A stretch of DNA of 64,000 nucleotides, taken from a virus. This document shows, piece after piece, positions 1 to 64,000 of this stretch (within the stretch, counting starts at the first letter, position 1; every line of letters starts with the position of its first letter). The notes below the pieces were generated by a model. The model was not told the origin of the DNA, did not search any database, and saw nothing but the letters and a program-made list of their open reading frames with translations. Position numbers and translations under genes: made by a program. Location of the stretch: positions 1-64,000 of the IMG/VR virus record IMGVR_UViG_3300020160_002696; one strand, 5' to 3'.

Positions 1-44
1 ACCTTTTACCAATTTTATAGTTGCTTTTTTACAAATTACTACCA

Positions 45-443
45 TTAGTCTAACATTGTTTTTTTAATATTACCTTTTTCTTTTAATTTCTTGAATGAAG
101 ATGGACAATCTTTAATACCATTTTGCATCCAATCTTGAAAATCTATATGTTCAAGGTAATCTTGTGCAGTTGGAATAAACCTCATTCCAAAATCTTCTAA
201 AATATGAATTTCACAAATATCTTTTACTGATACTTCTTTACCATCAGAGTTAGTAATGGTATATCCAAAAATAGGTATCATTACTTCATGGATCCAAAAA
301 GAATTATGAGTCAAAGACCTATGGCGATTATCAGAAATATATGCCTTTGAGCAATCCATTTTAATATGTATTTCTAAATAATCTTCTAATTGTCCACCAA
401 ATCTTCTTGCTGATGATTTAGAGTGAATGTGTGCATTTGCCAT
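45..443 (-). CDS. DUF6915-like conserved phage protein
   Basis: HxxSSxRRFGGxxEDYLxIH...D.SK...D.RHR...H motif typical of this family. Confidence 0.6.
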   Translation of the reverse strand: MANAHIHSKSSARRFGGQLEDYLEIHIKMDCSKAYISDNRHRSLTHNSFWIHEVMIPIFGYTITNSDGKEVSVKDICEIHILEDFGMRFIPTAQDYLEHIDFQDWMQNGIKDCPSSFKKLKEKGNIKKTMLD

Positions 444-447
444 TATG

Positions 448-588
448 TTATTTATTTTTTATTTGTTTATATTTAATATTTTCAAAGTCAAGATATTCCC
501 AGAAAAATCCAGCAGCACTTTTACCAGGCATATTTGGATTTAATACATTATAAATAGATGAATATGATATTTTTAATTCATTAGCTCT
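448..588 (-). pseudogene. Start-less NUMOD1-like (homing endonuclease HTH) fragment
   Basis: Manual translation RANELKISYSSIYNVLNPNMPGKSAAGFFWEYLDF...; in-frame TGA immediately upstream, no initiator before the motif. Confidence 0.45.
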
Positions 589-1000
589 TCATGGCATCTA
601 ATTTTTTTGTTAATTCTATTAGGTCTTCCTTAGTTAATTTACTAAGTATAAATTTAATTGTATCTTCTTGATTAGTAAAGTAGTTTAAGTTTTCTGATAT
701 AAAATCAACATAATCTTCTTGTTCACCTAATCCTAATGTTAATAATTTGTATTCTCTTTCAAATTCAAGACCTCCATTTACTAAATATTGACCACCAATT
801 TCTTTCAAGTCTTTTCTAAACTGGTCAATACTTATATCTCTTGGTATTTCAAACTCAACTGTCTTGTTAATATCATAATCAAAAGTATCTGCAATGTCTT
901 TGGACTCTTTCAAACCAAGACCACTTACTTGTTTTATAAGTTTTACAAAAGCTAATTTACTTGGTGTTTTTTGAACACAATTCATTCTTATCTTCTTCAT
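581..1000 (-). CDS. Ribosomal protein L7/L12 C-terminal-domain-like protein
   Basis: KLAFVKLIKQVSGLGLKESKDIAD matches the bL12 CTD signature KxxVIKxVRxITGLGLKEAKDLV. Confidence 0.65.
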   Translation of the reverse strand: MKKIRMNCVQKTPSKLAFVKLIKQVSGLGLKESKDIADTFDYDINKTVEFEIPRDISIDQFRKDLKEIGGQYLVNGGLEFEREYKLLTLGLGEQEDYVDFISENLNYFTNQEDTIKFILSKLTKEDLIELTKKLDAMKS

Positions 1001-1001
1001 A

Positions 1002-1637
1002 TTACATTACTCTTTTAGTAGCTTCATTAAATAAATAAGTGTCAATAATCTTTTGGTCAACTTTACATACTTGATTAAAAGTATCACCAAAAGCTGATGT
1101 TTCATCATTATAATTGTGGATTGTATAGTCAGATAGTCTATTTTTTTCAAGTTGATCCATTTCAGTCTTTGATAAATCATTGATTTGTAGTAAACCCATT
1201 TTAGTAAGTTGTTTACATCTACTAATTCTATCTGTATGTGAGGCAAATATACTGATACTTCTATCCATTTTTTTATCCCAACCTCTTTCAAATAAGATTG
1301 ATGAATGGAAAATAGTGTATATTGAATTTTGTTTTTTGTTGAACCTATCATAGGCTCTAAGAATATCAGGTTCAACCAATTTTAATACATTGTTGAACAC
1401 TTCTGGATTTTTAATTTCTCTGAAATTTAAGTAGTCACCTTGGAAGATTTCACTTCCTAATTCTTCTTTAATATCACCTAATAATTCCCAGTTGTAGTTT
1501 AATATAAACCTAAGTACTGTATCTGCATCAAATACAGGAATACCTATTTGTTTAAATAAATTTGCTACTCTAGTTTTACCAGAGTATCTATTACCAGAAA
1601 GTCCTACTTTTATCATTTTATCATTTATTTGTTTCAT
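1002..1637 (-). CDS. coaE: Dephospho-CoA kinase-like protein
   Basis: KVGLSGNRYSGKT P-loop, GIPVFDAD, ILFE, SDYTIHN; start placed at the ATG overlapping the upstream stop. Confidence 0.8.
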   Translation of the reverse strand: MKQINDKMIKVGLSGNRYSGKTRVANLFKQIGIPVFDADTVLRFILNYNWELLGDIKEELGSEIFQGDYLNFREIKNPEVFNNVLKLVEPDILRAYDRFNKKQNSIYTIFHSSILFERGWDKKMDRSISIFASHTDRISRCKQLTKMGLLQINDLSKTEMDQLEKNRLSDYTIHNYNDETSAFGDTFNQVCKVDQKIIDTYLFNEATKRVM

Positions 1638-1876
1638 TATACTATGCAATTTAGTTTGAATCGTGTATTGTTAGTTATTTTTTTAATCTCTTTTCTTATT
1701 AATTTCTTTTGTTGTTTGTTACAAGTTTGTGAAATTGGATATGGTTGTGATATTCTCAATATAATCTCTCTTTCAGAATTTTTTATTTGTATTTGAGAAA
1801 ACCAATGTGGTGCTCTAAAGCAATCCCAAGTATTGATAGCAGTATAATAAAATTGAATGTGTTCTGTCTTTTTCAT
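1637..1876 (-). CDS. Hypothetical protein
   Basis: First ORF after a Bacteroidota-type promoter; stop overlaps next start. Confidence 0.6.
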   Translation of the reverse strand: MKKTEHIQFYYTAINTWDCFRAPHWFSQIQIKNSEREIILRISQPYPISQTCNKQQKKLIRKEIKKITNNTRFKLNCIV

Positions 1877-1886
1877 AAATAGAGTA

Positions 1887-1917
1887 CAAATATATACATT
1901 ATATTAATCATTACAAA
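1887..1917 (-). promoter_or_regulatory. Bacteroidota primary-sigma-type promoter (-33 TTTG / -7 TATATTTG)
   Basis: TTTG-N19-TATATTTG ending 10 nt before the ATG at 1876. Confidence 0.7.
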
Positions 1918-1937
1918 ATTTTTTTATATAATTATTT

Positions 1938-2945
1938 ATGAAATACACAATTGAAGAATTGGGATTTGTCCTTTACAACAATCGATCAGTTAATGGAGTA
2001 GTAAAAAACTTTCTACCTACTGATATTAATCCACTGAAAATAATTAGAATTGAAAAAATCTTAGACAAAGTTAAGGAGAATTTTTCATCTGACAATAGAA
2101 TGGTTGAAGTAAATATTAATGAATTAAACTCTACTGCAGATGATGTCATTGTTACCCCAAAAGATTTAGAAAATCTAACAGACTTAATAATAGAAAACAT
2201 TGGTCACTTTAATCAAGATGAATTTGAATATCTTATTGGTAGAGGTATAGGTGAACAAACTATTTTAGAATATAAGTTATTAGGTCTATCATCTATTATT
2301 GACTTAGAACATCTTAAAATGATTGGTGCAACATCACACCCTGTATTAAAACAATTCTTAGATGATGGTATTGAAAATGGTGGAATTATTATTCCTCTTT
2401 TTGAAAATGATAAACTTGTTAATTGTGCAATAAGAAAATTAAATATAGGTAAAGATACTTTAGCTGAGAAGTTTGATCCACCAAGAACTAAAACATTAAA
2501 GTATTCATTGGCTTGTCCTGATGTTCCTGTTTGGGGATTAGATGATATAAATGAGTCAGAAGAGATTTGGATAGCCGAGGGTATATTTGATATGATTGCA
2601 CTTAGAAAGCTTGGTAGAAAGTCTGTAAGTTGTTCCAGTGCAATGTGGAGTGCAATACAGTTATATAGAATACTTGAGAAGAAACCTTCTAATATAGTAA
2701 TTGTTTCAGATAATGATAATGTTGGTTTAAGAGTATCTGCTACTCTTAGAGATTTCTTTGAAGATTATAAAATAAATACTAAAGTTGTAGTAAGTAGAAT
2801 AGGAAAGGATCCTGCAGAACATTACTTTCAAAAACAAAAAGGATTAGAAGATTTTATAGATATAGAAATAACTAATGATATGATTGAATTAAAGGTGGAT
2901 GATTCTTTTAATTTTATTAACTATTTAAAAAATAGAAATTTCTAA
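1938..2945 (+). CDS. Toprim-domain primase-like protein
   Basis: IWIAEGIFDMIAL, SDNDNVG (DxD), KDPAE; no N-terminal Zn-binding domain. Confidence 0.75.
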   Translation: MKYTIEELGFVLYNNRSVNGVVKNFLPTDINPLKIIRIEKILDKVKENFSSDNRMVEVNINELNSTADDVIVTPKDLENLTDLIIENIGHFNQDEFEYLIGRGIGEQTILEYKLLGLSSIIDLEHLKMIGATSHPVLKQFLDDGIENGGIIIPLFENDKLVNCAIRKLNIGKDTLAEKFDPPRTKTLKYSLACPDVPVWGLDDINESEEIWIAEGIFDMIALRKLGRKSVSCSSAMWSAIQLYRILEKKPSNIVIVSDNDNVGLRVSATLRDFFEDYKINTKVVVSRIGKDPAEHYFQKQKGLEDFIDIEITNDMIELKVDDSFNFINYLKNRNF

Positions 2946-2947
2946 AT

Positions 2948-2956
2948 TAATATATA
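2948..2956 (+). promoter_or_regulatory. Putative phage late promoter TAATATATA
   Basis: Motif recurs about 4-35 nt upstream of structural and leader-bearing genes. Confidence 0.55.
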
Positions 2957-2960
2957 TGTT

Positions 2961-3791
2961 ATGATAAAAAGATATAGACAATTTGTAAATGAGAGTATAG
3001 AAGATTATCTTCCAGCTAAAAAATCCTATACAAGAGATGATATTAGACAACTAAGAGATGATTGGGTTGAAGCTATAATAGAAATTTCAGAAGAAAATGG
3101 AGGTGCTAATTACTCAACATTGTGTAAGAGAAAAGATGATGATCCAGAACAAGATTATAGAGAATATCAAAAAGAAATGGATTCTAAAGGATTTAATTTT
3201 GATTTAATAAAGGAAATATTTTCAGAGGAATCTAACAAATTGATTGGTAAATGGGCATCAGATAGTTCTGATACAGATATATTTAGAGAGATTCATGAAA
3301 GTCCACTTGAAAATATGAATGGTGAAATTGATACATATTTATACTTTACTACTAAAAGATTAGGATTAGATTATAAGAAAGTTGAATTAGGTGGTCCATC
3401 ATGGTGTGGTATTGAGGAACCTGAAGAAGCAATTGTTAGATACTCATATGGTTATCATAAAACTAAATATGGTCAACTTATGATGGAACAATTAGGTATA
3501 ACCCAAGAAGATTTTGAATCATATGCAAGTAAAGGATTTTGTATACGTTTAATTGATAGTTGGAGTGATTTTTTCTCTGCTAGAATGGAAGATTATGTTA
3601 TTATAGAAGAAGATAGAATTGTTATATTTACTAAAAGACTATCAGATTATTTAGAGATTTCTATTGATGATGTTAATGAAAAATTAATTTGGTTTTTAAA
3701 CATATATAATTTTATTGAGTATGATATAACAGAAAATGAATTTCTTATTCATTGTGAATCTCTACAAAGATACTTTTTGAATGCTACTTAA
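2961..3791 (+). CDS. Acidic protein with capsid-targeting-like leader (MIKRYRQFVNES)
   Basis: Shared N-terminal motif; late promoter upstream. Confidence 0.6.
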   Translation: MIKRYRQFVNESIEDYLPAKKSYTRDDIRQLRDDWVEAIIEISEENGGANYSTLCKRKDDDPEQDYREYQKEMDSKGFNFDLIKEIFSEESNKLIGKWASDSSDTDIFREIHESPLENMNGEIDTYLYFTTKRLGLDYKKVELGGPSWCGIEEPEEAIVRYSYGYHKTKYGQLMMEQLGITQEDFESYASKGFCIRLIDSWSDFFSARMEDYVIIEEDRIVIFTKRLSDYLEISIDDVNEKLIWFLNIYNFIEYDITENEFLIHCESLQRYFLNAT

Positions 3792-3833
3792 ACTTTATAC
3801 TAACTTAATAGTATAATTCTAAAACAATTTTAT

Positions 3834-4943
3834 ATGATAATAAATTTAAAAAGTCAGACTGACCTTTCAGGTTTCTATGTAGTTTATGAAGGCTCAACAA
3901 ACTTGGAAAAACCAGGATGGTATGGAATTTCACACTTAATGGAACATTTAGTATGTAAATCATTTGACCACTTACAAGAAGATTTTGATAGAGATGGAAT
4001 AGACTGGAATGCATATACTTCATCTAATGAGATAGTATTCTATTTAACAGGACTTGATGAAAAAGTAAACAAATGGAAGAAGAAATTCTTAGACCTATTA
4101 ACAACTTTCAAAGTAACAAAAGAAGAATTTGAGAATGAGAGAAAAATAGTCCTTGAAGAATATATGGATTGTTTTAACGATCAAACACAATCACATATGT
4201 TAAACTTATCAAGAAAGTTATTTAATGATTATGATCCAATTGGATTGAAAAAAGACTTGGAAAATCTTAAATTTATGGATTGTCTTAACTTCTTTGAATT
4301 ACAATATTCAAAACCAACCAAAATTATAAATGTTTCAAAACATAAAGATTTTAATGATAAAGGTATTGACTTTCAAGAAAGACATATTACTAAAAGTTTA
4401 TCGTTTGGTAATCATAAGGTTGATTTAGAATTAAATAATGAATTTAAAGATAAGACATCTATTGCAATATTATCACCTGTAATTGAAGAAGACTTTGCAT
4501 ATGTTAACTTTATAAACTCTATGTTATCATTAGGACTTAAATCTCCTTTGTATCAAGAAGTCAGAGAGAAAAAAGGATTAGTATATTATATACATTGTTA
4601 TCAATCAAGAGTATGTGATAAAGGTATTAATGGTATATCCACTTTAACATCAAACAAAAACTTTAATGAAGTTGTTGAAGCAGTTAAGACTGTAATCACT
4701 AACCCTGATAAGTATTTAACTAAAGAAAGATTTAACCTTGTTAAGGAATACTACCAGGTAAGAAAACAAAAAGATGATATTAATAGATATGGTTCTGTTA
4801 ATCAGTGGATTAATCCAAAAGGTTGGTCTGTGTATGACATCTTAGATGAAGTAACCCTTAAAAAAGTTAGAGAAGTTTATGATAAGTATTATGACTTTGA
4901 TAAATTTTATATTTCATCTGATAAAAAAGAATTTAAAAAATAA
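3834..4943 (+). CDS. M16 family (insulinase) zinc metallopeptidase
   Basis: GISHLMEH (HxxEH), NAYTS, ERKIVLEE, SPLYQEVREKKGLVY. Confidence 0.9.
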   Translation: MIINLKSQTDLSGFYVVYEGSTNLEKPGWYGISHLMEHLVCKSFDHLQEDFDRDGIDWNAYTSSNEIVFYLTGLDEKVNKWKKKFLDLLTTFKVTKEEFENERKIVLEEYMDCFNDQTQSHMLNLSRKLFNDYDPIGLKKDLENLKFMDCLNFFELQYSKPTKIINVSKHKDFNDKGIDFQERHITKSLSFGNHKVDLELNNEFKDKTSIAILSPVIEEDFAYVNFINSMLSLGLKSPLYQEVREKKGLVYYIHCYQSRVCDKGINGISTLTSNKNFNEVVEAVKTVITNPDKYLTKERFNLVKEYYQVRKQKDDINRYGSVNQWINPKGWSVYDILDEVTLKKVREVYDKYYDFDKFYISSDKKEFKK

Positions 4944-4946
4944 TAT

Positions 4947-5672
4947 ATGTTAATTCCATATATTGGTGAAAAGACAAAATTTTCACAATTTATAACACCA
5001 AACATTCCAACTGACATATCTACTTATGTAGAACCATTTGGAGGTATGTTTGGTGTTTTCTTTTCTTTAGACTTTGATAAATATGCACATGTTGACTTTA
5101 TTTATAATGATATTAACAACTTAAACTATAATTTATTCAATCAGTTACAGAATAATAAAGATTTTATAGACTTGGTTAAATCTACCAAAGTAGATGAAGA
5201 ATTTTATAGATTTTCACTGAAAGGAATTATTACTACAAAAGATGATGTTCTATTGGCATTACAATGGTTAGTAATTTTGACTTGTTCTAATCCTTATGAA
5301 ATTGGTCAGGATTGTTGGAAAGGTGACAGAGATTTTGAAATATTCAAAATGAAACATAGTGCATATAAACCAAAGATAGATAGAATTACAAGTATTTATA
5401 GTGCTGATTATAAAGATATTATTAATAAGTATGATTCACCTGAGACATTCTTCTATGTTGATCCACCATATAAAGGTAAAGAGAAGTATTATATAAATCA
5501 TGAGTTTGGAACTGATTCACATAAAGAATTAGCAGAAATGTTAAATAACATTCAAGGTAGATTTTTACTAAGCTATTATGATTTTGATGGACTGAGAGAA
5601 TTGTATCATAATTGTAGATTTGAATTTAAGAAAACTATAATGGGAACAGAGTGGATAATTATGAACTACTAA
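4947..5672 (+). CDS. DNA adenine methyltransferase (Dam/D12 family)
   Basis: PYIGEK, YVEPFGG, YNDIN, FYVDPPY. Confidence 0.9.
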   Translation: MLIPYIGEKTKFSQFITPNIPTDISTYVEPFGGMFGVFFSLDFDKYAHVDFIYNDINNLNYNLFNQLQNNKDFIDLVKSTKVDEEFYRFSLKGIITTKDDVLLALQWLVILTCSNPYEIGQDCWKGDRDFEIFKMKHSAYKPKIDRITSIYSADYKDIINKYDSPETFFYVDPPYKGKEKYYINHEFGTDSHKELAEMLNNIQGRFLLSYYDFDGLRELYHNCRFEFKKTIMGTEWIIMNY

Positions 5673-5961
5673 TACCTAACTTGTATAATTTCTTATCTCT
5701 ATCATCACGTAGTTTATAGTTTTCTTTATATAATTTTCTTGCAGCACTTATAATTTCTTTGGCCTGACTTTTAGTTGGATTTTCAGTTCTGGTATTTGGT
5801 ATTCTATCATCAAAGTCCCAATATAACTCATTGTTTAGATAGACTATGGCCTTTAACTCTGAATGATCCTGACCATAATAATTTTTAATATAGTAAGTAT
5901 AATCTACTTGCCAGTTATCATTTTTAGATGTAAAGTAGAATGATGATTTAGTATGTTCCAT
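5659..5961 (-). CDS. Hypothetical protein with C-terminal RxxKL tag
   Basis: Ends LRDDRDKKLYKLGISSS; ATG start MEHTK chosen. Confidence 0.65.
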   Translation of the reverse strand: MEHTKSSFYFTSKNDNWQVDYTYYIKNYYGQDHSELKAIVYLNNELYWDFDDRIPNTRTENPTKSQAKEIISAARKLYKENYKLRDDRDKKLYKLGISSS

Positions 5962-5997
5962 ATTATTATAATAAAAATTATAAAATAAGTTTAAAAA

Positions 5998-6024
5998 GAA
6001 AACCACTCATTTTGAGTGGTTTTC
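5998..6024. terminator. Intrinsic terminator hairpin
   Basis: gaaaaccactca-ttt-tgagtggttttc with A and T flanks. Confidence 0.75.
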
Positions 6025-6026
6025 TT

Positions 6027-6596
6027 TTAGTAATTAGTTTTTACATATTCTATTAAGTCAGAAATATTATCTGAATTATAAATGTAAGGATGTTTATCTA
6101 ATAAAGATTCTAAGAATTTAACTCTGCCTTCTTTATAAGCATCATTTCCATATACTTTATATTCTTCATGAATTCCTTTTTCCCAATCAAGTAACTGGTC
6201 ATAGTTTCCATTAGTAATAACATTCATATCAAATTGAATAAAGTTATTTGATAATCTACTACTTGCTTCATGAGTTTTTGTATCTAAAATCATTTGTTTG
6301 ATGTCTTGAATGTCTTTATCAGATTTATTCTGACAACATTCTAAAAAGAAGTCAGCAGATTTCTCTTCATTATCTTGTTTCATTGGATCATAAACACAAT
6401 CATGAAAAAGAGCAGTGATTAATAACTTCTCATATTCTTTCTCAGAGAAAGCATGTGTATTTTCATTAATCTGGTCAATTAAATCATTTAAGTGATTTAA
6501 TGTATGATAAGAACGATGTGATTCATTCCACATTCCTAAAACTGTATTAACATCACATTTGATGTTCCATTTGTTTAATAATTCTTGTAAATTCAT
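6027..6596 (-). CDS. HD-superfamily metal-dependent phosphohydrolase
   Basis: HRSYHTLNHL, ALFHDCVYDP, NEEKSA, ILDTKTH, REE-like IHEEY. Confidence 0.85.
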   Translation of the reverse strand: MNLQELLNKWNIKCDVNTVLGMWNESHRSYHTLNHLNDLIDQINENTHAFSEKEYEKLLITALFHDCVYDPMKQDNEEKSADFFLECCQNKSDKDIQDIKQMILDTKTHEASSRLSNNFIQFDMNVITNGNYDQLLDWEKGIHEEYKVYGNDAYKEGRVKFLESLLDKHPYIYNSDNISDLIEYVKTNY

Positions 6597-6625
6597 AATA
6601 TTTATTATTTTTATAAAAGTATATA

Positions 6626-6760
6626 TTAAGATTGGTATACTGGTATATCAATAGTAGATAATAACTTTATAATTTTAGTTTTTCTTCTATTTGCTTTTGC
6701 TGCAATATTAAGATGTTTTTCTAAATTTTTTAGAACAGAATCAAAATCAGTTATCTTCAT
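6626..6760 (-). CDS. 44-aa peptide with RxxKIxxLL tag (not in ORF track)
   Basis: MKITDFDSVLKNLEKHLNIAAKANRRKTKIIKLLSTIDIPVYQS; fills the intergenic gap in the operon. Confidence 0.6.
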   Translation of the reverse strand: MKITDFDSVLKNLEKHLNIAAKANRRKTKIIKLLSTIDIPVYQS

Positions 6761-6761
6761 A

Positions 6762-7016
6762 TTACTTCTTTAAAATTAAATCAATTTTGGCTTCTCTTTC
6801 TTGTGCCTTTTCTCTTAGTAATCTTGCTTCTCTTTCCTGAGGTGTTTCTTCTCTTTTAGTTTTATAAGTACTCCAATCACTATTCTTCATATAACCACCT
6901 AAGAAATCATCAATACTATAAGATGATCCTAATTCCTTTAATAATTTATCATAGGAATGGTATTTATCAGTTTTGTAATAATCTTTATCAAAAAGATTGT
7001 TCCATTTTTCATTCAT
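6762..7016 (-). CDS. Hypothetical protein with C-terminal RxxKI tag
   Basis: Ends QEREAKIDLILKK. Confidence 0.7.
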   Translation of the reverse strand: MNEKWNNLFDKDYYKTDKYHSYDKLLKELGSSYSIDDFLGGYMKNSDWSTYKTKREETPQEREARLLREKAQEREAKIDLILKK

Positions 7017-7019
7017 AAT

Positions 7020-7736
7020 TTATAATTGTTTAGTTAGTTCAATGTATAATTTTTCCATACCAGTTGTCGCTGGTTCTTGGATATGTTTAAATTCTAATTC
7101 TCTGAACTCAGGAACATAAAAATCTTTATCTCCTGGGTCCACATAGTAAATTAAAGTATTGTATTTTGTAAGAAAAGGAATTTCATTTGCAGGTGAAACT
7201 TGCATAGAAGTTCCAATAACAATACAGATGTCACATTCTTCTGCTGCCTTTACTGCATTATTTACATTATCTTCATTAAGACCTTCACCAAACCAAACAA
7301 TGTGTGGTCTCATTTGAGAACCTTTTTCACATTTGTCACCAAGGTTTAAATCTTCTGTCCAATCATAAACTAATTTAGAATCAAGAGTTGATCTAACCTT
7401 AGTTAACTCACCATGTAAATGTATAACATTTGTAGAACCTGCTCTTTCATGTAAATCATCAACATTTTGTGTTGCAATGGTTACATCAAAATATTCTTCA
7501 AGTTTGGCAAGTAATTCATGTGCCTTATTTGGCTGTACTGTTTTAAGTTGTTTTCTTCTTTCATTGTAGAATTCTAATACAACTTCTTTATTTCTTCTCC
7601 AAGCATCTATGGTGGCAACATCTTCAATCTTGAAGTTGTTCCATAAGCTATCCTTGGAATCTCGGAAAGTTTCCACACCACTTTCTTTAGAAACTCCTGC
7701 ACCTGAGAATACTAATATTTTTTTTCTGTCTGTCAT
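7020..7736 (-). CDS. cobB: NAD-dependent protein deacylase (Sir2/CobB)
   Basis: SGAGVSKESGVETFR, TQNVDDLHERAG, HLHGEL, RPHIVWFGE, IGTS. Confidence 0.95.
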   Translation of the reverse strand: MTDRKKILVFSGAGVSKESGVETFRDSKDSLWNNFKIEDVATIDAWRRNKEVVLEFYNERRKQLKTVQPNKAHELLAKLEEYFDVTIATQNVDDLHERAGSTNVIHLHGELTKVRSTLDSKLVYDWTEDLNLGDKCEKGSQMRPHIVWFGEGLNEDNVNNAVKAAEECDICIVIGTSMQVSPANEIPFLTKYNTLIYYVDPGDKDFYVPEFRELEFKHIQEPATTGMEKLYIELTKQL

Positions 7737-7815
7737 ATTATATTGTATAAAGATAATTAAAAATAGTTTAGACTATTAATTTTTTTATATATACTAAAAA
7801 GTTAATAATAGTTAA

Positions 7816-10800
7816 ATGAATACATTTTCATCAACAAATATAATACAAAAAAACATAATTACCAAACCTTATCTTTTAACAACAGAAGAATTAACTCAAA
7901 TAGGTTCTGGTATTAATCTAGTAGGATATGATTTTTTAAAAACACTACCTGAACCAATAGATGAGACTATTGTAAACTTTAGATATGGTAATCCAAGTAG
8001 TCCAAGATTATTGAATTGGGTTGAACCATATAAAATAGCTGGTATTAACTATACTTTGTTTTATACAGAAGTAAATTCAGGTTTAAAAGTAAATGATAAA
8101 GTATTTATTATTAATGGTGCATATGATAGCAATTTACTAATTCAAGAAGATAAGTATAAAAAAGGTAGAGATGGATATAAAGTTCTCTTTGTAGATGAGT
8201 GTAGAATTGTATTGGATATAGAATTTAAGGGTTGGCTACCTGCAAATGATTATTCTGAACAACCAGAAGATTTTGATGATTTTATCAAAGTTTATTATAT
8301 TAAAGATCAAAATGACTTTATTCATGTCAATAGACAAGTAACTACAAGAGGTCAAATATTTGATTATAAATTTAATAAAAATCAAAATAATATTATATTT
8401 ACTGATATTGATTTTGAATCTATACCACAAGGTAGTTGGGGAGAAACATCAGGTTTGACAGGTTCACCAGGATTCTTTATTAAAGATGGAACATCAAATT
8501 GGATTAATATTAGTAATAATTCTATTACCGGTAATGATTTTATGAATGGCTTGTATTCTATTGCAGCAACTAATTCTAATAACAAAATACTTATATTAAA
8601 TGGTAGTTTTACTTATTCATATTCAAATGGTGTTATTGCTGAATTTAAGGAAGATTCTGTTTATTCTTGGAAATATGATTCAATATCAGGTACTTATAGT
8701 TGGTTAGTTAATGTTAAACATGAAAATAATAATCCACCAATAATTACAAAGTCTAACTTTAGAAGAGGTAAATTTGATGGTAAGTGGAATGGAGGACTTT
8801 ATGGAACTAGTGATGAAAGAATAATATGGAATAGCAAAACTGCAACTTGGAACTCAGGAACTTTATTAAATACAACATGGCAAACAGGTATAATGAATTC
8901 TTTCTATAGTCAACCAAGTAGTTATTTTGCAGAATTTGAATACTCTTTTGCAACTTCTTCAGGTTTCCCTTTTCAAAAAGTTAATAATCCAGATAATAAT
9001 GGTTATGGTTATAACTTTGTTATTAATTCAGACATTCAAAATGCAGTTATAAATAATGGTAATGTTACTAACTCAAAATTAGGAGCAAGTGCAAGTTCTT
9101 ATAATATTGTTGAAGAATATTTAAAAGAAAGTAATATTGTTGATAATTTTATTACAGATGGAATTACAGTAAATAAAGCACTCTTTGATAATTGTAAATT
9201 TATAAATGCAAATATTGAAAATACTGAGATTAGAAATTGTAGGGCAGAAAATTCAAGATTTAATAAAGTTAAATCTGTTAACTCACATTATAAATCTTCA
9301 TTATTTTTAAATTCAAATTATATTAGTGATAACATAATTAAAGTACTTGATTATGATGAGTTTACATATACTACTACTAATGACTCAAATGCAACTCACA
9401 AAGTTTATAAGTTTTATATTAATAAAAGAAGTTATGAGAAGTTCAAATTGAAAGATAGCTTTTATATAAAAGGAATTAAAGTAAATAATAATTCTGGTGA
9501 ACTATTAAACTTCTTTGATACTAAATTTAAAATAGGTCCTTATAAAGAGTATATAGATTATGATTTAGGGGTTGGATTTATAAAATTGGCAGTTGAATAT
9601 AATGCATTTATTTCTACACCTAAAGAAAATGAGTATAGATATTCAGTTGATAATACTGGAAATAAATTAGAAGATATTAAGGGTAAAGATTATTATTCAG
9701 TTGATATATTTGTAAAACAAAAATTTGAAGAAACAGGATTTGGTTCTGGGAATATAGATTATATAACATCAAACTCAGGTATATTCAATGATACATTTTT
9801 AGGAACTGGTATATTAGATTTCTCAGAAGCTTATATTGTAAACTCAGATTTTGAAAGTGGTATATTTGAGAACTCAAATTGGAATAGTGGAAATCATATA
9901 AATTATAGTAATGATAATAATATCACTAAAGATATATTAAATGGTGGTGGTTTTTATAGTTTAAGTTTAACTGGTACTAATAGTATTTCATTTTCTAACA
10001 CAATATCAATTGAAGGTATTGCAAGTGAAGTAGATTATGATTATTTGGGAACTGGTAGTGTTGTATTTTTAAATGCAGTTGATTATGATACAAGAGGAAA
10101 AGTTACAAGTTTTGTAATTGATAATCCAGGTTCTCTTTACACTAATGGTACATTTAGTACAAGTGGAGGTTCAGGAACAGGATTAACAATAAATGTTACT
10201 GCATCTACTATTGGAGCTGCTTTTGAGGTAGAACTTATACCTGATGGTGATGTTAATAATTATTATTATGCAAGTAGTGCAGGTGGTGGTTATACTACAA
10301 GACAAACTACTGGTGGATCCGGAACAGGATTAGTAGTGGAAATAATAGTAAGTAATAATAGTCCTCATTTTATTACAGATGTTACAATTTTAAATCGTGG
10401 TTCTGGTTATAATATAAATGATGAATTAAATATCTCTTTAGTTTCTATTAGTGGTGTTGATAATGAAGGTCCTATAAAAAAATTAAAAATTACAAGTATA
10501 TTAGATGGTGGTGTCTTAGTTAGCTCTACACAATCATTTCAAGGATTAGGTTATCAGATAAATGATATTATTACAATAAATGGTGGTAACTCTAATGCCC
10601 AAATAAGAGTAACTGGTGTTACTGGTTCACTAACAAGATTACCTGATGCATATAAAATTACAAATCACCAAATTACAGGAACAAATCAAATAATTGATTT
10701 AGAATCAATATATACATTTCCTAATTTATTGGAAAATGGATTGTTCCTAACTATGGGAGCTCAGAATAAATATGGTTATTTACATAGAACTAAGTTTAAT

Positions 10801-13206
10801 AAATCTAGACTTATAACAGGTATATTTAAAAGAGCATATATAGTAAACTCACTATTAAAAGATGAGAATTTTGATGTTAGTGATAAAGATTTTAACAATA
10901 TTAAAAAAATAAAAAATTTAATTTTTGTAGATACTATATTTTCTAATAATTCAAATATTCTATCTAAGGCAACTTATATGAATTCATTTTTTGTAGGTGG
11001 TAATGATATATGGGATAATGGTATATTTTATGATTCTATTTGGAATGGAGGAAATTTTAAAAATGGATTAGTAAAAGAATCAATTTGGGTAGATGGTATA
11101 TTTAGTGATGGTCTATTTTATAACTCAAGAAGTTTTAATAATATAGGAGGAACTAATTATAATCAAGATATAAAAACAAGATATTATAAAAGTGGTACTG
11201 AATCTAATGCAAGATTTTCATGGCAAAATGGTACATTTTTAAATGGTGAATTTTATAAAAGTGATTGGGAAAATGGAGTATTTAATGGTGGTAAGTTTTA
11301 CTATTCTAAATTTTATAATGGTGTATTTAATAATGGTGTTATAGGTGATAAATCAATTCCTATAGATGATACTTGGTTCTATAATGGAACTATAAATTAT
11401 GCAGTTGTAGAAAATTCTAAAATTGTTTCTCAGAAGTATAATGGTATTTCAAATTCAGTTATTACTTGGAACAATGGTATATTTAATTCTGGAGTTTTTG
11501 GTACAAATGATATACAAGGTGTAGTTAATACTGCTACTTGGAGTTATGGTATATTTAATGGTGGTGAGTTTAGAAATAAAGCAAAATGGAAAGATGGTAT
11601 ATTTAATGGTGGTAAATTCTTATCTAACTATGGATTAAATTTACCAGATAATTCAACAAATAAAGAAGATTACTCTTGGGAATATGGTATATTTAATGGT
11701 GGTGAGTTTGGTAATGCAAGCACTACAATTAATTCAAATTGGTTTGATGGTGAATTTAATGGAGGTCAATTTAAAGGAAGAGTTTGGAATAATGGTATAT
11801 TCTCATTTGGAGAATTTTTAGGAAGTGGTGGTATTGCAATTGGTGGAACACCATCATTTGTATCACAATCCAATCCTGGTATATTTGTAAACTCATATAA
11901 TTTTCCACCAACTGGTTCAACTACAAGAAGATATTATGGTTTATGGAGAAATGGTTATGTAACTGATATTAAAGATAAGTATATTACAGATAGAAAATTA
12001 TATACTGATATTAAAAGGTCAAGTGATACTACTAAAGTTGTCAATAAAGCTATCTTAAAAAATATGCTTTGGGAAAAAGGTATATTTTCACATCCAAGTG
12101 GTGAGATGATTAACTCAGTTTGGTTGGATGGAACATTTGAAAGTGGTAGATTTTTATCAAGTTCATTTAATCCTTATGTAACAAGAAATGGTGTTAATAG
12201 ATTTAATTTTAGTGATACTTGCTCTTGGAAGAATGGTATATTTGATGGTGGTGAGTTTAATATATCTACTTGGGAAAATGGAACATTTGTTTCAGGAACT
12301 GCAGTAGGTATGAAATGGAAAAATGGTATTGTTAATTATATGAATGCCTATAATGTATTCTGGGAAGATGGTTTATGGAGAAATGGTAACTGGAATGGTT
12401 CTTATTTTAACTTAACTAAAACAGGTTCAGTTATTGATGATTATGCATTACAAGTTCTAAACAATGGCATGACACTTGGTGTTACATCATCATCTTTACA
12501 TGTTTGGAATATATTTCATAATGAATCATTAAGTGATTATACACAATCTAATACAACAGGATTTGTATTTTCATCCAATACTAATGATGATAGTCCACCT
12601 GCTTGGAGTTCAAGTAGTACTTTTAGTGAAGTTGGATTAACACCTACAACCTCTTCAATTACTATAGTATGGGATCCAATATTTTGGATTGTTAATGATA
12701 ATAGTGATAGATTAGGTACAGATATATCTATAAAAGTTTTATTAACAAGTAATATAAATGATTTAATTAGTGGAGAATGGCAGTATAGTATAGATAATAT
12801 AAACTGGGATAGTTTTGCAAGTGTAACTACAACAGATAATATATATTATAATATGGCATTAGGAGATAACTATTTTAGGATTGAAGATACTATTACAATA
12901 GGACTTAGTTTAAATATTATATATTCTAATGTATTAAAATATACAAGAGAATTAAGTACTTTATATAATAGTTTTAGTGTTATTGTAGGTGCAGCAAATT
13001 GTGTATTTGGTCAAATATCTTTTTCATCTGCATATCAAGAAATTCTTTATTCAAGTTCATCTGTATTAGCAATTGGTACAATATTATATACAGATACTAA
13101 TCTTACAACTACAACAAATGTAGGAACAATAAAAACTGGTTCAATTATTTATGATTTGAGTTCTGGTGAAATTGTTGATATTTATTCTGTAGGTACTACT
13201 TGTTAG
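7816..13206 (+). CDS. Giant virion protein with W/F-x-x-G pentapeptide repeats
   Basis: 1796 aa, N/S/T/G-rich, many WxNGxFxGG repeats; TTTATATATA at 7784-7793. Confidence 0.65.
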   Translation: MNTFSSTNIIQKNIITKPYLLTTEELTQIGSGINLVGYDFLKTLPEPIDETIVNFRYGNPSSPRLLNWVEPYKIAGINYTLFYTEVNSGLKVNDKVFIINGAYDSNLLIQEDKYKKGRDGYKVLFVDECRIVLDIEFKGWLPANDYSEQPEDFDDFIKVYYIKDQNDFIHVNRQVTTRGQIFDYKFNKNQNNIIFTDIDFESIPQGSWGETSGLTGSPGFFIKDGTSNWINISNNSITGNDFMNGLYSIAATNSNNKILILNGSFTYSYSNGVIAEFKEDSVYSWKYDSISGTYSWLVNVKHENNNPPIITKSNFRRGKFDGKWNGGLYGTSDERIIWNSKTATWNSGTLLNTTWQTGIMNSFYSQPSSYFAEFEYSFATSSGFPFQKVNNPDNNGYGYNFVINSDIQNAVINNGNVTNSKLGASASSYNIVEEYLKESNIVDNFITDGITVNKALFDNCKFINANIENTEIRNCRAENSRFNKVKSVNSHYKSSLFLNSNYISDNIIKVLDYDEFTYTTTNDSNATHKVYKFYINKRSYEKFKLKDSFYIKGIKVNNNSGELLNFFDTKFKIGPYKEYIDYDLGVGFIKLAVEYNAFISTPKENEYRYSVDNTGNKLEDIKGKDYYSVDIFVKQKFEETGFGSGNIDYITSNSGIFNDTFLGTGILDFSEAYIVNSDFESGIFENSNWNSGNHINYSNDNNITKDILNGGGFYSLSLTGTNSISFSNTISIEGIASEVDYDYLGTGSVVFLNAVDYDTRGKVTSFVIDNPGSLYTNGTFSTSGGSGTGLTINVTASTIGAAFEVELIPDGDVNNYYYASSAGGGYTTRQTTGGSGTGLVVEIIVSNNSPHFITDVTILNRGSGYNINDELNISLVSISGVDNEGPIKKLKITSILDGGVLVSSTQSFQGLGYQINDIITINGGNSNAQIRVTGVTGSLTRLPDAYKITNHQITGTNQIIDLESIYTFPNLLENGLFLTMGAQNKYGYLHRTKFNKSRLITGIFKRAYIVNSLLKDENFDVSDKDFNNIKKIKNLIFVDTIFSNNSNILSKATYMNSFFVGGNDIWDNGIFYDSIWNGGNFKNGLVKESIWVDGIFSDGLFYNSRSFNNIGGTNYNQDIKTRYYKSGTESNARFSWQNGTFLNGEFYKSDWENGVFNGGKFYYSKFYNGVFNNGVIGDKSIPIDDTWFYNGTINYAVVENSKIVSQKYNGISNSVITWNNGIFNSGVFGTNDIQGVVNTATWSYGIFNGGEFRNKAKWKDGIFNGGKFLSNYGLNLPDNSTNKEDYSWEYGIFNGGEFGNASTTINSNWFDGEFNGGQFKGRVWNNGIFSFGEFLGSGGIAIGGTPSFVSQSNPGIFVNSYNFPPTGSTTRRYYGLWRNGYVTDIKDKYITDRKLYTDIKRSSDTTKVVNKAILKNMLWEKGIFSHPSGEMINSVWLDGTFESGRFLSSSFNPYVTRNGVNRFNFSDTCSWKNGIFDGGEFNISTWENGTFVSGTAVGMKWKNGIVNYMNAYNVFWEDGLWRNGNWNGSYFNLTKTGSVIDDYALQVLNNGMTLGVTSSSLHVWNIFHNESLSDYTQSNTTGFVFSSNTNDDSPPAWSSSSTFSEVGLTPTTSSITIVWDPIFWIVNDNSDRLGTDISIKVLLTSNINDLISGEWQYSIDNINWDSFASVTTTDNIYYNMALGDNYFRIEDTITIGLSLNIIYSNVLKYTRELSTLYNSFSVIVGAANCVFGQISFSSAYQEILYSSSSVLAIGTILYTDTNLTTTTNVGTIKTGSIIYDLSSGEIVDIYSVGTTC

Positions 13207-13230
13207 AATATAAAAATAAATAATTAGATA

Positions 13231-14646
13231 ATGTCAAATATAATAAACTTAACTTGGAATGGTGCAACTGATGACAATGGTATATCAGGTTATCAAATTC
13301 AATGGAGAACATCTACAACATCACCTTGGTCTCAACCAATTTTAGTTAATCATAATCCTAATTCTCCAGGAAACAATTTAATATCTGGTGGTGGTAGTTA
13401 TAGTCATACTATAACTCAAGTACGTGATCATACATTTAGAATAAGAATAATAGATAGTGTAGGTCAATTTAGTGGTTATAAAGAAATTTCAGTACCTGTT
13501 GATAGTTCCACTATATTAATTTCAAGTCAAGGTATAGCACTTGGAAACAATTTAGTATGTACTTCAAATGCATTAAATCCAATAAATCCTATATTACTTA
13601 AAGATAATGGTGTAATAACTAGTACAATAACAGATACTTTAACATTTGTAAAAAATGTTGATGATAGTACATTTGATGGACAAAACAGATTTTGGAGAAT
13701 ATTATTGAATACAATAAGTTATAAATGTAAAATAGAACCATCAGGTAAGATTGTATCACATGAACAATGTTCCTCTAATATTAGAACATTTAATATATCA
13801 AGTCAAGGTTATGATTCAAATATAACAAATGGTCAAATATGTGTAGCAGACTTAAATAATACAATATATTTCAATAATGAATTACAAATTGGTACTATAG
13901 TTTATAATACTTTGAATGATAATGGTACTTTATCAGGTCCATTTATTGGTATTAATAGATATTATTTAATTAGTGATAATGATTTTTACTATATTATTCA
14001 AATACAAAATAATGGTAGTGTATCATCTATTCAAGATTATACTGCAGTCTGTCAGTTAGATGATCCAAATAATGTTATTGTTACTTGTTGTTTTGTAAAA
14101 GGAACTAAAATAACAATGTTTGATTATACAACTAAAAATATTGAAGATGTTAAAATTGGTGATATTGTAATAACTTATAATGAAGAAACTAAATTACAAG
14201 AACCAGGTGAAGTAACAAATATAGCAAATCCTGTAAAAAGTAATATAGTTGAATATGAATTATCAAATGGTGTGTTAATAAAATCAACTACTTGTCATCC
14301 TTATTGGGTTGTTAATAAAGGTTGGTCATCATTTAATAAATCATTAACTAAAGAATTGTATGATTTTAATGTAGAACAAATAGAAGAGAGTGATGTTTTA
14401 CTTACTATAGATAATAAAGAGGTTGTTGTTGATAAAATAACTGAACTAATAACTAAAGAAGTTGCTACATATAATTTAGAAATATTGGGTAATCATACAT
14501 ATTATGCAAATGGTATTTTAGTTCATAATAAAACTGCTGTTCCTCCTGCACCAAACAGGTATGATGAATTTGGTAATCAAACATCTGCTTGGACTACATG
14601 GAATAACTTGTATGGTACTACAGCAACTTGTTATGCAGAACCATAA
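13231..14646 (+). CDS. FN3-like + Hint-domain putative virion protein
   Basis: N-terminal INLTWNGATDDNGISGY (FN3-like); Hint domain from CFVKGT to VHN. Confidence 0.8.
   Translation: MSNIINLTWNGATDDNGISGYQIQWRTSTTSPWSQPILVNHNPNSPGNNLISGGGSYSHTITQVRDHTFRIRIIDSVGQFSGYKEISVPVDSSTILISSQGIALGNNLVCTSNALNPINPILLKDNGVITSTITDTLTFVKNVDDSTFDGQNRFWRILLNTISYKCKIEPSGKIVSHEQCSSNIRTFNISSQGYDSNITNGQICVADLNNTIYFNNELQIGTIVYNTLNDNGTLSGPFIGINRYYLISDNDFYYIIQIQNNGSVSSIQDYTAVCQLDDPNNVIVTCCFVKGTKITMFDYTTKNIEDVKIGDIVITYNEETKLQEPGEVTNIANPVKSNIVEYELSNGVLIKSTTCHPYWVVNKGWSSFNKSLTKELYDFNVEQIEESDVLLTIDNKEVVVDKITELITKEVATYNLEILGNHTYYANGILVHNKTAVPPAPNRYDEFGNQTSAWTTWNNLYGTTATCYAEP
14089..14529 (+). other. Hint (intein-like / BIL-type) autoprocessing domain, no endonuclease
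   Basis: Block A CFVKGTKI, KNIEDVKIGD, block B TTCHPYW, block F/G YNLEILGNHTYYANGILVHN; +1 residue is Lys. Confidence 0.9.
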
Positions 14647-14685
14647 AAATAATCAAAGTGATAAACTTAAATTAATATATAGTTT

Positions 14686-17600
14686 ATGCAAAACTCACAA
14701 TCAACATTCTATGATAGAAATTCTTCTCAAAGTTGGGAATTAGTATTAAATAGTGGTATAACTAGAAAACCAAGATATTTAGAAATTCCATTATATATAA
14801 ATAGTGAATTTATAAATGTTAATTTATATAATCAAAAGAAGAACTATCAATTTTTAACTACTATTAAAGGTGGATCTGCATCTACACTGGATATACAACT
14901 GAGTGATCCTTTTAAGGCAGGTTTTGTAAAACAATTATCAATTTTGGAAAATAGTGAAGTACAATTTTATACTTATGCAAATCCAATTTCATCTGAAAGT
15001 TCTGTTAATATAATTAAATATGGTGCACTAGATACATTTACATCAAGTTATATAACTGCATCATCAATTAGAGAGATAGACTTTTTAATAAATGGTTATA
15101 GAGAGTTTAGATACTTAAATCTTCCCTTAAATGATGAAAGTCAACCAAATGGATGGTGTTATGAAATTGATTCTATTTCAAATACTGGTTTATATAAATG
15201 GTACTTTTCATCAACATCAAGTGTTATACCTCCACTTTATTCAACTTTTGGTTCAGGATTAGAAGAAGTTTCACTTAATAATGATTATATAGCAACTTTA
15301 ATTGATTATGATTATTTCAATTTAGATTTTACTTTTAATTTCACTGGTGGTAATTCAAATGATAAAATGGAAGCATTTTTGGTAAATCAAAATGACTTAA
15401 AATTGGGTAGATCATCTTGGGGTAATCCAATTAACTTTAAAGTAAGTGGTTTATCTGGTGTGACTAGTTCACTTAATACAATTGCTACTTTTAGTCAAAT
15501 AAATTTAGCAGCTACAAATATTAATGGAACTAAAAGATATTTGGTTTTTAGACCAAATATGTCACCTTTGCCAAGAACTACAACATATGTTGCGAATATA
15601 TCAATTGTAAGTTTAGTTGGTGGATATAATCCATTAAACAATCTACAAGTAGTACCTGCAACATCTTCTACAACTAGCAATATAGATATTAATATAATAG
15701 ATTCAGTATATAATTTTCAATCTGTTTCAAATGGTGTAACATTTAGTTTGGCATCAAAAATAGGAAATGGTTATTTTAAAGCAGGTATTTGGGAAAATGG
15801 AGTTTGGAATAATGGTTGGAGAGATGACACAGTAGTGGCTGATTTTGATGATATTTACTCTGCATTTCTTTATGCATATGATGTATCTTGGAAAATAAAA
15901 ATTAGTGGTTCAAAGGCTTCATGTAATTCATTTAAAGTTGGTGATAAAGTAGCAATTGGTAATATTATAGCAATTGATATAAATGAAAATAGAAATCTAT
16001 TAAGAGATTATTATAATATAACTGAGATATATATAAATCCTGATAATTCTGGAACTAATTGGATTGAAGTTAGTTTAAATACTACATTTCCATATAGAAG
16101 AATTGAAAAAGATTCATCTAATCACAAAATTAAGATAACTAAAAACATTTGGTTATCAGGTGCATTTTTTAATGGTTATTTCTCAGGAGTTTGGAATAAT
16201 GGGTTATTTAAAGGTTATCCTAAAATTACAGAAATGTTTGATACTCATTGGATTGATGGTTTTTTTAATGGAGGACATTTTAACTCTACTTATCCTGATT
16301 ATTATTTTACTGATATAGAATCTACTGAAAATTGTCAAGTTAGTAATATTACTTTAGTATTTGGTACTGCAACACCTCCAAGAACTTCTGGACATAATTT
16401 ACTTCCAGGGGATTATATAATAATTGAAAAGGATATATCTTATATTCCTAATTCAAATAATACTACATCAACTGCTATATTATATAATCCAGAATATAAT
16501 GGTATTGCTAAAGTTTTAGGAGTTAATGGAAATAATGTTGTTGTTGATAAGAAACAAAATCAGATATTAGCATTTCCAGAAGCGGGTAAAGTTACTAGAT
16601 ATACTGCATCTAGTGTTATACAAAACTTTAAGTTTTATGATACTAATAGATCATTATTAAAATCAAATGAAAGTTCAATTTCATCAAGTATATTTAGTTT
16701 TAATTCTTGGATTGATACTAATTATGATACTACAAGATCAGTTACATTAGGTAGAGATTTTAGGTCATATGAACCACTAACAAGTAAATCTGTAAATAGA
16801 AATAATTTGTATGGTTATCCTACATATGATGTACTTTCAAGTGCATCACGTTTTAGAAATTCTTTTGACTTAAATTATGGATTGTACAAGTTAGGAACTA
16901 AATATAAGTTATTTACTGATTTTATTGGTGATGGTTCTACATTTAATGAACCATTTGATCCAAAACTAGATAATATATCTAATTTTTACAATGCTGGTTG
17001 GACTTTTTCAACTAAACCAAATCGTTCTACTGATTTAACATTTAATAGATCTGAGGCAATTATATCGGCAGATAGTGCTTCTATTATTTCTACCACAATA
17101 CAAGATTATATAGATGCAGGTGTTACAGGAAATGAATTGTATTTAACCGCAACTAACTCAGGTGCAATATTAAATAATGATAAAATTAATATAGCAAAAA
17201 CAAGATATAGTGTAGTAGAGTTTGATGTTGTTACTTATAGTATTGCAAATTCTAAATTTACACAAACTAATCAAAGGTTATATGATTTAGAAACTGAACT
17301 TAGTGGTCCACCTTTAAATCTTGCAACACAATCAAATATTTCAGTTGATAATTTAACACTTACTGCAAGTAATATTTTCACATTTGATGTTGGTTCACAA
17401 GGAACTTCAATGATTCCAGAAAATAACTTCTTTGATGGATTTGATGGTGAAGTTTGGTCTGTTGATAAACAATCAGATGGTAAGATTATAGTATCTGGTA
17501 ATTTTACTGAATATAATGGTTCACCAACACCAAAACCTAAAATTTGTAGAATAGATAATGGTGTATTAGATATGTCATTTAATCCTGATATTAATGATTT

Positions 17601-20106
17601 TAATCCTACATATATAGATTTTATAAAAGTGTTGGTTGTTAAGGATTATTTACCAATGTTTGATAAGATATTTTTAATAATAAATTATACACAATTAATG
17701 TCAGTAAATAGTTATCCAAATGTTTTAGGAAGGGTTATTAGATTAGAACCAGATGGTACATTTGTAGGTACAATATCAAATTTACAAAAAGAATTTAACT
17801 CAAAAGTAACAGATATTGCAGTAAGGCCTACAGATGGACTTGTTGTAATAGTTGGTCTTTTTACAGCATTCTACTATAATAGTACTAATGTATTCTTTTT
17901 AAATAAAATGGCCTTATTTGAATATAATACTTCAACCAATCTTTCTTTTTCAGGTTATAACTTATATAGTGGATCAAGTAGTGAAACTAGAGGATTTTCA
18001 TTTTTTGATAGTCCTTCTACTATTGCATTTTTAAGTGATGGTAGTATCATAATTGGTGTGGCACCAAAAGAAATAGGATCTGCATCAAATACAAATGCAA
18101 GATCAAAATTTAAGAATAATTCAGGTACTACTTATTATATAAATGGAATTGTTAAATTAAACACTAATTCAACACAGATTAATGTTGATAGTACATTTCT
18201 TACAACTAGTGCAACTAGTACAAATATGAAAGGATTTTCACTACCATCATCTTTTACACTTTTGTCTAATACATCAAAGAATTTTATTAATAGAATAAAA
18301 GTAGATTCATTAAATAGAATTTATGTAGTTGGTAACTTTGCATCTTATAATGATGGAACTCTTCTTAGAACTTGTAAAAATATAGTAAGGTTGAATTCTA
18401 ATGGTTCATTTGATACAACATTTAATACAGGTACAGGACTAAATTCATTTGCATATGATATAAAATTTAGTTCTGATTATAGTATCTCATATATAGGTGG
18501 TGAATTCACCAGTTATAATAATCAACCTTGTGGTAAAGTTATATCAGTTGGTATAAATGGTGTCTTACAGAATACTTATGTTGGTGGTACTCTTAACCCA
18601 TCAACTTCTGTAGTAAGAACTATGGTTTTAAATGGTTCTAATTTAGTAGTAGGTGGAACTTTCTCATCATATCAACAAGTACCAACTACTACTATTACAC
18701 AAACAATAACAACAAGTGAATGTGTTTTTGGATTGTCATTATTACCAGAAGATATTATCAACATTGCTGTTAAAATTTCATTAAATTGTCAAGGTTCTAA
18801 TTTAGAAAATATTACAATTAATTTAAAATCACCAGATAATAAAATTATTTGTTTAAAGAAAAGTAATGTTTCAAATACATCACCACTTAGTTTAGTGACA
18901 GAAACAATATTAACAGACACTGTATTTGATATTTTATCAAATACTCCGCTCTCATCAGGTAATCAACCATATACTGGAACTTTCTCTATGGAAAAACAAA
19001 CTGGTATAGGTACATTAGGATTTGGTGTTTCTAATTCAACAAACATTGAAGAATTAGTAACTACTAATACACTAAATAATTGGACTATTTATATTCAAAA
19101 CGAAAATTCAACTTACCCAATACTAAATAAATGGGAGTTGATTATTAAATATAAGAAATATATAGAAGATGTTGGAATTGAAATAACACCAAGTGTTGAT
19201 TTACCAATTTTACATTTTAATAACCTTAATTTTGAGATTGGATCTCAACCTAGTGGTGATGAAACTATTCCTATTTATAGAAGAATGTCTTATTTACCAA
19301 TAACCCAAAATATTAATCATTTATCAGTTCAAAATTCATTTAGATTTGACTCTATTGAAAAAACATCTGCTGAAAGATATAATGGTTTTGGTTCAAATAC
19401 AATTAAAAAGAAATATGAATATTTCTATAATAAGACTGATTTAATGATGAGTATTCAAGGAAATGGTGATATGGGTGGAAGTCAATCTATGATGGTATTG
19501 GATAATATTAAAATGTATGAAACAGATATGATTCCATTCTTTAAATATTTTGAAGAAGCAAATATCTATAAAGGTATACAAATTCCTTATGAAGGTGTCG
19601 CACCTAATATTGATTATCTAAACTCTGATTTTGTATTTGTTGATAATGTTACAATTGGTATAGATAGTCTTGATAGTTCAATATTGGATAATACTATTAT
19701 TTGTGTACCTAATGTTGTGGTTAGTGCCTCTTCATCAGTAATAGTAACAACTAATCTACCAACAAATATAGCAACATCATCAGTAAGTATAAGTGGTAAT
19801 GTTTCTATACAAGGTAATGTACAATATATTTCTAGTGGACTTTATTTGAGCGAGGGTAGTTTACAAGAAAATTCAGTTGACAATCCTGTTTTTGATGGTT
19901 TTAATTTTAGTAAAAATGAAACTGGATTACTACCAAGTAGAACATATTATGTTCAGGCATTTGCAGTTACTCAAAAGTTTCTAACCATTAATGGTGCTCT
20001 TACACTTGAACCACAAGAGGTTACTAAAGGACAATTTTTTACTTTTTCAACAGATAGATTACCACCTGATTACTCTAATGATTATTCTGGTGATTATTCA
20101 CAATAG
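14686..20106 (+). CDS. Giant virion protein (GxW repeats, delta-60-like propeller, P-domain-like, FN3-like)
   Basis: GIWENGVWNNGW; QSDGKIIVSGNFTEYNG and RLNSNGSFDTTF repeats; ITINLKSPD...PYTGTF; GLLPSRTYYVQAFA; TAATATATA at 14673-14681. Confidence 0.7.
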   Translation: MQNSQSTFYDRNSSQSWELVLNSGITRKPRYLEIPLYINSEFINVNLYNQKKNYQFLTTIKGGSASTLDIQLSDPFKAGFVKQLSILENSEVQFYTYANPISSESSVNIIKYGALDTFTSSYITASSIREIDFLINGYREFRYLNLPLNDESQPNGWCYEIDSISNTGLYKWYFSSTSSVIPPLYSTFGSGLEEVSLNNDYIATLIDYDYFNLDFTFNFTGGNSNDKMEAFLVNQNDLKLGRSSWGNPINFKVSGLSGVTSSLNTIATFSQINLAATNINGTKRYLVFRPNMSPLPRTTTYVANISIVSLVGGYNPLNNLQVVPATSSTTSNIDINIIDSVYNFQSVSNGVTFSLASKIGNGYFKAGIWENGVWNNGWRDDTVVADFDDIYSAFLYAYDVSWKIKISGSKASCNSFKVGDKVAIGNIIAIDINENRNLLRDYYNITEIYINPDNSGTNWIEVSLNTTFPYRRIEKDSSNHKIKITKNIWLSGAFFNGYFSGVWNNGLFKGYPKITEMFDTHWIDGFFNGGHFNSTYPDYYFTDIESTENCQVSNITLVFGTATPPRTSGHNLLPGDYIIIEKDISYIPNSNNTTSTAILYNPEYNGIAKVLGVNGNNVVVDKKQNQILAFPEAGKVTRYTASSVIQNFKFYDTNRSLLKSNESSISSSIFSFNSWIDTNYDTTRSVTLGRDFRSYEPLTSKSVNRNNLYGYPTYDVLSSASRFRNSFDLNYGLYKLGTKYKLFTDFIGDGSTFNEPFDPKLDNISNFYNAGWTFSTKPNRSTDLTFNRSEAIISADSASIISTTIQDYIDAGVTGNELYLTATNSGAILNNDKINIAKTRYSVVEFDVVTYSIANSKFTQTNQRLYDLETELSGPPLNLATQSNISVDNLTLTASNIFTFDVGSQGTSMIPENNFFDGFDGEVWSVDKQSDGKIIVSGNFTEYNGSPTPKPKICRIDNGVLDMSFNPDINDFNPTYIDFIKVLVVKDYLPMFDKIFLIINYTQLMSVNSYPNVLGRVIRLEPDGTFVGTISNLQKEFNSKVTDIAVRPTDGLVVIVGLFTAFYYNSTNVFFLNKMALFEYNTSTNLSFSGYNLYSGSSSETRGFSFFDSPSTIAFLSDGSIIIGVAPKEIGSASNTNARSKFKNNSGTTYYINGIVKLNTNSTQINVDSTFLTTSATSTNMKGFSLPSSFTLLSNTSKNFINRIKVDSLNRIYVVGNFASYNDGTLLRTCKNIVRLNSNGSFDTTFNTGTGLNSFAYDIKFSSDYSISYIGGEFTSYNNQPCGKVISVGINGVLQNTYVGGTLNPSTSVVRTMVLNGSNLVVGGTFSSYQQVPTTTITQTITTSECVFGLSLLPEDIINIAVKISLNCQGSNLENITINLKSPDNKIICLKKSNVSNTSPLSLVTETILTDTVFDILSNTPLSSGNQPYTGTFSMEKQTGIGTLGFGVSNSTNIEELVTTNTLNNWTIYIQNENSTYPILNKWELIIKYKKYIEDVGIEITPSVDLPILHFNNLNFEIGSQPSGDETIPIYRRMSYLPITQNINHLSVQNSFRFDSIEKTSAERYNGFGSNTIKKKYEYFYNKTDLMMSIQGNGDMGGSQSMMVLDNIKMYETDMIPFFKYFEEANIYKGIQIPYEGVAPNIDYLNSDFVFVDNVTIGIDSLDSSILDNTIICVPNVVVSASSSVIVTTNLPTNIATSSVSISGNVSIQGNVQYISSGLYLSEGSLQENSVDNPVFDGFNFSKNETGLLPSRTYYVQAFAVTQKFLTINGALTLEPQEVTKGQFFTFSTDRLPPDYSNDYSGDYSQ

Positions 20107-20138
20107 AAAAATAATATATAAAAATAAATATTTATAAT

Positions 20139-20783
20139 ATGGCAATACCTACATATACAAGAGAACAATTAATAACATTAATATCAACAAAATTGGCAGG
20201 TTCTCCTAATACAATAGATGCAGTTGAACATAGAGAACTTGAAACTGCTATAGTAAATGCTATTTATGGACAAATAGGTGATATTAAAGAAATTTCATGT
20301 AATACTACTTATATAACAAATAACTTTAAAACAGGTACTAATTTAATTGATGAAGGTTTGGGACTTCCATCAGGTGAAAGATATGGTTGGGCTATATGTA
20401 ATGGTAAAAATGGAACAGTAGATAAAAGAGGTAATGTTTCTATAGGTTATGATCCTTCAAGTTATGCAACACTTGCTTCTACTCAGTCAGGTGGTGGTAC
20501 TACACCTTATAAACAAGGTGGTCTAAAAACAGTTACATTAACAATTGATCAAATGCCACCACATAGTCATACACGTCCCAGAGGTAATGATAATAATTTA
20601 GGTGGTGGAACAAATCAGTATGGTTGGCAAGCAATTGATGATTTGTTTGGTAGCTATGCAACAAACACCACAGGAGGTGCTGGATCTACATCAACTGGTA
20701 ATACAACTGGAGGTTCAACCAATGCGCATGAAAACATGCAACCTTACATAGTTACTTTATTTATTCAGAGGATTCCTGTTTAA
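20139..20783 (+). CDS. Tail collar / baseplate-fibre-like protein
   Basis: GDIKE...GWAICNGKNGT.D.RG...GG.KTVTLTIDQMPPHSH...AHENMQPYIV. Confidence 0.75.
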   Translation: MAIPTYTREQLITLISTKLAGSPNTIDAVEHRELETAIVNAIYGQIGDIKEISCNTTYITNNFKTGTNLIDEGLGLPSGERYGWAICNGKNGTVDKRGNVSIGYDPSSYATLASTQSGGGTTPYKQGGLKTVTLTIDQMPPHSHTRPRGNDNNLGGGTNQYGWQAIDDLFGSYATNTTGGAGSTSTGNTTGGSTNAHENMQPYIVTLFIQRIPV

Positions 20784-21483
20784 AAAGTAGTAAATATCCA
20801 ATTTTACCGGCTTCATCCTTTGAATAGTGACCCATTGCTTCTAACTTGGTTTCATCACCAGTTAGTTTAATGTTTCTTAACTTTTGTTTACCCAATATAC
20901 GTTTATCTCCTTTACAAGTCTTACAAGGAGTTAAACCAACTTTTCCCTGACCCTGACAAAATGAACATTTGTTACCATTGTAGTCTTTACCACTACCTTC
21001 ACAGAAATCACAACCATCATCAGCATCAAAGATATGTAATACCTTACCATCATTATCTTTAATGATAATTTTAGATGATAAATCTTTTCCAGATCCATCA
21101 CAAGTCTTACACATTACCCATCTTTCATATTCAATTTTCCCATCAAAAGTATCATCTACCTTGATGTAAATATTGAACACATCATTCTTTTTGAACTTCT
21201 CTAATTTATCCTTAGTGTCATCAAAATTGAAATTAAAATCTGTTTCTAATAACTCATAATACTCATTGTAGTTATTACCATATCTACTTTTCATATCATA
21301 AGCCTCTCTTTCTTCACCACAAAGAATATCATATGCTTCTGTTAAATCACCAAATACAATTGAATCACCACCTTTATCAGGGTGGTGAGTAAAGGAAAGT
21401 TTATAGTAAGCTTTCTTTATCTCTTTTTCAGTAGAGGTATTTATAACTCCAAGTAAAGCATAATAGTTTTTATTTAGATTCAT
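20761..21483 (-). CDS. dnaJ: DnaJ-like co-chaperone
   Basis: J domain with HPD, followed by four CxxCxG(xG) zinc-finger motifs. Confidence 0.85.
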   Translation of the reverse strand: MNLNKNYYALLGVINTSTEKEIKKAYYKLSFTHHPDKGGDSIVFGDLTEAYDILCGEEREAYDMKSRYGNNYNEYYELLETDFNFNFDDTKDKLEKFKKNDVFNIYIKVDDTFDGKIEYERWVMCKTCDGSGKDLSSKIIIKDNDGKVLHIFDADDGCDFCEGSGKDYNGNKCSFCQGQGKVGLTPCKTCKGDKRILGKQKLRNIKLTGDETKLEAMGHYSKDEAGKIGYLLLFKQESSE

Positions 21484-21676
21484 CTATTAATTCATTTATT
21501 TTTTCTTCAAGTATTGGAAAATCATAGTTTAATACCATATCTGAGATTTCTTCTGAAAATTCATCCTCAAATATTAAACAATCTGTATTCTCAATGAATT
21601 GAATTAATTTTGGTAATCCCTGATTATATACATTTATAATCTTTTCTTTGTTTAAGTAACGCTTGTTAAATCCCAT
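21470..21676 (-). CDS. Hypothetical protein
   Basis: ORF tightly packed in the operon. Confidence 0.6.
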   Translation of the reverse strand: MGFNKRYLNKEKIINVYNQGLPKLIQFIENTDCLIFEDEFSEEISDMVLNYDFPILEEKINELIDESK

Positions 21677-21684
21677 ATTTATAT

Positions 21685-21921
21685 TTATTTATCTAAAATT
21701 TTATCTATTTTCTCTGATCTTCTATTTATCTTATTTAATAATTCAAATCTATACTCTGACTTAAAGCCACACCATCTACATTTTTCCACTGGTTTTTTTG
21801 GTGGTTCATTTGTTGGTTTGATAGGTATAGAATATGTATGTGATATATCATTTGACCCACATTCTGGACAATTATTTAATGTTTTATCATATAACATATT
21901 TAAAGGAAAGTTTATTTCCAT
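21685..21921 (-). CDS. Zinc-ribbon protein with C-terminal RxxKI tag
   Basis: CPECG...CRWCG; ends RRSEKIDKILDK. Confidence 0.7.
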   Translation of the reverse strand: MEINFPLNMLYDKTLNNCPECGSNDISHTYSIPIKPTNEPPKKPVEKCRWCGFKSEYRFELLNKINRRSEKIDKILDK

Positions 21922-22046
21922 AACTCTAATATTTTTCTTATTTTAATCATTCTTATCCATCTCTTATCTGGTATTCCTGTAACACCAACAGGTCCACTTG
22001 AACCTGTTGGTCCTAATTTTATACTATATTTTATTTTAGTGTTCAT
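21912..22046 (-). CDS. 44-aa peptide: collagen-like snippet + RxxKI tag (not in ORF track)
   Basis: MNTKIKYSIKLGPTGSSGPVGVTGIPDKRWIRMIKIRKILELWK; overlaps both neighbours. Confidence 0.6.
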   Translation of the reverse strand: MNTKIKYSIKLGPTGSSGPVGVTGIPDKRWIRMIKIRKILELWK

Positions 22047-23733
22047 ATTCTACTTCTTCTATATAAGAAAATACCTCTTTGTTTATTTTTATTATTCTAT
22101 CAAACATTTCTTGGTTCAAAATAGCATGATGTACAACAAATATATTGATGTTATAGTCATTTGCAAATGATTTAAGAAGCAATAATATAGAATCTATACC
22201 TTCTATGTCAATTGATGAAAATACTTCATCTAAGAACAAAATATTGATATGTTTTTTAGTTCTGATTAATTTTAAGTAAGCAATCAAAATAGCAATATTT
22301 ACTTTTTTAGATTCTCCGGTACTTAATGAATCATGTTCTACAACAGATCCAAGATTTTTAATCTCTGAACTAAATGTCTCATCTAATTTCACTTCAAATG
22401 GTAAACCCATTTTCTTAATATTCTCTGCTATAAAGTGATTAATTGGTTTAATAATACCTGCAATAATTGATTTCTTGGCACCATCTTCACTTAAAACTCT
22501 ATTAAGTTCTTTGTAAAACAATTCTTTCTCTTTACAAACTCCAGCATTATCATGACTTATAGTTTTTCTCTCTTCTAAGTCATCAATAGTATTTTGAAAC
22601 TCTTGTGTATTTACAGATTCATTTACTTGTGAACCTTTCTTTCTACTTAAATTATCAATCTGTGTTTTATAGTTTTTAAGAAGATAACTTAAATCATTGA
22701 ATGATTTTGTTGTTCCTTCTGCAATCTCTTTTAATTTAGTCTGTTTTGCTCTTATAGAAGTTATATTGTTTTGTATCTCAACTAAGATACCTTCATGTGA
22801 GTTCTTTTTCTCAACTAAAGAGTTTCTTAATGTAACAAAATGTTCTGATAAGAAATCTGTTGAACAAGTTGGACATTTACCAGAATCATAAAGGTCAATT
22901 TCTCTTTGTACATTTCTAATGTCATTTTGAGTAGAACTTAGTTGTCTTTTCTCAATATCTAACTCATCTGAAAGTATTGTTTCTTTTTCTTTAATTTTAT
23001 CAACCTTTTCTTTAAGAAGCTTATAGTCATCTTTTTTAGAGTTCATTTCATCTGTAAGAGTATCAATTTCTTGTTGTAAATTTTCTTTCTCTTTTTCAAT
23101 TGCTTTTTCAATAGATCTTTTAATAGAATCAATAGAGTCTTCTAATGTTCTTATCTCTGAATCTAAAGAAGCTAATCTTATTTTATTGTTTTTATTTATA
23201 TCTTTAAGAATACCATTAAGAATATTAATTACCTCTAAGTTAAATAACTTATCTAACAATAATTGTTTTTCTTCATTTGTTAATGATATAAAGTTTTTAA
23301 AGTCATTGATAGACATAGATATAAATGATTTGAATGTTTCAATATCTAATCCAATATACTTTTCAATTTTATCATCAATATTTGCTTTACCTGCTCTTTC
23401 ATTAGGTACTCCATTTTCAATAAGGTTTAGAACACTTGGTCCAATACCTCTTTGTATTTCAACATCTGTTCCATTAGCAACAAATTTTATTCTATTCAAT
23501 AATTCACCATTGATTCTGTTTGGCAAGGAAGATAATTTATGCCATTTTTTTGCTTTACCTGACTTTACTTTTCCATAAAGTGAGTATTCAAAGGATTCAA
23601 GTAATGAAGATTTACCATTACCATTGTTTCCTACAAGAAGAACTAACTCTCCTTTTTCTGTATTTAATTTTAATACTTGTTCATTATTACCAAAAGATTT
23701 ATAACCTCTAATTCCTATTTCACTTATTAACAT
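22036..23733 (-). CDS. Recombination exonuclease ATPase subunit (T4 gp46 / SbcC / Rad50-like)
   Basis: Walker A GNNGNGKS, coiled coil, CPTC zinc hook, LSTGE signature, FLDE Walker B. Confidence 0.92.
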   Translation of the reverse strand: MLISEIGIRGYKSFGNNEQVLKLNTEKGELVLLVGNNGNGKSSLLESFEYSLYGKVKSGKAKKWHKLSSLPNRINGELLNRIKFVANGTDVEIQRGIGPSVLNLIENGVPNERAGKANIDDKIEKYIGLDIETFKSFISMSINDFKNFISLTNEEKQLLLDKLFNLEVINILNGILKDINKNNKIRLASLDSEIRTLEDSIDSIKRSIEKAIEKEKENLQQEIDTLTDEMNSKKDDYKLLKEKVDKIKEKETILSDELDIEKRQLSSTQNDIRNVQREIDLYDSGKCPTCSTDFLSEHFVTLRNSLVEKKNSHEGILVEIQNNITSIRAKQTKLKEIAEGTTKSFNDLSYLLKNYKTQIDNLSRKKGSQVNESVNTQEFQNTIDDLEERKTISHDNAGVCKEKELFYKELNRVLSEDGAKKSIIAGIIKPINHFIAENIKKMGLPFEVKLDETFSSEIKNLGSVVEHDSLSTGESKKVNIAILIAYLKLIRTKKHINILFLDEVFSSIDIEGIDSILLLLKSFANDYNINIFVVHHAILNQEMFDRIIKINKEVFSYIEEVEYEH

Positions 23734-23764
23734 TTATTAGTTTGACTTTTTCTTTTTATATAAA

Positions 23765-23788
23765 AAAAGTCAACCTAAGTTGACTTTT
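23765..23788. terminator. Intrinsic terminator hairpin
   Basis: aaaagtcaac-ctaa-gttgactttt. Confidence 0.65.
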
Positions 23789-24080
23789 ATTCTTCTGCTT
23801 CTCCAAAGTAATAATCTAAATCTATTTCATCTAAAGTATTTATAATTTCATTGTAAGGCACTAGCTTTTCTACTATTTCTAAAACTAATTTGTTATAACC
23901 TTTCCAGTTTTCAATTGAACATCCAAGAATTTCTTCCAATGTTTCATCTACTGTTAAGGTAACAAATTGATTCTTATAGTAAAAAGTGGCCTCATAGTAT
24001 TCATCTTCATAATTCAATGATAGAATTACTAATACACCATCTTCTATTTTACCTAAATATTCAATTATATCAAATTTCAT
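23787..24080 (-). CDS. Hypothetical acidic protein
   Basis: Operon ORF. Confidence 0.65.
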   Translation of the reverse strand: MKFDIIEYLGKIEDGVLVILSLNYEDEYYEATFYYKNQFVTLTVDETLEEILGCSIENWKGYNKLVLEIVEKLVPYNEIINTLDEIDLDYYFGEAEE

Positions 24081-24304
24081 TATCCTAAAATAGTTTCAAT
24101 TTTTTCATCTCTTTCTTCTTGAGATAAATTTTTTAAAAATCCACCTCTTATTAAAGTATTCATAATACTTATAGCTTGTTTTGTTCTACCATCAACATAT
24201 GAACTCATCATATCTCTATAATAGTCATGTATATTTCTTCTCTCATCTTCTGTTTTCAGACTTGATACTTTATCAAGATCCAAATAATAATCTTCTAACT
24301 TCAT
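24080..24304 (-). CDS. Hypothetical protein with C-terminal RxxKI tag
   Basis: Start MKLEDYY; ends EERDEKIETILG. Confidence 0.7.
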   Translation of the reverse strand: MKLEDYYLDLDKVSSLKTEDERRNIHDYYRDMMSSYVDGRTKQAISIMNTLIRGGFLKNLSQEERDEKIETILG

Positions 24305-24311
24305 TTTATAA

Positions 24312-24581
24312 TTATATTTTTTCTCCAACAACAAATTCCAATTTATGAAATTTATTATCAGTTCCAGTAAATACAATTTGAATTTTGTCAACATCAACAA
24401 ATTCTTTTGCCATACCAGTTACTTCATTAATCATAACATCTTTTTTATAGACAACATCAATTGATGGTTCTTCTCCTAAAAATCTACGCATATCTTCTAA
24501 TATCTTTGATATTTTCCAATCATCATTTTTGAAATCTATATTAGACATATATTGTCTAATTGAGTGTTCTTTTAAATCCAT
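24312..24581 (-). CDS. Hypothetical protein
   Basis: Operon ORF. Confidence 0.65.
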   Translation of the reverse strand: MDLKEHSIRQYMSNIDFKNDDWKISKILEDMRRFLGEEPSIDVVYKKDVMINEVTGMAKEFVDVDKIQIVFTGTDNKFHKLEFVVGEKI

Positions 24582-24597
24582 TTTTATATTTTATTTT

Positions 24598-24930
24598 TTA
24601 AAAACTACCTTTATCTAAGTAGTATGTATTGTTGTTTGTTATTAGTTCAAAGTTATCATGTAATGTTTGACAGCGTTCTTGGAATGATAATAAGTCTTCG
24701 TCAGTTAAATTAAACCATTCACCTCTTACTTTTTTGTTTTTAAAGGCTCTATGTAAACTTGCTTCTATCTTTGTTCCCCACTTTGACCTAAAAGAGTCTA
24801 TTATATAAAATTCTGATGCATTACCAGTCTTGAACTCTTTAATTCTTTCATCTATACTTCTTTTTGTGTAACCTATTTTGTGTAGTTTCATACCATTAAT
24901 TTCAGAACACACTAAGTAAATATTTATCAT
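24598..24930 (-). CDS. GIY-YIG / T5orf172-like nuclease domain protein
   Basis: IYLV...KIGYT...ERIKEFKTGN...IEASLH...RGEWF. Confidence 0.8.
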   Translation of the reverse strand: MINIYLVCSEINGMKLHKIGYTKRSIDERIKEFKTGNASEFYIIDSFRSKWGTKIEASLHRAFKNKKVRGEWFNLTDEDLLSFQERCQTLHDNFELITNNNTYYLDKGSF

Positions 24931-24943
24931 AAGGTATATATTA

Positions 24944-25336
24944 CTACCTCATGACCCTCTTTTTAGTTTTCTTTATAGGTTTTCTATATATCTCTATTAA
25001 TCCATTTGAATATTCAATTCTCTCATAAAAATATTTAATTGATACTAAATTATGTTTTCTAACTATCTCTAATCTACCAATCACTTTAGCATCTTTTATA
25101 TTTACTATGTAAGGTCCATTCTTTAATTTTCTATAGTTTCTCAAAACAGTATCACAAACTTCTCTTCTTATAAGAGGTCTTGATTTATAATTAGAATAAA
25201 CTACCATTGAATCAGAACCTCTGACATTACTTATACTTTCCATTCCATCATAACCATGGTTATAATATTCAACTTTTTTCTGTGAATAAACAAATGTTGT
25301 TATAAACAAAAATAATAATATACTAATCTTTCTCAT
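24944..25336 (-). CDS. Secreted protein with Bacteroidota-style signal peptide
   Basis: MRKISILLFLFITTFVYSQ N-terminus. Confidence 0.65.
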   Translation of the reverse strand: MRKISILLFLFITTFVYSQKKVEYYNHGYDGMESISNVRGSDSMVVYSNYKSRPLIRREVCDTVLRNYRKLKNGPYIVNIKDAKVIGRLEIVRKHNLVSIKYFYERIEYSNGLIEIYRKPIKKTKKRVMR

Positions 25337-25493
25337 ATATGGAAACTCCAGGACTAATAAATATAGATTCATTCTTAGGTGGTAAACCTAATATTCTTCT
25401 TATTTTAATTTTACGTAAATTATTCTTAGGTATTCTGATGTATGTATTGTCAGAATAAGTGGTATAAACACCAGGTTTCATATAGACTGACAT
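25323..25493 (-). CDS. 56-aa peptide: tail-sheath N-terminal-like motifs flanking an RxxKI tag (not in ORF track)
   Basis: MSVYMKPGVYTTYSDNTYIRIPKNNLRKIKIRRILGLPPKNESIFISPGVSIYEKD; start overlaps the upstream stop. Confidence 0.6.
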   Translation of the reverse strand: MSVYMKPGVYTTYSDNTYIRIPKNNLRKIKIRRILGLPPKNESIFISPGVSIYEKD

Positions 25494-25948
25494 TATATTG
25501 TAGTTGAATTTGTTGCACCATAAACAAAATCCATATAGAATAGGTGACCACTTGGACCACTTGGTTTAATATAATCAGGATGATCCTCAGTCTTCATTTC
25601 CTCAAAATCTTTACCTTCAACAAGAGCATCAATTTTTCTATCTCTATTTTCTATCTTAACTTCTTGTTTGATTTTCTTCATTTCATCACCAGAATTACCA
25701 CCACCTATTGGTGCTACTGATACTAAATCTTGTCCTATTGTTTGAGCAGCAACTCTCATTGCAATTGGTAGTAAACTACCATAATCAGGTTGTGAAGTTA
25801 TTATACTATCTGGTGCAGTAACTATTTCATTAGTGGCATGTAGTTCAGCATATTGTGACATCCACTCTTTTTTATCTTCTGAGATTTTCATACTATTAAG
25901 TACTGAATCCCATTTCTTTAGTGTTTCTTCTTTGTTTAATTTTTCCAT
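25493..25948 (-). CDS. Truncated T4 gp23-like major capsid protein paralog with inserted RxxKI segment
   Basis: KEETLKKWDSVL...LLPIAMRVAAQTIGQDLVSVAPI[insert]PSGHLFYMDFVYG vs gp23 KAELLNKWKPLL...VRRAIPNLIAFDICGVQPMNSPTGQVFALRAVYG. Confidence 0.7.
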   Translation of the reverse strand: MEKLNKEETLKKWDSVLNSMKISEDKKEWMSQYAELHATNEIVTAPDSIITSQPDYGSLLPIAMRVAAQTIGQDLVSVAPIGGGNSGDEMKKIKQEVKIENRDRKIDALVEGKDFEEMKTEDHPDYIKPSGPSGHLFYMDFVYGATNSTTI

Positions 25949-25952
25949 AAAA

Positions 25953-25980
25953 AAAGTTTTCTATTTATATAGAAAACTTT
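25953..25980. repeat. Inverted repeat (possible terminator) containing TATAAATA on the minus strand
   Basis: aaagttttctat-ttat-atagaaaacttt. Confidence 0.5.
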
Positions 25981-25989
25981 ATAATATGT

Positions 25990-26379
25990 TTATTCTAAAC
26001 CATATTCTGATTTTATCTCATCAAATAATTCTGAGTAATCATCATCACTCATATCTTTATCATAAGTACTTTTATACCAGCTAATCATTTCTCCAATAAC
26101 AACATCTTGTGCTTCACCATTATTGTGGTCAATATACCAATCATATTCTGAATCATAATCTTCTTCCCAATCAGGATCTACCCATTCCATAATTTCAAGA
26201 TCATATCTAGAAGCAACTTCATTATCAGAATATTCTTCTTTTATTCTTGTAATTGCCAAATCTAAGTCAAATTGACCTGTAGATGTTTCTTGTTTAGTAT
26301 CATCTTTGTCATCAAATCCTAATACTGGGTTAATGTTTTCATCATCACTGATGTCTTCAAATGTTTTTATGTATTTCAT
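25990..26379 (-). CDS. Acidic protein with capsid-targeting-like leader (MKYIKTFED)
   Basis: Shared N-terminal motif. Confidence 0.65.
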   Translation of the reverse strand: MKYIKTFEDISDDENINPVLGFDDKDDTKQETSTGQFDLDLAITRIKEEYSDNEVASRYDLEIMEWVDPDWEEDYDSEYDWYIDHNNGEAQDVVIGEMISWYKSTYDKDMSDDDYSELFDEIKSEYGLE

Positions 26380-26386
26380 AGTATTT

Positions 26387-26866
26387 TTATTTATGTTTTC
26401 CTTCTAATATCATTATATCAAACTCACTATCTTTCATAGCAAGTGCAAATGTGTGTCCTAATTGTTCTACTTTATGTTGAACATCTTGTGCAACCTCCAT
26501 AAACCCATAAGTCTTGGAAGTAGGTATTCCAAATGCTCTTCCATTTCTTTGTTGGTCAGCAGTCAATATATCATATGTTTCTCTAAATCTTATTATATAA
26601 CCTTTGTAATAACCTTTTATATCTTTAATATTACCTGCTGCAGTTCTATCTTCATGTTCTTGATATAAATCATCAAAACTTTTATCAGATGTTCTAACTG
26701 CATATAAATCTCCACTCTCATCTTCTAAATTCCAACGTCTTTGTAAATGATAGTTTATTGTATAAGTAAGATTATGGTCTCCAAACTCAGTTAGTAAAAA
26801 TCTTAGTTTATCTTCATCTTCAAATATATCATTTGATAAACTCTCTGTAAACTTTCTCATTCTCAT
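26387..26866 (-). CDS. Protein with capsid-targeting-like leader (MRMRKFTES)
   Basis: Shared N-terminal motif. Confidence 0.65.
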   Translation of the reverse strand: MRMRKFTESLSNDIFEDEDKLRFLLTEFGDHNLTYTINYHLQRRWNLEDESGDLYAVRTSDKSFDDLYQEHEDRTAAGNIKDIKGYYKGYIIRFRETYDILTADQQRNGRAFGIPTSKTYGFMEVAQDVQHKVEQLGHTFALAMKDSEFDIMILEGKHK

Positions 26867-27825
26867 TATTTCAATTTTATATGTATATTTAACCAGAATG
26901 ATTGGGCTTTAACACTTATTAAAACTTTATCAGACCATTTTTTACTTAATATCCAGTTACTAAAGTTACCTTTAATATTAAATAATTCTCCTTCATCTAA
27001 TTTACCATTATCCCATTTACCAATACCATAATAACCAAATGATAAAACTTTATCAACTAATGTTGGTTTTGACCTTTGTTCATGATAACCTGGTGTAAAA
27101 TCTTTCATATCTGTTTTTATCTTACCTAATAAAAGAATATCTTGATATGATAAATTAACTAACTCTTTTTTCAAAGAAGCTGCAGATTTTAAGTCTAATT
27201 GAACAATCCATTTAATTACAGATTGTGATAATTTGAATTGACCAATTGGTAATGATTCTTCATAAGAAATACCATACTCAAATTTACCATCACATTTAAT
27301 ACCAAAGTATAAATCAACTTCATTTTTTGCATAGTCAATCATCTCTACATATTTAGATAAAGATTTGAATCTACTAAATACTATCTTAACATCATCAGAA
27401 ATCAATTTTGGATAGTGATAGAACAACAAAAACTCATCAGGTGACTTATCTAATGTTGGTTGTCCATTCTTCTGTCCTAAGGCAGTTAATGCTTTCAAAA
27501 AAGAATTAAATATACCTTTTCCTGCTAATGTAATTTCAGATTCTAAAAGGTCTTCAACTTCTGTAGAAGCAGATACTTTAGCTTCTGGATGTTCTTGTAA
27601 ACCATTTTGTTGATAATCTTCAATTTGTTTCTTTATATCAGCTTGTTCTCTTGAATCTAATAGGTTAATAGCATTTGATAGTTTAATATCAGGTGTTATT
27701 TCACCTAAAAATCTATTTACTATATTTTTAATGTATTCATCATCATATAATGATTCAACCCATTCTCCTATAGAGTTGAAGTCTTCTTTACTTTCTTTGA
27801 TGAATTCTAAATATTTCTTTATCAT
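26866..27825 (-). CDS. Protein with capsid-targeting-like leader (MIKKYLEFIKES)
   Basis: Shared motif; TAATATATA at 27830-27838. Confidence 0.65.
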   Translation of the reverse strand: MIKKYLEFIKESKEDFNSIGEWVESLYDDEYIKNIVNRFLGEITPDIKLSNAINLLDSREQADIKKQIEDYQQNGLQEHPEAKVSASTEVEDLLESEITLAGKGIFNSFLKALTALGQKNGQPTLDKSPDEFLLFYHYPKLISDDVKIVFSRFKSLSKYVEMIDYAKNEVDLYFGIKCDGKFEYGISYEESLPIGQFKLSQSVIKWIVQLDLKSAASLKKELVNLSYQDILLLGKIKTDMKDFTPGYHEQRSKPTLVDKVLSFGYYGIGKWDNGKLDEGELFNIKGNFSNWILSKKWSDKVLISVKAQSFWLNIHIKLK

Positions 27826-27880
27826 AGTCTATATATTAAATTATATGATTACTTTTTTACTTTGGTTGTGTACATGTATT

Positions 27881-28033
27881 TCAAACATTATTTATTAAAT
27901 CTAATTGTTCTTGAGTTAATACTTCCATATTACAAGTAGTAATAAAAATACTAAGATCTTGTGGATTATTAATTATTGAATTAAATTCATCTTCATTTAA
28001 TCCTTGAATTTCTAAAAATTGATTTTCTTCCAT
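27881..28033 (-). CDS. 50-aa acidic peptide (not in ORF track)
   Basis: MEENQFLEIQGLNEDEFNSIINNPQDLSIFITTCNMEVLTQEQLDLINNV; start overlaps the upstream stop. Confidence 0.5.
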   Translation of the reverse strand: MEENQFLEIQGLNEDEFNSIINNPQDLSIFITTCNMEVLTQEQLDLINNV

Positions 28034-29394
28034 TAGCTTATATTTATTTTGAATCTTCCACTATAAGTAACACCTGCAATTGTTGAGAATGTATATGAAC
28101 TAATTTTCAAGTTTTGTGTTGTACTTAAAGTTAAATCTTGTAAAGTTATTGTTGTTGATGCATTGGCAAATCTACCAAATGTAGATAATAGTGATATATT
28201 TGCGGATGATCCTATACCAATTACATCAAAATCAATAGATGATCTTTGAGTTGTATCACCATATAATGAATATGAACTTGTTCCAACTCTAGTAAGAATT
28301 GGTGTAGTAGTTTTTATGGTATCTGTTTTGATTTTAAAATTGACTGGATTTCTTAATTCTGTATAACAAAATCTACCATCAGGTAAACTAATACCAGTAG
28401 TTCTTAAATCTAATGTGAATGAATCAGTTAAATTAAATTGTTCACTTACCACCATCATATCAGGTGTAAAAACTATAGAATTTTCTGTAGTTGTAATAGG
28501 TAGTTCAACTATAAAACCCTGAAATACACCAAGTACACCAAGTGTTGATGTTGAGGTTGTGTTTGTATTTGGTGAGTATTGATTACTATAAAAATAACTA
28601 CCACCAACGGATCCATTTGTTCTTAACCATTCATACATTATCCCAGTTAAAAATGAATTAGCACTCATAAATTTATTCATATCTATTGGAGCAGAATAAG
28701 GATTTGATATAAGTATATATGAAAGTGAATTAATTGAATTTTTCTCAAAAGGTATTCTTATAACACCAGAATTGAGCTTTCCAGTAACACTAACATTATT
28801 TGTAGTTATAGTCCAAGGTGCAGGTGTTAGTGAGAATGTATTTGGTGTTCTGATTAAAAATCCAGTTCCAGGTATAAATATACTTGCTGCAACATTAACA
28901 CCCACATTGGTGGCATTAAAGTAGTAAAATTCAGAATGTAAATTTGAAAGAGGATTATATACATAAAATCTATTACTTAATGTTCCAGTTGATAGTGATT
29001 GTGTAGTTTTACCACCTATTGGATCACCCAATTGTCTATAATCTAATCTAGCTACATTAAAAGGTAAAGTTCTTGATATAGTAAGTTTAACACTTGTTGT
29101 ATCAACATTAGGATTATATAAAGCCAATGCTCCATTACTGGATATGTTAAAAGTTACCCCAGAGGCAGCCTGTGTTATGTTTCTATTTACTCTAATATAT
29201 GTATTTGTTGATATTGTAATTGTTCCACTATCTAAAAATAAATCTAAACAACTTATACTACCATGAGTAGCTGTTGTATATGTACCAGCTATTCTTGCTA
29301 TCATATTTACATTTGGAGTACCATTATTCCAAGAAGAACCATTCCAAGTTGTTGTAGTTCCAAATCCCAATGTAGATGGAGTAATATTTCTCAT
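28033..29394 (-). CDS. Beta-rich protein resembling Flavobacterium T9SS-cargo surface proteins
   Basis: TTTWNGSSWNNGTP, ISCLDL, PGTGFLIRTP, ISNPYSAPIDMNKF, FQGFIVE. Confidence 0.55.
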   Translation of the reverse strand: MRNITPSTLGFGTTTTWNGSSWNNGTPNVNMIARIAGTYTTATHGSISCLDLFLDSGTITISTNTYIRVNRNITQAASGVTFNISSNGALALYNPNVDTTSVKLTISRTLPFNVARLDYRQLGDPIGGKTTQSLSTGTLSNRFYVYNPLSNLHSEFYYFNATNVGVNVAASIFIPGTGFLIRTPNTFSLTPAPWTITTNNVSVTGKLNSGVIRIPFEKNSINSLSYILISNPYSAPIDMNKFMSANSFLTGIMYEWLRTNGSVGGSYFYSNQYSPNTNTTSTSTLGVLGVFQGFIVELPITTTENSIVFTPDMMVVSEQFNLTDSFTLDLRTTGISLPDGRFCYTELRNPVNFKIKTDTIKTTTPILTRVGTSSYSLYGDTTQRSSIDFDVIGIGSSANISLLSTFGRFANASTTITLQDLTLSTTQNLKISSYTFSTIAGVTYSGRFKINIS

Positions 29395-31148
29395 TATGCA
29401 AATTTTAATTTTCCACTTACTATAACTTCTGGACTAGATGCAGAATAAACTAATATATCTGCTAGTGAGTTAGCTCCATATGTAGTAGCAACAACATCAC
29501 TTGTTGTACTAATAACTACACCTGATCCAACCACAGTTATTTGTCCTGATGACTTTTGTAATAATGTAATTGATGTTCCTTCTACAAATGTTAAAGATGA
29601 GGTTAGTAGTAGGTTTATACTAGCAGTACCAGTATAAACTAATGTCTTTAAAAAATCATTATCTGTCACTGTGTAAGTTCCTGAAATAATACTTGAAGTT
29701 ATGTTACTAAAAGAGTAATATTGACTTCCAGTTGGACCTTGACTTCCAGTTGGACCTTGACTTCCAGTTGGACCTTGACTTCCAGTTGGACCTTGACTTC
29801 CAGTTGGACCAATATCACCAGGTACACCAACTGCCCCGGATAAGTTAATTTGCCAATTAGAGTATGTTTGACCTGACAATCCATTATCCTCTGTACATGT
29901 AACACTCATTGTTCCAGTCAATGGAAAGTAACTATTAATAATAGCATGAAAATGGTCAGTTGGATTATCATTAGGTGATACTATTATAGTTTGTGATGGT
30001 GTATATGCTAATGATGTACCAACTAAAAAATCTCTCTCAAATCCAATTTCTGGTATAGTAAAAGTATCTGATGAAGTAGTTGAGTATCTATCACCATCAG
30101 CACCAGTAGGACCTTGTGGACCATCAGTACCAGTAGGACCTTGTGGACCAGTAGTACCTTGTGGACCAGTAGGACCATCAGCACCAGTAGGACCTTGTGG
30201 ACCATCAGTACCAGTAGGACCTTGTGGACCATCAGCACCAGTAAGACCTTGTGGACCAGTAGGACCTTGTGGACCAGTAGGACCTTGTGGACCAGTTGCA
30301 CCAATAAAAACACTATTATTTATTAATAAAGTATCTTGATTACTGGATAAAATTAAAGGAGATGCAGTTGTACCTAAATTAATATTACTTACAACTAATG
30401 ATTCACCATCAGTTGATAAAGGAACACCACCAATATAAATTGTTTGTCCTGAAACATGTAAACTTTTCCATTGTGATGCACTTGTTCCTAAGTTGTATAT
30501 ACTATCTTGAGATGGTATAATATCAGTTATAATATTGGTAAATCTAGATTCTACATAATTTATGATATAATTTTGTACATTTTTATCAATTAACAAAGGA
30601 ACTTTTTGAGTTAAAATATCTATTTGCTCTCTTAATTTAATTAATGATAATTTTGACTCATTTGAAGTAGAAAACTCTAAAGTAATTATTCTATTACTCT
30701 TTAGATTTATTTTTAATAAATTACCAGATACATTAGTATTATTAATAGTAAATGGATCAATAGTATATTTTACAACTAAATCTATACCAAGTATTTTAAT
30801 ATTTCTATCTGATTGTGCTAAAGGTCTTAAAAAAGTATCATAACTATAAGGAGCAGTTGTATAACCAACTACAGGTTGTGAATTGTCAATATAATCATTT
30901 GTTTGTAACAATGTTGATATTTGTTCAAGTAATATAGATTTTGCTAAAATAGGCTCATCAGTATTGATAAAGTCTAATTTAATTTCTTTACTACTTTTTA
31001 AGATAATTCTAAGTAAATTAACTTCGTCTATAACATCAGTTATAAATGTTGGTTTAACAGTATAAGTTAAACTACCAGTATTATCATAAAATTTAATGTT
31101 TTTATCAGAACCAATTGGCTTTAAGAAACTATTACTACTATAACTCAT
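29394..31148 (-). CDS. Collagen-like fibre protein
   Basis: (GPQ/GPT/GAD)n and (GSQGPT)n repeats; duplicated N-terminal domain. Confidence 0.8.
29721..29810. repeat. Five perfect 18-bp tandem repeats (coding GPTGSQ)
   Basis: ttgacttccagttggacc x5. Confidence 0.9.
30092..30302. repeat. Imperfect 9/18/27-bp collagen-coding repeats
   Basis: accagtaggaccttgtgg(accatcag) units. Confidence 0.85.
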
Positions 31149-31221
31149 TATCTATAAATATTTTTATTAAAGTATATATAAAAAATTATAAGTCAAATTA
31201 TAAGTCAATCTGATAGTATGT

Positions 31222-32703
31222 TTAATCAGTTGTTTTAGTATATTCTAAAATTAAATAAAAATTTTCAACAAAATAAGAATAAATACCTTCAAATCTTAAA
31301 GAATTGCTAGTTGTACCTATAAAATTACCAGGATTACTTCCCAATTCAGTAGTTTGTGAATTTAATAATGCCACTGGTGATATAGAAGTTCTATCAGTTC
31401 CTGGGCCAATTGGTTGTAAGTTTACAATATCTGCTCTTAAATAAAATGCAATAGATAAATTATGATTGATATTAACAGAGGTTTCTGATGAAGTGGCAGA
31501 AAATGAAATAACCTTTCTATAGATAGGTTTACCATCTATCCACATACCTCCTGTTAAAATCTCATTTGTTGAATATGATAGTGATGTAACTAAACCAGTA
31601 TCTGTAGGACCTGTAGGACCAATTGGACCTTGTAAACCATCAGCACCTGTAGGACCAATTGGACCTTGTAAACCATCAGCACCTGTAGGACCAATTGGAC
31701 CTTGTAAACCATCAGCACCTGTAGGACCTTGTATTTCTGTAAATGAACTAGTTGAACTAATTCCAGGTGTTCCACTTAAATTCATATACCAGTTACTATA
31801 AGTACCTGAACCTATAGAATTTTCAACAACTATTGAAATAAGTCCTGTTGAAAAGTCATAATAATCTACTTGTCCAGTAAAATAACCCCCTTCTGTCTCA
31901 TAATCAAAGTCATATAAATTAGGTAAGTCACTATAAACAACAACATTTTGTGAACTTGAATAAGCTAAATATGGATTCACTTCTAAATCTACAACTTGTC
32001 CAATTTCAGGAACTGATAAAGTAGTAGAAGATGTGGTATAATATCTATCTGCTTGCCCTTTTTCACCACTTAAATTCATATACCAAAAACTAAATGTCTC
32101 TCCAGTTGTAATACTTGTTGAAAAATCAACAACTAGTGTCATTTGTCCAGTTGTTTTATTATAGGAATCTATTCTACTTATAAAATAGTCACCACCAACT
32201 TCATAGTTATCATCATATAAATTTGGAATATCATTATAAACAATAACACTTTGTGCAGGTGTATAGGCTAAACCGATTTGTGTTTCCAAATCTATTACTT
32301 CACCAACAATTGGTAATTGAAATGGTGTACTTGATGTTGCACTATATCTATCTGCAGCACCTGTTGCACCAGTAGGACCTACAATAATAGAAACCTTACT
32401 AAAAATAGAGTCAACATAATTTTGTACATCTCTATCAATCAGATGTGGTACATTTTTAATTAGTGTGTCTATTTGTATTTGTATTCTTGTTAAAGCAAGT
32501 TTTGCCTCATTTATAGTTGAGAAGTGTAATGATATTATTCTTTTGGATTTTAAGTTAATTTTAAGTATATTATTACTTATAGAAACATTTTGTATAGCAA
32601 ATGGATCTATAGTATATTTAATATCATTAGTATCATCTAATATTTTTATATTTTTATCAGATGATGTAATTGGTCTTAAAAATTTATTATAACTATAACT
32701 CAT
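31222..32703 (-). CDS. Collagen-like fibre protein
   Basis: GPTGADGLQGPI repeats; C-terminal WIDGKPIYRKV...LEYTKTTD fibre-tip motif. Confidence 0.8.
   Translation of the reverse strand: MSYSYNKFLRPITSSDKNIKILDDTNDIKYTIDPFAIQNVSISNNILKINLKSKRIISLHFSTINEAKLALTRIQIQIDTLIKNVPHLIDRDVQNYVDSIFSKVSIIVGPTGATGAADRYSATSSTPFQLPIVGEVIDLETQIGLAYTPAQSVIVYNDIPNLYDDNYEVGGDYFISRIDSYNKTTGQMTLVVDFSTSITTGETFSFWYMNLSGEKGQADRYYTTSSTTLSVPEIGQVVDLEVNPYLAYSSSQNVVVYSDLPNLYDFDYETEGGYFTGQVDYYDFSTGLISIVVENSIGSGTYSNWYMNLSGTPGISSTSSFTEIQGPTGADGLQGPIGPTGADGLQGPIGPTGADGLQGPIGPTGPTDTGLVTSLSYSTNEILTGGMWIDGKPIYRKVISFSATSSETSVNINHNLSIAFYLRADIVNLQPIGPGTDRTSISPVALLNSQTTELGSNPGNFIGTTSNSLRFEGIYSYFVENFYLILEYTKTTD
31609..31728. repeat. 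About 3.3 x 36-bp tandem repeat (collagen-coding)
   Basis: acctgtaggaccaattggaccttgtaaaccatcagc x3 plus a partial copy. Confidence 0.9.
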
Positions 32704-32717
32704 TATTTATATTATTT

Positions 32718-33845
32718 TTATTCAACTATAATTTCAATATTAACACCATCCAATAAGTTATGTGCTATATCAGAGAAGTTAAATGTTACAGAATATGTAC
32801 CAGGTGTTGTAATTAATGATAATTCTGTTGCAGTTGTGTCATGAATAATTAAGTTAGAAGGTTGCATTGACATAGTTCCTTCTCTGTTATCAACAATGTT
32901 ATCAACTAATAAATTAATTAATTGTGGTTTATCTAAAACACTTGAAGTACCATAAGTAACTAAGTTTATTGATGTAGAGAATGTTAATCCATCTGCAGTA
33001 GAGTAAGGACCATTAGTCAATCCATTAAATGCAATATAATCTCCATCACCACCAACTTGATTATAGAATGTCAATACAGGATCTTGATTATCAGCAGGGT
33101 AACCATCAATAATGTTAGAATTTGGATTTTCAATAATAAAGTTTAGTAATGAGTGTGCTTGATATGCATCATACTCTGTTAAAAATTGTAAGAATATTGT
33201 CCCATAACTTGCATCATCTATAATTAATATTGAACCGGTTTTTTCAATTGTTTCTATATTAGAAATCTCCATATAGATTAATGGTCTTGAAGGTGTTCCT
33301 TTATCCATAATCTTGATAGATTCTTCTTGTATATGAGTTTTAATATCTGTCCATTCTAAATTAGTGAATGATGTACTTGATTGATTAATTGAATCATTAA
33401 AGAAAGTATAACTATCATCAATAACACCAACCATTACTTCTAAAGTTACTGCATATTTTGTATTTGGATTTGTTAAGTATAATTGTTTAATTCTATTAGT
33501 AGAGTTACCTGTTAAACACATCATTTGTGCCATTGGATAAGTTTTTGTTAAATCATCATAAAAACTCCAAGTAATATAATTATCTTCTTCTATAACAGAT
33601 GCACTATTATACATTGCCTTAATTGCTAAGAAAGTTGCATTATCTCCTAAACCTAAGTGATTTAGTAAGTAATTTGTTTGACCTGCTTTAAGTAAAATTC
33701 TACTTTTAAGAAGTTGTTTGTAGGGCATTCTTAAATCTGATACTGTAAGTCTATCTACTATATTGGCACCATCAATTGCAATGAAATCACCACCATTTAC
33801 TTTAATATATTGTGCACCACTACCAAATATTGTTCCACATCCCAT
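32718..33845 (-). CDS. Putative virion structural protein
   Basis: Late promoter at 33867-33875; beta-rich; C-terminal Ig-like segment PGTYSVTFNFSD. Confidence 0.55.
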   Translation of the reverse strand: MGCGTIFGSGAQYIKVNGGDFIAIDGANIVDRLTVSDLRMPYKQLLKSRILLKAGQTNYLLNHLGLGDNATFLAIKAMYNSASVIEEDNYITWSFYDDLTKTYPMAQMMCLTGNSTNRIKQLYLTNPNTKYAVTLEVMVGVIDDSYTFFNDSINQSSTSFTNLEWTDIKTHIQEESIKIMDKGTPSRPLIYMEISNIETIEKTGSILIIDDASYGTIFLQFLTEYDAYQAHSLLNFIIENPNSNIIDGYPADNQDPVLTFYNQVGGDGDYIAFNGLTNGPYSTADGLTFSTSINLVTYGTSSVLDKPQLINLLVDNIVDNREGTMSMQPSNLIIHDTTATELSLITTPGTYSVTFNFSDIAHNLLDGVNIEIIVE

Positions 33846-33893
33846 AATTAATTATTAATTTTAATGTATATATTAAAAACTAAAAACTATTTA

Positions 33894-36515
33894 TTACAAA
33901 TCAAGGACATTTACTGAATATCTTTCTTTAAGAACTGTTGAATCTGAAACTCTTGTTAGTCTAATCTTTTTACCTTTATTCAAAGAGAAGTAAGGTATAT
34001 TAGATAATAAAGAAGGTATTGTTGTACTATGTAATTTAATTGGATATACATTTATACTTGTGGCATAATTTACTAAACTTAAATTTGAAGAAATATCAAA
34101 TTCAACAAAGGAAGTATTTGCAATAACAGGATATTGTCCAGAATAATCATAAACTGAAGCAGTACCAACAAATAGGTTATTTAGTGTTAATACATCTCCC
34201 ACTTTTATAGAATTTGATACAATATTAGAATCCATATCAAAATAAACTCTAAGTTTATTTCCAGGCTCTAAAGTTATTTCTTTTGTAAAATCAATATTAA
34301 ATTTGAAATCTTTCCATAGATAAGCAGAGTTAGGATTTTGTAAAGAAGTATTGTAATAAACTGGTAAATCTATTCCACCAACAATAAGAACTTCTGTACT
34401 TTGATTGGTTGTATTTGAAATATTACTTCTCATATAAATATCTAACTTCTTATTTTGAGAAGAAAACTCTGATGCATCAATCATAAAATCAACTGATTGT
34501 CTATAATATAAATCCCTATCTAATACAAATGTTAAATTACTTGCAGTAAATGAAAGTTGGACCTCATCATTATTAGTAAAATTGACTAAAAAATCTCTAT
34601 TATTTGGTACTGCTAAATTAGCAGGTATAACACCTTGTGTATTATACATATCAGTTGCATTATAAACATAAACTCTTTCATAAGATGTATTAACTGCACT
34701 TAATCTAATTGTTGGTGGTGTGCCAGTTACTGTACTAACCTCAATAGTATCAGTAGATACAAGTTGATTTGTTGAATATAATCTTAATAAATTTTCAAGA
34801 TTTTGAATTTTTGAATTTATTGTTGCTAAATCTGTTTGTGTATATACTAATCCTTTTACTGCATTTAATTCATCTCTTATAGTTCCTTGCTCTGCAATTA
34901 GATTTAAGAAACTATCATTAGTTGAAGATAATCTACTCATTGATTGATTAAATAAGTTCATACTAAACATTGAATTGATTGCCTCAGGATTATAAGTATC
35001 AACTGGATTTTCATTAATTATATTAAAGTTTAAGTTTAAACTAAATGCAAATGATGTACCATCTTGATTACCATTAGTTACAAACTTTTTATAACTTGGA
35101 AATCTCAATCCTCTTTCTTCTTCAATTACATTATTATCTGGATTGTCTAAGAAAGAAATTCCATACAAATTAGACTTTTGATTACCAGCAGAATCCTCAA
35201 CTGTATAATACCATAAAATAGCATTAAACTCAAAATCAGATGGTGGTAAATTATTAACTGAAAGTGCATTAAATTGGTCAAAGTTAGTTAAGTTTCTACC
35301 TAAAATATTCATCTTGACATAGTGAGCAGAGTTGAAATCCATTGTAATACCATCAATAGTATTACCATTTACAATTGGTGTATTTGTATCACCAGAAACA
35401 CCATAGTAAGCACCACTTCTTCTTATTGAATCTCCACCAGCTGTTTCATAAGTCCAATCTAATGTGTCAAATTGTCCTAAGTAAGAACCTGGATAGTTTA
35501 ATGGAGAGTTAACAATTGGAGAACTGAATCCTTGATTCTCACCTGCACCCATAATCTCTGCTTGATATTGAGATGGTATAATAGGAAATGATAAGTTTGG
35601 TTTATAATTTATATCATACATTGTTCTGAAAAGAATATCAGGTGTTTGACCTGTATGATCTGGAATATGTGCATAAACTTCTGTATAAGAACGATTTGCT
35701 TCTTGTACATTAGATATACCATTTACTTCACCAATATATTGAACTAATCTATTATAAACTAATTTAGCCTCACCACCATTATATTGATCAGTAAATTCAG
35801 TATTAAATGTAACTAATTGACCTAATGTTCCATCAGGTGCTATAATATTATTGACCTTTACATTAATACCATCAGAAGAAGTTTTATAAATATTAACAAT
35901 ATCACCAACTCTAAAGTTTGTAGTTCCATTGAATTCTATTTGTAGTTGGTTATTATCATTATTTGATGTTTTAATGTCCCAAGCAGTTAATTCTCTTTCT
36001 TTCCATAAATATTCAGGAAAGTATTCAGGATCGTTAATATTAGCAGATTGAAATTCTGCAATTGAACTGAAATACTCATCATCTGGTATAGCTGGTTCAA
36101 AGTCAATAATATTTAATTTTTTAGCCCATTTGTAGAAAATCTTTTCTGTTGTAGTTTCTAATACATTATTATCATAGTAATAATTAGTATTATTTAATCT
36201 TGATTCTCTTATTACAACTTCTTGATTAGCAACATAATTTCTTAAAGACTCAATAATTTGATCTTTAAAATCTGTTGGTAATCCAGCAGTGACAGATTTC
36301 TTAAAAGCATTACCAAAGTCAAAGTAAACTGGTTTTGATGCAGTTCCTGAACCTGTATTTAAGTTTTGTTTAGGTAAGTTAAGTAAAACATATTTAGAAA
36401 AATACATTTTGTAATTAGAGTTCTGATATGCTGCTGATATATCTTCTGCTGCACTTGGAAAGGCATAGAAGGATGTACCATTGGTTTTTACTGATTTATA
36501 CAAGGGTGTTGACAT
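33894..36515 (-). CDS. Large putative virion structural protein
   Basis: 873 aa, N/S/T-rich with a coiled-coil segment; TTTATATATA upstream. Confidence 0.55.
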   Translation of the reverse strand: MSTPLYKSVKTNGTSFYAFPSAAEDISAAYQNSNYKMYFSKYVLLNLPKQNLNTGSGTASKPVYFDFGNAFKKSVTAGLPTDFKDQIIESLRNYVANQEVVIRESRLNNTNYYYDNNVLETTTEKIFYKWAKKLNIIDFEPAIPDDEYFSSIAEFQSANINDPEYFPEYLWKERELTAWDIKTSNNDNNQLQIEFNGTTNFRVGDIVNIYKTSSDGINVKVNNIIAPDGTLGQLVTFNTEFTDQYNGGEAKLVYNRLVQYIGEVNGISNVQEANRSYTEVYAHIPDHTGQTPDILFRTMYDINYKPNLSFPIIPSQYQAEIMGAGENQGFSSPIVNSPLNYPGSYLGQFDTLDWTYETAGGDSIRRSGAYYGVSGDTNTPIVNGNTIDGITMDFNSAHYVKMNILGRNLTNFDQFNALSVNNLPPSDFEFNAILWYYTVEDSAGNQKSNLYGISFLDNPDNNVIEEERGLRFPSYKKFVTNGNQDGTSFAFSLNLNFNIINENPVDTYNPEAINSMFSMNLFNQSMSRLSSTNDSFLNLIAEQGTIRDELNAVKGLVYTQTDLATINSKIQNLENLLRLYSTNQLVSTDTIEVSTVTGTPPTIRLSAVNTSYERVYVYNATDMYNTQGVIPANLAVPNNRDFLVNFTNNDEVQLSFTASNLTFVLDRDLYYRQSVDFMIDASEFSSQNKKLDIYMRSNISNTTNQSTEVLIVGGIDLPVYYNTSLQNPNSAYLWKDFKFNIDFTKEITLEPGNKLRVYFDMDSNIVSNSIKVGDVLTLNNLFVGTASVYDYSGQYPVIANTSFVEFDISSNLSLVNYATSINVYPIKLHSTTIPSLLSNIPYFSLNKGKKIRLTRVSDSTVLKERYSVNVLDL

Positions 36516-36574
36516 AAAAAATACAATATAAGTTTTTCATATATATAAAAAAATGAAACCTCTTTAATATGAAA

Positions 36575-36596
36575 AAATCCTCATTACTGAGGATTT
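36575..36596. terminator. Terminator hairpin overlapping a stop codon
   Basis: aaatcctca-ttac-tgaggattt. Confidence 0.65.
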
Positions 36597-36991
36597 GTTT
36601 GTAACATCTTAACTATTTCCATAAAGGCCTTTTCTGTACCTTTAATAGTATATTCATATAAACCATATGCATTTACTTCTGTAGGTGCTTGGTCATAGAA
36701 TTTAACACCATTGAGAACTTCATCTATATCATTTCGGTATTTAAGATAAAAATCATATATATCAGCATCATTTATAAATCCTTCAACTTTAACATCTTCT
36801 GGATTCTTTTCAAATGATTCAACAAAGGAAGCAAACTCTCCACCACTTTTAGTAATAGTATTATCAATCATCTTTTTTACTTCTTCTTTAAGTTCAGTAA
36901 ACTTATTTGAATCTAATGATTTAACACCTGGTGTCTCATCAATATTGGCATCATCTGCCTCATTTACAAATTGTGTATATCTTTTTATCAT
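36584..36991 (-). CDS. Protein with capsid-targeting-like leader (MIKRYTQFVNEA)
   Basis: Shared motif; TAATATATA at 36996-37004. Confidence 0.65.
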   Translation of the reverse strand: MIKRYTQFVNEADDANIDETPGVKSLDSNKFTELKEEVKKMIDNTITKSGGEFASFVESFEKNPEDVKVEGFINDADIYDFYLKYRNDIDEVLNGVKFYDQAPTEVNAYGLYEYTIKGTEKAFMEIVKMLQTNPQ

Positions 36992-37009
36992 AATCTATAT
37001 ATTAACTTT

Positions 37010-40000
37010 TTACATCCAATTTGCACCATCTTTAAATATTCCATTGTACCAAATACCACCTTCCCAAAGTCCAGTTTCATAAATACCATTTGTCCAAACA
37101 CCTGATTTCCAGTTAGTGCTTCTAAATCTACTAACAACTCTTAATCCTGTTTCACTATCATTATCTATTGTATTGTAACCAGGTGAAATATTGATAAAAA
37201 GTTTAGTTATCTTATTAATTGAATCTACAAAACTAGGTTCTATAACCTTATACTGACCTTCAATACTATTTGTAAGTCCAAAAGTATTTAAAATATTTAT
37301 TTCATCATCAATATTAAAATCAAACTCTCCATTCAATGTAATATATCTATCATCATCACTATTATAAGTAATTCCAATAACTTGAATATCCTCCAATATA
37401 CCACCATACCAATTTCCAGATTGAAAATCCATATTATATGCGATACCACCATACCAGTCACCAGTAAACCAAGCACCGGTTTTCCATATTGAATATTTAT
37501 GAGATGTTGAAACTATGGGTAATCCATCATTGTTGGTAATCATTCTTGAATAAAAACTTCCACTTAACCATTTACCAGCTCTCCAGTTTGCAGTTCTACT
37601 ATTATATGCTTTAGTACCAAATCTTGCAAGTGAGTTTTTTTCCTCAAAAATACCATCATACCAAATACCATTCTCAAAGTCTCCACCATTCCATTTACCT
37701 TTAAGCCAATATGCAGGATCATTATCACAATTAAATATTCCTCCATTCCAAGTACCATCATTCCAAATACCACCTGATAAAATACCATTATTCCATGTAC
37801 CATCATTCCAAATTCCTCTATACCATTCACCATTATTCCAAGTACCACCATACCATCTACCATCAACCCAAGTACCATTATTCCAAGTTCCATCATACCA
37901 TCTACCACCAAACCAAGTTGATTGTATTGTATCTGATACACTATTATCTACTTCAACTGATATTAAATTATCTGTTATTCTTTTAGAATTCCAAGTACCT
38001 TCATACCAGTCACCTGATTTCCAGGTACCTGATATCCAAGTTCCACCAAACCATCTACCACATTCCCAATAACCCTTATACCAGACTAATCCATTTATAT
38101 CAAGTCCCAATAAGGCACCTGAAACTTCTGCTTCTAACATCCAAGGATATTGAAGTGATAGTGTTTCAATATTTAAACCATCAATTAATCTAAATCTATA
38201 TTTGTTATAGTCAACATTTATTAGACTATAAACATCATTAGTTAATTTTAAGTTATCAATACTTAATTCAATTGCAATTTTACCTTTTTTATTTACACCA
38301 ACATCAATTATATCAACAGGTTGATAATTAAAGAAAGGATCACTTTTAGTGTATTTCAAAAATCCTGTATCATTAACAATAGTGTTATTAATATATGGTA
38401 TATCTATCCAAACCTTATATTCATCAACTACATTAACTATATGATAACCAAAGTATTGTTGATTTAAAAACTCAGAAGAGAATGTCCCACCATTAAATTC
38501 TAAAATAACACCATCACTATTTTTTAATTCATGTTTCTCACCACAAATTATAAGTAGTTTATCATTATCTACATCAGTATCTGTTATTTTAATATTAAAT
38601 TCTCTTGCAAGTTTTGTTATATTCATTGCCAATTCATTCTTATAATCAGTATAAATAATTGCAGATAATTCTTTAATTGTATCTACATCAGATAATAAAA
38701 TTTTAGTATATGAATCAGTTGATATTTTATAATTTGTAGTTCTATCATAGTTATAAAAGTTGTTATTTACATTATCTATAATCCTATTATTAAATCTTGG
38801 TCTATGTATATTGTTTAATTCTTGTAAATCCTCACTTATTTGTAATAATGTTCTTCTTGATAAAATATCAATAAATCTAGGTTGAATACCAATTGGAAAT
38901 ATTATACTTTTACCAAATTCAATATCATAAGTGTTATCTATACTATTGTAATATTTTTTAGTTACTAATAATCTATCAGTACTATATGTAGTACCAACTG
39001 GAGGATTATAATAGTCATTATCAGAATACATTATTATATCTACAAATGTATCTATAAATATACTTTCCCATTCCAATTCTAAATCTGTACCAAATTGTAA
39101 TATATTACTTGGTTTTGTATTATTACTACTGAAATCAATACCATTAAAATTAAAATAAGCCCCTGTTGAATTTGCACTAAGTGAAGCTTGCATAGGTATT
39201 GCCTTATAATGTGGCATTGCATAGTACTCTTTATCTACAGTAAATTTTGCTGTTGTTAAATTTGTAGTATCATTTAACCCTTCTAAGTAATCTAAAATAT
39301 TATAAGTTGGTGTATATCCAAATTTTAAGAAACCATCTGTATAAATCATTTCTCTTTTAATAGTTATAGGAATATTTGCTTCATTAACTCCAGTTGCAAT
39401 TACTTGTGTTGCTAAATTGTAATAAGATGTTATATTATTAAACTTAGCATCTATTGTAATATTATTTGGATTATTATATGTTAATTGATAACCATGTGAA
39501 ATTGGATGTATATTAAATCTTTCTTGTAACTGGTCTAAATTTTGAAACTTGTTTAAGTTGGTAATAGTAATAGGATCCTGAGTTTTTATTAATTCAGTAA
39601 TTATATTATCATTAAAGTCCATATACATATAGAGATACTTACTTGTTCTATTTATAGTTCTTAAAATTGGACTTAAATGTGTAAAATTGGTTATATTCTT
39701 AATTTTATTAACTACAAATTGACTATCCACAACAGAACTACTTAGGTTAATTACATCACCAACACTAACAGGAAAACTAGTACTAACTCTAACTATCATT
39801 AAATAACCATAAAAGTAAATATCATATAATTCATTTGGTCCTGATATTGGTATTAGTCCTAAACCATTAAACCTACTTTGTGTACTATCTAATAGGGAAG
39901 GTGCTAATCTTGATATATTATCTAATGTATTAGTTATAGAGAATATACCTTTAGTTGATGCAATACTACTTTTACAAAAATCTGTTGATATTTCAACTTT

Positions 40001-42787
40001 GCTACTTTCATCTAAAGGCATATCAGAATAATACTCAAATGTCTTTTGTCTATCTTTCCAATATGTTAACCAATTGGTTTCTGATTGTGTCATAAAACTT
40101 GGTGCTGTTGCACCATAAACTAAAGGAGTAAATGATAAACAGTTTAAATCAATTTCATTTGGTTGTTTATAAACAAATTTTAAATCCCATCCAAAAAACT
40201 TTCCTACTAATAAGTTTCCAAGACCAATACCTTGAGTATTATTATTATTATAATATGGTGAATTTGGTAAAAATATTCCTGCATTTACTTGGTCCCATTG
40301 TATGTATAATTCCCAATTACCTGTAAATCCACCATTAGAGTTTAATAGAGTTGATAAAATATTAGTATTTGCCTTAGGAATAAGTGTAAAAGTGTTACTC
40401 AGTTGTAATATTTTATCCATTTGATAAGTTTTATTACTATAAGGTGCAAATGATTGTCTAAATTTAGTATAATCAAATGATGTGGTGAACTTCACATTTG
40501 AAAGTGTTGTACCTGTACCAGAACTAGCTCTTTTTAAATTTATTACTCTTCCATTAGGTGCTCTTAAATTAATTAATAAATTAGTTATACCAGCTGGATT
40601 TGTTAAATTTAGTTTAATCTCAATATCCATAGGATTTATATCAGAAATATTATTAACATATATTCTGGATATTAAAAAACCTATAGTGTTTTGGTCAATA
40701 TCTTGAAAAGTATTATTTGAATATGTAATATCATCTAAACTATTAACTAAATTAAATGATGTTGAACTTGGTAATCTATAGTCACCTGTATCAGTAAAGA
40801 AATTTAATTTACTTGCAACATCATAATCAACAAATAACATTTTAGATTTTAATCTTGATTCAAAATTATCATCCAATAAATTAAAATTTAAAGGAGGACT
40901 ACTATAAGTTGCAGATTGTAATAAAGAAGTATTTCCACATATAATTAATTCTTCTGAATTATAATCAAATATTTTGTTTACTGATAATCCATCATATAAA
41001 AATGCTTCTTCGCTACTAATTATAGTATTTGAGTATTGATTAAAAACACCATTAGAAACACCTATATTAGTAAATTTATTTATATCAAGTCTTAATATAC
41101 CATTATCTCCAGAAAAAAGAAAATAGTTTGAAGTTCCTTTTTGTTTTATATTAGTTATATCACCATAAATTGAATTAAACTCTAAATAAATAAAATCAAA
41201 ATTAGTTACAGAGTTTAAATCATTTGCAATTATCTTACCATCATTAGTAACTAATAATAAAAATTCTTTGATTATTGTTGCACCAGAATCTCTTGATTGT
41301 TGTATATTTTCATTTGAACTTGATAAGTTCCAATAAACATTTGAATAAATAATATCATTAATATTATCAACTAATAAATATTCTTCATAATCATCAATAA
41401 ACTTTGATATTCTTCTTTTATATGCAGTCCATCCGGAAATATCTTCTTCTAATTCTATAAAAACTCCTGTATTACCTACAATATAAATTTTATCTTGAGA
41501 TTGAAAAAGTACTTTATTATAATAATAAGATTCAAAATCATCCACAATTATACTATCCCAGTTTAATCCACCATCATTAGTTATTAATATTGTATTTAAG
41601 TCACCAACCACAACACCTTTTAAATTATTGTAAAATGATATTGACTTTAAATTCTTTGTTATATTAATATTAATTTTTTCTAATAAAAAATCATGTTTTC
41701 TAACTTTTAATAAAGTTCCATCATCTCCACATATCCAATAATACATTTCAGTTTGTGTAATTGCTCTTAAATTAACTTTATATTTATTAGGAATTATATT
41801 TGATGTGCCAGTTAGACCTGTAAATTGTTGTGTATTTAATATAACACCAAATTCACCAACTGCAATAGTTCTCTGTGGAATACTATAAGTAATTGAATTA
41901 ATTTTATAAGTTTGTGAATCATGTTTTAAAACATCATAATAGTTAATTTCAAATAGATTGTTATAATCTACTCTATTTCTTAATAACCAATTATGTTTTT
42001 CAATAAATTCAACAGGTTCATTCAAAGATGAAGTTGGGTAATATCCACTTAATAATCTACTTAAATGAAATTGTCTTTGTGTATTAATAGTACCTAACTT
42101 AACTGAAATACTATATCTTATACAATCTTCATATAATGATAAATCATCAGTTTTAGTCAAATAACCATTGTTAAACAGGTATATTCCATTTTCAGAATTA
42201 TAATAGTTATATTCTATTGTTGTTCCATAATCTTGTACTAAAGTATAATTACCCTTAAAGTATGTATTAGGATCAGTATCAAATGGTAATGTTTCAATTG
42301 ATATTTGATCTTTAACTAAAAGTCTATGACCATTAAGTAATTTAACACCATCAACAATAAGATTTGTATATCTTGTACTTAAATTTATTTGTTCAGTTGT
42401 AGCAACATCAACATATAAATAATTAATAGAATCCTTTATTAATCTATCAGGTGTAAATAAATTCTTTAATGTTAGTCCATACTCAGATAAATATTTTGTA
42501 TAATAATTATTTGAAGTTATTGCATTGATTGGACTTGCATTTTGTGGAATTGCAGTATAAGAATATTGAGAACCTGAACTATCTATGTACCAGTTTCTTG
42601 GCTCATATTCTCCTAAAATATCATAGATATTATCTACTGTATTAATTGGTAGATAAGTAGCACCACTAAGACACTTTGAATAGTATCTTGTAGAAACAAG
42701 TTCTTGTTTCAAGTAATCAAAATTACTTTTAGTTAATTGATCCTCTGTTATAACCCATTTGTTATAATCTTTATTAAATATCCACAT
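37010..42787 (-). CDS. Giant virion protein (tail-fibre-like N-domain, Ycf48/BNR-like propeller, P-domain-like, GxW repeats)
   Basis: VDVATT...IVDGV...LLVKDQ...ENGIY; GVVVGDLNTILITNDGGLNW; LLINLRAPNG...GNWEL; long GxWxxGxW repeat C-terminus. Confidence 0.7.
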   Translation of the reverse strand: MWIFNKDYNKWVITEDQLTKSNFDYLKQELVSTRYYSKCLSGATYLPINTVDNIYDILGEYEPRNWYIDSSGSQYSYTAIPQNASPINAITSNNYYTKYLSEYGLTLKNLFTPDRLIKDSINYLYVDVATTEQINLSTRYTNLIVDGVKLLNGHRLLVKDQISIETLPFDTDPNTYFKGNYTLVQDYGTTIEYNYYNSENGIYLFNNGYLTKTDDLSLYEDCIRYSISVKLGTINTQRQFHLSRLLSGYYPTSSLNEPVEFIEKHNWLLRNRVDYNNLFEINYYDVLKHDSQTYKINSITYSIPQRTIAVGEFGVILNTQQFTGLTGTSNIIPNKYKVNLRAITQTEMYYWICGDDGTLLKVRKHDFLLEKININITKNLKSISFYNNLKGVVVGDLNTILITNDGGLNWDSIIVDDFESYYYNKVLFQSQDKIYIVGNTGVFIELEEDISGWTAYKRRISKFIDDYEEYLLVDNINDIIYSNVYWNLSSSNENIQQSRDSGATIIKEFLLLVTNDGKIIANDLNSVTNFDFIYLEFNSIYGDITNIKQKGTSNYFLFSGDNGILRLDINKFTNIGVSNGVFNQYSNTIISSEEAFLYDGLSVNKIFDYNSEELIICGNTSLLQSATYSSPPLNFNLLDDNFESRLKSKMLFVDYDVASKLNFFTDTGDYRLPSSTSFNLVNSLDDITYSNNTFQDIDQNTIGFLISRIYVNNISDINPMDIEIKLNLTNPAGITNLLINLRAPNGRVINLKRASSGTGTTLSNVKFTTSFDYTKFRQSFAPYSNKTYQMDKILQLSNTFTLIPKANTNILSTLLNSNGGFTGNWELYIQWDQVNAGIFLPNSPYYNNNNTQGIGLGNLLVGKFFGWDLKFVYKQPNEIDLNCLSFTPLVYGATAPSFMTQSETNWLTYWKDRQKTFEYYSDMPLDESSKVEISTDFCKSSIASTKGIFSITNTLDNISRLAPSLLDSTQSRFNGLGLIPISGPNELYDIYFYGYLMIVRVSTSFPVSVGDVINLSSSVVDSQFVVNKIKNITNFTHLSPILRTINRTSKYLYMYMDFNDNIITELIKTQDPITITNLNKFQNLDQLQERFNIHPISHGYQLTYNNPNNITIDAKFNNITSYYNLATQVIATGVNEANIPITIKREMIYTDGFLKFGYTPTYNILDYLEGLNDTTNLTTAKFTVDKEYYAMPHYKAIPMQASLSANSTGAYFNFNGIDFSSNNTKPSNILQFGTDLELEWESIFIDTFVDIIMYSDNDYYNPPVGTTYSTDRLLVTKKYYNSIDNTYDIEFGKSIIFPIGIQPRFIDILSRRTLLQISEDLQELNNIHRPRFNNRIIDNVNNNFYNYDRTTNYKISTDSYTKILLSDVDTIKELSAIIYTDYKNELAMNITKLAREFNIKITDTDVDNDKLLIICGEKHELKNSDGVILEFNGGTFSSEFLNQQYFGYHIVNVVDEYKVWIDIPYINNTIVNDTGFLKYTKSDPFFNYQPVDIIDVGVNKKGKIAIELSIDNLKLTNDVYSLINVDYNKYRFRLIDGLNIETLSLQYPWMLEAEVSGALLGLDINGLVWYKGYWECGRWFGGTWISGTWKSGDWYEGTWNSKRITDNLISVEVDNSVSDTIQSTWFGGRWYDGTWNNGTWVDGRWYGGTWNNGEWYRGIWNDGTWNNGILSGGIWNDGTWNGGIFNCDNDPAYWLKGKWNGGDFENGIWYDGIFEEKNSLARFGTKAYNSRTANWRAGKWLSGSFYSRMITNNDGLPIVSTSHKYSIWKTGAWFTGDWYGGIAYNMDFQSGNWYGGILEDIQVIGITYNSDDDRYITLNGEFDFNIDDEINILNTFGLTNSIEGQYKVIEPSFVDSINKITKLFINISPGYNTIDNDSETGLRVVSRFRSTNWKSGVWTNGIYETGLWEGGIWYNGIFKDGANWM

Positions 42788-42790
42788 AAA

Positions 42791-43006
42791 TTATTTTCTT
42801 ACTTTTAATTCCCACATAACTGTCTTGCTGTCAACCAAAACTTCATTTTTCACAATGTAAACTTTTGACTTTTTTAATATCTCTCTTAGTTTAATTATGA
42901 AATTTTCATATTGATATATGTCTTCTATATAATCTGAAATATCAATTAAAAAGTAAGTTTCCTTTGAGAATATTAAATCATAAATTAAATCGTCTGTTTT
43001 CTTCAC
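42791..43006 (-). CDS. Hypothetical protein (GTG start, or ATG at 43026 with a homopolymer frameshift)
   Basis: Late promoter at 43030-43038 directly precedes ATG 43026, which is out of frame across an A7T7 run. Confidence 0.55.
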   Translation of the reverse strand: MKKTDDLIYDLIFSKETYFLIDISDYIEDIYQYENFIIKLREILKKSKVYIVKNEVLVDSKTVMWELKVRK

Positions 43007-43107
43007 AACAAAAAAATTTTTTTCATAATTATATATTAAATAATATAAGCTCTTTAAATATGAACAGAGAAATAAAGTAAATGAATATATAAAAGAAAAA
43101 ACTATTT

Positions 43108-43863
43108 ATGAGAGGAAAAAAGTATTCTAAAAAGGAAGATGATGTTGTAAGTACACCTAAAACTATCTTACAACCTGAGATTCCTAAGTTTAATATTCAG
43201 AAAATATCATTTGAGTTGAAATGTAAAAATTCCTCTCAAAAAAAATTAGTCAATCTAATTAATAACAATGATATTACTATAAGTGCGGGTCCTGCAGGTA
43301 CAGGTAAGACTTATCTTGCTTGTGCTCAAGCTCTGAAACTTTTAAAAAGTGATAAGAGATATGCAAAAATACTCTTAGTGAAAAGTGTTACTGTACTTGA
43401 AGGTGAAGATGTTGGATTTTTAAAAGGAGATTTAAAAGAGAAGATGTTTCCTTTTACAATCTCTTTTTTGGATAATTTCTATAAGTTAATTGGTGAAGAT
43501 AATACAACTGCTATGTTAAATGAAGGTTTGATTGAAGTTTTACCACTTGCTTATATTAGAGGTAGAAGTATTGATAACTCAATTATTATTGTAGATGAAG
43601 CTCAAAATATTTCTCTTAAAAATATGAGAAGTACTTTAACAAGAATTGGTGATAATTCAAAAATGATTATTACTGGTGATACTAAACAAATTGATATTAA
43701 AAATAAAAGATTGTCTTCATTAGATACTGTAGTTTCTATATTCTCTGGTAAACCAAATATTGGTACTATGGAGTTTCAAACTAAAGATATTGTAAGAAAT
43801 CCAATTGTTATGATGATTGAAGATGAATTTGATGCTTGGGAAGAAAATCAACCTAAAAAATAA
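43108..43863 (+). CDS. phoH: PhoH family ATPase
   Basis: GPAGTGKT, GFLKGDLKEK, LAYIRGRS, IIVDEAQN, TRIG, TGDTKQID, DIVRNP. Confidence 0.95.
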   Translation: MRGKKYSKKEDDVVSTPKTILQPEIPKFNIQKISFELKCKNSSQKKLVNLINNNDITISAGPAGTGKTYLACAQALKLLKSDKRYAKILLVKSVTVLEGEDVGFLKGDLKEKMFPFTISFLDNFYKLIGEDNTTAMLNEGLIEVLPLAYIRGRSIDNSIIIVDEAQNISLKNMRSTLTRIGDNSKMIITGDTKQIDIKNKRLSSLDTVVSIFSGKPNIGTMEFQTKDIVRNPIVMMIEDEFDAWEENQPKK

Positions 43864-43886
43864 TATTGAAATTTAATATATACAAT

Positions 43887-44108
43887 ATGGAATTTATAGT
43901 AGAGTTTAAGTCTTTTTATAATGTTGGTGATATTGTTCTTATAGAATATTGGTATAATGACATGATAACACCCTGTAAGGTTGTAGAGAAGCTTTCTAAG
44001 ACAAAATATAAAGTAAGTCATAATATTCCTCAATCAGAAATTAAAAATGCACCAGATGAAGAAATTAAATCATCTGATATAATAGATAAATTAAAAAACC
44101 CATCATAA
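43887..44108 (+). CDS. Small SH3/Tudor-like protein
   Basis: ATG after TAATATATA (43874-43882); YNVGDIVLIEY...CKVVEK. Confidence 0.55.
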   Translation: MEFIVEFKSFYNVGDIVLIEYWYNDMITPCKVVEKLSKTKYKVSHNIPQSEIKNAPDEEIKSSDIIDKLKNPS

Positions 44109-44119
44109 GATGGGTTTTT
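44094..44119. terminator. Bidirectional terminator
   Basis: aaaaacccatc-ataa-gatgggttttt between convergent genes. Confidence 0.8.
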
Positions 44120-44120
44120 G

Positions 44121-45398
44121 TTATGTGAAAAAATGATATTCATCATCACCTAATAGTTCATCTACTAAATTCTCATAGAAGTATCTATCATAGTCATTCT
44201 CCATATCTAAGTATTGCTCTCTGACAATTTCAAGTTCTTCTTTATTTAGTTTGTTACTTGAAAATTTAGTCATTATCCAATCATAATGTTTTACACCAAA
44301 CTCACTATCAAGTTCAATTAGTTTACCACCATTATCAAAGTAAGTTTTAGATTTTTTTCCTCTTCTTGTTTTCTTTGGTTTGTCAAAAAAATCATCTGCT
44401 AATAAATCATTTCTATCTGTATAATGAGTATAATTACCATCTTCATCTTCTTCATCTAAATCTTCATAGTAATTGTAATCTCTTGTTTTAGTAACTCCAC
44501 CTGTTCTACTCCAACCTGTACCTGTTGTTGGATAACTTCCAACACTTCTTCTTGAACCATGCCAATCCGCATCTTCATCATCCCATTCATCAAATCTACT
44601 ACCACTATAAATACCACTCCATTTTGAAGTTTTGTATTCTTTAGCTTCATAAACTAATGGATCTCTTTTAGTTGGTAAGTTTTCCCAATCTACTTTTAAA
44701 CAAGCATTTGCTAATTTAACTAAGTGTTCTATATCTTGACTTTCATTGAAAGTATGTTCTTTGTAATATCCAACAGATACATTTGTACATTCTGGAATAA
44801 GGTCAACAAACTCAGCAGAGTCTGTATAAACTCCACCATCATCTTTTACATAAGAAAGGCCTGATTTATTTAATTCTTGACAAAATGCATCTGCAAATTC
44901 ATCTGAACAACATCTTGACCAAGACTGGTGTGTAATAATTGAAGTTGTTGCTCTTCTATCAAATGAAATTATTCTATCATAATCTTTGAAATCACCAGAT
45001 TTTGCTGCAGCACTTGAACCAACACAACCTACTTCTTCACCAATAAAAAAGTAATATAATCCTGGAATTTTATTTTTCATCATCCAAGTAAGTATTGTAA
45101 CACCTGCTTTATCATCTGCACCTAAAGTAGTAGTACCATCTGTTTTAATCATAAATCCATCAAGTACATGAGTAACAGGTTCATGAACTTTTGAAACTGT
45201 ATCAAGGTGAGAAGCAAAGATTGTTTTTGACTCACCAATTTTACAGAAATAATTACCATGTTCATCCATATCTATTCCTTGTGGGAATAAACCAAGTTTG
45301 AACATCTTATCAGCAATAATATTCTCACTACCATGAGGATATGTATTCTTTGTAAGTTCAATAAAAACTTCTGGTATGAATTCTGTAGATTTTGTCAT
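44121..45398 (-). CDS. M28/M20-clan zinc peptidase with acidic C-terminal tail
   Basis: SHLDT, LGADDKAG, GEEVG, SFDR, YTDS, NVSVGYYKEHT. Confidence 0.85.
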   Translation of the reverse strand: MTKSTEFIPEVFIELTKNTYPHGSENIIADKMFKLGLFPQGIDMDEHGNYFCKIGESKTIFASHLDTVSKVHEPVTHVLDGFMIKTDGTTTLGADDKAGVTILTWMMKNKIPGLYYFFIGEEVGCVGSSAAAKSGDFKDYDRIISFDRRATTSIITHQSWSRCCSDEFADAFCQELNKSGLSYVKDDGGVYTDSAEFVDLIPECTNVSVGYYKEHTFNESQDIEHLVKLANACLKVDWENLPTKRDPLVYEAKEYKTSKWSGIYSGSRFDEWDDEDADWHGSRRSVGSYPTTGTGWSRTGGVTKTRDYNYYEDLDEEDEDGNYTHYTDRNDLLADDFFDKPKKTRRGKKSKTYFDNGGKLIELDSEFGVKHYDWIMTKFSSNKLNKEELEIVREQYLDMENDYDRYFYENLVDELLGDDEYHFFT

Positions 45399-45416
45399 TA
45401 TTTAGATTTATTTTAA

Positions 45417-45448
45417 CAAAGATAATACAATTAATTATTTTTTCCAAA
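45417..45448 (-). promoter_or_regulatory. Bacteroidota-type promoter
   Basis: TTTG-N20-TATCTTTG. Confidence 0.75.
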
Positions 45449-45494
45449 CAAAAGAATAAAAATCTAATATATAAATTGTAGCTGTTATATAATT

Positions 45495-45548
45495 CATGTC
45501 GGGTATCAATAGGATACCATTGAGATTTTGAAAAGAATCAAAGATATG
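45495..45548 (+). promoter_or_regulatory. Predicted three-way-junction RNA in a 5' UTR
   Basis: catgtc/gatatg, ggtatc/gatacc, gatttt-GAAA-agaatc. Confidence 0.45.
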
Positions 45549-45571
45549 GATCCAAAAATAAATTAAAACAA

Positions 45572-46525
45572 ATGGCAAAAATGCTTAAAACAACTACCAC
45601 TCCAAGTGCGTGGGTAGTTAACTCAAAAGATAGAGGAAGAAAATCTATCAAAAAAGGAAAAGTCTATCTACAAGACAAAGAAGAATTTCAAATTGAACTT
45701 TTCAATCCTTTACAAGACTGTGTACTAGCAGACATCAAATTAAATGGTAAATCAATTTCACAAACAGGTTTGGTATTAAATCCAGGTCAAAGATTTTATT
45801 TAGATTGTTTTATTGATGATAAAAAGAAATTCATTTTCAATACTTATGAAGTTGAAGACACTACAGAAGTAGCAAATGCAATTGCAAAAAATGGTTTATT
45901 AGAAGTTTTCTTCTATAAAGAATCAGTAGTTACATTAGAAAATTGGAATAATAAATTTAATCGTATTCTTACTGGTAGAACATATCCTTATTGGACTAGT
46001 TATCCTTGGGGTACAACAAATCCTTATACTGTTTATTATGGTAATGGTATTACAAATACTAATTCATTTAATACAGGTACAGGTACATTAGGTAGTGGTT
46101 TAGTTACAACAACTGCAAATACAGGCAATGTTTATTGTTCAACAGGGGCAATTGATTTAACAAATCTTAAATCAACAAATAATGCATACTATTCAAGTAC
46201 AATTGATTCTATACCAATTAATAATTCTATTCAATCATCATATTCAAGTACTATTGAAACTGGTAGAATAGAAAAAGGTGAAAAATCTAAACAAAAGTTT
46301 GAATCTGTTGATATGGACTTTGATAATTATTACATTGCATCAACTATAGTTCAATTACTACCAGATAGTAGAAAACCAGTTGAAACAAAAGAAATAAAAA
46401 GAACTACTACAATATCTCTTGATAGTATTGTTCTTTTGGAAAAACTTGGTGAACTTCATAAAGCAGGAATATTAACAGAAGAAGAGTTTACAACAAAGAA
46501 AGAAGAATTGCTTTCTAAAATATAA
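45572..46525 (+). CDS. Conserved phage protein with C-terminal SHOCT-like helix pair
   Basis: EFQIELFNP...IKLNG...GLVLNPGQ; C-terminus LEKLGELHKAGILTEEEFTTKKEELL. Confidence 0.7.
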   Translation: MAKMLKTTTTPSAWVVNSKDRGRKSIKKGKVYLQDKEEFQIELFNPLQDCVLADIKLNGKSISQTGLVLNPGQRFYLDCFIDDKKKFIFNTYEVEDTTEVANAIAKNGLLEVFFYKESVVTLENWNNKFNRILTGRTYPYWTSYPWGTTNPYTVYYGNGITNTNSFNTGTGTLGSGLVTTTANTGNVYCSTGAIDLTNLKSTNNAYYSSTIDSIPINNSIQSSYSSTIETGRIEKGEKSKQKFESVDMDFDNYYIASTIVQLLPDSRKPVETKEIKRTTTISLDSIVLLEKLGELHKAGILTEEEFTTKKEELLSKI

Positions 46526-46547
46526 TTAAAAATAATAACAGCTATAT

Positions 46548-46575
46548 AAAAAGAGAGTTTTTAACTCTCTTTTTT
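46548..46575. terminator. Intrinsic terminator
   Basis: aaaaagagagtt-ttt-aactctcttttt. Confidence 0.8.
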
Positions 46576-46589
46576 TTTATATATAAGTT

Positions 46590-47975
46590 ATGATAAAAAG
46601 ATACTTACAATTTATTAAAGAACAACAATTGTCTTTATTCCCTATGGATGAAGTAATGAAACCTGTTGAAGAAATAAAAACATATAGACTTGAAGATGAT
46701 AAGATTGAAGAACTATTTGTTGAAATGAGTGATGAGGGATATACAATTGATATTGAAAGAGGTTTTGTAGAAACTGAATTTAGATATAGTGGTGGAAAGT
46801 ATCACAATGATTATAAAGTATTTGGACAGAAATTAGTTAAAGGTGAGGTAACTCCTGCATACTGGGTAAATATATATGATACAAAACCAACAAGTGATGA
46901 TGTTACTGATGTTGTTTTAACTGCAATTGATTATTTTGAAGACCTTGGTTTTGAAGCTAAAGTATATGAAAATAAGAGTGAGGTAAATTTAGATGAATTA
47001 TTAATACAAGGTGGGTTCTTTTTGAAAGATGAAAGTGGTGATATAACTAAAGATATACAAATAGATGATAATATCGGCTTATTTGTAATGGATAAGAAAG
47101 AAACAAAAATTGATGCTAAAGAACTTTGTGAGTATTATGAATGGTTGTCTGAAAAAGATAAAGATACTTTTATAGAAGGTGATGATATTTATATTGTTGT
47201 TGGAATGGAAGATTTGGCTGATATATTATTAGGTGATGAAAAAAGTTATAAAAGTCAATTAATTGATGGTATAGATGATGATTACTATTATAGTTCAGAA
47301 TATTATCCAGATACAAATTCTTTACTTAGTCATGATTTGAATAAAGAAAATGAAGTTCTATTAGTTAAAGCTTTAATTAAAGAATATGGTGGATTAGATG
47401 AACTTGTTAAAGAAGCAGATAATGATAAATTAGAAGGATTAACAGAAGATGAAGTTATAGAATATCTAACTAAAGAAAGATATTACTATACATTAATTGA
47501 GTTATGTAAAAATTCTGATTTAGTACAAGATATTAAACAAACTTATGGTGATTATGCAGTAAGTGCTCATCAAGATGCAAACTATCAAGAACTTGTTAAT
47601 GAGTTTGATAATATTGTTGGTGATAGAAGTTATGGTGCAGAATTATCATATAGTAAATATGATAAAGAAGTAGAAGTTAAAAAGACTTATACTAAACAAG
47701 ATGGTACAAGAGAAACACATACTTATCCAGAAGTTCAAACATTTTATAAAATAAAGTTTGATAATAAATGGCTTGAGAACTTTGATTATGACTTCTTACA
47801 AAATGAATCACTTTATGATATATTTAGAGAGTATTGTCAGGCTTGGTTAGGAACTTTTAAGTTTGAACCTCACTTTTCTGATTATGGTTCAGTTGATTTA
47901 AAAGAATTTAATGGTGATGTTACTTGGATGTTAAATAACAAACTTGGTATAGAAAATAAAAGAAATCCTTCATAA
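46590..47975 (+). CDS. Acidic protein with capsid-targeting-like leader (MIKRYLQFIKE)
   Basis: Shared motif; TTTATATATA at 46576-46585. Confidence 0.65.
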   Translation: MIKRYLQFIKEQQLSLFPMDEVMKPVEEIKTYRLEDDKIEELFVEMSDEGYTIDIERGFVETEFRYSGGKYHNDYKVFGQKLVKGEVTPAYWVNIYDTKPTSDDVTDVVLTAIDYFEDLGFEAKVYENKSEVNLDELLIQGGFFLKDESGDITKDIQIDDNIGLFVMDKKETKIDAKELCEYYEWLSEKDKDTFIEGDDIYIVVGMEDLADILLGDEKSYKSQLIDGIDDDYYYSSEYYPDTNSLLSHDLNKENEVLLVKALIKEYGGLDELVKEADNDKLEGLTEDEVIEYLTKERYYYTLIELCKNSDLVQDIKQTYGDYAVSAHQDANYQELVNEFDNIVGDRSYGAELSYSKYDKEVEVKKTYTKQDGTRETHTYPEVQTFYKIKFDNKWLENFDYDFLQNESLYDIFREYCQAWLGTFKFEPHFSDYGSVDLKEFNGDVTWMLNNKLGIENKRNPS

Positions 47976-47985
47976 AGAAGGATTT
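47963..47985. terminator. Bidirectional terminator overlapping a stop codon
   Basis: aaatccttc-ataaa-gaaggattt. Confidence 0.75.
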
Positions 47986-47991
47986 TTTATT

Positions 47992-48369
47992 TTAGTAACA
48001 ATCTCTAACTATTTTAAATCCAATTGACTTTAATAGAGAGATTATTTCTTTAAATTTAGTATTTGCTTCTTCATCAGAACTAAAATATAATGTATGATGG
48101 TTTTCACTATCATTAATAGAATACTCACTAATAAGTAATTTATTTAATATTTCTTCAAACCAATTGTCTTCAAGAAAGATATAATCTGATACACAATCAT
48201 CATCTTTCTCAACAGGTCCCCAATAAATATCATAATACCTTTTATTTGTACCATATTTTATTTCTCCCCAATTTTCTCCCTTTTCAATTGCAATTTTCTT
48301 GGTTTTTACTTCTGATATAAGTGATGAATCTTGTAAGTTGCTAATAGATATTGGATATAGATTTGTCAT
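47992..48369 (-). CDS. Hypothetical protein (host-type promoter)
   Basis: Preceded by TTTG-N20-TATCTTTG. Confidence 0.65.
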   Translation of the reverse strand: MTNLYPISISNLQDSSLISEVKTKKIAIEKGENWGEIKYGTNKRYYDIYWGPVEKDDDCVSDYIFLEDNWFEEILNKLLISEYSINDSENHHTLYFSSDEEANTKFKEIISLLKSIGFKIVRDCY

Positions 48370-48391
48370 ATTTTAGTTTTTTAGTGAGTAA

Positions 48392-48423
48392 CAAAGATAA
48401 TATAAATATATGATATAACCAAA
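48392..48423 (-). promoter_or_regulatory. Bacteroidota-type promoter
   Basis: TTTG-N20-TATCTTTG. Confidence 0.75.
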
Positions 48424-48431
48424 AAGATTTT

Positions 48432-49004
48432 TTATTTTTGTAAGTTCATATATTCTTTTAACTTCAATAACAAATAATCTGTTATTAAGTCTGATGTTTT
48501 TATTGAGTCAATAAATTTAGCACTTACTCTTACAGACTTACTCACCTTTTCTACTTCTGAACCATCACCAGTTGGAGTTACTTCTGAATATTCTCTTTCA
48601 TTTAAAGGAATAATAAATGGATGATACTTTGATGTCATTCCCTTAGAGATATACAAAGGTTTTAATGGATCTAATTTATAATTCTCATTGACTACTATAC
48701 CAGCTTCTTCTTCAAGTTCTCTTAACATAGCAGTTTCAATTGCTTCACCAGTTTCTACTTGTCCACCAACTACAGTTGCATGATATTCTTGACCATCAAC
48801 ATATTTATAAGTTGGGATATATTCATATCTTAAAATGAATTCATTTTTCTCAATTAAGTAAGGAATACAAACAACTAAGTCTCTTTCTTTTATAATTGAC
48901 CAATCTTCAAAGTCAATAACTTTTATAGCTTCATCTGAGTAAAGAACTTTTTCTTTACCTTCTTCAAATTCATTTTTAGGTTTCATCTTTGAAAACTTAT
49001 CCAT
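48432..49004 (-). CDS. Nudix hydrolase
   Basis: Nudix box GGQVETGEAIETAMLRELEEEAG. Confidence 0.88.
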   Translation of the reverse strand: MDKFSKMKPKNEFEEGKEKVLYSDEAIKVIDFEDWSIIKERDLVVCIPYLIEKNEFILRYEYIPTYKYVDGQEYHATVVGGQVETGEAIETAMLRELEEEAGIVVNENYKLDPLKPLYISKGMTSKYHPFIIPLNEREYSEVTPTGDGSEVEKVSKSVRVSAKFIDSIKTSDLITDYLLLKLKEYMNLQK

Positions 49005-49021
49005 TTTATTTTATTTATTTT

Positions 49022-49469
49022 TTACATGAAAGGTTTTAATGCCTCTTCATCAAGTTCTATTCCTAAGATAAACTTAAACTCACCACCTACTTTTTTAACA
49101 TCTGATGATAAAGTACCATTATACATTATTTCTTTACCATTTTCTTTAACTAAAATACTTGCTAATAATTTATATGTTCTCTTATCTGTTTCAGTTGAAC
49201 CTTCATTATTATCTGCTTTTCTTATCCATTCATCATATTGGTCAAATTTATCTTGTTTAAATCTAACTTCTTTATATACATCTAACTCTACCAAGTATTG
49301 AAAATTTTCATCTTTGGTCCAAGTTTTTAGTTTACGGTCATATTTAAGATATTTCTCAGTAAAGTTTGTTTGATAATCTTCTATTTCTCTTAGACATTGT
49401 ATCTAATTCTTCTTTAGTAAGTCTTGTTAACTTTCTTGATTTATGTTGATTAAAATTTTGTATCTTCAT
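49022..49469 (-). pseudogene. Gene interrupted by a +1 frameshift (MKIQNFNQH...EELD / QCLREIEDY...LKPFM)
   Basis: ATG overlaps the upstream stop; frame 0 stops after 37 codons; the +1 frame is open through 49022. Confidence 0.55.
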
Positions 49470-49699
49470 TATTCTTTAGTTATTTTATAACCTAATTTTT
49501 TTATCATTTCAGTTACATCTAATATTAGATTTGTGGCTAAATCATGTGTCATTACAAATCTACCATCATTATCATCTATAATAGATTTTATTTCACTTGT
49601 ATAGTTCTTTCTAAAAGAAACATAGTCTTTATTAGAACTATCAAATTTATTTAGTATTTCCTTGTTATCTATAACCTCATTAAATTTCTTTATCTTCAT
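49469..49699 (-). CDS. Small protein with capsid-targeting-like leader (MKIKKFNE)
   Basis: Shared motif; TAATATATA at 49705-49713. Confidence 0.65.
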   Translation of the reverse strand: MKIKKFNEVIDNKEILNKFDSSNKDYVSFRKNYTSEIKSIIDDNDGRFVMTHDLATNLILDVTEMIKKLGYKITKE

Positions 49700-49716
49700 A
49701 TTATTATATATTAAAA

Positions 49717-50355
49717 TTAATAAGCATAGTTTTTGGTAGGTTTTCTACATTTCAACTGAGACTTAACATTATTCATTTCATTTGTACCAAGTTCTAACTT
49801 AGCATTTTTTCTTTTCATAACTAAACCTTCATACATATCAATTTTTATCAAATCATTATATAAGTCTAAGAAACCACCATTGTAAGATTTTACTCTGTAG
49901 ATGTTTTCTGAAATACCATACAAGTGTTCTTTCTCACAATCTACTTGACCATATAAGTCATTTAAAATTGCAACTCTTTGTTCAAAAGTAGTTCCTACTA
50001 AATAGTTACCCTCAAGAACAAGAATATCAAAAATAACAAACTTATGATTAAATGGTCTACCAGTTTCATCATTCTGAGATTTGTTCATATACTCACCATT
50101 GATTACCATCCATTCACCATTACCTCTATACATAGAAGAAACTTCTTCATCTGTTATTCTGAAATTAGTAAGTCTTTGATTGTGTCTATTCATTACAATG
50201 TGTTTTTCACCATTTGTATAAATAGTAGTATTAGAACCATTAAGTTTTGGTTGTCCTAATAATGAGTCATTGTCCCAAAAAGTTAACTCGTCCGAAGGAA
50301 TTGCATTCTTTGGACGAGGTGGATAGATATAAATGAATTTTGAATATTGTGCCAT
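49717..50355 (-). CDS. Minimal ATP-dependent ligase-like nucleotidyltransferase
   Basis: Motif I QPKLNG, III INGEY, IIIa FVIFDIL, IV EGLVMK, V KCRK; no OB domain. Confidence 0.75.
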   Translation of the reverse strand: MAQYSKFIYIYPPRPKNAIPSDELTFWDNDSLLGQPKLNGSNTTIYTNGEKHIVMNRHNQRLTNFRITDEEVSSMYRGNGEWMVINGEYMNKSQNDETGRPFNHKFVIFDILVLEGNYLVGTTFEQRVAILNDLYGQVDCEKEHLYGISENIYRVKSYNGGFLDLYNDLIKIDMYEGLVMKRKNAKLELGTNEMNNVKSQLKCRKPTKNYAY

Positions 50356-50389
50356 ATCTTAATATTTCTACAAAGATAAGGATTATTTT

Positions 50390-50875
50390 TTAATAATTAT
50401 ATAAAGCTTGCATTTTTTCTGCAATTCTAATTCCAATTGGAGTATTCATCAAATCTGGTCTTGGAACATAACCACATCTAATTAATTCTATTCTATCTGC
50501 ATCAAAACAAGCTCCTATTGTAATATCTTCTTTATTTACTACTCCTTTATGATGATACTTACAAGCTTCCCATAACTGTTCTATTTGAGTTCTATTTAAG
50601 AAATTTTCTAATTCACTTTCAATCTCTCTAACATAATTGGCTGACCTGTCACCATGTTCAGGGTCTTGGAAATCATCCAGTCTTTTACAATCATGAATAT
50701 GTGCAAATAATCTAACAACAGTTAAATCAACACCAGGTTGATTAGCTAACATAATTCCATTCTTTTCAACTTCATCCCAATGGTCAAACCCATGTATATT
50801 ATGGTCTTCCAAGATGAATTGTTCTTTTGCTAATTTTATAATTTTTTGAATTGCTTCTTCTAATGATCCAGTCAT
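50390..50875 (-). CDS. HD-domain phosphohydrolase
   Basis: HGFDHW, FAHIHD, HG.RSA, YHH, FDADR. Confidence 0.85.
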   Translation of the reverse strand: MTGSLEEAIQKIIKLAKEQFILEDHNIHGFDHWDEVEKNGIMLANQPGVDLTVVRLFAHIHDCKRLDDFQDPEHGDRSANYVREIESELENFLNRTQIEQLWEACKYHHKGVVNKEDITIGACFDADRIELIRCGYVPRPDLMNTPIGIRIAEKMQALYNY

Positions 50876-50918
50876 ATTTTTTTATATTATTTATTAAATT
50901 TTATGCGACATCATGATA

Positions 50919-51641
50919 CTATAATAAGATATTTTGTTCACTCTTACCTTTTTTAAAGAGATCAAAACTAATATTCTTGAATATTACAAATAAGTCTTTT
51001 TTATGTTTATTTTCTCTTGATAGATAATGTTGTGAATTTGTATCTTTTAGATGCATATCTAATTTTTGATCCATTATCTGTAGAGGACAATGAATTTTAT
51101 AAGTATGTCCTTTATATTCAAAGGTATTATATCTAACATCATTATCTAAGAAATAATCAACTTTGTAGATGTATTCATTACCAAATACTTTTATTAAGCA
51201 ATTTACTACTAATATAAAGGGAAATAAAAAACTATTTAAAAATGAATTTATAGTTACTTCTTTTCTATAAACATGTTGTTTATATCCTAATCTATTTTCA
51301 GAAAAACCAACATCACCACTATATGAGTGGTCATTATAATAATGTGCATTTGGATATCTGTCTTTATCTTTGATAAGAACATCAATATCATTACAACTTC
51401 TATTTATTAGACCATAAAGATTTAATGCAAAAGAACCTGTGATAACATCATCAGGACAAACTATTTTTAAAAAATCAAGCTCATTTTCATGAACTTCCAT
51501 ATTCACAGGTGATACTGAAAATTTAACATCATCAGTAGTTATCACTTGTATCTTTAAGTCTCTTAAAGCACTCTTTGGCTCAAAGTCTATTACCCAACTT
51601 GGGGTATCATATATTCCCATATCATCTGTAGTTTCAAACAT
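50919..51641 (-). CDS. Pol-beta-type nucleotidyltransferase-like protein
   Basis: ITGSFALNLYG...DIDV, KVDYF, KHKKDL; N-terminal RDLKIQVI tag-like segment. Confidence 0.7.
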   Translation of the reverse strand: MFETTDDMGIYDTPSWVIDFEPKSALRDLKIQVITTDDVKFSVSPVNMEVHENELDFLKIVCPDDVITGSFALNLYGLINRSCNDIDVLIKDKDRYPNAHYYNDHSYSGDVGFSENRLGYKQHVYRKEVTINSFLNSFLFPFILVVNCLIKVFGNEYIYKVDYFLDNDVRYNTFEYKGHTYKIHCPLQIMDQKLDMHLKDTNSQHYLSRENKHKKDLFVIFKNISFDLFKKGKSEQNILL

Positions 51642-51784
51642 TATTCTATTTTTGTTATGATATGTTTATTCCACCACTTAAAAAACTTATTCTCTTTGTC
51701 AAGATTAGGTATAATCAATCTGTCAATACTAATCATTAAGAAAAGTAAGACACTCAAAGTCAAAAGTATTAAAGGTAATATCAT
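51641..51784 (-). CDS. 47-aa membrane peptide (not in ORF track)
   Basis: MILPLILLTLSVLLFLMISIDRLIIPNLDKENKFLKWWNKHIITKIE. Confidence 0.6.
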   Translation of the reverse strand: MILPLILLTLSVLLFLMISIDRLIIPNLDKENKFFKWWNKHIITKIE

Positions 51785-51796
51785 AATATTGTTAAA

Positions 51797-51949
51797 TTAG
51801 AAAGGTAAGTCATTTATAGTCTCTTTCTCAACATTTGTTTGAAAATATTCAGACTGATTTTTAAAATCTTCTGCCATAATTAACAATTCATTTAATTGAG
51901 CTGGATCCATATTAGGATTTTCCATATAATCATTGATAGTCTCGTACAT
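51797..51949 (-). CDS. 50-aa acidic peptide ending DLPF (SSB-tail-like; not in ORF track)
   Basis: MYETINDYMENPNMDPAQLNELLIMAEDFKNQSEYFQTNVEKETINDLPF, directly after a host-type promoter. Confidence 0.65.
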   Translation of the reverse strand: MYETINDYMENPNMDPAQLNELLIMAEDFKNQSEYFQTNVEKETINDLPF

Positions 51950-51967
51950 AGTGTTTTATTTAGAATA

Positions 51968-51999
51968 CAAATATAAGATAAAATTTTAATATATACAAA
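51968..51999 (-). promoter_or_regulatory. Bacteroidota-type promoter with an oppositely oriented TAATATATA in its spacer
   Basis: TTTG-N20-TATATTTG; plus-strand TAATATATA at 51987-51995. Confidence 0.7.
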
Positions 52000-52000
52000 T

Positions 52001-52684
52001 ATGAAACACTTAAAAAAGTTTAATGAAAGTAAATCAGAAATGCCATTGGAAGACTACTTTGTAGAATTTGTAGATGAAGGGTTTACTATTGAAAGAGAGT
52101 TAAATCAATTCAAACTTAAATATACTGGAGAATATGATTTTAGTCAAACACTTGAAATGTATAATGATGTAATCTCTAAATTACAAGCTTATGGTAGAGA
52201 TATAACTAAAACAGACTTATCATATAGAAAATCTGTTACAAATATTCTTATTGAAGTTAAGAATAATATTAAACCTAATGATGCTATTGAAATTACACTT
52301 AGAGGTGAAAAATTAAAACTAATACCACATGCTTATGCAGTATATGGTAGTCCACAACCTCAACAAAGTTATCATACTAATGATGCAGGTAGAACAGTAA
52401 AACTTGGTAAACCAAGACCACCATATGTTAATACTATAATATTATTCTGTAAAGATGAAAATAATAGAAACTATAATATAACTTGGGAAAATAGATATGG
52501 TAATGAACTTTCTAAAGAGGATATTAGAGCAAAAGTACAAAATACAAATATTAATATTGATTTAGAAAATGCTTCTAAAGTAATAGAAACTATCAAAAAG
52601 AATGAAATTGAGGCAAGATATGGAACTGAAATAATGCTTGATGTATTTACTGAAACAATTACTCCAGAATTACTTACTAGATAA
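52001..52684 (+). CDS. Protein with capsid-targeting-like leader (MKHLKKFNES)
   Basis: Shared motif; late promoter upstream. Confidence 0.65.
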   Translation: MKHLKKFNESKSEMPLEDYFVEFVDEGFTIERELNQFKLKYTGEYDFSQTLEMYNDVISKLQAYGRDITKTDLSYRKSVTNILIEVKNNIKPNDAIEITLRGEKLKLIPHAYAVYGSPQPQQSYHTNDAGRTVKLGKPRPPYVNTIILFCKDENNRNYNITWENRYGNELSKEDIRAKVQNTNINIDLENASKVIETIKKNEIEARYGTEIMLDVFTETITPELLTR

Positions 52685-53111
52685 TCTGACTAATCTTATT
52701 GTATCTTGCTATTGACTTACTAAATACTGATGCTTGTTCAGCCATACTTTCACACTCTGATTTTACATATTGCATATCTCTATAAGTGCCACTTAATCCA
52801 AAGACACTATCTTCATTTAGTAAAAAATAAGGTGTTAAATCTCCATAATGTGCACAATCAAATCCAATGACCCAATTATTATTATCATCATATGAATTAT
52901 ATGTTAGACCACCATGTGCTCTTATATTAAGTTCATCATATCCAATACCATATAAAGAACTATCTCGTGTTAAAGTAATATATCCACATAAAGCTTTTAA
53001 TCCATTTCTATGTATAGAACACTCAATAATGACACCATTACTACAGGTATAATTCCATAGTAATGTGTCACCTTCTTTTTCAATCAGTTCCTTTAATTGT
53101 TCTTTATTCAT
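52677..53111 (-). CDS. Conserved phage protein (HGGLTY...GFDCAH) with C-terminal RxxKI tag
   Basis: CGYI, AHGGLTY, WVIGFDCAHYGD; ends ARYNKISQII. Confidence 0.75.
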   Translation of the reverse strand: MNKEQLKELIEKEGDTLLWNYTCSNGVIIECSIHRNGLKALCGYITLTRDSSLYGIGYDELNIRAHGGLTYNSYDDNNNWVIGFDCAHYGDLTPYFLLNEDSVFGLSGTYRDMQYVKSECESMAEQASVFSKSIARYNKISQII

Positions 53112-53528
53112 ATAGTAAATCCTGTTTGTAAATTGTCAATAAACCTTTGTGGTAGATAAACATTCTTTAATCTGATTGCTGGTTTGAAAAGAGGTGCAAT
53201 TTCCTCTACTGTAAAATAAGCTAAGTTACAACCTAACTCAACCACATAAAATGTTAAGTGAGTATTTTCTTTGGCAAATATAATAAAATTATCTATACCT
53301 TGTTTAATTTCATCTAAAGTAACTGGATTATAATTACTTCTTAATTCTTTTGTTACTATGGCATATGATTGACCTTGTAAACCTTTAGATTGACCATAAA
53401 TAGCACCAAATTTATTTCTTGCAGTTAATGCTGCTCCTCCGACCATGTCTTCCTTGTCGGTTAGATCCAAACGTGAAGACTTCATTTTCTTTTAATTCTT
53501 TAATATATTTAGGTGTTATTCTTTCCAT
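53108..53528 (-). pseudogene. A1S_2505-like (macro-fold-related) phage protein with a +1 frameshift
   Basis: MERITPKYIKELKENEVFTFGSNRQGRHG, then one extra C at 53441, then GGAALTARNKFGAIYGQSKGLQGQSYAI...LGCNLA. Confidence 0.7.
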
Positions 53529-53863
53529 ATATCTGCAAATGTTGGTTTATAAGTAACTTTAGGATTTTCATAACCCAAAAGTTCATCAATCAATTTATTT
53601 CTTCTTTCTTGTTTTGAATAGAAAGAGTTCATATCAATTATTTGATATGGAAAGTATAGATTTATACTTTTTCTTCTTCTGAAAATTGGACCTGATATTA
53701 TTTCTTCATAAAAATCCTTTTTTACATAAGAAAAATTATTACAATCATCATAATACCAATCATAATCATCATAATAGTCATAATAGTCATACCACTGAAT
53801 AAACTCAAGGTCTAATTCACGTCTAACTACATCATACTTATCTTTTTTACTAGTCTTCTTCAT
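53516..53863 (-). CDS. Tyr/Asp-rich protein with RxxK-type tag
   Basis: YDYYDYYDDYDWYYDD; QERRNKLIDELLG. Confidence 0.65.
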   Translation of the reverse strand: MKKTSKKDKYDVVRRELDLEFIQWYDYYDYYDDYDWYYDDCNNFSYVKKDFYEEIISGPIFRRRKSINLYFPYQIIDMNSFYSKQERRNKLIDELLGYENPKVTYKPTFADIWKE

Positions 53864-54236
53864 TAAGATGTTTTACAATTTTGTCAATTCTCCAATCTCT
53901 TATGTTTATTTTGAAATCTTCAAATGAATTAGATTGTCCTAATACAGTAATTCTTTCATTTATTTGTTCAATAAGTCCAGCAATTTCAACATCTTTAGTT
54001 TTGCCTTTACCATCATAAACACATTCAATTTTTGTTGGTTCATCAGTTGCTACAATCCACATTGTTATATTGCTATATATATCAAACTGATTTCTAACAT
54101 CATGAATATATTCTTCTGCTCTTTGTCTTGACATACCATTTACACATATATAAAATACAAAGATTGGATTATCTAAATTTAATTCAATTTTTGGTGGTTG
54201 TTGGTAGTTATATGCAAAATTAATTGATGCTGTCAT
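53850..54236 (-). CDS. Hypothetical protein with RDWRIDKIV tag variant
   Basis: Operon ORF. Confidence 0.65.
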   Translation of the reverse strand: MTASINFAYNYQQPPKIELNLDNPIFVFYICVNGMSRQRAEEYIHDVRNQFDIYSNITMWIVATDEPTKIECVYDGKGKTKDVEIAGLIEQINERITVLGQSNSFEDFKINIRDWRIDKIVKHLNEED

Positions 54237-54264
54237 AATAAAGTTTTTCTTTATTATATCATAC

Positions 54265-54693
54265 TTAGTCTATTAAGTTTAGTAAGTGTTCTACTCTATA
54301 AAATATCTTAGTTTTAGCTTCTTCTTTTGTTAAAAAACCACACCAATCTAATTCCTCAATCTGTAACATTTCTTTTGGTAAAGTTTCATCTGACAAATCA
54401 ATCTCTGAAATATCATTGATATAAACTTTGAATAAATAAAGTTCTTTATAAATCTTACCTCTCTTATCATTATAAAGTATAACAATTGGTTCTTTATCAA
54501 TGATTCTATCTTCTGTTATCTCAATAGAAGTTTCTTCTTTAAGTTCTCTTATGGCAGCTTCTATTTGACTTTCACCTAATTCTATACCACCTTTAGGAAA
54601 TGAATAGGTATTAGACCACCTTGCATTAGTTGGATGACTTAAAAGTAACTTGTTATTATTTAGAATAATTATTATTCCTGCTGATTTTTCCAT
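54265..54693 (-). CDS. Nudix hydrolase
   Basis: KSAGII, FPKGGIELGESQIEAAIRELKEETS. Confidence 0.9.
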   Translation of the reverse strand: MEKSAGIIIILNNNKLLLSHPTNARWSNTYSFPKGGIELGESQIEAAIRELKEETSIEITEDRIIDKEPIVILYNDKRGKIYKELYLFKVYINDISEIDLSDETLPKEMLQIEELDWCGFLTKEEAKTKIFYRVEHLLNLID

Positions 54694-55088
54694 TATATTC
54701 CTAAGTCATTTAATTTTGCTTCTCTTGATAATGCTTTTTTTGCATCTGCTGGTATATCACCAACAAATCCATCCCAGTTTTTGATTTTATTTATTGCTTG
54801 GTTTGCAACAATTACATTTTTAATTTCTCTTTTAACTTCATCTGCTTCAAGATTTATATTAACTAAAGCACCACTATTTTCATTTATACAGACAAGTTCA
54901 CTGGTTACTTTTCTTTCAGTTGTACCAAGACCAAACCAAGTAGTTCTTTCAGTTACTTTTTCAACTTTATTATATACAAATACATAATGATAATTATTAC
55001 TCCAACCCTTTTTAATATTAAAGTAATAGGTTTTACCATCTTCAAATAAGAATGGTGTCATTTCAACTATAATTTTATCTTTTTCCAT
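54693..55088 (-). CDS. Hypothetical protein with C-terminal tag
   Basis: Ends LSREAKLNDLGI. Confidence 0.7.
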   Translation of the reverse strand: MEKDKIIVEMTPFLFEDGKTYYFNIKKGWSNNYHYVFVYNKVEKVTERTTWFGLGTTERKVTSELVCINENSGALVNINLEADEVKREIKNVIVANQAINKIKNWDGFVGDIPADAKKALSREAKLNDLGI

Positions 55089-55091
55089 GTT

Positions 55092-55709
55092 TTAATTAAA
55101 TGTTAATTTATATATTTCTTCTATTGCTTTTATTCCATTAGGTTTTATCTCTCTTGTTCCAATACCTGCAAAGTTTTCATAACTTATTTTAAGAGGTTTT
55201 GTGACTTCAATAAACTTTAGTGAGGTATATGACCATCTAAACCATTTGTCTTTATCCTGGTCAAATACATAAACAAACTTACCATTATTTATGGCCATTT
55301 GAACTGCATAACCTGTACCACCATCAACTACTTGAAACTCTGATTTATTATAAAATCCTTTTGAACCTTTTTTACCAGGTTCTACTATAGTTCCAATTGC
55401 AAATACTTCATCAGAATATTTTACTTGAGACCAGTTTCTTGCTAACAAGTTCATAAACTTATGAATACCATATCTACTTAAAACTCTATTTGCTTTAGTT
55501 ATTTCTTTTACTCCTTCTTCATAATCAGTATCACTAATTTCTACTTTATTTTCAGTAGTATGATACTTTGTTTTGTAAGAATATGCCTTTGTCTTTACAC
55601 CATAGTTGGCTCCTATGGTTTCAAAATAAGTATCACTTCCAATTGCTCCACCAGAATGACAAACTAATCTGTCTAATCTGATTGGTGTATTTCCAAATAT
55701 ATCTATCAT
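55092..55709 (-). CDS. SLOG/DprA-like Rossmann-fold protein
   Basis: CHSGGAIGSD, LLARN, GGTGYAV, VYVFDQ, FAGIGTR. Confidence 0.6.
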   Translation of the reverse strand: MIDIFGNTPIRLDRLVCHSGGAIGSDTYFETIGANYGVKTKAYSYKTKYHTTENKVEISDTDYEEGVKEITKANRVLSRYGIHKFMNLLARNWSQVKYSDEVFAIGTIVEPGKKGSKGFYNKSEFQVVDGGTGYAVQMAINNGKFVYVFDQDKDKWFRWSYTSLKFIEVTKPLKISYENFAGIGTREIKPNGIKAIEEIYKLTFN

Positions 55710-56029
55710 ATTCCCAATTCTTTTAATTTTATATCTCTTGTATATACTACATAGTCTTCTGCTTGTGTAATGAAGTATTCATTCATTTCTTGTTCAGTAA
55801 AGTAATACCATTTTACTCTTTCTGAGTATGGTTTATTCCACCAATCTTTCTTATCAGATCCAAAAAATTCATCTTCAACACAGAAACCATAACCTTCTTT
55901 ATCAGTTGCAGCATTCCAAGTTAAGTCACCACAACCTTTTATCTTGTAGTGACTTTTTAGTTTTAATGTTTCATATTGTTTTATACAAACAACACTATCT
56001 CCCATTTCAAATCTATCTTCTTTATACAT
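55706..56029 (-). CDS. Hypothetical protein with C-terminal tag
   Basis: FEMGDSVVCIK; ends TRDIKLKELGI. Confidence 0.7.
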   Translation of the reverse strand: MYKEDRFEMGDSVVCIKQYETLKLKSHYKIKGCGDLTWNAATDKEGYGFCVEDEFFGSDKKDWWNKPYSERVKWYYFTEQEMNEYFITQAEDYVVYTRDIKLKELGI

Positions 56030-56612
56030 GGTGATCAACTTTAACAATTTCTCTTTTCTCCATTAATTGAAGTATTTCATTGATATGAAATGGTCTGAAC
56101 TCTTTGTGTGCATCAATACCAACATCCATTGATTTACCATAATCTGGAATGCTACCATGTGAGTGACCATAAAGATGAATTACACCTTTATGAGAACTTG
56201 GCCATACTCTGTGAGAATAGTGAGATAAGTGAAATTTGTTTTTTCCAATGTAACCTGTATAAGTATCTCTAACACTTACAAACAATTCAAATGGATCAAA
56301 TGATAATCTTTGTCTTCTTTCTTCATTGAATTCATCAAAAATTTCATCATGGTTTCCTTTTATTAAGTGAATAGTTTTACAGATTAAAGATTTTCTGAAA
56401 TCATACATTTTTTGTGGTGAACCAAAAGAGAAATCACCAAGATGATAAAGAATATCATCTTCTTTTACATATTTGTTGATAGTATCAATCAAACACTCAT
56501 TCATTTCCTGAACTGTTTTGAAAGTTCTGTAACCAGACTTCCATTTTGACAATTCTGGACCTGCAATTCCTGAGTGATGATAGTGTGTATCAGATGTAAA
56601 CCAAATGTTCAT
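56022..56612 (-). CDS. Calcineurin-like metallophosphoesterase
   Basis: FTSDTH, HLGD, GNHD, HY, GHSH, DVGID. Confidence 0.9.
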   Translation of the reverse strand: MNIWFTSDTHYHHSGIAGPELSKWKSGYRTFKTVQEMNECLIDTINKYVKEDDILYHLGDFSFGSPQKMYDFRKSLICKTIHLIKGNHDEIFDEFNEERRQRLSFDPFELFVSVRDTYTGYIGKNKFHLSHYSHRVWPSSHKGVIHLYGHSHGSIPDYGKSMDVGIDAHKEFRPFHINEILQLMEKREIVKVDHHV

Positions 56613-56635
56613 ATATTATTTATTTTTTAATTATA

Positions 56636-56667
56636 CAAAGATAGTAAATTATTTTTATAATATCAAA
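56636..56667 (-). promoter_or_regulatory. Bacteroidota-type promoter
   Basis: TTTG-N20-TATCTTTG; divergent TAATATATA at 56671-56679. Confidence 0.75.
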
Positions 56668-56704
56668 AAATAATATATATGTAATAATAAAATAGAAATA
56701 AAAT

Positions 56705-57211
56705 ATGAGATACTTAAAATTATTTGAAGATATAGTTCCTGCACATCAAAGTGGGTCCGAATATAGAAACAGAAATACTGATGAAACAACAGATGTTACT
56801 AAATTAGATAGTATACCACTTAGGTCACCAGTGTATCAAAAAGGTGAAATACTTATCTTTTCAGAGGGTAGAGATGTTGATTATGAATTTGCAGAAAGGT
56901 TATTAAAAAGGTTAGGTCTTAAATTGATAGGTGAACCTTATGATAGAGGATTTTTAGTTAAATGTGAGCCTGGTAAGGAAGTAGAAAGTGCCAAAATGGC
57001 AATTGCAAAATATCCTGATTTTTTTGATAGTTATGAAAGAGAAGATATTAGAATGCCTTATATATCAGATAAAGTTGATGTTTTAGTTGGAGAAGTTGAA
57101 GGTATAGTAGATTTCTTTGAAAGTACTTTACAAAGAAATGTAAATTCTACTAAATATAATAAGTATATTGATGATATAATAAATGAACTGGATAAGTTAA
57201 AAATAAATTAA
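56705..57211 (+). CDS. Protein with capsid-targeting-like leader (MRYLKLFED)
   Basis: Shared motif. Confidence 0.65.
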   Translation: MRYLKLFEDIVPAHQSGSEYRNRNTDETTDVTKLDSIPLRSPVYQKGEILIFSEGRDVDYEFAERLLKRLGLKLIGEPYDRGFLVKCEPGKEVESAKMAIAKYPDFFDSYEREDIRMPYISDKVDVLVGEVEGIVDFFESTLQRNVNSTKYNKYIDDIINELDKLKIN

Positions 57212-57213
57212 TT

Positions 57214-57534
57214 ATGAAACATATAAAAATATTTGAAGAGTTTAGAGAGAAAGTTGTAACTTTCACTAATAAAAGAAATCCAAGGTTAGTAATAAAAGTT
57301 ACTAAAACACCTGATGGTAGAATAACTAATATTGATAATCCAAATGGAATAAGATTTTGTTTCTCTGTAGGACAACTATTTAACAGAACTGCTGAGGTTT
57401 GGGCAAGTAATAATAACTACTTAATGGATGGACAAGATATGACACCAGAAGAGAAAATAATGGGAATTAAAGTATCTGATATACCACCAGGACATGAACT
57501 AAGAATGTTATATCCTGGAAAGTTTAAAAAGTAA
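57214..57534 (+). CDS. Protein with capsid-targeting-like leader (MKHIKIFEEF)
   Basis: Shared motif. Confidence 0.65.
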   Translation: MKHIKIFEEFREKVVTFTNKRNPRLVIKVTKTPDGRITNIDNPNGIRFCFSVGQLFNRTAEVWASNNNYLMDGQDMTPEEKIMGIKVSDIPPGHELRMLYPGKFKK

Positions 57535-57544
57535 AAATATAGAA

Positions 57545-58330
57545 ATGAAATACTTAAAATTATATGAAGAGTTTGTTAGTAAAGAAACTAAAGTAAACTG
57601 GGGAGAAGCTGAACTTGAAATCAAAGAAATGTTTAGAATCTTTAAAGAGTTAAAAGAAATACCAAATGAATTGACTGTTGATGGTGAGAAATTTAATATA
57701 GATAAATCTATCTTTGATGTTGAAGAACCTCAAGAGTTTGAACAACAAGTTGATGATATAAATGGTAAGCACACAGACTCTTCAAAGATTGGACCAACTG
57801 CAGATGAAATTCTATCAATGAAAGAGTTGACGGTTAGTGGTAAAAAGGTAGATGCAAAACCTTATTACAATTTTATTAAATTTTGTAAGAAGGTATTTTG
57901 GAAAGGTCAGAAAGTTCAATTAGATAAAACAACAATTCAAAAGTTAGCAGATGATTCACAATCAATAGGTAGAGGTGAATTTTCAAAATTCATAAAAGAT
58001 TCTAGTGAGTATCAAAGATTATCAAAAGCATATGATAATACTATGACTTTCTTGAAAGAAAAAGGAGCAGAAGATAAATTTAATACAACTGGTTTATTTA
58101 GTAAGTACCCGGATATCAATAAAAAAGACTACAATGACGCAGTTCATTACTTTATTTACTATGGCAAATCTTATTTATTCTTTGAAGAACAAATAAAGAA
58201 AGGTGGTAAAATGCCAATAACATCAGCAATTGAAATTTCAGGTAAATGGTATATTGTTGGTGGTAATAGAAGAATGAGTTTTTATGTATTAAGTGGTATA
58301 GACCCAGTGATATGGCTAACTAAGATTTAA
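57545..58330 (+). CDS. Protein with capsid-targeting-like leader (MKYLKLYEEF) and ParB/Srx-like C-terminus
   Basis: Shared motif; YIVGGNRRM. Confidence 0.6.
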   Translation: MKYLKLYEEFVSKETKVNWGEAELEIKEMFRIFKELKEIPNELTVDGEKFNIDKSIFDVEEPQEFEQQVDDINGKHTDSSKIGPTADEILSMKELTVSGKKVDAKPYYNFIKFCKKVFWKGQKVQLDKTTIQKLADDSQSIGRGEFSKFIKDSSEYQRLSKAYDNTMTFLKEKGAEDKFNTTGLFSKYPDINKKDYNDAVHYFIYYGKSYLFFEEQIKKGGKMPITSAIEISGKWYIVGGNRRMSFYVLSGIDPVIWLTKI

Positions 58331-58342
58331 TTAAAAAAGAAC

Positions 58343-59068
58343 TTAATTGGTCTTTTTTATTTTATGAGCTAAATTATCCCATAGTATTCTATAAATATCA
58401 TCAATCTTATCATATTTAATTCTAACTAATTCAATATAGTGTTCTTCGCAATATTCATTCTTTACTTTATCATTTGATTTAATACGTTCTAAAGTATCAA
58501 CACCACCAAACCTTTCAATTGGTTCAAAATGTTGTCTACCATCAAACTCTATACAAACTCTAAGAGTAGGTAAATAAAAATCAAATATAACATCATCTAA
58601 TTTATGTTTTTCCTTAAATACAATTTTATATTTTCTTAAAAAATTATGTATTTCTGTTTCACCAAACAAATCCATTTTCTTCATTTCATCATTGATAATA
58701 GATTCTTCTGTTCTTCTAAATTCTGGTGCCATTCCTTTTAAGTGTGAAGTTGGTCTTTGTAAATAAACTATACCATCATAAATGATTTTAACATCAATTA
58801 AAGCACCTTTATATTCAGTTAATGTATAATCATATTTATTACCCCAAACGTCTTTAGATTCACTTATAAATTGTTCTGTAGTTCTTGTTGGTGTATTCTT
58901 TTCAGGACATTTACCCATTAAATGCTTAGAAACTCTTTGCTCATATTTAACATTATTATATTCAATAATAATTTTATCAGATAAAATTATCTTATCTGAT
59001 AGATTTAAGTATTTGTATTTGTAACCATGTTGGTTATGAGCTCTTTCTAAAAATTCACTTCTTGTCAT
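58343..59068 (-). mobile_element. Free-standing Vsr/DUF559-like (PD-(D/E)xK) putative homing endonuclease
   Basis: Two F...HG.KY.Y...HL.G repeats plus FDFYLP...IEFDGRQHF...D..KNEYC...LVRI. Confidence 0.7.
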
Positions 59069-59201
59069 TTCCTATATATTCCAATTTATTTATGATTTAT
59101 ATATTAGAAAGTTATACTCCCCTGCAAAACTTTTTTAAAAAATGTTGAAAGGGGAGAGAAATAACTTTATATATACTTTATAAAAATATTAGAAAATTAA
59201 A

Positions 59202-60425
59202 ATGGCTAAACAAGTTAAAGAAGGAAAAAAATTTGAATTCAGTAAAGTAGGTTCGATTTTGGATAACATAGCAAAATCTGTTCCAATTATTATTGAGAAG
59301 GAAGTTAAAGAAAAACAATTTATATCAACTGGTTGTTATTTATTAGATGCTGCATTATCTGCAAAATTAGTTGGTGGTGGAATCTTAGGTGGTCGTATCT
59401 TTGGTTTATTAGGAGAATCTGGAGCAGGTAAATCATTTATTGCTTACTCTATTTGTAAGTCAGCTCAGAAATCAGGTGCATCAATTATTTATATTGATAC
59501 TGAAAACTCAATTGATTTAGAAGGAATCACAAAATTTGGTATTGATAATGCACCAGATAAATTCAGATTAGTTAGATCTAATAAAGTTGAAGATATTAAT
59601 ATATTCTTAACTCAATTATTAGATGAATTAAAAGATGCTAAAATGGATGGTTTTGAAATTCCTAAAATTGTTATTGTACTTGATTCAATTGGTATGATGT
59701 CTTCTAATAAAGAGAAAGAAGATTTATTAAAAGGAGCAATGAAACAAGATATGACTAGAGCAAAAGGATTAAATGCACTTTTTAGAAGTATTAGTTCTGA
59801 CTTAGGTTTCTTAGATATTCCAATGGTTTGTTGTAACCACACATACTTATCTCAAGATTTATTTCCTAAAGAAATATCTAAAGGTGGTATGGGTCTTGTT
59901 TACTCTGCATCAGTATTAGGATTTTTAAGTAAATCAAAATTAAAAACTGGTGAAGAAGATGATATGGACTTAGGACAATCAGGTATTTCAGTTCTATTTA
60001 AAACACAAAAGAATAGATTGGCAAAACCTAAAAAGATTAGATTTGATATTTCATTTGCACATGGTATGAATCCTTATACTGGATTAGATGCTTTCTGTAG
60101 ACCTGAATACTTTAATCAAATTGGTATTGCTAAAGGTAAAATGGAAGTTGATAAATCAACAGGTGAAATGAAGTTCATACCAGGTGGCATTAGATGGTAT
60201 GTTGACCACTTAAATAAATCAGTAACAACTAAACAATTATTCACACAAGAAGTATTCACACAAGAAGTATTGGAAAAAATGGCACCAATAGTTAATGATT
60301 ATTTCAGATTTAAAAGTATTGATGAAATTGATGAAGTTGAAAAAGAATTTAATGCAATCATTGAGGAAGAAGATGATACAAACGGATTTACAGATGCAGC
60401 AGATGCAGATGATATTTTCGGATAA
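59202..60425 (+). CDS. uvsX: UvsX/RecA-like recombinase
   Basis: ISTG, GESGAGKS, YIDTE, VLDSIG, DMTRAK, NHTY, GG.G..YSAS, KNR. Confidence 0.92.
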   Translation: MAKQVKEGKKFEFSKVGSILDNIAKSVPIIIEKEVKEKQFISTGCYLLDAALSAKLVGGGILGGRIFGLLGESGAGKSFIAYSICKSAQKSGASIIYIDTENSIDLEGITKFGIDNAPDKFRLVRSNKVEDINIFLTQLLDELKDAKMDGFEIPKIVIVLDSIGMMSSNKEKEDLLKGAMKQDMTRAKGLNALFRSISSDLGFLDIPMVCCNHTYLSQDLFPKEISKGGMGLVYSASVLGFLSKSKLKTGEEDDMDLGQSGISVLFKTQKNRLAKPKKIRFDISFAHGMNPYTGLDAFCRPEYFNQIGIAKGKMEVDKSTGEMKFIPGGIRWYVDHLNKSVTTKQLFTQEVFTQEVLEKMAPIVNDYFRFKSIDEIDEVEKEFNAIIEEEDDTNGFTDAADADDIFG

Positions 60426-60482
60426 AAAAAGAAAACCTCTTTTATAAGTAGGTTTAAAAACAAAAAATAAAAATTAGAAATT

Positions 60483-60653
60483 ATGAACAAACAAGAAATT
60501 TTTGAACAATTAGCAACTTTATGGGCTTCTTTTGAAGAAAACCATGCTAAAACAACTAAAAAATCTGATGCTGATGCACGTAAAGCATTAGGAGAAATTA
60601 AAAAGTTGGTAACTCCTTATAGAGCAGCATCTGTAGCAGAAGCAAAAGCATAA
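60483..60653 (+). CDS. Hc1 / bacterial histone H1-like protein (not in ORF track)
   Basis: MNKQEIFEQLATLWASFEENHAKTTKKSDADARKALGEIKKLVTPYRAASVAEAKA. Confidence 0.7.
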   Translation: MNKQEIFEQLATLWASFEENHAKTTKKSDADARKALGEIKKLVTPYRAASVAEAKA

Positions 60654-60731
60654 TAAGAATCTGTTTTTCCATATTTTGTAAAATATGGTGGTGGAAGTTG
60701 ACAGTACCAGTGTCGACCCTTTATAAAGTAA

Positions 60732-60755
60732 AAACCTCTAAGAAATTAGAGGTTT
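60732..60755. terminator. Bidirectional terminator
   Basis: aaacctctaa-gaaa-ttagaggttt. Confidence 0.75.
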
Positions 60756-61273
60756 ACTTTTTTTTCACCAAATGATAAACTCATTTTGTAATACCACACA
60801 CACCAATAAAAAATAGTGTATAATGAGCCAATCATTGTACGTATATGAAAATAATGTTTAATTAAACCATCAATTACTTGAAATACAATCATTAGTAAAA
60901 GCATTATAATCTGAACTTTATCTGACTTCTTTGAGTATAGTAATTTCTTTATCTTATTAAGTCTATTACCATTAAAGAACTTATGACTTGTTATTCCTTC
61001 TAACTTATCATCCCTATTACAAGAAACACATAAATGAAAATCTTCTCTTTTTGGATCCTTTACTGCTTTTTTATATATTTCATCTAATTTATCATACTTT
61101 TCTTGTGTATCTAAATTTTCAGTTAAGTCAATTTTACAAGAATAACATCTTATACCTTGTTTAACATCCCAACTTACATTTTTTCTTTTCTTAAAAAGAA
61201 TGTATAATCTTATACTTATTACTACTATACAAAGTAATGATATTGCAGAAACTATTGTTGATAATATATCCAT
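60746..61273 (-). CDS. Membrane protein with CxxC...CxxC and internal RDDKL tag
   Basis: Three hydrophobic segments; CYSC...CVSCNRDDKLEGI. Confidence 0.7.
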   Translation of the reverse strand: MDILSTIVSAISLLCIVVISIRLYILFKKRKNVSWDVKQGIRCYSCKIDLTENLDTQEKYDKLDEIYKKAVKDPKREDFHLCVSCNRDDKLEGITSHKFFNGNRLNKIKKLLYSKKSDKVQIIMLLLMIVFQVIDGLIKHYFHIRTMIGSLYTIFYWCVWYYKMSLSFGEKKVNL

Positions 61274-61731
61274 TATCCTAAAATTAAAGATAAGAATTTA
61301 TCTCTCTTTTCTTGTTTAGAAAGAGATTTAATACACTCTGGTCCTAAACCATTTTCAATACTTGATGGAACTGTTAGAACTCTACCACATTTACCACAAG
61401 TACCTTCATGCCAAACTTCAACAAAGTCTTGAAGTTTACCTATTTTAAGTTTATTTAATACATAGTCAAATACTTTAACTGATTGAGCTTCTGATGAAAC
61501 AGCAGATTTTTTACCATGTCTGTAAACACCTTCAACAGCAGTTCCTAAATAAGTATAAGTATCTGGACCAGTTAATACACTAACAAAGAAAAGATTACTA
61601 TCTTTGTCTTTAGATTTTTTTACTTTAAAAGTAAATCTGTTTTCAGTTTTGGTATTAACAACTGTAAATGTTGAATTACCTGCAAACATAAATTTTAAAG
61701 CATCTGTGTTATTTAATTTGTGTCCTGACAT
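61273..61731 (-). CDS. DUF6011-like zinc-finger protein with C-terminal tag variant
   Basis: CGKCGRVLTVPSSIENGLGPEC; ends EKRDKFLSLILG; TACTTTTG -7 box at 61750-61757. Confidence 0.75.
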   Translation of the reverse strand: MSGHKLNNTDALKFMFAGNSTFTVVNTKTENRFTFKVKKSKDKDSNLFFVSVLTGPDTYTYLGTAVEGVYRHGKKSAVSSEAQSVKVFDYVLNKLKIGKLQDFVEVWHEGTCGKCGRVLTVPSSIENGLGPECIKSLSKQEKRDKFLSLILG

Positions 61732-61781
61732 ATATCTTATTTGTTTCTACAAAAGTACAAAAAAACTTTTATATATACACT

Positions 61782-62405
61782 ATGAAAATTAAAAAATTTG
61801 GTATTTTTTTAGAAAGTTTAGCAAGACCTGATAGTAGTTTAAAAACACTAAAGAGAACTAAAGAACTTAATGGTTCTGACTTTTTAGAGATATTAAATGA
61901 AAATTGTAAAAATTTCTCTTTTGATAATACACAACTTTGGAGGTCAAAAACAAAGAAATATAATTTAGAGTTATTTACACCTGCTCCAAGAAATGCAGAT
62001 CCTCTCGCATTTAAAGATTTCTTTAATGAAATTGAACATAATACAGAAGAATATCCAGTTGTTAGAAAAAACTCTTTAATTGGTGGAACTGATAAAGAAA
62101 TTTGTAAGTTTTTAGTTGGTGGTGATATGTATTTAGTTATACCATTTGATGATAGTGAAATAGTATTTTGTCCAATTATGGATATGTGGGCAATGTCAGA
62201 TGATAGAAAAAACTTAACAGGTAAAAATATGTTGGTTAAAGGTAAACCAATAAGTAAAGATGATTTTACAAAAGTTTCTTATACTAAAAACTTTAAATAC
62301 TTAGATAAAGGTTGGAATGGTAAAGGTTGTGAGTTCTTTATATCAAGTCCTTGTTTATTAGTTCATGAAAGTAAAATAGATTGGTTAAAGAAAAACTTAA
62401 AATAG
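61782..62405 (+). CDS. Protein with capsid-targeting-like leader (MKIKKFGIFLES), possible ART-like fold
   Basis: Late promoter at 61768-61777; LWRS...RKNSLIG...CEFFI. Confidence 0.5.
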   Translation: MKIKKFGIFLESLARPDSSLKTLKRTKELNGSDFLEILNENCKNFSFDNTQLWRSKTKKYNLELFTPAPRNADPLAFKDFFNEIEHNTEEYPVVRKNSLIGGTDKEICKFLVGGDMYLVIPFDDSEIVFCPIMDMWAMSDDRKNLTGKNMLVKGKPISKDDFTKVSYTKNFKYLDKGWNGKGCEFFISSPCLLVHESKIDWLKKNLK

Positions 62406-62432
62406 AGAACATGTAGTTTACTATATATGTTT

Positions 62433-63146
62433 ATGAAATATAATATAGTAACAATTGACCCCAGTTTAATCTCTACTGCATTAGTAGTATCATCAGGTGA
62501 TACTTTTAAAATGTATAACTATTGTAGAGAATCAAGTGCCTTTGGTAAAAAAGGAATCACTAAATGGTTTGGTATGGCTGAACAACACATAACTTATAAA
62601 TTTATTGAATATAGAAGTTTTAAAGACTATTCAGAAGGTGAGTTAATAAAATTAAAAGATTATGATAAAATCAGTGATATGATTATTACTGATATTAAAG
62701 AAAATATTGATTCAAATAAACCAACTAAAATTGGTATAGAAGGATATTCATTTTCATCTACTGCAGGTGACATAATTGATTTAGTTACATTTTCAACCAT
62801 TTTAAGAAAGAAACTATTTGATTTAATATCAGAAGACATTACTATACTTTCTCCTTCAACCTTGAAGCTGGAATCTTGTAAATTGACTTATCCACCAATT
62901 AATATTGGTATTAAAAAAGAAAAATGGGTATATAGGAATAATATAGGAATATCAGGTGGTTCATTTACAAAAAGAGAAATATTTTTAACAATTATAGAAA
63001 ATAATAATTGGTCTGACTACTGGACAAAACATTGCAAATTATCTAAGACTGATATTTTAGGAATTGCAAAGATACCAAAACCTTATGAAGATGTGAATGA
63101 TGCATTTTTAATTTATAAATACTTAGAAAAACAAAACCCATCATAA
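62433..63146 (+). CDS. RuvC-like (RNase H fold) nuclease / Holliday junction resolvase
   Basis: TIDPSLISTA, IGIEGYS, PSTLK, EDVNDAF. Confidence 0.7.
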   Translation: MKYNIVTIDPSLISTALVVSSGDTFKMYNYCRESSAFGKKGITKWFGMAEQHITYKFIEYRSFKDYSEGELIKLKDYDKISDMIITDIKENIDSNKPTKIGIEGYSFSSTAGDIIDLVTFSTILRKKLFDLISEDITILSPSTLKLESCKLTYPPINIGIKKEKWVYRNNIGISGGSFTKREIFLTIIENNNWSDYWTKHCKLSKTDILGIAKIPKPYEDVNDAFLIYKYLEKQNPS

Positions 63147-63159
63147 GATGGGTTTTGTT
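63130..63159. terminator. Bidirectional terminator with the same core as 44094-44119
   Basis: aacaaaacccatc-ataa-gatgggttttgtt. Confidence 0.8.
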
Positions 63160-63484
63160 ATATCTTTAATATTAAACTAATTACTTTATCAACCTCTGAT
63201 ATGGAATATATTCCTAAAGTATCAGTAATATTAAACTCTTCTTTTACTATAGATAAATTTTTATCAATCAATGATATTGAAATAAAAGGTAGATTTTTTT
63301 CTTCTCTTAATCCTTCAAGAAAAAATTTTACATAGTTATGATTATAAGTAATACCTATTAATTCACGATTCTTCTGTAATTCATTAACAATTTTATGTAA
63401 AATATCTACCTCTTCTTTTTCTAATTGATTTGGATTCCAACTCCCCATTGTATCAAACATTTCATTAAACTTCCTTAGTTTCAT
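63158..63484 (-). CDS. Protein with capsid-targeting-like leader (MKLRKFNEM)
   Basis: Shared motif. Confidence 0.6.
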   Translation of the reverse strand: MKLRKFNEMFDTMGSWNPNQLEKEEVDILHKIVNELQKNRELIGITYNHNYVKFFLEGLREEKNLPFISISLIDKNLSIVKEEFNITDTLGIYSISEVDKVISLILKI

Positions 63485-63497
63485 TTACTTAGTTGTT

Positions 63498-64000
63498 TTA
63501 TTTTATTGCAGATAATTCATACTTAGGTCTTTTACCTGAGTTTTTCATTATCCAGTTTAATGTTTCTATTTTAGAATCTTTTAACCTTTTTCTACTAATT
63601 TTAATCCAAGTAAAAATATCATCCCAATCACCATCACTTATTTTCTCAAATAAACCAGCTTCTTTGAAATATTCTAAACATTCAATTCTACCATATTCAG
63701 CAGCCCATTTAATTATTTGGTTTCCTTTACCATCTAATAAATCCTGCCATAATTTTGTTTTCTTAATATACTCCATTAATAATAAAAATGGTTCATAATA
63801 AGATTTACCAACATTATCTACTTTTGACCAAGTTCCTTTGTAACAAGCTCTTAATGGTAATGATTGACCAAAGTTAGGATCCAATCCTGCAGATAAACAG
63901 AATTGTAATGGTTCAACTGCATTAACAACATTTTTAAATATTTCACCATTCATCTCAGCACCATAAGAAACTAATAATTTAATCATATCAATTCCTTTAG
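63498..64000 (-). CDS. Ankyrin-repeat-like protein, 5' end probably outside the window
   Basis: IKLLVSYGA, AGLDPN, IKWAAEYGRIECLEYF. Confidence 0.6.
   Translation of the reverse strand, partial: KGIDMIKLLVSYGAEMNGEIFKNVVNAVEPLQFCLSAGLDPNFGQSLPLRACYKGTWSKVDNVGKSYYEPFLLLMEYIKKTKLWQDLLDGKGNQIIKWAAEYGRIECLEYFKEAGLFEKISDGDWDDIFTWIKISRKRLKDSKIETLNWIMKNSGKRPKYELSAIK

Follow-up and report, generated by a model that had tools for sequence, protein, structure and literature searches.

A short peptide motif shared by this huge Bacteroidetes phage and related phages is a real and portable element carried by unrelated small proteins. Its consensus is h-R-[DE]-x-K-[IL]-[NDEK]-x-[IL]-[LIFG]. Two residues usually separate the tag from the stop codon; its placement ranges from 1 to 12 residues from the protein end, or is internal. 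About 7-10% of the proteins of the clade, and about one tenth of the small ones, bear it, and the carriers are nearly all small (median 100 aa), fast-evolving and mutually unrelated. Such behaviour suggests an address label, for whose reader a candidate partner is proposed below: the tag is probably a portable recognition helix for one shared partner, with ClpC-ClpP as first candidate. A literature search for the motif found no description of it.

The tag was first noticed in a sequence-only reading of the window, a stretch of 64,000 nucleotides of viral DNA (record IMGVR_UViG_3300020160_002696, positions 1 to 64,000). The 17 peptides quoted there were all located in the minus-strand ORFs assigned to them:

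581-1000, minus strand: 139 aa, N-terminal part like the bL12 C-terminal domain; internal tag REYKLLTLGL (nt 728-757), then 48 residues; PSSM score 13.7
5659-5961, minus strand: 100 aa (115 aa from the GTG at 6006); end RDKKLYKLGISSS, tag core at nt 5677-5700 with 5 residues beyond; PSSM 13.8
6626-6760, minus strand: 44 aa; tag RKTKIIKLL, 11 residues past the core; PSSM 18.2
6762-7016, minus strand: 84 aa; end REAKIDLILKK; PSSM 16.8
21685-21921, minus strand: 78-aa Cys-pair, zinc-ribbon-like protein; end RSEKIDKILDK
21912-22046, minus strand: 44-aa Gly-rich peptide; end RMIKIRKILELWK; PSSM 13.1
24080-24394, minus strand: small helical protein, 104 aa from this ATG; end RDEKIETILG
25323-25493, minus strand: 56-aa ORF overlapping 24944-25372 by 50 nt; internal tag RKIKIRRILG (nt 25386-25415)
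25493-25948, minus strand: 151 aa, paralogous to the major capsid protein in its N-terminal part; tag ENRDRKIDAL, internal (nt 25622-25645)
50919-51641, minus strand: 240 aa; tag-like RDLKIQVI near the N-terminus (nt 51540-51563)
52677-53111, minus strand: 144 aa, phrog_2164; end RYNKISQII
53516-53863, minus strand: 115-aa Tyr/Asp-rich protein; variant RRNKLIDELLG (nt 53573-53605), then 18 residues; PSSM 19.1
53850-54236, minus strand: 128 aa; variant RDWRIDKIV (nt 53874-53900), Lys replaced by Arg
54693-55088, minus strand: 131 aa; end REAKLNDLGI
55706-56029, minus strand: 107 aa; end RDIKLKELGI
60746-61273, minus strand: 175-aa membrane protein; CxxC pair, then RDDKLEGI (nt 60992-61015)
61273-61731, minus strand: 152-aa DUF6011 protein; end is variant KRDKFLSLILG (nt 61276-61308); PSSM 15.1

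Fourteen of the 17 fit the strict pattern R..K[IL]..[IL] (581, 5659, 6626, 6762, 21685, 21912, 24080, 25323, 25493, 50919, 52677, 54693, 55706 and 60746), while the peptides of 53516, 53850 and 61273 are variants. That unrelated proteins share the helix is borne out by the tests of enrichment, specificity, codon use and family conservation described below. Among the identities proposed for the carrier bodies, the bL12 C-terminal domain (Pfam Ribosomal_L12, E=3.1e-7), DUF6011 (Pfam, E=2.4e-11) and the capsid fragment at 25493 (BLASTP, 37% to residues 5-109 of the G002 major capsid protein, E=1.4e-16) were recovered. The zinc ribbon of 21685 gave a weak match (Zn_ribbon_8, E=0.0023), and neither the supposed NTase at 50919 nor the 'sheath-like' ORF 25323 matched Pfam or PHROG. 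To place the tag at the extreme C-terminus is too loose a description: in 6626 and 53516, 11 residues follow the core and 18 the 11-residue motif, respectively. All carriers in the window are indeed on the minus strand; this is mere operon orientation, carriers of the related genome G002 being on both strands. The claim that most are expressed from TAnnTTTG promoters applies to 10 of the 17, which lie in units headed by this motif (that of 55706 has it at -31 of gene 56022-56612), the other seven having no recognised motif.

Both the frequency and the C-terminal position of the motif are far above chance expectation in a composition-shuffled control. Genes were called anew over the whole 86.85-kb record (CheckV completeness 15%), and 2000 within-protein shuffles preserved composition. 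There are 18 strict matches versus 1.96 +/- 1.36 (maximum 7) after shuffling, and 11 versus 0.14 (maximum 3) at 12 residues or fewer from the C-terminus; ORF 25323-25493 was dropped by the greedy caller, so its tag is absent from the 18. Six related huge phages have 22-46 C-terminal copies each, against 0.5-1.1 expected: G002 (663 proteins) has 46 versus 1.06, with 62 strict matches overall versus 13.2, G004 33 versus 0.81, the first 360 kb of G001 37 versus 0.84, and the first 200 kb of LR745206, LR756502 and LR756504 31 versus 0.57, 29 versus 0.46 and 22 versus 0.69, respectively. Enrichment is absent from the 200 kb of LR756508 examined (2 versus 0.40). When 400 sister patterns X..Y[IL]..[IL] were counted in the last 20 residues, only R..K stood out, with 114 occurrences versus 2.39 expected from protein bodies; the runner-up, R..N, had 20 versus 1.41. 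Reversed and swapped patterns were flat as controls. Fragments of large proteins in G002 show no enrichment of carriers (1 of 9, versus 44 of 402 small proteins).

A genome of 27% G+C, rich in K, I and L, could be thought to generate such peptides as a by-product of composition, and since most tags sit just upstream of the next start codon they might instead reflect signals in the DNA or RNA where genes end, for instance promoters, elements of translation coupling or initiation regions rich in A. There is next to no chance that this is the explanation, and it was rejected on the shuffles given above, on codon usage and on switching of the Arg codons. At the four fixed motif positions codons are used as in the genome at large, and Ile (ATH) interchanges with Leu (TTR/CTN). 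In one orthologue set (n=11) the invariant Arg is encoded by AGA six times, by AGG twice and by CGC, CGA and CGT once each, thus moving between AGR and CGN. Because codon use is that of the genome and Arg is written with five codons, selection acts on the peptide: the tag is under protein-level selection. Some internal copies are conserved and some tags stand at the end of an operon, and the three non-coding plus-strand frames in the window show 3 matches.

The tag persists while carrier bodies diverge to 35-50% identity or are replaced. In the best-populated case, the 24080 protein, all 10 orthologues (69-79 aa, starting at a later Met) have the Arg and the Lys, and the tag is kept in 87 of 112 full-length distant family members, where Arg (91%) and Lys (89%) are among the best-kept columns. 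R..KI..IL is kept in 8 of 8 homologues of 21685 at 35-94% identity, R.[IL]K[IL]..I[LF] in 4 of 4 of ORF 25323, and NRD.KI[DE].[IL] in 9 of 10 of 25493, the segment being deleted in one. Five homologues of 54693, down to 43% identity, have R[ED].KL.DLGI and six of 55706 have RD.KLK[ED]LGI; two homologues of 21912 have RMIKIGKML and RVRKINKLI. The unknown-function family phrog_2164 has the tag in three close homologues of 52677, its G002 homologue ending in RESKLKELGIKD. The variants are conserved too: RDWRI[DG]K[IL] in six homologues of 53850 (down to 50% identity), RD[KS][FK]L..[IL]L in six of 61273 (down to 52%) and LRE[RK][KR]INDLLG in distant homologues of 53516. The 6762 protein weakly matches a tagged 74-aa G002 protein (250570-250794; 33%, E=1.9e-4), and the G002 slot syntenic to 6626 holds four other tagged small genes (250570-251696). 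No orthologue of the 581 protein was found among the relatives' retrieved loci. Two assignments are weaker: the segment of 50919, which reads R[DN]LKI[QR][VLM][IV] in 4 homologues at identities as low as 34%, may just belong to the fold, and the 60746 protein is a weak candidate carrier, its distant homologues retaining C..C.RD and losing the Lys.

In the AlphaFold/AF2 model of the 24080 protein the body has pLDDT >90 and the tag ~50, the low-confidence helix being detached from the body, as would be expected of a docking motif. Arg, Lys and three aliphatic residues would lie on one helix face, through which every carrier would plug into one common partner. Being short, amphipathic, C-terminal and of mildly basic character (net charge averaging +1.7 over the 14-residue segment), the helix could alternatively target the membrane, as MinD and FtsA do with helices at their C-termini. 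This is very improbable: membrane helices tolerate wide sequence variation, whereas Arg and Lys are near-invariant in position here, 68 of 116 tags have an acidic residue directly after the Arg, and the charge runs from -3 to +7. It is slightly harder still to credit that the helix has no separate reader and that the small proteins dimerise or form bundles through it. R, K, I, I and L have an a/d/e-like spacing and, together with the acidic residues at +1 and +5, might allow antiparallel pairing, but 9-13 residues do not suffice for a stable coiled coil and one interface on ~50 different proteins would cross-associate them; the low-confidence monomer helix of AF2 is neutral on this point.

A protease or unfoldase hub is a plausible partner for the recognition helix, judged from gene content, and the phages' own ClpC-ClpP is put forward tentatively, as a possibility that we hold to be well below even. 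The tag would then be a delivery or degradation signal, serving either as a degron that clears early proteins or as a handle by which a carrier brings its bound target to the protease. An N-domain-less ClpC together with ClpP (at least 180 bits) is present in all six tag-rich genomes counted. The relatives' Clp ATPase is a two-ring protein of 704-710 aa that starts directly at the D1 signature; its middle domain is of the UVR type and its ClpP loop reads G-V-G-F. None of 120 listed ClpC homologues (80-100% identical) has the Clp_N family. As far as the account in PMC12583610 goes, deletion of the ClpC N-domain destabilises the resting state and permits complexes with ClpP, and the known ClpC adaptors all bind the N-domain. 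A phage ClpC devoid of it would therefore need a new docking site. ClpC is immediately preceded, in 5 of 7 genomes, by a gene for a 115-145-aa protein of tail-tube/Hcp fold (Z 10.5, rmsd 3.6 over 103 residues) ending in a low-confidence helix, ERR[DE]xI[IL][DN]x[ILV]LN, with a tag matrix score of 12.3-19.5.

The ClpC lead is circumstantial and confounded by phylogeny, because all tag-rich genomes belong to one broad lineage (SbcC-like protein 46-81% identical). Against it, the tag is not enriched in the stretch of LR756508 examined, although this genome encodes a ClpC-like protein (51% identical) that has a GF loop and no N-domain; the neighbour helix has Ile at the near-invariant Lys of the tag, and the neighbour itself is absent in G001 and LR756504. 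A conserved helix, 1-12 residues from the end or internal, is also unlike classic unstructured terminal degrons. ClpC and ClpP were not found on the phage's own 86.85-kb record, which is only 15% complete, and the ClpC promoter class is inconsistent between two genomes, which precludes an argument from timing.

Known C-terminal tags for AAA+ machines include ssrA (ClpXP/ClpAP), the MuA-type basic C-motif and the SpoIIAB tail (ClpCP). There a short near-C-terminal peptide marks unrelated proteins for one machine, as the phage tag would; the six counted tag-rich relatives all encode ClpP and a ClpC-type unfoldase with a ClpP-binding loop. Those tags are unstructured and need a free terminus; the phage tag is an amphipathic helix with fixed Arg and Lys, can be internal and is genome-encoded on ~50 genes per phage. 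The SspB XB tail (ClpX), MecA (ClpC), VIM/VBM (p97) and MIM helices (MIT domain of Vps4) bring many unrelated cofactors to one unfoldase by one short, often helical motif with a fixed Arg. They dock on an N-terminal domain, which the phage ClpC lacks, and are the closest analogue of the adaptor library of the sequence-only reading, in which the body binds a target and the helix docks on a hub. From that interpretation a real portable helix, modelled as detached, stands; the library, perhaps for removal of host defence proteins, is unproven. Its architecture is that of poxvirus ankyrin/PRANC and cellular F-box/SOCS-box adaptors, which join a variable target-binding part to a constant module recruiting degradation; unlike the tag, these modules fold as domains, are 40-50 residues long and recruit ubiquitin ligases. 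Clamp-binding tails (PIP box, the C-termini of T4/RB69 gp43, gp33 and gp55, bacterial QL[SD]LF) likewise provide several ring-docking proteins with a hydrophobic C-terminal peptide. The phage tag has neither Gln nor an aromatic pair, and its carriers are not recognisable replication proteins; a T4-type clamp C-domain was not found in five records, though another clamp type is possible.

The docking label might have another reader, which we consider unlikely but worth weighing. Candidates on the phage side are the Hsp70/J-domain chaperones, and on the host side hubs of the kind of ClpXP, Lon, FtsH, DnaK, RNA polymerase or the ribosome. Hsp70s are peptide-binding hubs; a J-domain gene (20761-21483; Pfam DnaJ, E=2.2e-14) lies in one gene string with two carriers, 21685 among them, and the J-domain protein is kept in G001, G002 (intein-split there) and G004, while G001, G002 and G003 encode a full Hsp70. 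No Hsp70 was found in G004 despite its C-terminal tags, and J-domain proteins also occur in three tag-poor genomes and therefore do not discriminate. DnaK prefers a contiguous hydrophobic core, to which the spaced i, i+3, i+4 hydrophobics and the acidic residues of the tag are a poor fit.

Carriers are unevenly distributed among transcription units. Tagged genes number 12 of 707 in units with the phage-type AATATATA promoter, a 4.6-fold depletion, 25 of 340 in TAnnTTTG units (Fisher test between the two, p=1.6e-5) and 51 of 609 where neither motif heads the unit. The AATATATA motif heads large and fibre-type genes and is taken, by inference, as a late-gene marker. This distribution stands against a virion-targeting signal by which the huge capsid would take up many small proteins to be injected, a role like that of the T4 capsid targeting sequence but served from the C-terminus. 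In T4 that sequence is found on packaged proteins (internal proteins IPI-III, Alt). The carriers resemble the T4 internal proteins in being small, fast-evolving and unrelated with a short common peptide, huge capsids have room for many proteins, and two carriers are capsid-protein fragments. The T4 signal, however, is N-terminal and cleaved by the prohead protease, and the tag was not seen on recognised structural proteins; virion targeting is very improbable.

Three further strict matches occur in the 86.85-kb record. That at 60964 was rejected as a tag, since its Arg is not kept among orthologues and it looks like chance. Those at 30806, inside a 584-aa fibre protein, and at 52301, on the plus strand and present only in close relatives (85-93% identity), are chance-like or unsupported.

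All seventeen peptides that the sequence-only reading had assigned to a shared docking tag are found in the minus-strand ORFs that it named. The strict pattern R-x-x-K-[IL]-x-x-[IL], proposed as common to all of them, holds for 14 of the 17 while the remaining 3 are variants. The tag-bearing proteins (carriers) are designated here by their start coordinate in the window. The called genes of the 86.85-kb record contain 18 strict matches, compared with 1.96 +/- 1.36 (maximum 7) in 2000 within-protein shuffles, and 11 of them lie at most 12 residues from the C-terminus, compared with 0.14 (maximum 3) after shuffling. As the pattern had been defined only after inspection of the sequence, further genomes and a set of sister patterns served as additional tests.

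The record, whose initial 64 kb make up the window, has a CheckV completeness of 15%. The window, with 25-31% G+C, has a coding density of 95% with the standard code; a tRNA gene search of the window found none. Four relatives, G001 to G004 (436-508 kb, 95-98% complete), were found in IMG/VR via related loci, and the window is syntenic with approximately 176-257 kb of G002. The nearest published relatives are the megaphage genomes LR745206 (634,780 bp) and LR756502 (642,428 bp), with SbcC-like proteins of 81% and 75% identity, respectively. According to passages of PMC9723777 these two are among the largest megaphages and were sampled in the Japanese subsurface and a French freshwater lake; passages of PMC7162821 assign genomes larger than 634 kb to a clade named 'Mahaphage', whose hosts are predicted to be Bacteroidetes. 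The database matches that characterize the window include:

22036-23733, minus strand, SbcC-like nuclease subunit (phrog_77, E=1e-71)
44121-45398, minus strand, peptidase (phrog_4191, E=7e-77)
29394-32703, minus strand, two collagen-like tail-fibre proteins

Strict matches number 62 in the 663 called proteins of G002 (13.2 expected), 38 in G004 (9.95) and 57 in the first 360 kb of G001 (9.5), the C-terminal ones being 46, 33 and 37 (1.06, 0.81 and 0.84 expected). The first 200 kb of LR745206, LR756502 and LR756504 hold 31, 29 and 22 C-terminal tags (0.57, 0.46 and 0.69 expected). When the 400 patterns of the form X..Y[IL]..[IL] were compared in the last 20 residues of the proteins of three genomes, R..K ranked first with 114 occurrences vs 2.39 expected from the rate within protein bodies, followed by R..N with 20 vs 1.41; reversed and swapped controls gave 4-5 matches each. 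A position matrix built on G002 tags retrieves 50 proteins of that genome at a score giving 0.4 in shuffles, a lower bound that amounts to about 8% of genes. Composition-shuffled controls with C-terminal enrichment thus place the tag far above chance in the record and its relatives, and shuffles, counts in relatives and sister patterns together rule out the origin in composition or chance that the sequence-only reading had itself raised as an objection. The tag is widespread within this megaphage lineage. Full-text literature searches found no description of a C-terminal motif that huge-phage proteins share; in the main text of PMC7162821, Clp, chaperon, C-terminal and protease each occur 0 times, and passages of PMC9723777 make no mention of the tag.

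The tag has the consensus [K or h]-x-x-h-R-[DE]-x-K-[IL]-[NKED]-x-[IL]-[LIGF]-x, whose R, K, I/L, I/L and L at positions 0, 3, 4, 7 and 8 would share one face of a helix. In three genomes 114 of 153 strict matches fall within the last 20 residues. The distance from the last fixed aliphatic residue to the protein end ranges from 1 to 12 residues and is most commonly 2 (50/157), while Gly often comes next after an internal tag. The median carrier is 100 aa long (10th-90th percentile 65-178), compared with 163 aa for all proteins. AlphaFold2 modelling of the 24080 family from a ten-sequence alignment yields a body with pLDDT of 90-98 and a C-terminal helix (residues 62-69, pLDDT near 50) that is unpacked from it; Foldseek found no match to this body at an E of 0.001 or better. 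The tag is built like a docking helix.

Several known peptide signals differ from it. The capsid targeting sequence of T4 is N-terminal, unlike the mostly C-terminal phage tags. PIP boxes and clamp-binding tails have the form Q-x-x-[ILM]-x-x-[FY]-[FY] or end in an aromatic hydrophobic tail, while the tag features R, [DE], K, [IL], [IL] and [LIGF] with no aromatic pair; the T4-type clamp C-domain (Pfam gp45-slide_C), the only clamp family searched, was not found in 5 records. Membrane helices of the MinD/FtsA type are basic and amphipathic without position-specific residues, whereas the tag keeps Arg and Lys at constant positions, +1 is acidic in 68 of 116 tags and net charge varies from -3 to +7.

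A recurrent terminal motif could also reflect a signal in the DNA or RNA where genes end. Codons at the four fixed tag positions track genome-wide use (for Arg, AGA is observed 31 times, with 33.6 expected), the aliphatic positions alternate between Ile (ATH) and Leu (TTR/CTN), and the invariant Arg of 11 orthologues of the 24080 family is encoded by AGA (six times), AGG (twice), CGC, CGA and CGT. Genome-like codon use, Ile/Leu swaps and switching Arg codons rule out a nucleic-acid signal; the tag is selected as a peptide. Its absence from orthologues, which had been named as an argument against it, is contradicted by seven families (21685, 24080, 25493, 53516, 53850, 54693 and 55706) in which it is kept, as the best-conserved segment, between bodies of 35-50% identity. 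Searching 1.84 billion representatives with a 24080-family profile yielded 130 matches; R..K[IL]..[ILMVF] is kept in the last 22 residues by 87 of the 112 matches of 60-100 aa, and Arg and Lys are conserved in 91% and 89% of family members, figures that are partly circular as the profile included the tag, yet the matches score 36-115 bits over 70 positions. The same 70-residue profile matches 5-8 separate stretches in each of three large proteins, P0163 (1140 aa), P0219 (856 aa) and P0243 (878 aa), which may be repeat proteins made from the 24080-type small domain.

Between the homologues of 7020-7736 and those of 6027-6596, the window has two tagged genes (6626-7016) and G002 has four (250570-251696), with weak similarity between their bodies in one pair only. 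In this slot the genes turn over while the tag persists.

The diversity of bodies claimed for the carriers was borne out in part. The bL12 C-terminal domain of 581-1000 is recognized by Pfam Ribosomal_L12 (31 bits for a cut-off of 25.9, E=3.1e-7, residues 13-70) and DUF6011 in 61273-61731 scores 43.4 bits for a cut-off of 26.6. The Zn ribbon of 21685 has a match, albeit a weak one in Pfam, while the nucleotidyltransferase ('NTase') assigned to 50919 found no support in Pfam or PHROGs. Neither database gave family support for carriers 25323 and 60746. The virion-protein fragment 25493-25948 proved to be a capsid piece: Pfam and PHROGs by themselves gave no match, and BLASTP aligned it at 37% identity over 105 columns with residues 5-109 of the G002 capsid protein (E=1.4e-16), a 576-aa protein with a Pfam Gp23 match of 81.5 bits. 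G002 encodes five small ORFs that each match another piece of its own major capsid protein (31-38% identity, E 1e-5 to 7e-14), one with a C-terminal and one with an internal tag:

41158-41412, capsid-piece ORF of G002
198754-198957, capsid-piece ORF of G002
234140-234631, capsid-piece ORF of G002
335553-335759, capsid-piece ORF of G002
436351-436869, capsid-piece ORF of G002

That tagged proteins in general are fragments of big proteins was rejected, no enrichment being found (tags on 1/9 fragments vs 44/402 small proteins of G002). Fragmentation and tagging overlap yet are separate phenomena.

Upstream regions of three genomes are enriched in the 7-mers ATATATA (385 of 791 regions vs 23 expected) and ATATTTG (96 vs 17 expected). 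In the window AATATATA is found 12-33 nt ahead of many large, giant and fibre-neighbouring genes:

for example upstream of 14686, 24930, 27825, 36991, 43108 and 52001, AATATATA 12-33 nt before the start codons

It is likely a phage-specific promoter and would mark late genes, given that the genes it precedes are large, giant or of fibre type. The three giant proteins of the window (1796-1925 aa) gave no match in a PHROG search. Other units are headed by TAnnTTTG, a word of the Bacteroidetes -7 type, the two classes partitioning the genes of the window. Gene strings headed by TAnnTTTG contain 10 of the 17 carriers. In three genomes, with motif classes separated solely by 7-mer enrichment upstream of genes, tags are carried by 12 of 707 genes in AATATATA units, by 25 of 340 where TAnnTTTG heads the unit and by 51 of 609 where neither motif does, or 1.7% in the first class vs 7.4-8.4% elsewhere (Fisher test of TAnnTTTG vs AATATATA units, p=1.6e-5). 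The difference persists among proteins of at most 250 aa (12/471 in AATATATA units vs 25/288 in TAnnTTTG units, p=2e-4). Simply counting TAnnTTTG across the non-coding part of G002 (88/798) showed no excess over control patterns.

On balance, the tag is best read as a label recognized by one shared partner. If it is, a double AAA+ protein of 704-710 aa encoded by the relatives, together with ClpP, offers a candidate for that partner, though one less probable than not. The protein starts some 40 residues ahead of the D1 signature of ClpA/B/C; with its UVR-type middle domain and its G-V-G-F loop, we read it as a ClpC without N-domain:

L043:15339-17453, putative N-domain-less ClpC of G002
L056:12044-14176, putative N-domain-less ClpC of G004

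The 120 homologues listed are 80-100% identical, 697-725 aa long and carried by contigs of up to 634 kb; no Clp_N (PF02861) was seen in their precomputed Pfam lists. Few genes of these phages are conserved nearly as well as ClpC is among the 120 database clusters listed. Each genome with ClpC also has one to three ClpP genes, scoring 180-229 bits in G001-G004 and 180-261 bits when LR745206, LR756502 and LR756504 are added. The ClpC promoter region has AATATATA at -27 in G002 and no motif in G004, a disagreement for which timing of ClpC from promoter class was dropped.

C-terminal degrons of AAA+ proteases occupy the extreme C-terminus and need a free carboxylate, unlike the tag, which lies 1-12 residues from the end and has conserved internal copies (25323, 25493). 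Like such degron systems, tag-rich phages encode a candidate unfoldase and peptidase (ClpC with GVGF loop, ClpP), a pair found in the relatives and not on the 86.85-kb record itself. Adaptors of the MecA/SspB type dock on the N-terminal domain of the unfoldase, whereas the phage ClpC lacks an N-domain and has no Clp_N repeat. As stated in passages of PMC12583610, the N-domain is the binding site of all characterised ClpC adaptors, its deletion destabilises the ClpC resting state and Delta-N-ClpC complexes with ClpP.

GF-loop ClpC and ClpP of at least 180 bits occur together in 6 of the 6 tag-rich genomes counted (G001, G002, G004, LR745206, LR756502 and LR756504). Among tag-poor megaphages, LR756500 has no ClpC, and LR756501 has no ClpP and encodes a Clp-type protein with N-terminal domain and without GF loop, which by our reading would be ClpB-like. 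LR756508 encodes an N-domain-less ClpC-like protein (51% identical) with a ClpP-family match of only 57 bits, and the unfoldase can thus exist without the tag. Clean as this phyletic pattern is, shared descent confounds it.

In five of seven genomes (G002, G003, G004, LR745206 and LR756502) ClpC is directly preceded by a gene for a protein of 115-145 aa, a neighbour that is absent from G001 and LR756504:

L043:14898-15320 and orthologues, predicted tail-tube/Hcp-fold protein directly upstream of ClpC, outside any tail module

Its model (mean pLDDT 70.9) has a beta body and a low-confidence C-terminal helix. The body resembles tail-tube/Hcp proteins (best Z 10.5, rmsd 3.6, 103 residues), which fill nearly all of the 50 rows listed, with Foldseek E-values of only 0.003 and above. 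The best-conserved segment is the helix ERR[DE]xI[IL][DN]x[ILV]LN, which scores 12.3-19.5 on the tag matrix, scores of at least 18 arising 0.2 times per shuffled genome; it has Ile at the Lys position of the tag, as in the window variant RRNKLIDELLG. That a predicted ring-forming fold with such a helix is encoded next to a ring unfoldase hints at a possible contact and no more.

Two chaperone components were weighed as readers of the tag. Full-length Hsp70 (815-845 bits) is encoded by G001, G002 and G003, and a J-domain protein by all genomes including the window:

G002 360461-362341, phage Hsp70
G001 202414-204195, phage Hsp70
G003 328751-330532, phage Hsp70
20761-21483 of the window, minus strand, J-domain protein of 240 aa with DnaJ domain and CXXCXGXG zinc finger

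Hsp70 as obligatory reader was rejected, a family search having found none in the tag-rich G004. The J-domain protein is no discriminating marker, since each of the four more distant megaphages has it whether tag-poor or not. Its G002 orthologue (L016:12437-14212) has 591 aa with an inserted Hint/LAGLIDADG intein. A second J-domain paralogue is present in G001 and G002, the G002 copy adjoining two tagged genes.

The sequence-only reading had seen in the carriers an adaptor library; this proposal gains a candidate machine, target binding by the bodies being putative. In its full form, which we consider improbable, megaphages would run their own targeted proteolysis. A library of some 50 small early proteins per genome, with bodies all different and including capsid-protein fragments and a bL12-like domain, would plug its common helix into a phage-encoded, constitutively open N-domain-less ClpC-ClpP, possibly via a ring of the tail-tube/Hcp-like protein with its like helix, and the carriers would hand over either the host proteins they bind or themselves to be destroyed. 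Engineered degrader molecules would then have a natural counterpart in them. Small genes of unknown function make up most of the largest phage genomes known; one label on roughly one tenth of genes would place about 50 genes per genome in one pathway, and a single peptide provides an experimental bait for its reader. Were this the stripped-down ClpC-ClpP, it would represent virus-encoded selective proteolysis of a kind not described for phages, and show that ClpC can be addressed without N-domain. A host protein as reader would mark a hub attacked by these phages in Bacteroidetes.

Two tag-poor megaphages show terminal patterns of other types. The standard tag is not enriched in the first 200 kb of LR756501 (735 kb), and a cluster of five small proteins in this genome (L096, LR756501.1 651035-692702) has variant tails R-T-x-L-I-D-x-x-L. 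No R..K tag was found in LR756500.1 1-200000 (L099-L108), where the last 16 residues of proteins are enriched in A..FG (9 vs 0.47), N..DF (8 vs 0.54) and D..FF (6 vs 0.87). This 462-kb phage may use a different C-terminal tag.

Follow-up and report, generated by a model that had tools for sequence, protein, structure and literature searches.

A T4-like N-terminal tag on many late proteins of an uncultured huge phage

Results

Tag inventory

Tag-like N-termini were found on 24 of the 100 open reading frames (ORFs) of at least 40 aa in the 86.85-kb IMG/VR record IMGVR_UViG_3300020160_002696, the ORF list being judged by eye. As read from the translations, the tag appears to be a short linear peptide of 8–12 residues, in which basic residues are followed by an aromatic or aliphatic residue, by Phe or Tyr three positions on and then by Glu; a flexible, often acidic linker stands between it and the body of an otherwise unrelated late protein, and several interchangeable classes of the tag are present. 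We consider it somewhat probable that the tag is a head-loading signal resembling the capsid targeting sequence (CTS) of phage T4, which would be cut off by the head protease. The window, i.e., the whole stretch analysed, comprises positions 1 to 64,000 of the record (64,000 nucleotides); 11 further tagged ORFs are located in the 22.85 kb past its end. The record is a fragment (15% complete) in which no head module is present. A complete relative, LR745206.1 (634.8 kb), carries the tag on at least 107 of 942 ORFs.

An earlier note on this DNA had listed about 14 tagged proteins. All 14 N-termini were confirmed by translation, ten of the starts being on the strand implied by the ORF list (minus-strand starts: 26379, 26866, 27825, 36991, 49699, 49469 and 63484), but the true number had been undercounted. 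Thirteen starts are the first ATG of ORFs of 76–461 aa, whereas 49469 opens a basic 37-aa ORF (49356..49469, minus strand; MKIQNFNQH), which is a weak match and was excluded from the count. A regular expression for the main class, built from the same data on which it was tested, matched 15 of the 100 N-termini; it had no hit among 406 internal Met, and 200 shuffles gave 0.05 hits on average. With a weight matrix trained on LR745206.1 only, which missed 8-residue variants and most of class A, 10 of the 100 ORFs on the record reached at least 10 bits, against 0.0 in shuffles and none of 340 internal Met. The shared start lies far above chance expectation, and coincidence is excluded.

Class A leaders, each with a late motif 4 nt upstream (a hyphen marks the position after the Glu), were present on a 276-aa ORF (2961..3791, plus strand, MIKRYRQFVNE-S; motif 2948-2956), a 319-aa ORF (26866..27825, minus strand, MIKKYLEFIKE-S; motif 27830-27838), a 135-aa ORF (36584..36991, minus strand, MIKRYTQFVNE-A; motif 36996-37004), whose ortholog in LR745206.1 begins with MIKKYLQFIKEA, and a 461-aa ORF (g46590; 46590..47975, plus strand, MIKRYLQFIKE-Q; motif 46577-46585), which is a member of a large family with 128 representatives. 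The leader of the 319-aa ORF has K, Y, E, F, I and E in common with the T4 CTS at equal spacing. This ORF opens a three-gene tagged run, continued by a 159-aa ORF with the short class B leader MRMRKFTES (26387..26866, minus strand) and, third, by a 129-aa ORF (25990..26379, minus strand) with the class B leader MKYIKTFED and an acidic stretch; the homolog of the latter in the relative starts with MKYLRKYNES.

Class B leaders 5 nt behind a late motif were found on a 76-aa ORF (49469..49699, minus strand, the short form MKIKKFNEV; motif 49705-49713) and a 227-aa ORF (g52001; 52001..52684, plus strand, MKHLKKFNE-S; motif 51987-51995). Another three-gene tagged run is opened by a 168-aa ORF (56705..57211, plus strand, class B, MRYLKLFED) with the late motif 25 nt upstream (56671-56679), followed by a 106-aa ORF (57214..57534, plus strand, class B, MKHIKIFEEF) with a basic body of pI 9.8 and by a 261-aa ORF (57545..58330, plus strand, class B, MKYLKLYEEF). 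The leader of a 207-aa ORF (61782..62405, plus strand; late motif 4 nt upstream, 61769-61777) is the hybrid MKIKKFGIFLE-S. A 108-aa ORF with the short class B leader MKLRKFNEM (63158..63484, minus strand) forms the end of a four-gene tagged run; a 725-aa ORF of the same run has its 3' part in the window (63498..64000, minus strand) and its start, MKLAKYNQFLG, outside at contig position 65675, and the first gene and the late motifs of the run are likewise outside (contig position 67591). The tag is basic and amphipathic.

Resemblance to the T4 capsid targeting sequence

The N-terminus of T4 IPIII and IPII, translated from AF158101, is MKTYQEFIAE-A. According to the excerpted parts of PMC9026906, residues 4 and 7 of the CTS serve targeting and residues 8 and 10 processing, and gp21 cuts after L/I-x-E. 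The resemblance proposed earlier was borne out: class A, MIK[KR]YxQF[IV]xE, repeats the T4 peptide at these four genetically mapped targeting and cutting positions, with Y, F, I/V and E at identical spacing and an offset of one residue. The succession of an aromatic or aliphatic residue, Phe three further on, I/V-x-Glu and a small residue is that of the T4 CTS. Class B, MK[HY][LI]KKFNE, agrees with L/I at position 4 and F/Y at position 7; the main tag class, MK[HY]LKKFNE, is, however, without Ile8 and ends one residue earlier than the T4 sequence. Since the Glu of class B is found at position 8, 9 or 11, the cut site would not be uniform. Among 88 full-length representatives of the g46590 family, 64 contained [YWF]xxF[ILV]xE within the first 20 residues; beyond position 40, three matches occurred in 34,989 residues.

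The tagged proteins are like the T4 internal proteins IPI, IPII and IPIII also in that an N-terminal tag of about 10 residues is attached to otherwise unrelated late proteins; the internal proteins of T-even phages are portrayed as a varied group whose only common element is the CTS (PMC3012670 and PMC9026906, excerpts). As in T4, genomes of the tag-bearing clade encode a capsid protein of the gp23 type and a protease of the gp21 type. The scale differs, since T4 has three CTS proteins according to the same excerpts (PMC3012670, PMC9026906), compared with 24 on the 87-kb fragment and at least 107 in the 635-kb relative. In T4 the CTS is removed by the gp21 prohead protease; for the tagged set such removal is a prediction.

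Bodies behind the tag

The claim that the bodies are unrelated held for most of them, as an all-versus-all blastp of residues 15 to end of the 24 bodies gave no pair below E 6.5e-4; it did not hold for some, because a profile search revealed a helix-strand module right after the linker that is common to g46590, g52001 and about 20 proteins of LR745206.1; to that extent, the tagged set overlaps a genuine paralog family. The bodies are often acidic, as had been stated before: the pI was below 6 in 18 of 24, with a median of 4.8 versus 5.7 in other ORFs. T4 IPII and IPIII are basic. Unlike the T4 internal proteins, the tagged set thus consists mostly of acidic bodies and includes some recognisable enzymes. 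About 95% of the tagged proteins were without a match to any family; the set of LR745206.1 includes a CCA-adding enzyme, two NUDIX hydrolases and a nucleotide cyclase, and the tag also precedes NFACT-R and M15 peptidase domains. Known domains begin at residue 39, 55 or 23, which marks the tag as an N-terminal add-on. Among the 107 tagged proteins of LR745206.1, no matches to tail, replication or capsid-shell families were found. The anti-defence or takeover role which the earlier note had suggested for such proteins is purely conjectural.

Late promoters and codon use

Nearly all tagged genes had been said to lie directly, or in a short operon, behind a TATATA late motif. This applied to all 24, of which 13 follow the motif directly and the other 11 are downstream in same-strand runs. 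The strict form T[AT]ATATATA was present at most 60 nt upstream of 13/24 tagged versus 17/76 other genes (Fisher p 0.005). In LR745206.1, the late motif was found within the same distance of 51/107 tagged versus 133/835 other genes (odds ratio 4.8, p 1.5e-12), and the host-type TAnnTTTG upstream of 4/107 versus 103/835 (p 0.006). Early promoters resemble the Bacteroidota type.

Synonymous codon use was similar in the 107 leaders and in gene bodies (Lys AAA 0.74 versus 0.74; Glu GAA 0.71 versus 0.72). The tag is selected at the amino-acid level, not at the DNA level; since synonymous sites are as free in the tag as in the bodies, the constraint is on Phe and Glu and not on RNA.

Conservation and predicted structure

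Orthologs were tested for loss of the leader, which proved to be conserved. In an alignment of 85 sequences with a mean column identity of 20%, six columns were at least 90% conserved, among them F8 and E11 of the leader. In the g52001 family, the 12 aligned homologs, with identities as low as 38%, all carry an unchanged leader, and there are indels in the residues just after it. A body homolog in LR745206.1 was available for 12 of the 24 tagged proteins, and all 12 homologs carry a tag, the class of which sometimes differs between the record and LR745206.1. These families evolve fast apart from the tag, which is conserved better than any other part.

AF2 models of two families had a pLDDT of 91 and 86.5, with values below 50 in leader and linker only (residues 1–16 and 18–27, and residues 1–10). 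Residues 1–27 of g46590 are modelled as unstructured, the fold starting from about residue 30, and so are residues 1–10 of g52001; the tag is thus predicted to be outside the fold.

Distribution and the phage clade

The tag is nearly confined to viral contigs. An exact 9-residue DNA pattern occurred in more than 119 stretches of viral contigs among the matches listed, and 76 of 82 viral-contig matches, again among those listed, were the first ATG after a stop; in cellular genomes totalling 596 Gb, low-GC and Bacteroidota ones among them, the same pattern gave only 10 stretches, all on MAG contigs. The tag-bearing clade comprises uncultured low-GC phages of 240–635 kb with a T4-type capsid protein and head protease. 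A search with the 461-aa tagged family (g46590) in 50,697 GenBank phage records yielded a single one, the uncultured LR745206.1, and no cultured relatives. A Gp23-family match above the Pfam cut-off was obtained for 17 of 25 large tag-bearing contigs and for five of the six which are at least 90% complete. The genes for portal (phrog_213, E 2e-59), head maturation protease (phrog_207, E 3e-30; GEFDHP aligned to GELNHP of T4 gp21) and capsid protein adjoin one another in LR745206.1, where the Pfam S77 match was under the cut-off (20 bits, E 1e-4). Peptidase_S77 was not found in the window's own record, a fragment; thus, the head protease is known from relatives only. Capsid proteins of the clade have kept ...INE-NAY... 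as the last [LIVF]-x-E ahead of the fold. No published account of such a tag expansion was found in the literature.

Discussion

Every computational test that was able to refute the head-loading reading was passed. By analogy with T4, the tag would bind to the scaffolding core of the assembling prohead, and the bound protein would become enclosed; the gp21-family head protease of the clade would cut off the tag after Glu, and the freed proteins would be carried in the capsid and probably reach the host along with the phage DNA. Prohead-core binding, cleavage, packaging and ejection are steps that we infer. The tagged repertoire is so large, and contains such housekeeping-looking enzymes, that some of the tagged proteins may not be capsid cargo.

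The cargo-loading peptide of encapsulins is comparable: it is short, linear and conserved, is attached through a flexible linker and brings diverse cargo into an HK97-fold shell; it is, however, usually C-terminal, binds directly to the shell and is not removed, and the system is cellular, not viral. Also comparable are the giant phages phiKZ, 201phi2-1 and SPN3US, whose ejection and inner-body proteins are processed by the gp175/gp245 proteases. According to the excerpts of PMC9026906, these phages have many head-internal proteins that a diverged homolog of gp21 cleaves behind Glu, and 19 of 89 virion proteins of 201phi2-1 are processed. The cut motif there is S/A-x-E, and no conserved short N-terminal tag on the cargo is described in these excerpts (PMC9026906); the head-gene set of this lineage differs from that of the tag-bearing clade. 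That a particle can contain over 100 proteins has a precedent in the 490-kb T4-core jumbo phage Atu_ph07, for which mass spectrometry of a PEG-purified stock is reported to have added 112 virion-associated proteins to those predicted as structural; it belongs to another clade with a host of another phylum, and the excerpted part of its account describes no tag on virion proteins (PMC6102473).

It is conceivable, if rather doubtful, that the tag directs docking to, or processing by, another late machine and not entry into the capsid interior; candidates would be a chaperone, another virion site, a phage-made compartment or the conserved M16 metallopeptidase of the clade, which would act in the manner of mitochondrial processing/presequence peptidases. 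The M16 gene is directly 3' of tagged gene 2961; the enzyme has an intact HxxEH motif (HLMEH) and is probably active. Its counterpart in LR745206.1 shares 78% identity and again has a tagged gene, a different one, just upstream. Contig G006 has two copies, and none was found in G008, a tag-poor contig, although this link stems from three genomes and G008 has a completeness of only 56%. A protein with a DnaJ domain is encoded at 20761-21483, the basic, amphipathic character of the tag would suit such a machine, and a repertoire of at least 107 proteins, enzymes included, exceeds any documented CTS set. Yet no sign of a compartment system was found, and the positional match to the T4 CTS, the T4-type head module and the late timing are more simply explained by head loading.

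That the tag acts in the expression or stability of late proteins, as a favourable start for leaderless or Shine-Dalgarno-less mRNAs or as a timing degron, appears improbable. In 14 genes the ATG is 4–5 nt past the late motif, so that their mRNAs would be almost without a 5' leader, and eight of these are tagged; the early promoters are Bacteroidota-like, and Bacteroidota are not known to use Shine-Dalgarno sites. But the other six genes with this spacing are untagged, 11 tagged genes are operon-internal, synonymous sites are no more constrained in the tag than in the bodies, and the pattern is almost absent from the cellular genomes, Bacteroidota included. It is very improbable that the tag is the inherited N-terminus of one diverged paralog family without separate function: tagged genes do occur in tandem runs, and the post-linker profile (helix and strand, DIxxYFxxFxDxGY-like) matches g46590, g52001 and about 20 small LR745206.1 proteins, but most bodies have nothing in common, the two AF2 models and Pfam domains (CCA-adding enzyme, cyclase, NFACT-R, NUDIX, M15 peptidase) point to unrelated folds, and neutral inheritance predicts neither a tag conserved far above the bodies nor one outside the fold.

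On this fragment, which comes from an uncultured huge phage, about one gene in four bears a T4-like tag. If the head-loading reading is true, the phage may be supplied with a very large stock of proteins made in advance.

Number of tagged proteins and controls

Translation at 14 positions of the window reproduced every N-terminus quoted in the earlier note. Of the 14 tagged proteins claimed there, 13 stand as open reading frames (ORFs) of 76–461 aa; only a 37-aa ORF starts at 49469, and it was left out of all counts. A genome-wide count, proposed at that time, was carried out on the whole 86,850-base record, of which the window is the first 64 kb: 24 of 100 ORFs (40 aa or longer), judged by eye, carry the tag, a motif of the first 8–12 residues, and 11 of the 24 lie beyond the window. 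ORF calling was crude (greedy longest ATG ORFs, ≥ 40 aa), and tag counts are lower bounds, since 11 matches in LR745206.1, a complete uncultured huge-phage relative, fell on internal methionines which are probably true starts.

Two main forms were distinguished, class A (MIK[RK]YxQF[VI]xE; four cases on the record) and class B (MK[YHI][IL]K[KLT][FY][NE]E, also one residue shorter, e.g., MKIKKFNE). The class B expression matched 15 of 100 N-termini, none of 406 internal methionines and a mean of 0.05 in shuffled sequences, and the class A expression 4 of 100 N-termini and none in the controls, both having been derived from the same data on which they were scored. As an independent test, a weight matrix trained on LR745206.1 alone was applied with a cut-off of at least 10 bits. 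It detected 10 of 100 ORFs of this record (0.0 in shuffles; 0 of 340 internal methionines), 107 of 942 ORFs of LR745206.1 itself (0.3 in shuffles; 1 of 3,020 internal methionines) and 15 of 293 in the complete 243-kb relative G006, versus 0.22 in shuffles; among the 251 ORFs of G008, a 208-kb contig whose capsid gene is closer to the classical T4 type, there was none. These fixed-matrix counts with shuffle controls replaced a mixture estimate by expectation maximization (16.6% tagged in LR745206.1), which was dropped because shuffled N-termini still gave 7.8%.

In IMG/VR, the DNA pattern for the nine residues MK[HY]xKKFNE was present in more than 119 stretches. Among the matches listed, 76 of 82 (at 80 loci) had the first ATG to follow an in-frame stop, so that the tag directly follows the initiator methionine, with unrelated, diverse proteins behind it; of the remaining six, four had an in-frame ATG 2–18 codons upstream and two lay at a locus edge. 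The GC content of these loci was 23–35%, with one of 42%. In cellular genomes (bacteria and archaea, 596 Gb), the same pattern turned up in only 10 stretches, each on a contig of a metagenome-assembled genome, with four from one bin. An artefact of the low GC content of the DNA (27%) was rejected on account of this small number and of the near-zero counts in shuffles and at internal methionines.

Conservation and predicted structure of the leader

Conservation among orthologs, on which the earlier note had staked its reading, was borne out: the tag is kept in most of the homologs compared for g52001 and g46590 (tagged proteins of 227 aa and 461 aa encoded from window positions 52001 and 46590), and in the counterparts of 12 tagged proteins in LR745206.1. 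For g52001, 37 homologs were found; when 12 were aligned to it, M1, K2, H3, L4, K6, N8 and E9 proved invariant down to 38% identity, with insertions and deletions occurring just behind. For g46590, with 128 representative relatives, an alignment of 85 sequences showed a mean column identity of 20%; only F8, E11, Y233, F339, P427 and N441 reached at least 90%. The motif [YWF]xxF[ILV]xE lay within the first 20 residues in 64 of 88 full-length representatives, versus three occurrences in 34,989 residues beyond residue 40.

AlphaFold2 models had pLDDT values of 91.0 (g46590) and 86.5 (g52001), and their unconfident parts were leader and linker (residues 1–16 and 18–27, and 1–10, respectively); the tag is thus predicted to behave as a linear motif on a tether, outside the fold. 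A body homolog in LR745206.1 was found for 12 of the 24 tagged proteins, and all 12 homologs begin with a tag. Its class can differ between homologs (e.g., MKIKKFNEEF and MIKKWNQFNES), and therefore the classes look interchangeable.

Comparison with the T4 capsid targeting sequence

Translation of AF158101 gives MKTYQEFIAE as the start of the T4 internal proteins IPIII and IPII, with Ala next. According to PMC9026906, the first ten residues of this capsid targeting sequence (CTS) suffice for incorporation; targeting depends on residues 4 and 7, processing on residues 8 and 10, and gp21 cuts after L/I-x-E. T-even internal proteins are described in PMC3012670 as diverse defence proteins sharing only the CTS. 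Class A tags have Y, F, I/V and E at the T4 spacing, with a shift of one residue (Y5, F8), and their processing site would read I/V-x-E followed by S, A or Q. In class B tags, position 4 is aliphatic, position 7 is Phe or Tyr, and Glu stands at 8, 9 or 11; the Glu site (F-N-E, L-F-E or I-F-E) fits a relaxed [LIVF]-x-E, but not the T4 motif. The weight matrix from the 942 ORFs of LR745206.1 has L (0.58) or I (0.28) at position 4 and F (0.48) or Y (0.34) at position 7; the T4 targeting residues Y4 and F7 (position 4 aromatic or aliphatic, position 7 Phe) are matched in this way.

A match to the Gp23 family over the cut-off was found in 17 of 25 large tag-bearing contigs, and in 5 of the 6 which are at least 90% complete. 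In LR745206.1 the genes for portal (phrog_213), head maturation protease (phrog_207, E 3e-30) and capsid protein adjoin (193127–202434); the protease scores only 20 bits with Pfam S77, and its His motif aligns with that of T4 gp21. A search for Peptidase_S77 in the window's own record, which is 15% complete (CheckV) and without a head module, yielded nothing. In the capsid proteins of the clade, I-N-E is the last [LIVF]-x-E before the fold, a position which would fit a T4-like propeptide cut.

Many ORFs of 59–120 aa in related records (G001, G003, G004, G021 and others) score above the Pfam cut-off with short segments of the Gp23 profile. A 425-aa protein (window 44121–45398, minus strand) matches phrog_4191, "peptidase", with E 7e-77 and has no Pfam match; the gene of its homolog in LR745206.1 (202934–204292) lies closely downstream of that for the capsid protein and has a tagged gene on either side.

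Bodies of the tagged proteins

The bodies had been described as unrelated and often acidic. Acidity was confirmed, with a pI below 6 in 18 of 24. Unrelatedness held for the comparison of residues 15 to the end of the 24 proteins, in which no blastp pair was below E 6.5e-4, but not for a subset: a profile of the post-linker segment connects g46590 and g52001 with some 20 small LR745206.1 proteins, and this shared module makes part of the tagged set a true paralog family.

For ten tagged window proteins, no Pfam family was above the cut-off, and PHROGs gave weak matches only, which were not relied on (the best, phrog_615, head-tail adaptor, E 1.8e-4, for g52001). Among the 107 tagged proteins of LR745206.1, Pfam identified two NUDIX domains and one each of a PolyA_pol/CCA-adding head domain, a nucleotide cyclase, NFACT-R, an M15 peptidase and DUF6576; tail, replication or capsid-shell families were absent from these 107 in PHROGs. 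Known domains begin at residue 39, 55 or 23, which marks the tag as an N-terminal add-on. DUF6576 (E 8e-11) aligns to residues 11–41, directly after the tag, in LR745206.1 133378–134001 (L013:13378-13998); this catalogued short domain may overlap the tag-linker region. Several tagged proteins of G006 (MKYIKKYQLFE...; 3119–4206, 31368–32992, 166903–167067) continue with LSxxNLTELPxLP, which is leucine-rich-repeat-like.

Fold searches with the g46590 model gave no match in the PDB at E ≤ 0.001 and one uncharacterised phage protein in BFVD (E 2e-5, TM 0.29–0.35); the PDB matches of the g52001 model were all de novo designed alpha/beta proteins, none better than E 0.003. As far as these predicted models go, the searches are uninformative on function.

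Late promoter motif and timing

The association with a TATATA-type late motif proved significant: of the 24 tagged genes, 13 have T[AT]ATATATA in the 60 nt before them, versus 17 of 76 others (p 0.005). Forty strict copies occur on the record, 34 of them outside called ORFs, though only 4.6% is non-coding. The motif stands either 4–5 nt or 18–29 nt before start codons, and is found also at fibre-like and giant structural-looking genes. The shorter spacing was seen at window positions 2948, 14673, 24943, 27838, 37004, 43874, 46577, 49713, 51987 and 61769, and mRNAs of this class would be nearly leaderless. Of 217 copies counted near starts in LR745206.1, 180 are no more than 45 nt ahead of the ATG, and the motif there lies at most 60 nt upstream of 51 of 107 tagged versus 133 of 835 other genes (odds ratio 4.8, p 1.5e-12). 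The opposite trend was found for TAnnTTTG, a presumably host-type motif in front of enzyme genes (4 of 107 versus 103 of 835, p 0.006). Judging from these promoter motifs, the tagged proteins would be made in late transcription, during prohead assembly.

The element TTTG...TAnnTTTG (example: TATCTTTG) precedes untagged, often enzyme genes, upstream of 45398, 48369, 50355, 51949, 56612 and 61731 (minus strand) and of 1876. In LR745206.1, TAnnTTTG peaks in the 15 nt before starts, with 46 versus about 10 per bin. TTTG...TAnnTTTG presumably has the form of the housekeeping promoters of Bacteroidota and would suggest a host in that phylum.

Source and other genes

The coding share of the record is 95% under table 11, the standard bacterial code (stops: TAA 83, TAG 10, TGA 7), and an alternative genetic code was unneeded. 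At the DNA level the sole GenBank relative is LR745206.1 (634,780 bp), with 75.8% identity over 2.1 kb. No cultured relative was found; among 50,697 GenBank phage records, the g46590 family occurs in LR745206.1 alone. Sequencing runs containing the stretch, runs with shares below 0.2 being left out, came from freshwater, wastewater and estuary in several studies.

Besides tagged genes, the window encodes several other proteins: on the plus strand a Toprim protein (1938–2945) and a D12 adenine methylase (4947–5672), and on the minus strand a SIR2-family protein (7020–7736; E 7e-45), a DnaJ-domain protein (20761–21483), a small ATP-dependent ligase-like protein (49717–50355) and a metallophosphoesterase (56022–56612). 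A 471-aa protein with a Hint/AXH-type domain (13231–14646, plus strand; AXH E 2e-12, PT-HINT E 2e-5) is flanked by two ORFs, each about 1,800 aa long.

An M16 (insulinase-type) peptidase of 369 aa, with intact HxxEH (HLMEH), is encoded at 3834–4943 (plus strand), where its gene directly follows tagged gene 2961 and precedes a Dam-type methylase. The LR745206.1 counterpart shares 78% identity and the neighbouring genes, the tagged gene upstream being another one there; two copies occur in G006, and none was found in G008. A tag-processing or peptide-clearing function of the enzyme is possible.

Possible explanations of the tag

Loading into the prohead, with subsequent trimming by a gp21-family protease, is the account of the tag to which, from sequence comparisons, we incline with some reserve. 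It would explain why the leader resembles the CTS, sits on a tether, goes with late timing and is restricted to a clade, and why tail and replication proteins are untagged. Uncertainty arises from the lack of a head module on the record, from the very large number of tagged proteins, ordinary-looking enzymes included, from the acidic cargo and from the variable cut site of class B. As to the number, 112 extra virion-associated proteins are reported for Atu_ph07, a jumbo phage with a T4 core, in PMC6102473, and particles with more than 100 proteins are therefore possible. A wider proposal, that Bacteroidota-type phages of roughly 0.25–0.65 Mb load about 100 different proteins (at least 11% of the proteome) by interchangeable, sequence-readable tags and inject them, is put forward as a tentative and rather doubtful one; there, cutting or clearance of the tags may fall to the conserved M16 peptidase, by analogy with presequence peptidases in mitochondria.

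The tag could instead be a docking or processing motif for another machine than the head. The M16 peptidase beside a tagged gene offers a rival, or an additional, processing enzyme; we regard this explanation as unlikely, if worth keeping in mind. That the tag is an expression or stability element seems improbable. Synonymous codon use is equal in the 107 leaders and in the gene bodies (Lys AAA 0.74 and 0.74, Glu GAA 0.71 and 0.72), which rules out a DNA or RNA element, and a recombination site for cassette exchange was rejected on the same grounds. Mere shared ancestry is very improbable: a paralog family with a common N-terminal domain was rejected as a general account, since no homology beyond the first 12 or so residues was detected across the members and unrelated Pfam domains are fused to the tag.

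Significance

Literature searches with the short tag strings yielded no paper on phage, and those on "capsid targeting sequence" none on huge or metagenomic phages; among the best 30 of 154 results for related phrases none was relevant, and such an expansion of the tag was not found in print. Should the tag not be a loading signal, a motif of 8–12 residues which is the best-kept feature of more than 100 late proteins would still mark an undescribed sorting or processing pathway.

If it is a loading signal, N-termini would be enough to list what uncultured huge phages carry in their virions, candidate injected counter-defence or takeover proteins, mostly without a known family, would be pointed out, and cargo could be loaded into Bacteroidota phages with the tags as handles. 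If loading of about 100 proteins is true, the genome sequence would suffice to predict a whole "injectome", with a CCA-adding enzyme, NUDIX hydrolases, a nucleotide cyclase, leucine-rich-repeat-like proteins and dozens of acidic orphans among its members. The T4 internal-protein system, known for few proteins, could then become a major share of a proteome, and this would help to explain the use of extra genes and capsid volume in huge phages.

Follow-up and report, generated by a model that had tools for sequence, protein, structure and literature searches.

The window analysed in this study (64,000 nucleotides, positions 1 to 64,000 of IMG/VR record IMGVR_UViG_3300020160_002696) carries on its minus strand, at 25493..25948, an intact open reading frame of 151 codons with an ATG start and its own stop. 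The product is a truncated paralogue of a gp23-type major capsid protein (MCP), of which it covers the N-terminal ~130 residues, and it is referred to here as the mini-MCP. The source of the gene is a giant uncultured phage, represented by an 86.8-kb contig.

Along the chain, residues 1-42 (25823..25948, minus strand) form a propeptide-like two-helix segment that equals the start of the MCP. Its motif, K-K-W ... Y-A-E-x-H-x-x-N-E, is aligned with MCP residues 7-45 by hhalign, and the helices placed by AF2 at residues 6-19 and 24-42 parallel those at 8-21 and 27-49 in a low-confidence MCP model. A variable linker follows (residues 43-58; 25775..25822, minus strand), characterized by high dN/dS and low pLDDT, which falls below 50 over residues 44-54. 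Residues 59-82 (25703..25774, minus strand), comprising an L-L-P-I-A-type helix and a D-L-V-S-V-x-P strand, represent the most conserved motif of the MCP, which is spanned in full MCPs by positions 6-74 of the Pfam Gp23 model. P61, T70, L75, V76, V78 and P80 show little or no variation among 41 diverse members of the family. The likely counterpart in T4 gp23 lies at about residues 92-118, which would be the Gol region.

The family-specific insert occupies residues 83-130 (25559..25702, minus strand) and has no counterpart in the MCP; AF2 predicts a long helix at 87-111 followed by an E-D-H-P-D-Y segment, with pLDDT above 90 over residues 87-130. Within the helix lies the tag core N-R-D-R-K-I-D-A-L-V (residues 101-110; 25619..25648, minus strand), of the form R-x-x-K-I-x-x-L-V. 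Downstream of the insert, the G-P-x-G-x-L-F-Y-x-D-F-x-Y-G strand (residues 131-144; 25517..25558, minus strand) corresponds to the MCP strand after the V-x-P turn; it is matched to MCP 113-127, where the poor AF2 model of the MCP places a strand at 119-125, and L136, Y138, D140 and Y143 are conserved.

The first-pass annotation had stated that the rest of the HK97 fold is missing, and this proved correct, since the 151 residues cover MCP positions 7-131 only: the A/P domains, E-loop and spine helix are missing, and the chain ends past the first E-loop-side strand. The mini-MCP thus cannot build an HK97 shell subunit. The AF2 model of the mini-MCP consists of four helices without a sheet (mean pLDDT 72, pTM 0.37) and is for that reason uninformative on the fold, and a Foldseek search of this model against the PDB returned nothing at E<=0.001. 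Of the AF2 model of the clade MCP P0503 (pLDDT 52.7), the N-terminal secondary structure alone was used, as a weak parallel.

The neighbourhood of the gene is a conserved block of small ORFs together with a T5orf172-like gene and a Rad50-like gene; protease, scaffold and MCP genes do not adjoin it. The T5orf172-like gene (PHROG E 4e-16) lies two genes downstream and holds a fixed place in 24 of 36 loci, and a DnaJ-like gene is found 4 kb from the mini-MCP. Immediately upstream, at 25953..25980 on the minus strand, there is a hairpin (11-bp stem, TATAAA loop), after which a T run extends to the start codon. According to a per-sequence stem search, such a hairpin precedes 33 of the 60 distinct orthologues, compared with 25 of the 351 other genes in the same loci, and the bases of its outer stem vary by lineage with complementarity retained. 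When 35 upstream regions were aligned with MAFFT, RNAalifold gave no consensus structure, since the loop lengths differ and the arms are misaligned.

The abundant upstream word AATATATA, which precedes 26 of 100 genes, is missing in front of the mini-gene, and in relatives it stands in front of the MCP genes; this difference does not by itself date expression. In RNA library X13 a 266-nt contig extends across 25676-25947, and library X12 has depth in the bin 25674-25814. These were not counted as expression, because such contigs may derive from DNA.

Relation to capsid proteins and selection on the family

The first ~80 residues of the mini-MCP match by tblastn the N-termini of a 563-aa ORF of LR756504 (E 5e-10) and a 608-aa ORF of LR756501 (E 2e-10). 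Pfam assigns both ORFs to Gp23 (E 8e-26 and 2e-25, respectively), and they match the solved T4 gp23 structure (E 5e-5). The comparison by hhalign of a profile of 41 mini-proteins with a profile of 6 MCPs from 630-735 kb phages gave a probability of 99.7% and an E-value of 4.6e-27 over 96 aligned columns with 42% identity, spanning positions 9-153 of the mini-protein profile and 7-131 of the MCP profile. The insert appears in this alignment as 49 columns between the 'V-x-P' and 'GP..LFY.DF.Y' strands, and the site, which receives 48-49 residues in the mini-MCP, is contiguous in both the MCP and T4 gp23.

A Pfam scan of the mini-MCP gave no family at E<=10, not even PF07068 (Gp23), a model that full-length MCPs from relatives hit at E ~1e-25; the PHROGs scan was empty, and the family profile (A1) retrieved no PDB sequence at E<=10. 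The MCP profile is co-linear with T4 gp23 over positions 7-121, although the N-terminal stretch, which sets the L-L-P-V-A...V-K-P motif at T4 ~92-118, has a score of just 0.7 bits. As judged from these alignments, the link of the mini-MCP to T4 gp23 is transitive, through the megaphage MCPs. The gp23-family N-terminus that had been read from the sequence stands with respect to megaphage MCPs, whereas the direct similarity to T4 gp23 is insignificant. The ESM Atlas supplied a lead only: its two closest clusters are viral and unnamed, and next comes a cluster of 117 aa in which 58% of the members carry Gp23.

A full MCP elsewhere in the genome had also been anticipated, and it is present in the complete relatives, where an intact MCP of full length, N-terminus included, is located about 90 kb from the mini-gene: at ~200.8 kb against ~291.4 kb in LR745206, and at ~227.5 kb against ~315.8 kb in LR756502. 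The 86.8-kb contig contains no further Gp23 match.

The family is large. Among 331 candidates, 315 homologues were found at E<=1e-3, with lengths of 132-160 aa among the 120 matches listed. Clustering at 50% identity gave at least 278 groups, of which 126 have E<=1e-10. Chance similarity is excluded by the E-values, the 315 homologues and a dN/dS well below 1. Estimated from 36 pairs with dS of 0.03-0.7, dN/dS was 0.26 for the whole gene, 0.28 for the N-terminus, 0.25 for the motif and 0.16, the lowest value, for the insert; the linker reached 0.58 in close pairs and about 1.0 in all pairs. The N-R-x-x-K core of the insert is the best-conserved part of the family: among the 41 diverse members R102 never varies, while the conservation of N101 and of K105 is 90% or more, and NR..K[ILV] occurs in 54 of 59 orthologues, counted as complete distinct ORFs.

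Neutral decay of a pseudogene with no conserved insert, or the absence of any gp23 similarity, had been named as outcomes that would speak against the first-pass reading; what was found is purifying selection on the gene (dN/dS 0.26) that is strongest in the insert (0.16). These data indicate that the mini-MCP is almost certainly a selected, tagged paralogue of the MCP N-terminus, and the description of a truncated gp23-family paralogue with a shared tag in a conserved insert is thereby upheld (hhalign 99.7%, R102 invariant).

The claim that the insert breaks a motif contiguous in gp23 is true of this lineage, as the 49-column gap shows, and has to be modified for some others, in which the insert lies before the 'DLVSVQP' strand: a regular expression identified L056, L057 and L089 among the 59 ORFs, and L060, L077-L079, L087 and L088 are candidates by eye for the same upstream position. 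The propeptide-like N-terminal part is kept in 44 of the 59 orthologues and absent in 15, and polybasic C-terminal tails also occur in 15 of the 59. An x-N-E site in common with the MCP (N40 and E41, both at least 90% conserved) characterizes the close subfamily of 29 sequences, and in LR745206 a near-identical H-S-I-N-E-N site is found in the MCP and the mini-protein. This putative prohead-protease site was considered as a general family feature and dropped, as neither the 41 diverse members as a set nor the LR756502 copy retain it.

A tag shared with other mini-genes

Of 100 genes of the contig, 8 have the R-x-x-K-I/L-x-x-I/L/V motif no more than 6 residues from the C-terminus, against an expectation of 0.3 genes from the internal rate and a mean of 0.12 (maximum 2) in 500 shuffles. 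An HMM of the insert helix found its best non-self matches in the C-terminal tags of other small ORFs. In the mini-MCP the tag is internal, within the insert, unlike the C-terminal tags of the other genes. The closest match to the insert motif (best non-self match of the tag HMM, E 0.0026) is a 104-aa helical protein encoded in the same gene block (24080..24394, minus strand), which ends in E-E-R-D-E-K-I-E-T-I-L-G; at the relative position of its gene, a family of ~72 aa is found in 17 of 36 loci.

The mini-MCP stop is overlapped by the start of a sheath-arm-like 56-aa ORF (25323..25493, minus strand), in which one or more P-G-V-Y motifs like those of the sheath N-arm flank an R-K-I-K-I-R-R-I-L tag. 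The N-termini of true sheath proteins read K-R-P-G-I-F/Y-I-x-E-x-D-x-S, which the ORF resembles, and a coupled ORF with a PGVY motif and the tag was present in 9 of 14 loci inspected. The adjacent sheath-like peptide is therefore a conserved, coupled and tagged mini-gene, and the 'virion-mimic cassette' that had been proposed on this basis is real as a pattern of arrangement.

Further tagged pieces of virion proteins were identified: a tagged MCP C-terminal piece at 68221-68427 of G000, and tagged MCP spine-helix and C-terminal pieces in LR745206 and LR756502. In total, the tagged virion pieces cover three MCP regions and the sheath arm. LR745206 and LR756502 employ the same R-x-x-K-I/L-x-x-I/L/V tag as this contig; the tag of LR756501 is D-P-Y-G-E-E-x-W. 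The tag is also borne by a MazG-like protein (52677-53111), the sole PHROG match among the tagged families. No known anti-defence domain was found by Pfam or PHROGs in the tagged protein families or the mini-MCP.

Possible roles of the mini-MCP

In T4, as described in PMC3014915, Gol is the most conserved region of gp23 and binds EF-Tu; a stretch of ~100 residues from the first quarter of the protein is an autonomous EF-Tu-binding unit with more stable binding, and this triggers the Lit protease. We tentatively favour the reading, a serious possibility though short of a probable one, that the mini-MCP may act as a docked mimic of the N-terminal, Gol-equivalent segment of the MCP in conflict with host sensors or rival phages. 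The capsid-derived part would bind a putative factor that normally reads the invariant N-terminal segment while the MCP is nascent or not yet assembled, the insert helix would tether the complex to a putative tag-reading partner, and the interrupted motif could allow binding without triggering. In this way a host sensor or factor that reads conserved epitopes of the virion would be intercepted, or a rival phage would be interfered with. A conflict role is favoured because pieces of several virion proteins are tagged in the same genomes and because the tagged genes lie among small accessory genes, outside the head module. A copy of an activating epitope should itself trigger the sensor, and so the decoy idea needs the assumption of binding without activation.

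Several features speak against a role in conflict. A gene that is near-universal and syntenic within its clade and under moderate to strong purifying selection looks more like a housekeeping gene, as for assembly, than a patchy anti-defence gene; the propeptide-like N-terminus retained in 44 of 59 orthologues points towards assembly, and the polybasic tails would suit binding to DNA or an acidic scaffold. Co-folding of the mini-protein (A1) with the full MCP P0503 (A6), a clade MCP sharing about 75% identity with those of LR745206 and LR756502, scored 0.00 in both runs, which were made without controls and speak neither way.

The main alternative, though somewhat unlikely, is that the mini-MCP would serve as a regulator or chaperone of head assembly, being a free copy of the scaffold-facing N-terminus of the MCP. 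It would bind the scaffold/protease core or the docking site for the N-arm on a neighbouring MCP and thereby cap or time the growth of a very large shell as it polymerises; the coupled sheath-arm peptide would act likewise on the sheath, and the tag would dock to an assembly hub or chaperone. According to PMC9546572, the N-terminal region of T4 gp23 is located within the head before expansion, probably at the scaffold core, and afterwards becomes the inter-capsomer N-arm; this scaffold-side location in the prohead interior is in line with an assembly function. The propeptide-like helices match the MCP start and are kept by selection (dN/dS 0.28), which an assembly role explains about as well as mimicry does, and the near-identical H-S-I-N-E-N site of the MCP and mini-protein in LR745206, the core-like conservation and synteny, the polybasic tails and the DnaJ-like gene 4 kb away all agree with it. 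However, the mini-gene lies outside the head-gene module and its upstream element is unlike that of MCP genes, 15 of 59 orthologues are missing the propeptide-like part, the x-N-E site is unconserved in the diverse family, including the LR756502 copy, and the tag is also found on non-interface MCP pieces and on the MazG-like protein.

In T4, capsid-targeted internal proteins bearing a capsid-targeting sequence (CTS) are trimmed by the head protease. By this precedent, the mini-MCP could enter the prohead on the scaffold by its MCP-like propeptide and be trimmed by the protease, the remainder staying with the DNA and being injected. This role as a packaged internal head protein draws on the N-terminal segment common with the MCP, the x-N-E site of some genomes and the polybasic C-terminal tails, but it appears improbable, as propeptide-less forms are common (15 of 59), the partner mini-gene mimics a sheath arm that would be out of place inside a head, and the strongest constraint falls on the insert rather than on the N-terminus. 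Gene debris is very improbable indeed, either as a remnant of an MCP duplication, as a T5orf172-type (GIY-YIG-like) hitchhiker or as the first exon of a split MCP. The T5orf172-like gene lies two genes downstream, and in LR756504 the full MCP adjoins the Rad50-like gene, so that the locus may be an old MCP site. Nevertheless, the dN/dS of 0.26 has its minimum in the non-MCP insert, hundreds of intact homologues of equal length exist, the full-length MCP of the complete relatives is intact and has an N-terminus of its own, 24 of 36 loci have the T5orf172-like gene in its fixed place, and the 86.8-kb contig contains no other Gp23 match. The split MCP or exon and the HEG-carried debris were consequently rejected on the selection and conservation data.

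Returning to the docked mimic, a broader version of it, which we consider unlikely, would be a genome-wide 'tagged epitope' system of gp23-type megaphages, in which dozens of mini-proteins share one common docking helix. Each would show one of the least mutable snippets of the virion, namely the Gol-equivalent segment, the spine helix or C-terminus of the capsid protein, or the sheath arm, and a single phage partner would capture and neutralise the host immune sensors, host factors or rival-phage subunits by which these snippets are recognised. The mini-MCP would be the most widespread member of such a generic decoy array against sensors of conserved phage proteins, with its tag inside the epitope to permit binding without triggering.

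Bacterial immune systems often sense unchangeable parts of phage structural proteins. If tagged copies of such sensed parts are indeed what these genes encode, they would represent a new counter-defence principle and a ready-made map of the virion epitopes that matter in nature; if the role is assembly control, they would help to explain how the shells and sheaths of 0.6-Mb phages avoid mis-polymerising. In either reading, the family is large and recognisable (at least 278 clusters), and the tag offers a handle for finding a putative hub protein of uncultured megaphages. The literature searched, including the main text of PMC7824862, does not describe capsid-fragment mini-proteins or the present design, in which a copy of the first quarter of the MCP has a docking-like helix spliced into it.

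Comparison with known systems shows both likenesses and differences. By position, the mini-MCP corresponds to the N-terminal quarter of T4 gp23 (propeptide, N-arm helix and 'V-Q-P-M ... G-x-x-F' strands), which contains Gol, the trigger of the e14 Lit protease through EF-Tu, but it is a separate gene product and not part of a capsid protein. The ~29-residue core is contiguous in T4 Gol, whereas the motif is split in the mini-MCP by the insert of 48-49 residues, which in other mini-MCP lineages lies a few residues upstream. Like T4 gp24, the mini-MCP is an MCP paralogue maintained alongside the MCP in one genome; gp24, however, is a complete HK97-fold vertex subunit, while the mini-MCP has ~130 MCP-derived residues and lacks the A/P domain.

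Small phage proteins with a short shared address peptide are known from T4, where IPI-III and Alt (by their capsid-targeting sequence) and the prohead-core proteins gp67 and gp68 carry one. The tagged proteins resemble them in sharing a short peptide and, in the genomes with x-N-E, in possible gp21-type trimming; the T4 address is an N-terminal leader of ~10 residues, whereas here it is a C-terminal or internal amphipathic helix, and the N-terminus of the mini-MCP copies the propeptide of the MCP itself. Encapsulin cargo-loading peptides and the C-terminal helix of P22 scaffolding protein dock unrelated proteins to an HK97-fold shell, in P22 to the N-arm. The tag has no sequence similarity to these and, in contrast to them, is also present on sheath-derived and enzyme-like proteins. 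The satellite proteins P4 Sid, SaPI CpmB and PICI Ccm bind capsid assembly surfaces and alter the outcome of assembly. Those proteins are encoded by parasites and have full HK97 or unrelated folds, whereas the mini-MCP is a fragment encoded by the phage.

Relationship of the mini-MCP to the major capsid protein

The mini-MCP gene (25493-25948, minus strand) is an intact ORF of 151 codons, from ATG to stop, located on the contig G000, an 86.8-kb virus fragment with a G+C content of 25-31% and an estimated completeness of ~15%. The closest public relatives of this contig are uncultured phage genomes of 630-735 kb (LR745206, LR756502, LR756504, and LR756501/3), to which its nucleotide similarity is only patchy. 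Syntenic mini-MCP orthologues were identified in LR745206 (157 aa, 52% identical, E 2e-41) and LR756502 (165 aa, 49% identical, E 1e-42).

The first ~80 residues of the mini-MCP match the N-termini of a 563-aa ORF in LR756504 (E 5e-10) and a 608-aa ORF in LR756501 (E 2e-10). Both ORFs are Pfam Gp23 matches (E ~1e-25), match solved T4 gp23 structures (E 5e-5), and are preceded by a long protease/scaffold-like gene, whose weak similarity to Peptidase_S77 falls short of the cut-off (E 6.7e-5). A full MCP (560-571 aa) is also present in LR745206 and LR756502, in each case ~90 kb from the mini-gene. The hhalign comparison of a profile of 41 mini-proteins with a profile of six MCPs gave a probability of 99.7% (E 4.6e-27) over 96 aligned columns with 42% identity, placing positions 9-153 of the mini-protein on MCP positions 7-131. 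Both proteins start with K-K-W...Y-A-E-x-H-x-x-N-E and share a second motif, L-L-P-I/V-A-M-K...D-L-V-x-V-x-P, which is followed by 49 columns exclusive to the mini-protein and then, in both, by the strand G-P-x-x-x-L-F/L-Y-x-D-F-x-Y; a Gly-rich stretch ahead of the L-L-P motif is found in the MCP only. This alignment with the MCPs of the clade reproduces the architecture described in the first-pass annotation, namely a gp23-type start, a conserved capsid segment, an insert, and a resumed strand.

The relationship to gp23 claimed in the same annotation holds for the gp23-type MCPs of megaphages; the mini-protein itself had no Pfam match, its family profile had no match in the PDB, and its link to T4 is indirect, via the megaphage MCPs. 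The MCP profile is co-linear with T4 gp23 residues 7-121, with an N-terminal stretch scoring only 0.7 bits, and its L-L-P...V-K-P motif falls on T4 ~92-118, where gp23 reads V-Q-P-M-N-S-P-T without interruption. Pfam matches of the full MCPs to Gp23 begin (model positions 6-74) exactly at the L-L-P...V-x-P motif.

The mini-MCP family is large. In the 90%-clustered protein collection, 315 homologues were found at E<=1e-3 among 331 candidates, and those listed, at least 120, are 132-160 aa long and 57-100% identical. An exhaustive search of 50%-identity representatives yielded 278 clusters, 126 of them at E<=1e-10 and 5 at E<=1e-30, and 147 of the 150 clusters listed do not exceed 200 aa. DNA was recovered for 70 metagenomic and 2 viral-contig loci, from which 41 distinct complete orthologues of 140-170 aa were aligned by codon. 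Three residues, P61, R102, and D140, do not vary among 41 diverse members, and conservation is 90% or higher at T70, L75, V76, V78, P80, N101, K105, L136, Y138, and Y143; in conservation, the N-R-x-x-K core of the insert therefore equals the capsid motif.

The pooled dN/dS from 36 pairs (dS 0.03-0.7) was 0.26 for the whole gene, 0.28 for the propeptide-like N-terminus, 0.58 for the linker (residues 45-58), 0.25 for the capsid motif, 0.16 for the insert, and 0.29 for the C-terminal strand. When all 353 pairs were used (dS up to 1.5), the linker reached ~1.0 and the other regions 0.28-0.38. These data indicate that the mini-MCP is a working gene, with the strongest constraint on its insert. According to the first-pass annotation, its reading would fall if gp23 similarity were lacking, or if the gene were decaying neutrally and had no conserved insert; the gp23-type similarity, the low dN/dS, and the conserved insert therefore speak against either case.

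Variation within the family and predicted structure

Among 59 complete distinct ORFs from the recovered loci, N-R-x-x-K-I/L/V is present in 54, the L-L-P-I-A-type motif in 53, and the L-F-Y-x-D-F strand in 55. The K-W N-terminus is kept in 44 and missing in 15, most of which are 98-121 aa long and start just ahead of the L-L-P motif; a polybasic tail ends 15 of the 59. The insertion into a motif that is contiguous in gp23, as previously annotated, applies to the window lineage and not to several others, in which the insert lies ahead of the D-L-V-S-V-Q-P strand, so that V-Q-P-L-S-x-P-x-G-x-L-F-Y is contiguous as in gp23 (loci L056, L057, and L089 by pattern match; L060, L077-L079, L087, and L088 by eye).

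In P0241, a 366-aa protein from the representative search, an unrelated N-terminal part of 300 aa is fused to the insert helix, a D-H-P-D-Y segment, and an L-F-Y-M-D-F strand. As only the insert and strand of the mini-MCP family are carried, at the C-terminus, this unit can travel as a transferable module. A 72-aa ORF of LR756504 (~415.9 kb, L017) has the capsid motif L-F-P-I-A...V-S-V-Q-P-L followed by two R/K-x-K-I-x-x-I/L tags, and amounts to a pared-down mini-MCP in a genome without the 150-aa form.

The AF2 model of the mini-MCP, based on the 41-sequence alignment, has a mean pLDDT of 72 and a pTM of 0.37, with helices at 6-19, 24-42, and 60-73, a long helix at 87-111, and pLDDT above 90 for residues 87-130. 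No sheet was predicted in this model, and Foldseek found no match to it. A low-confidence model of a full MCP (pLDDT 52.7) begins with the same order of elements: helices at 8-21, 27-49, and 93-104 precede a strand at 119-125. A role as shell subunit is impossible for the mini-protein, whose two strand segments presumably depend on a partner.

The shared tag and the genomic context

Of 100 contig genes, crudely called, 8 encode the tag R-x-x-K-I/L-x-x-I/L/V no more than 6 residues from the C-terminus, against 0.3 expected from the internal rate and a mean of 0.12 (maximum 2) in 500 residue shuffles. All eight proteins are 44-144 aa long and encoded on the minus strand (5659-5961, 6762-7016, 21685-21921, 21912-22046, 24080-24394, 52677-53111, 54693-55088, and 55706-56029); the protein of 52677-53111 is MazG-like by PHROG, and the other seven belong to no known family. 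When an HMM built from the insert helix alone was searched against all 263 contig ORFs, the mini-MCP itself ranked first, followed by the C-terminal tag of its 104-aa neighbour (24080-24394, E 0.0026), a capsid-C-terminus mini-ORF at ~68.2 kb (E 0.0049), and the C-terminal tags of 6762-7016, 53516-53863, 21685-21921, and 5659-5961 (E 0.11-0.65). Although single matches are weak, the ranking is consistent; the insert helix and the terminal tags are one motif.

Other tagged ORFs also resemble pieces of virion proteins. In a 56-aa ORF whose start overlaps the mini-gene stop, P-G-V-Y motifs surround the tag R-K-I-K-I-R-R-I-L. Nine of 14 loci inspected, very divergent ones included, have a coupled ORF that combines S/K-P-G-V-Y-x-x-E with a tag, and in one of the 14 a capsid C-terminal fragment takes the place of this ORF. 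True sheath proteins of LR745206, LR756502, and LR756504 start with ...K-R-P-G-I-F/Y-I-x-E-x-D-x-S, in agreement with the sheath-like peptide annotated beside the mini-MCP. At 1252-1298 aa, the open frames of these tail-sheath homologues are very long, and they match Pfam Phage_sheath_1 only weakly (LR745206 ~168 kb, LR756502 ~193 kb, LR756504 ~166 kb; L100-L102).

The Pfam Gp23 scan of four complete relatives also picked small ORFs, including a tagged capsid C-terminal piece in LR745206 (79 aa) and tagged spine-helix pieces in LR745206 and LR756502 (67 and 73 aa). Capsid C-terminal or spine-helix ORFs of 56-79 aa followed by an R-x-x-K/N-I-x-x-I-F tag lie at ~255.1 kb and ~440.2 kb in LR745206 (L090, L091) and ~466.3 kb in LR756502 (L092). 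In the 735-kb LR756501, capsid-fragment ORFs, including a C-terminal piece, end in another motif, D-P-Y-G-E-E-x-W, and a 196-aa concatenated mini-MCP joins the N-terminus, N-arm helix, spine helix, and C-terminal strand; ORFs of 200 and 116 aa with MCP-like N-termini were also observed (~145.9 kb, ~276.5 kb, ~497.5 kb, and ~565.4 kb; L093-L095, L016). Beyond the window, G000 encodes a 69-aa ORF (68221-68427, minus) with the capsid C-terminal motif V-W-L-P-Y ... S-R-Y and a K-R-K-R-K-I-R-N-I-L tag, overlapped by a 54-aa ORF ending in another tag (68399-68560, minus). The mini-MCP is the largest and most widespread member of this set of tagged virion-fragment mini-genes.

Across 36 loci of at least 4 kb, the mini-MCP lies in a co-directional block, in the order ~319-aa protein (22 loci), ~103-aa protein (23), mini-MCP, variable small ORF, ~111-aa T5orf172-like protein (24), and proteins of ~90 aa (23), ~72 aa (17), ~116 aa (20), and ~580 aa (20), paired with window genes by length and position, and by sequence for T5orf172. 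The window counterpart of the ~580-aa protein is an SMC/SbcC/Rad50-like ATPase; the recombination role proposed for T5orf172, mentioned in the jumbo-phage comparative review PMC7824862, fits the location of the T5orf172-like gene beside this Rad50-like gene. DnaJ-like, collagen-repeat fibre-like, and Gp10_C-like genes are also nearby, and the block is not the protease-scaffold-MCP module. The gene of the DnaJ-like protein (20761-21483, minus), which has a J domain (E 2e-14) and a CXXCXGXG zinc-finger region, immediately follows two tagged mini-ORFs. In the window, the sheath-arm ORF is separated from the T5orf172-like gene by a 142-aa ORF (24944-25372, minus), whose N-terminus is hydrophobic and signal-like; of the 14 loci inspected, only L018 and L019, the closest relatives, have it. 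Elsewhere in the window are an M16 (insulinase-type) peptidase homologue (3834-4943, plus) and a Hint/PT-HINT-like domain protein (13231-14646, plus) flanked by two ~1800-aa genes.

Directly 5' of the mini-MCP start codon is a hairpin with an 11-bp stem, a TATAAA loop, and a T run (25953-25980, minus), and a similar hairpin with a TATAA-type loop precedes the Rad50-like gene (23742-23773, minus); at both genes and at orthologous loci (L018-L071), the distance to the start codon is 3-10 nt. Hairpins with TATAA or TATAT in the loop and 6 bp or more of perfectly paired stem precede 33 of 60 distinct mini-MCP orthologues versus 25 of 351 other genes of the same loci. Their inner arms (C-T-T-T-T-C/G-A-A-A-A-G) are mostly conserved, and the outer stem bases vary yet stay complementary; RNAalifold on a plain alignment of the upstream regions returned no structure. 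The hairpin could be a terminator, a terminator-promoter overlap, a promoter within a palindrome, or an operator. For 26 of 100 contig genes (1.5 expected), the 80 nt ahead of the gene contain the ATATATA-type word AATATATA, in many cases with G or C as the next base. The word is probably a promoter element of the phage, and in the relatives it precedes the MCP genes in place of the hairpin.

Possible roles of the mini-MCP

Concerning the corresponding part of T4 gp23, passages of PMC9546572 describe the N-terminal region as disordered before expansion, when it lies in the head interior and probably on the scaffolding core, and, after expansion, as forming the N-arm and N-fist that tie capsomers together. 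According to PMC3014915, Gol is the best-conserved region of gp23 and binds EF-Tu; binding is more stable with ~100 residues from the first quarter of the protein, and this complex triggers the Lit protease. The mini-protein is in effect this first quarter as a stand-alone product, its motif split by an inserted helix of docking type.

A docked mimic of this kind would occupy whatever reads the invariant capsid segment. We tentatively favour such a role in conflict, because the same tag is placed on snippets of different virion proteins, non-interface pieces included, because the mini-genes sit among accessory small ORFs, and because the capsid epitope is 'deliberately' interrupted. A somewhat less likely role is in assembly, where the scaffold-facing and N-arm segment, supplied as a free copy, would regulate or cap polymerisation; support for it comes from propeptide-like helices that have been retained, from conservation like that of a core gene, and from the basic tails. 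Packaged cargo is improbable, and gene debris is very unlikely.

Searches of the literature on huge phages, megaphages, and jumbo phages, apart from supplementary files, which may hold relevant annotations, found no description of capsid-fragment, decoy, mimic, or paralogue genes of the mini-MCP type, and the terms looked up in the review PMC7824862 led to nothing on such genes. The T4 Gol/Lit/EF-Tu system, T4 gp24, CTS-tagged internal proteins, encapsulin and P22 docking peptides, and satellite capsid-redirecting proteins each have one feature in common with the mini-MCP and differ from it in the rest.
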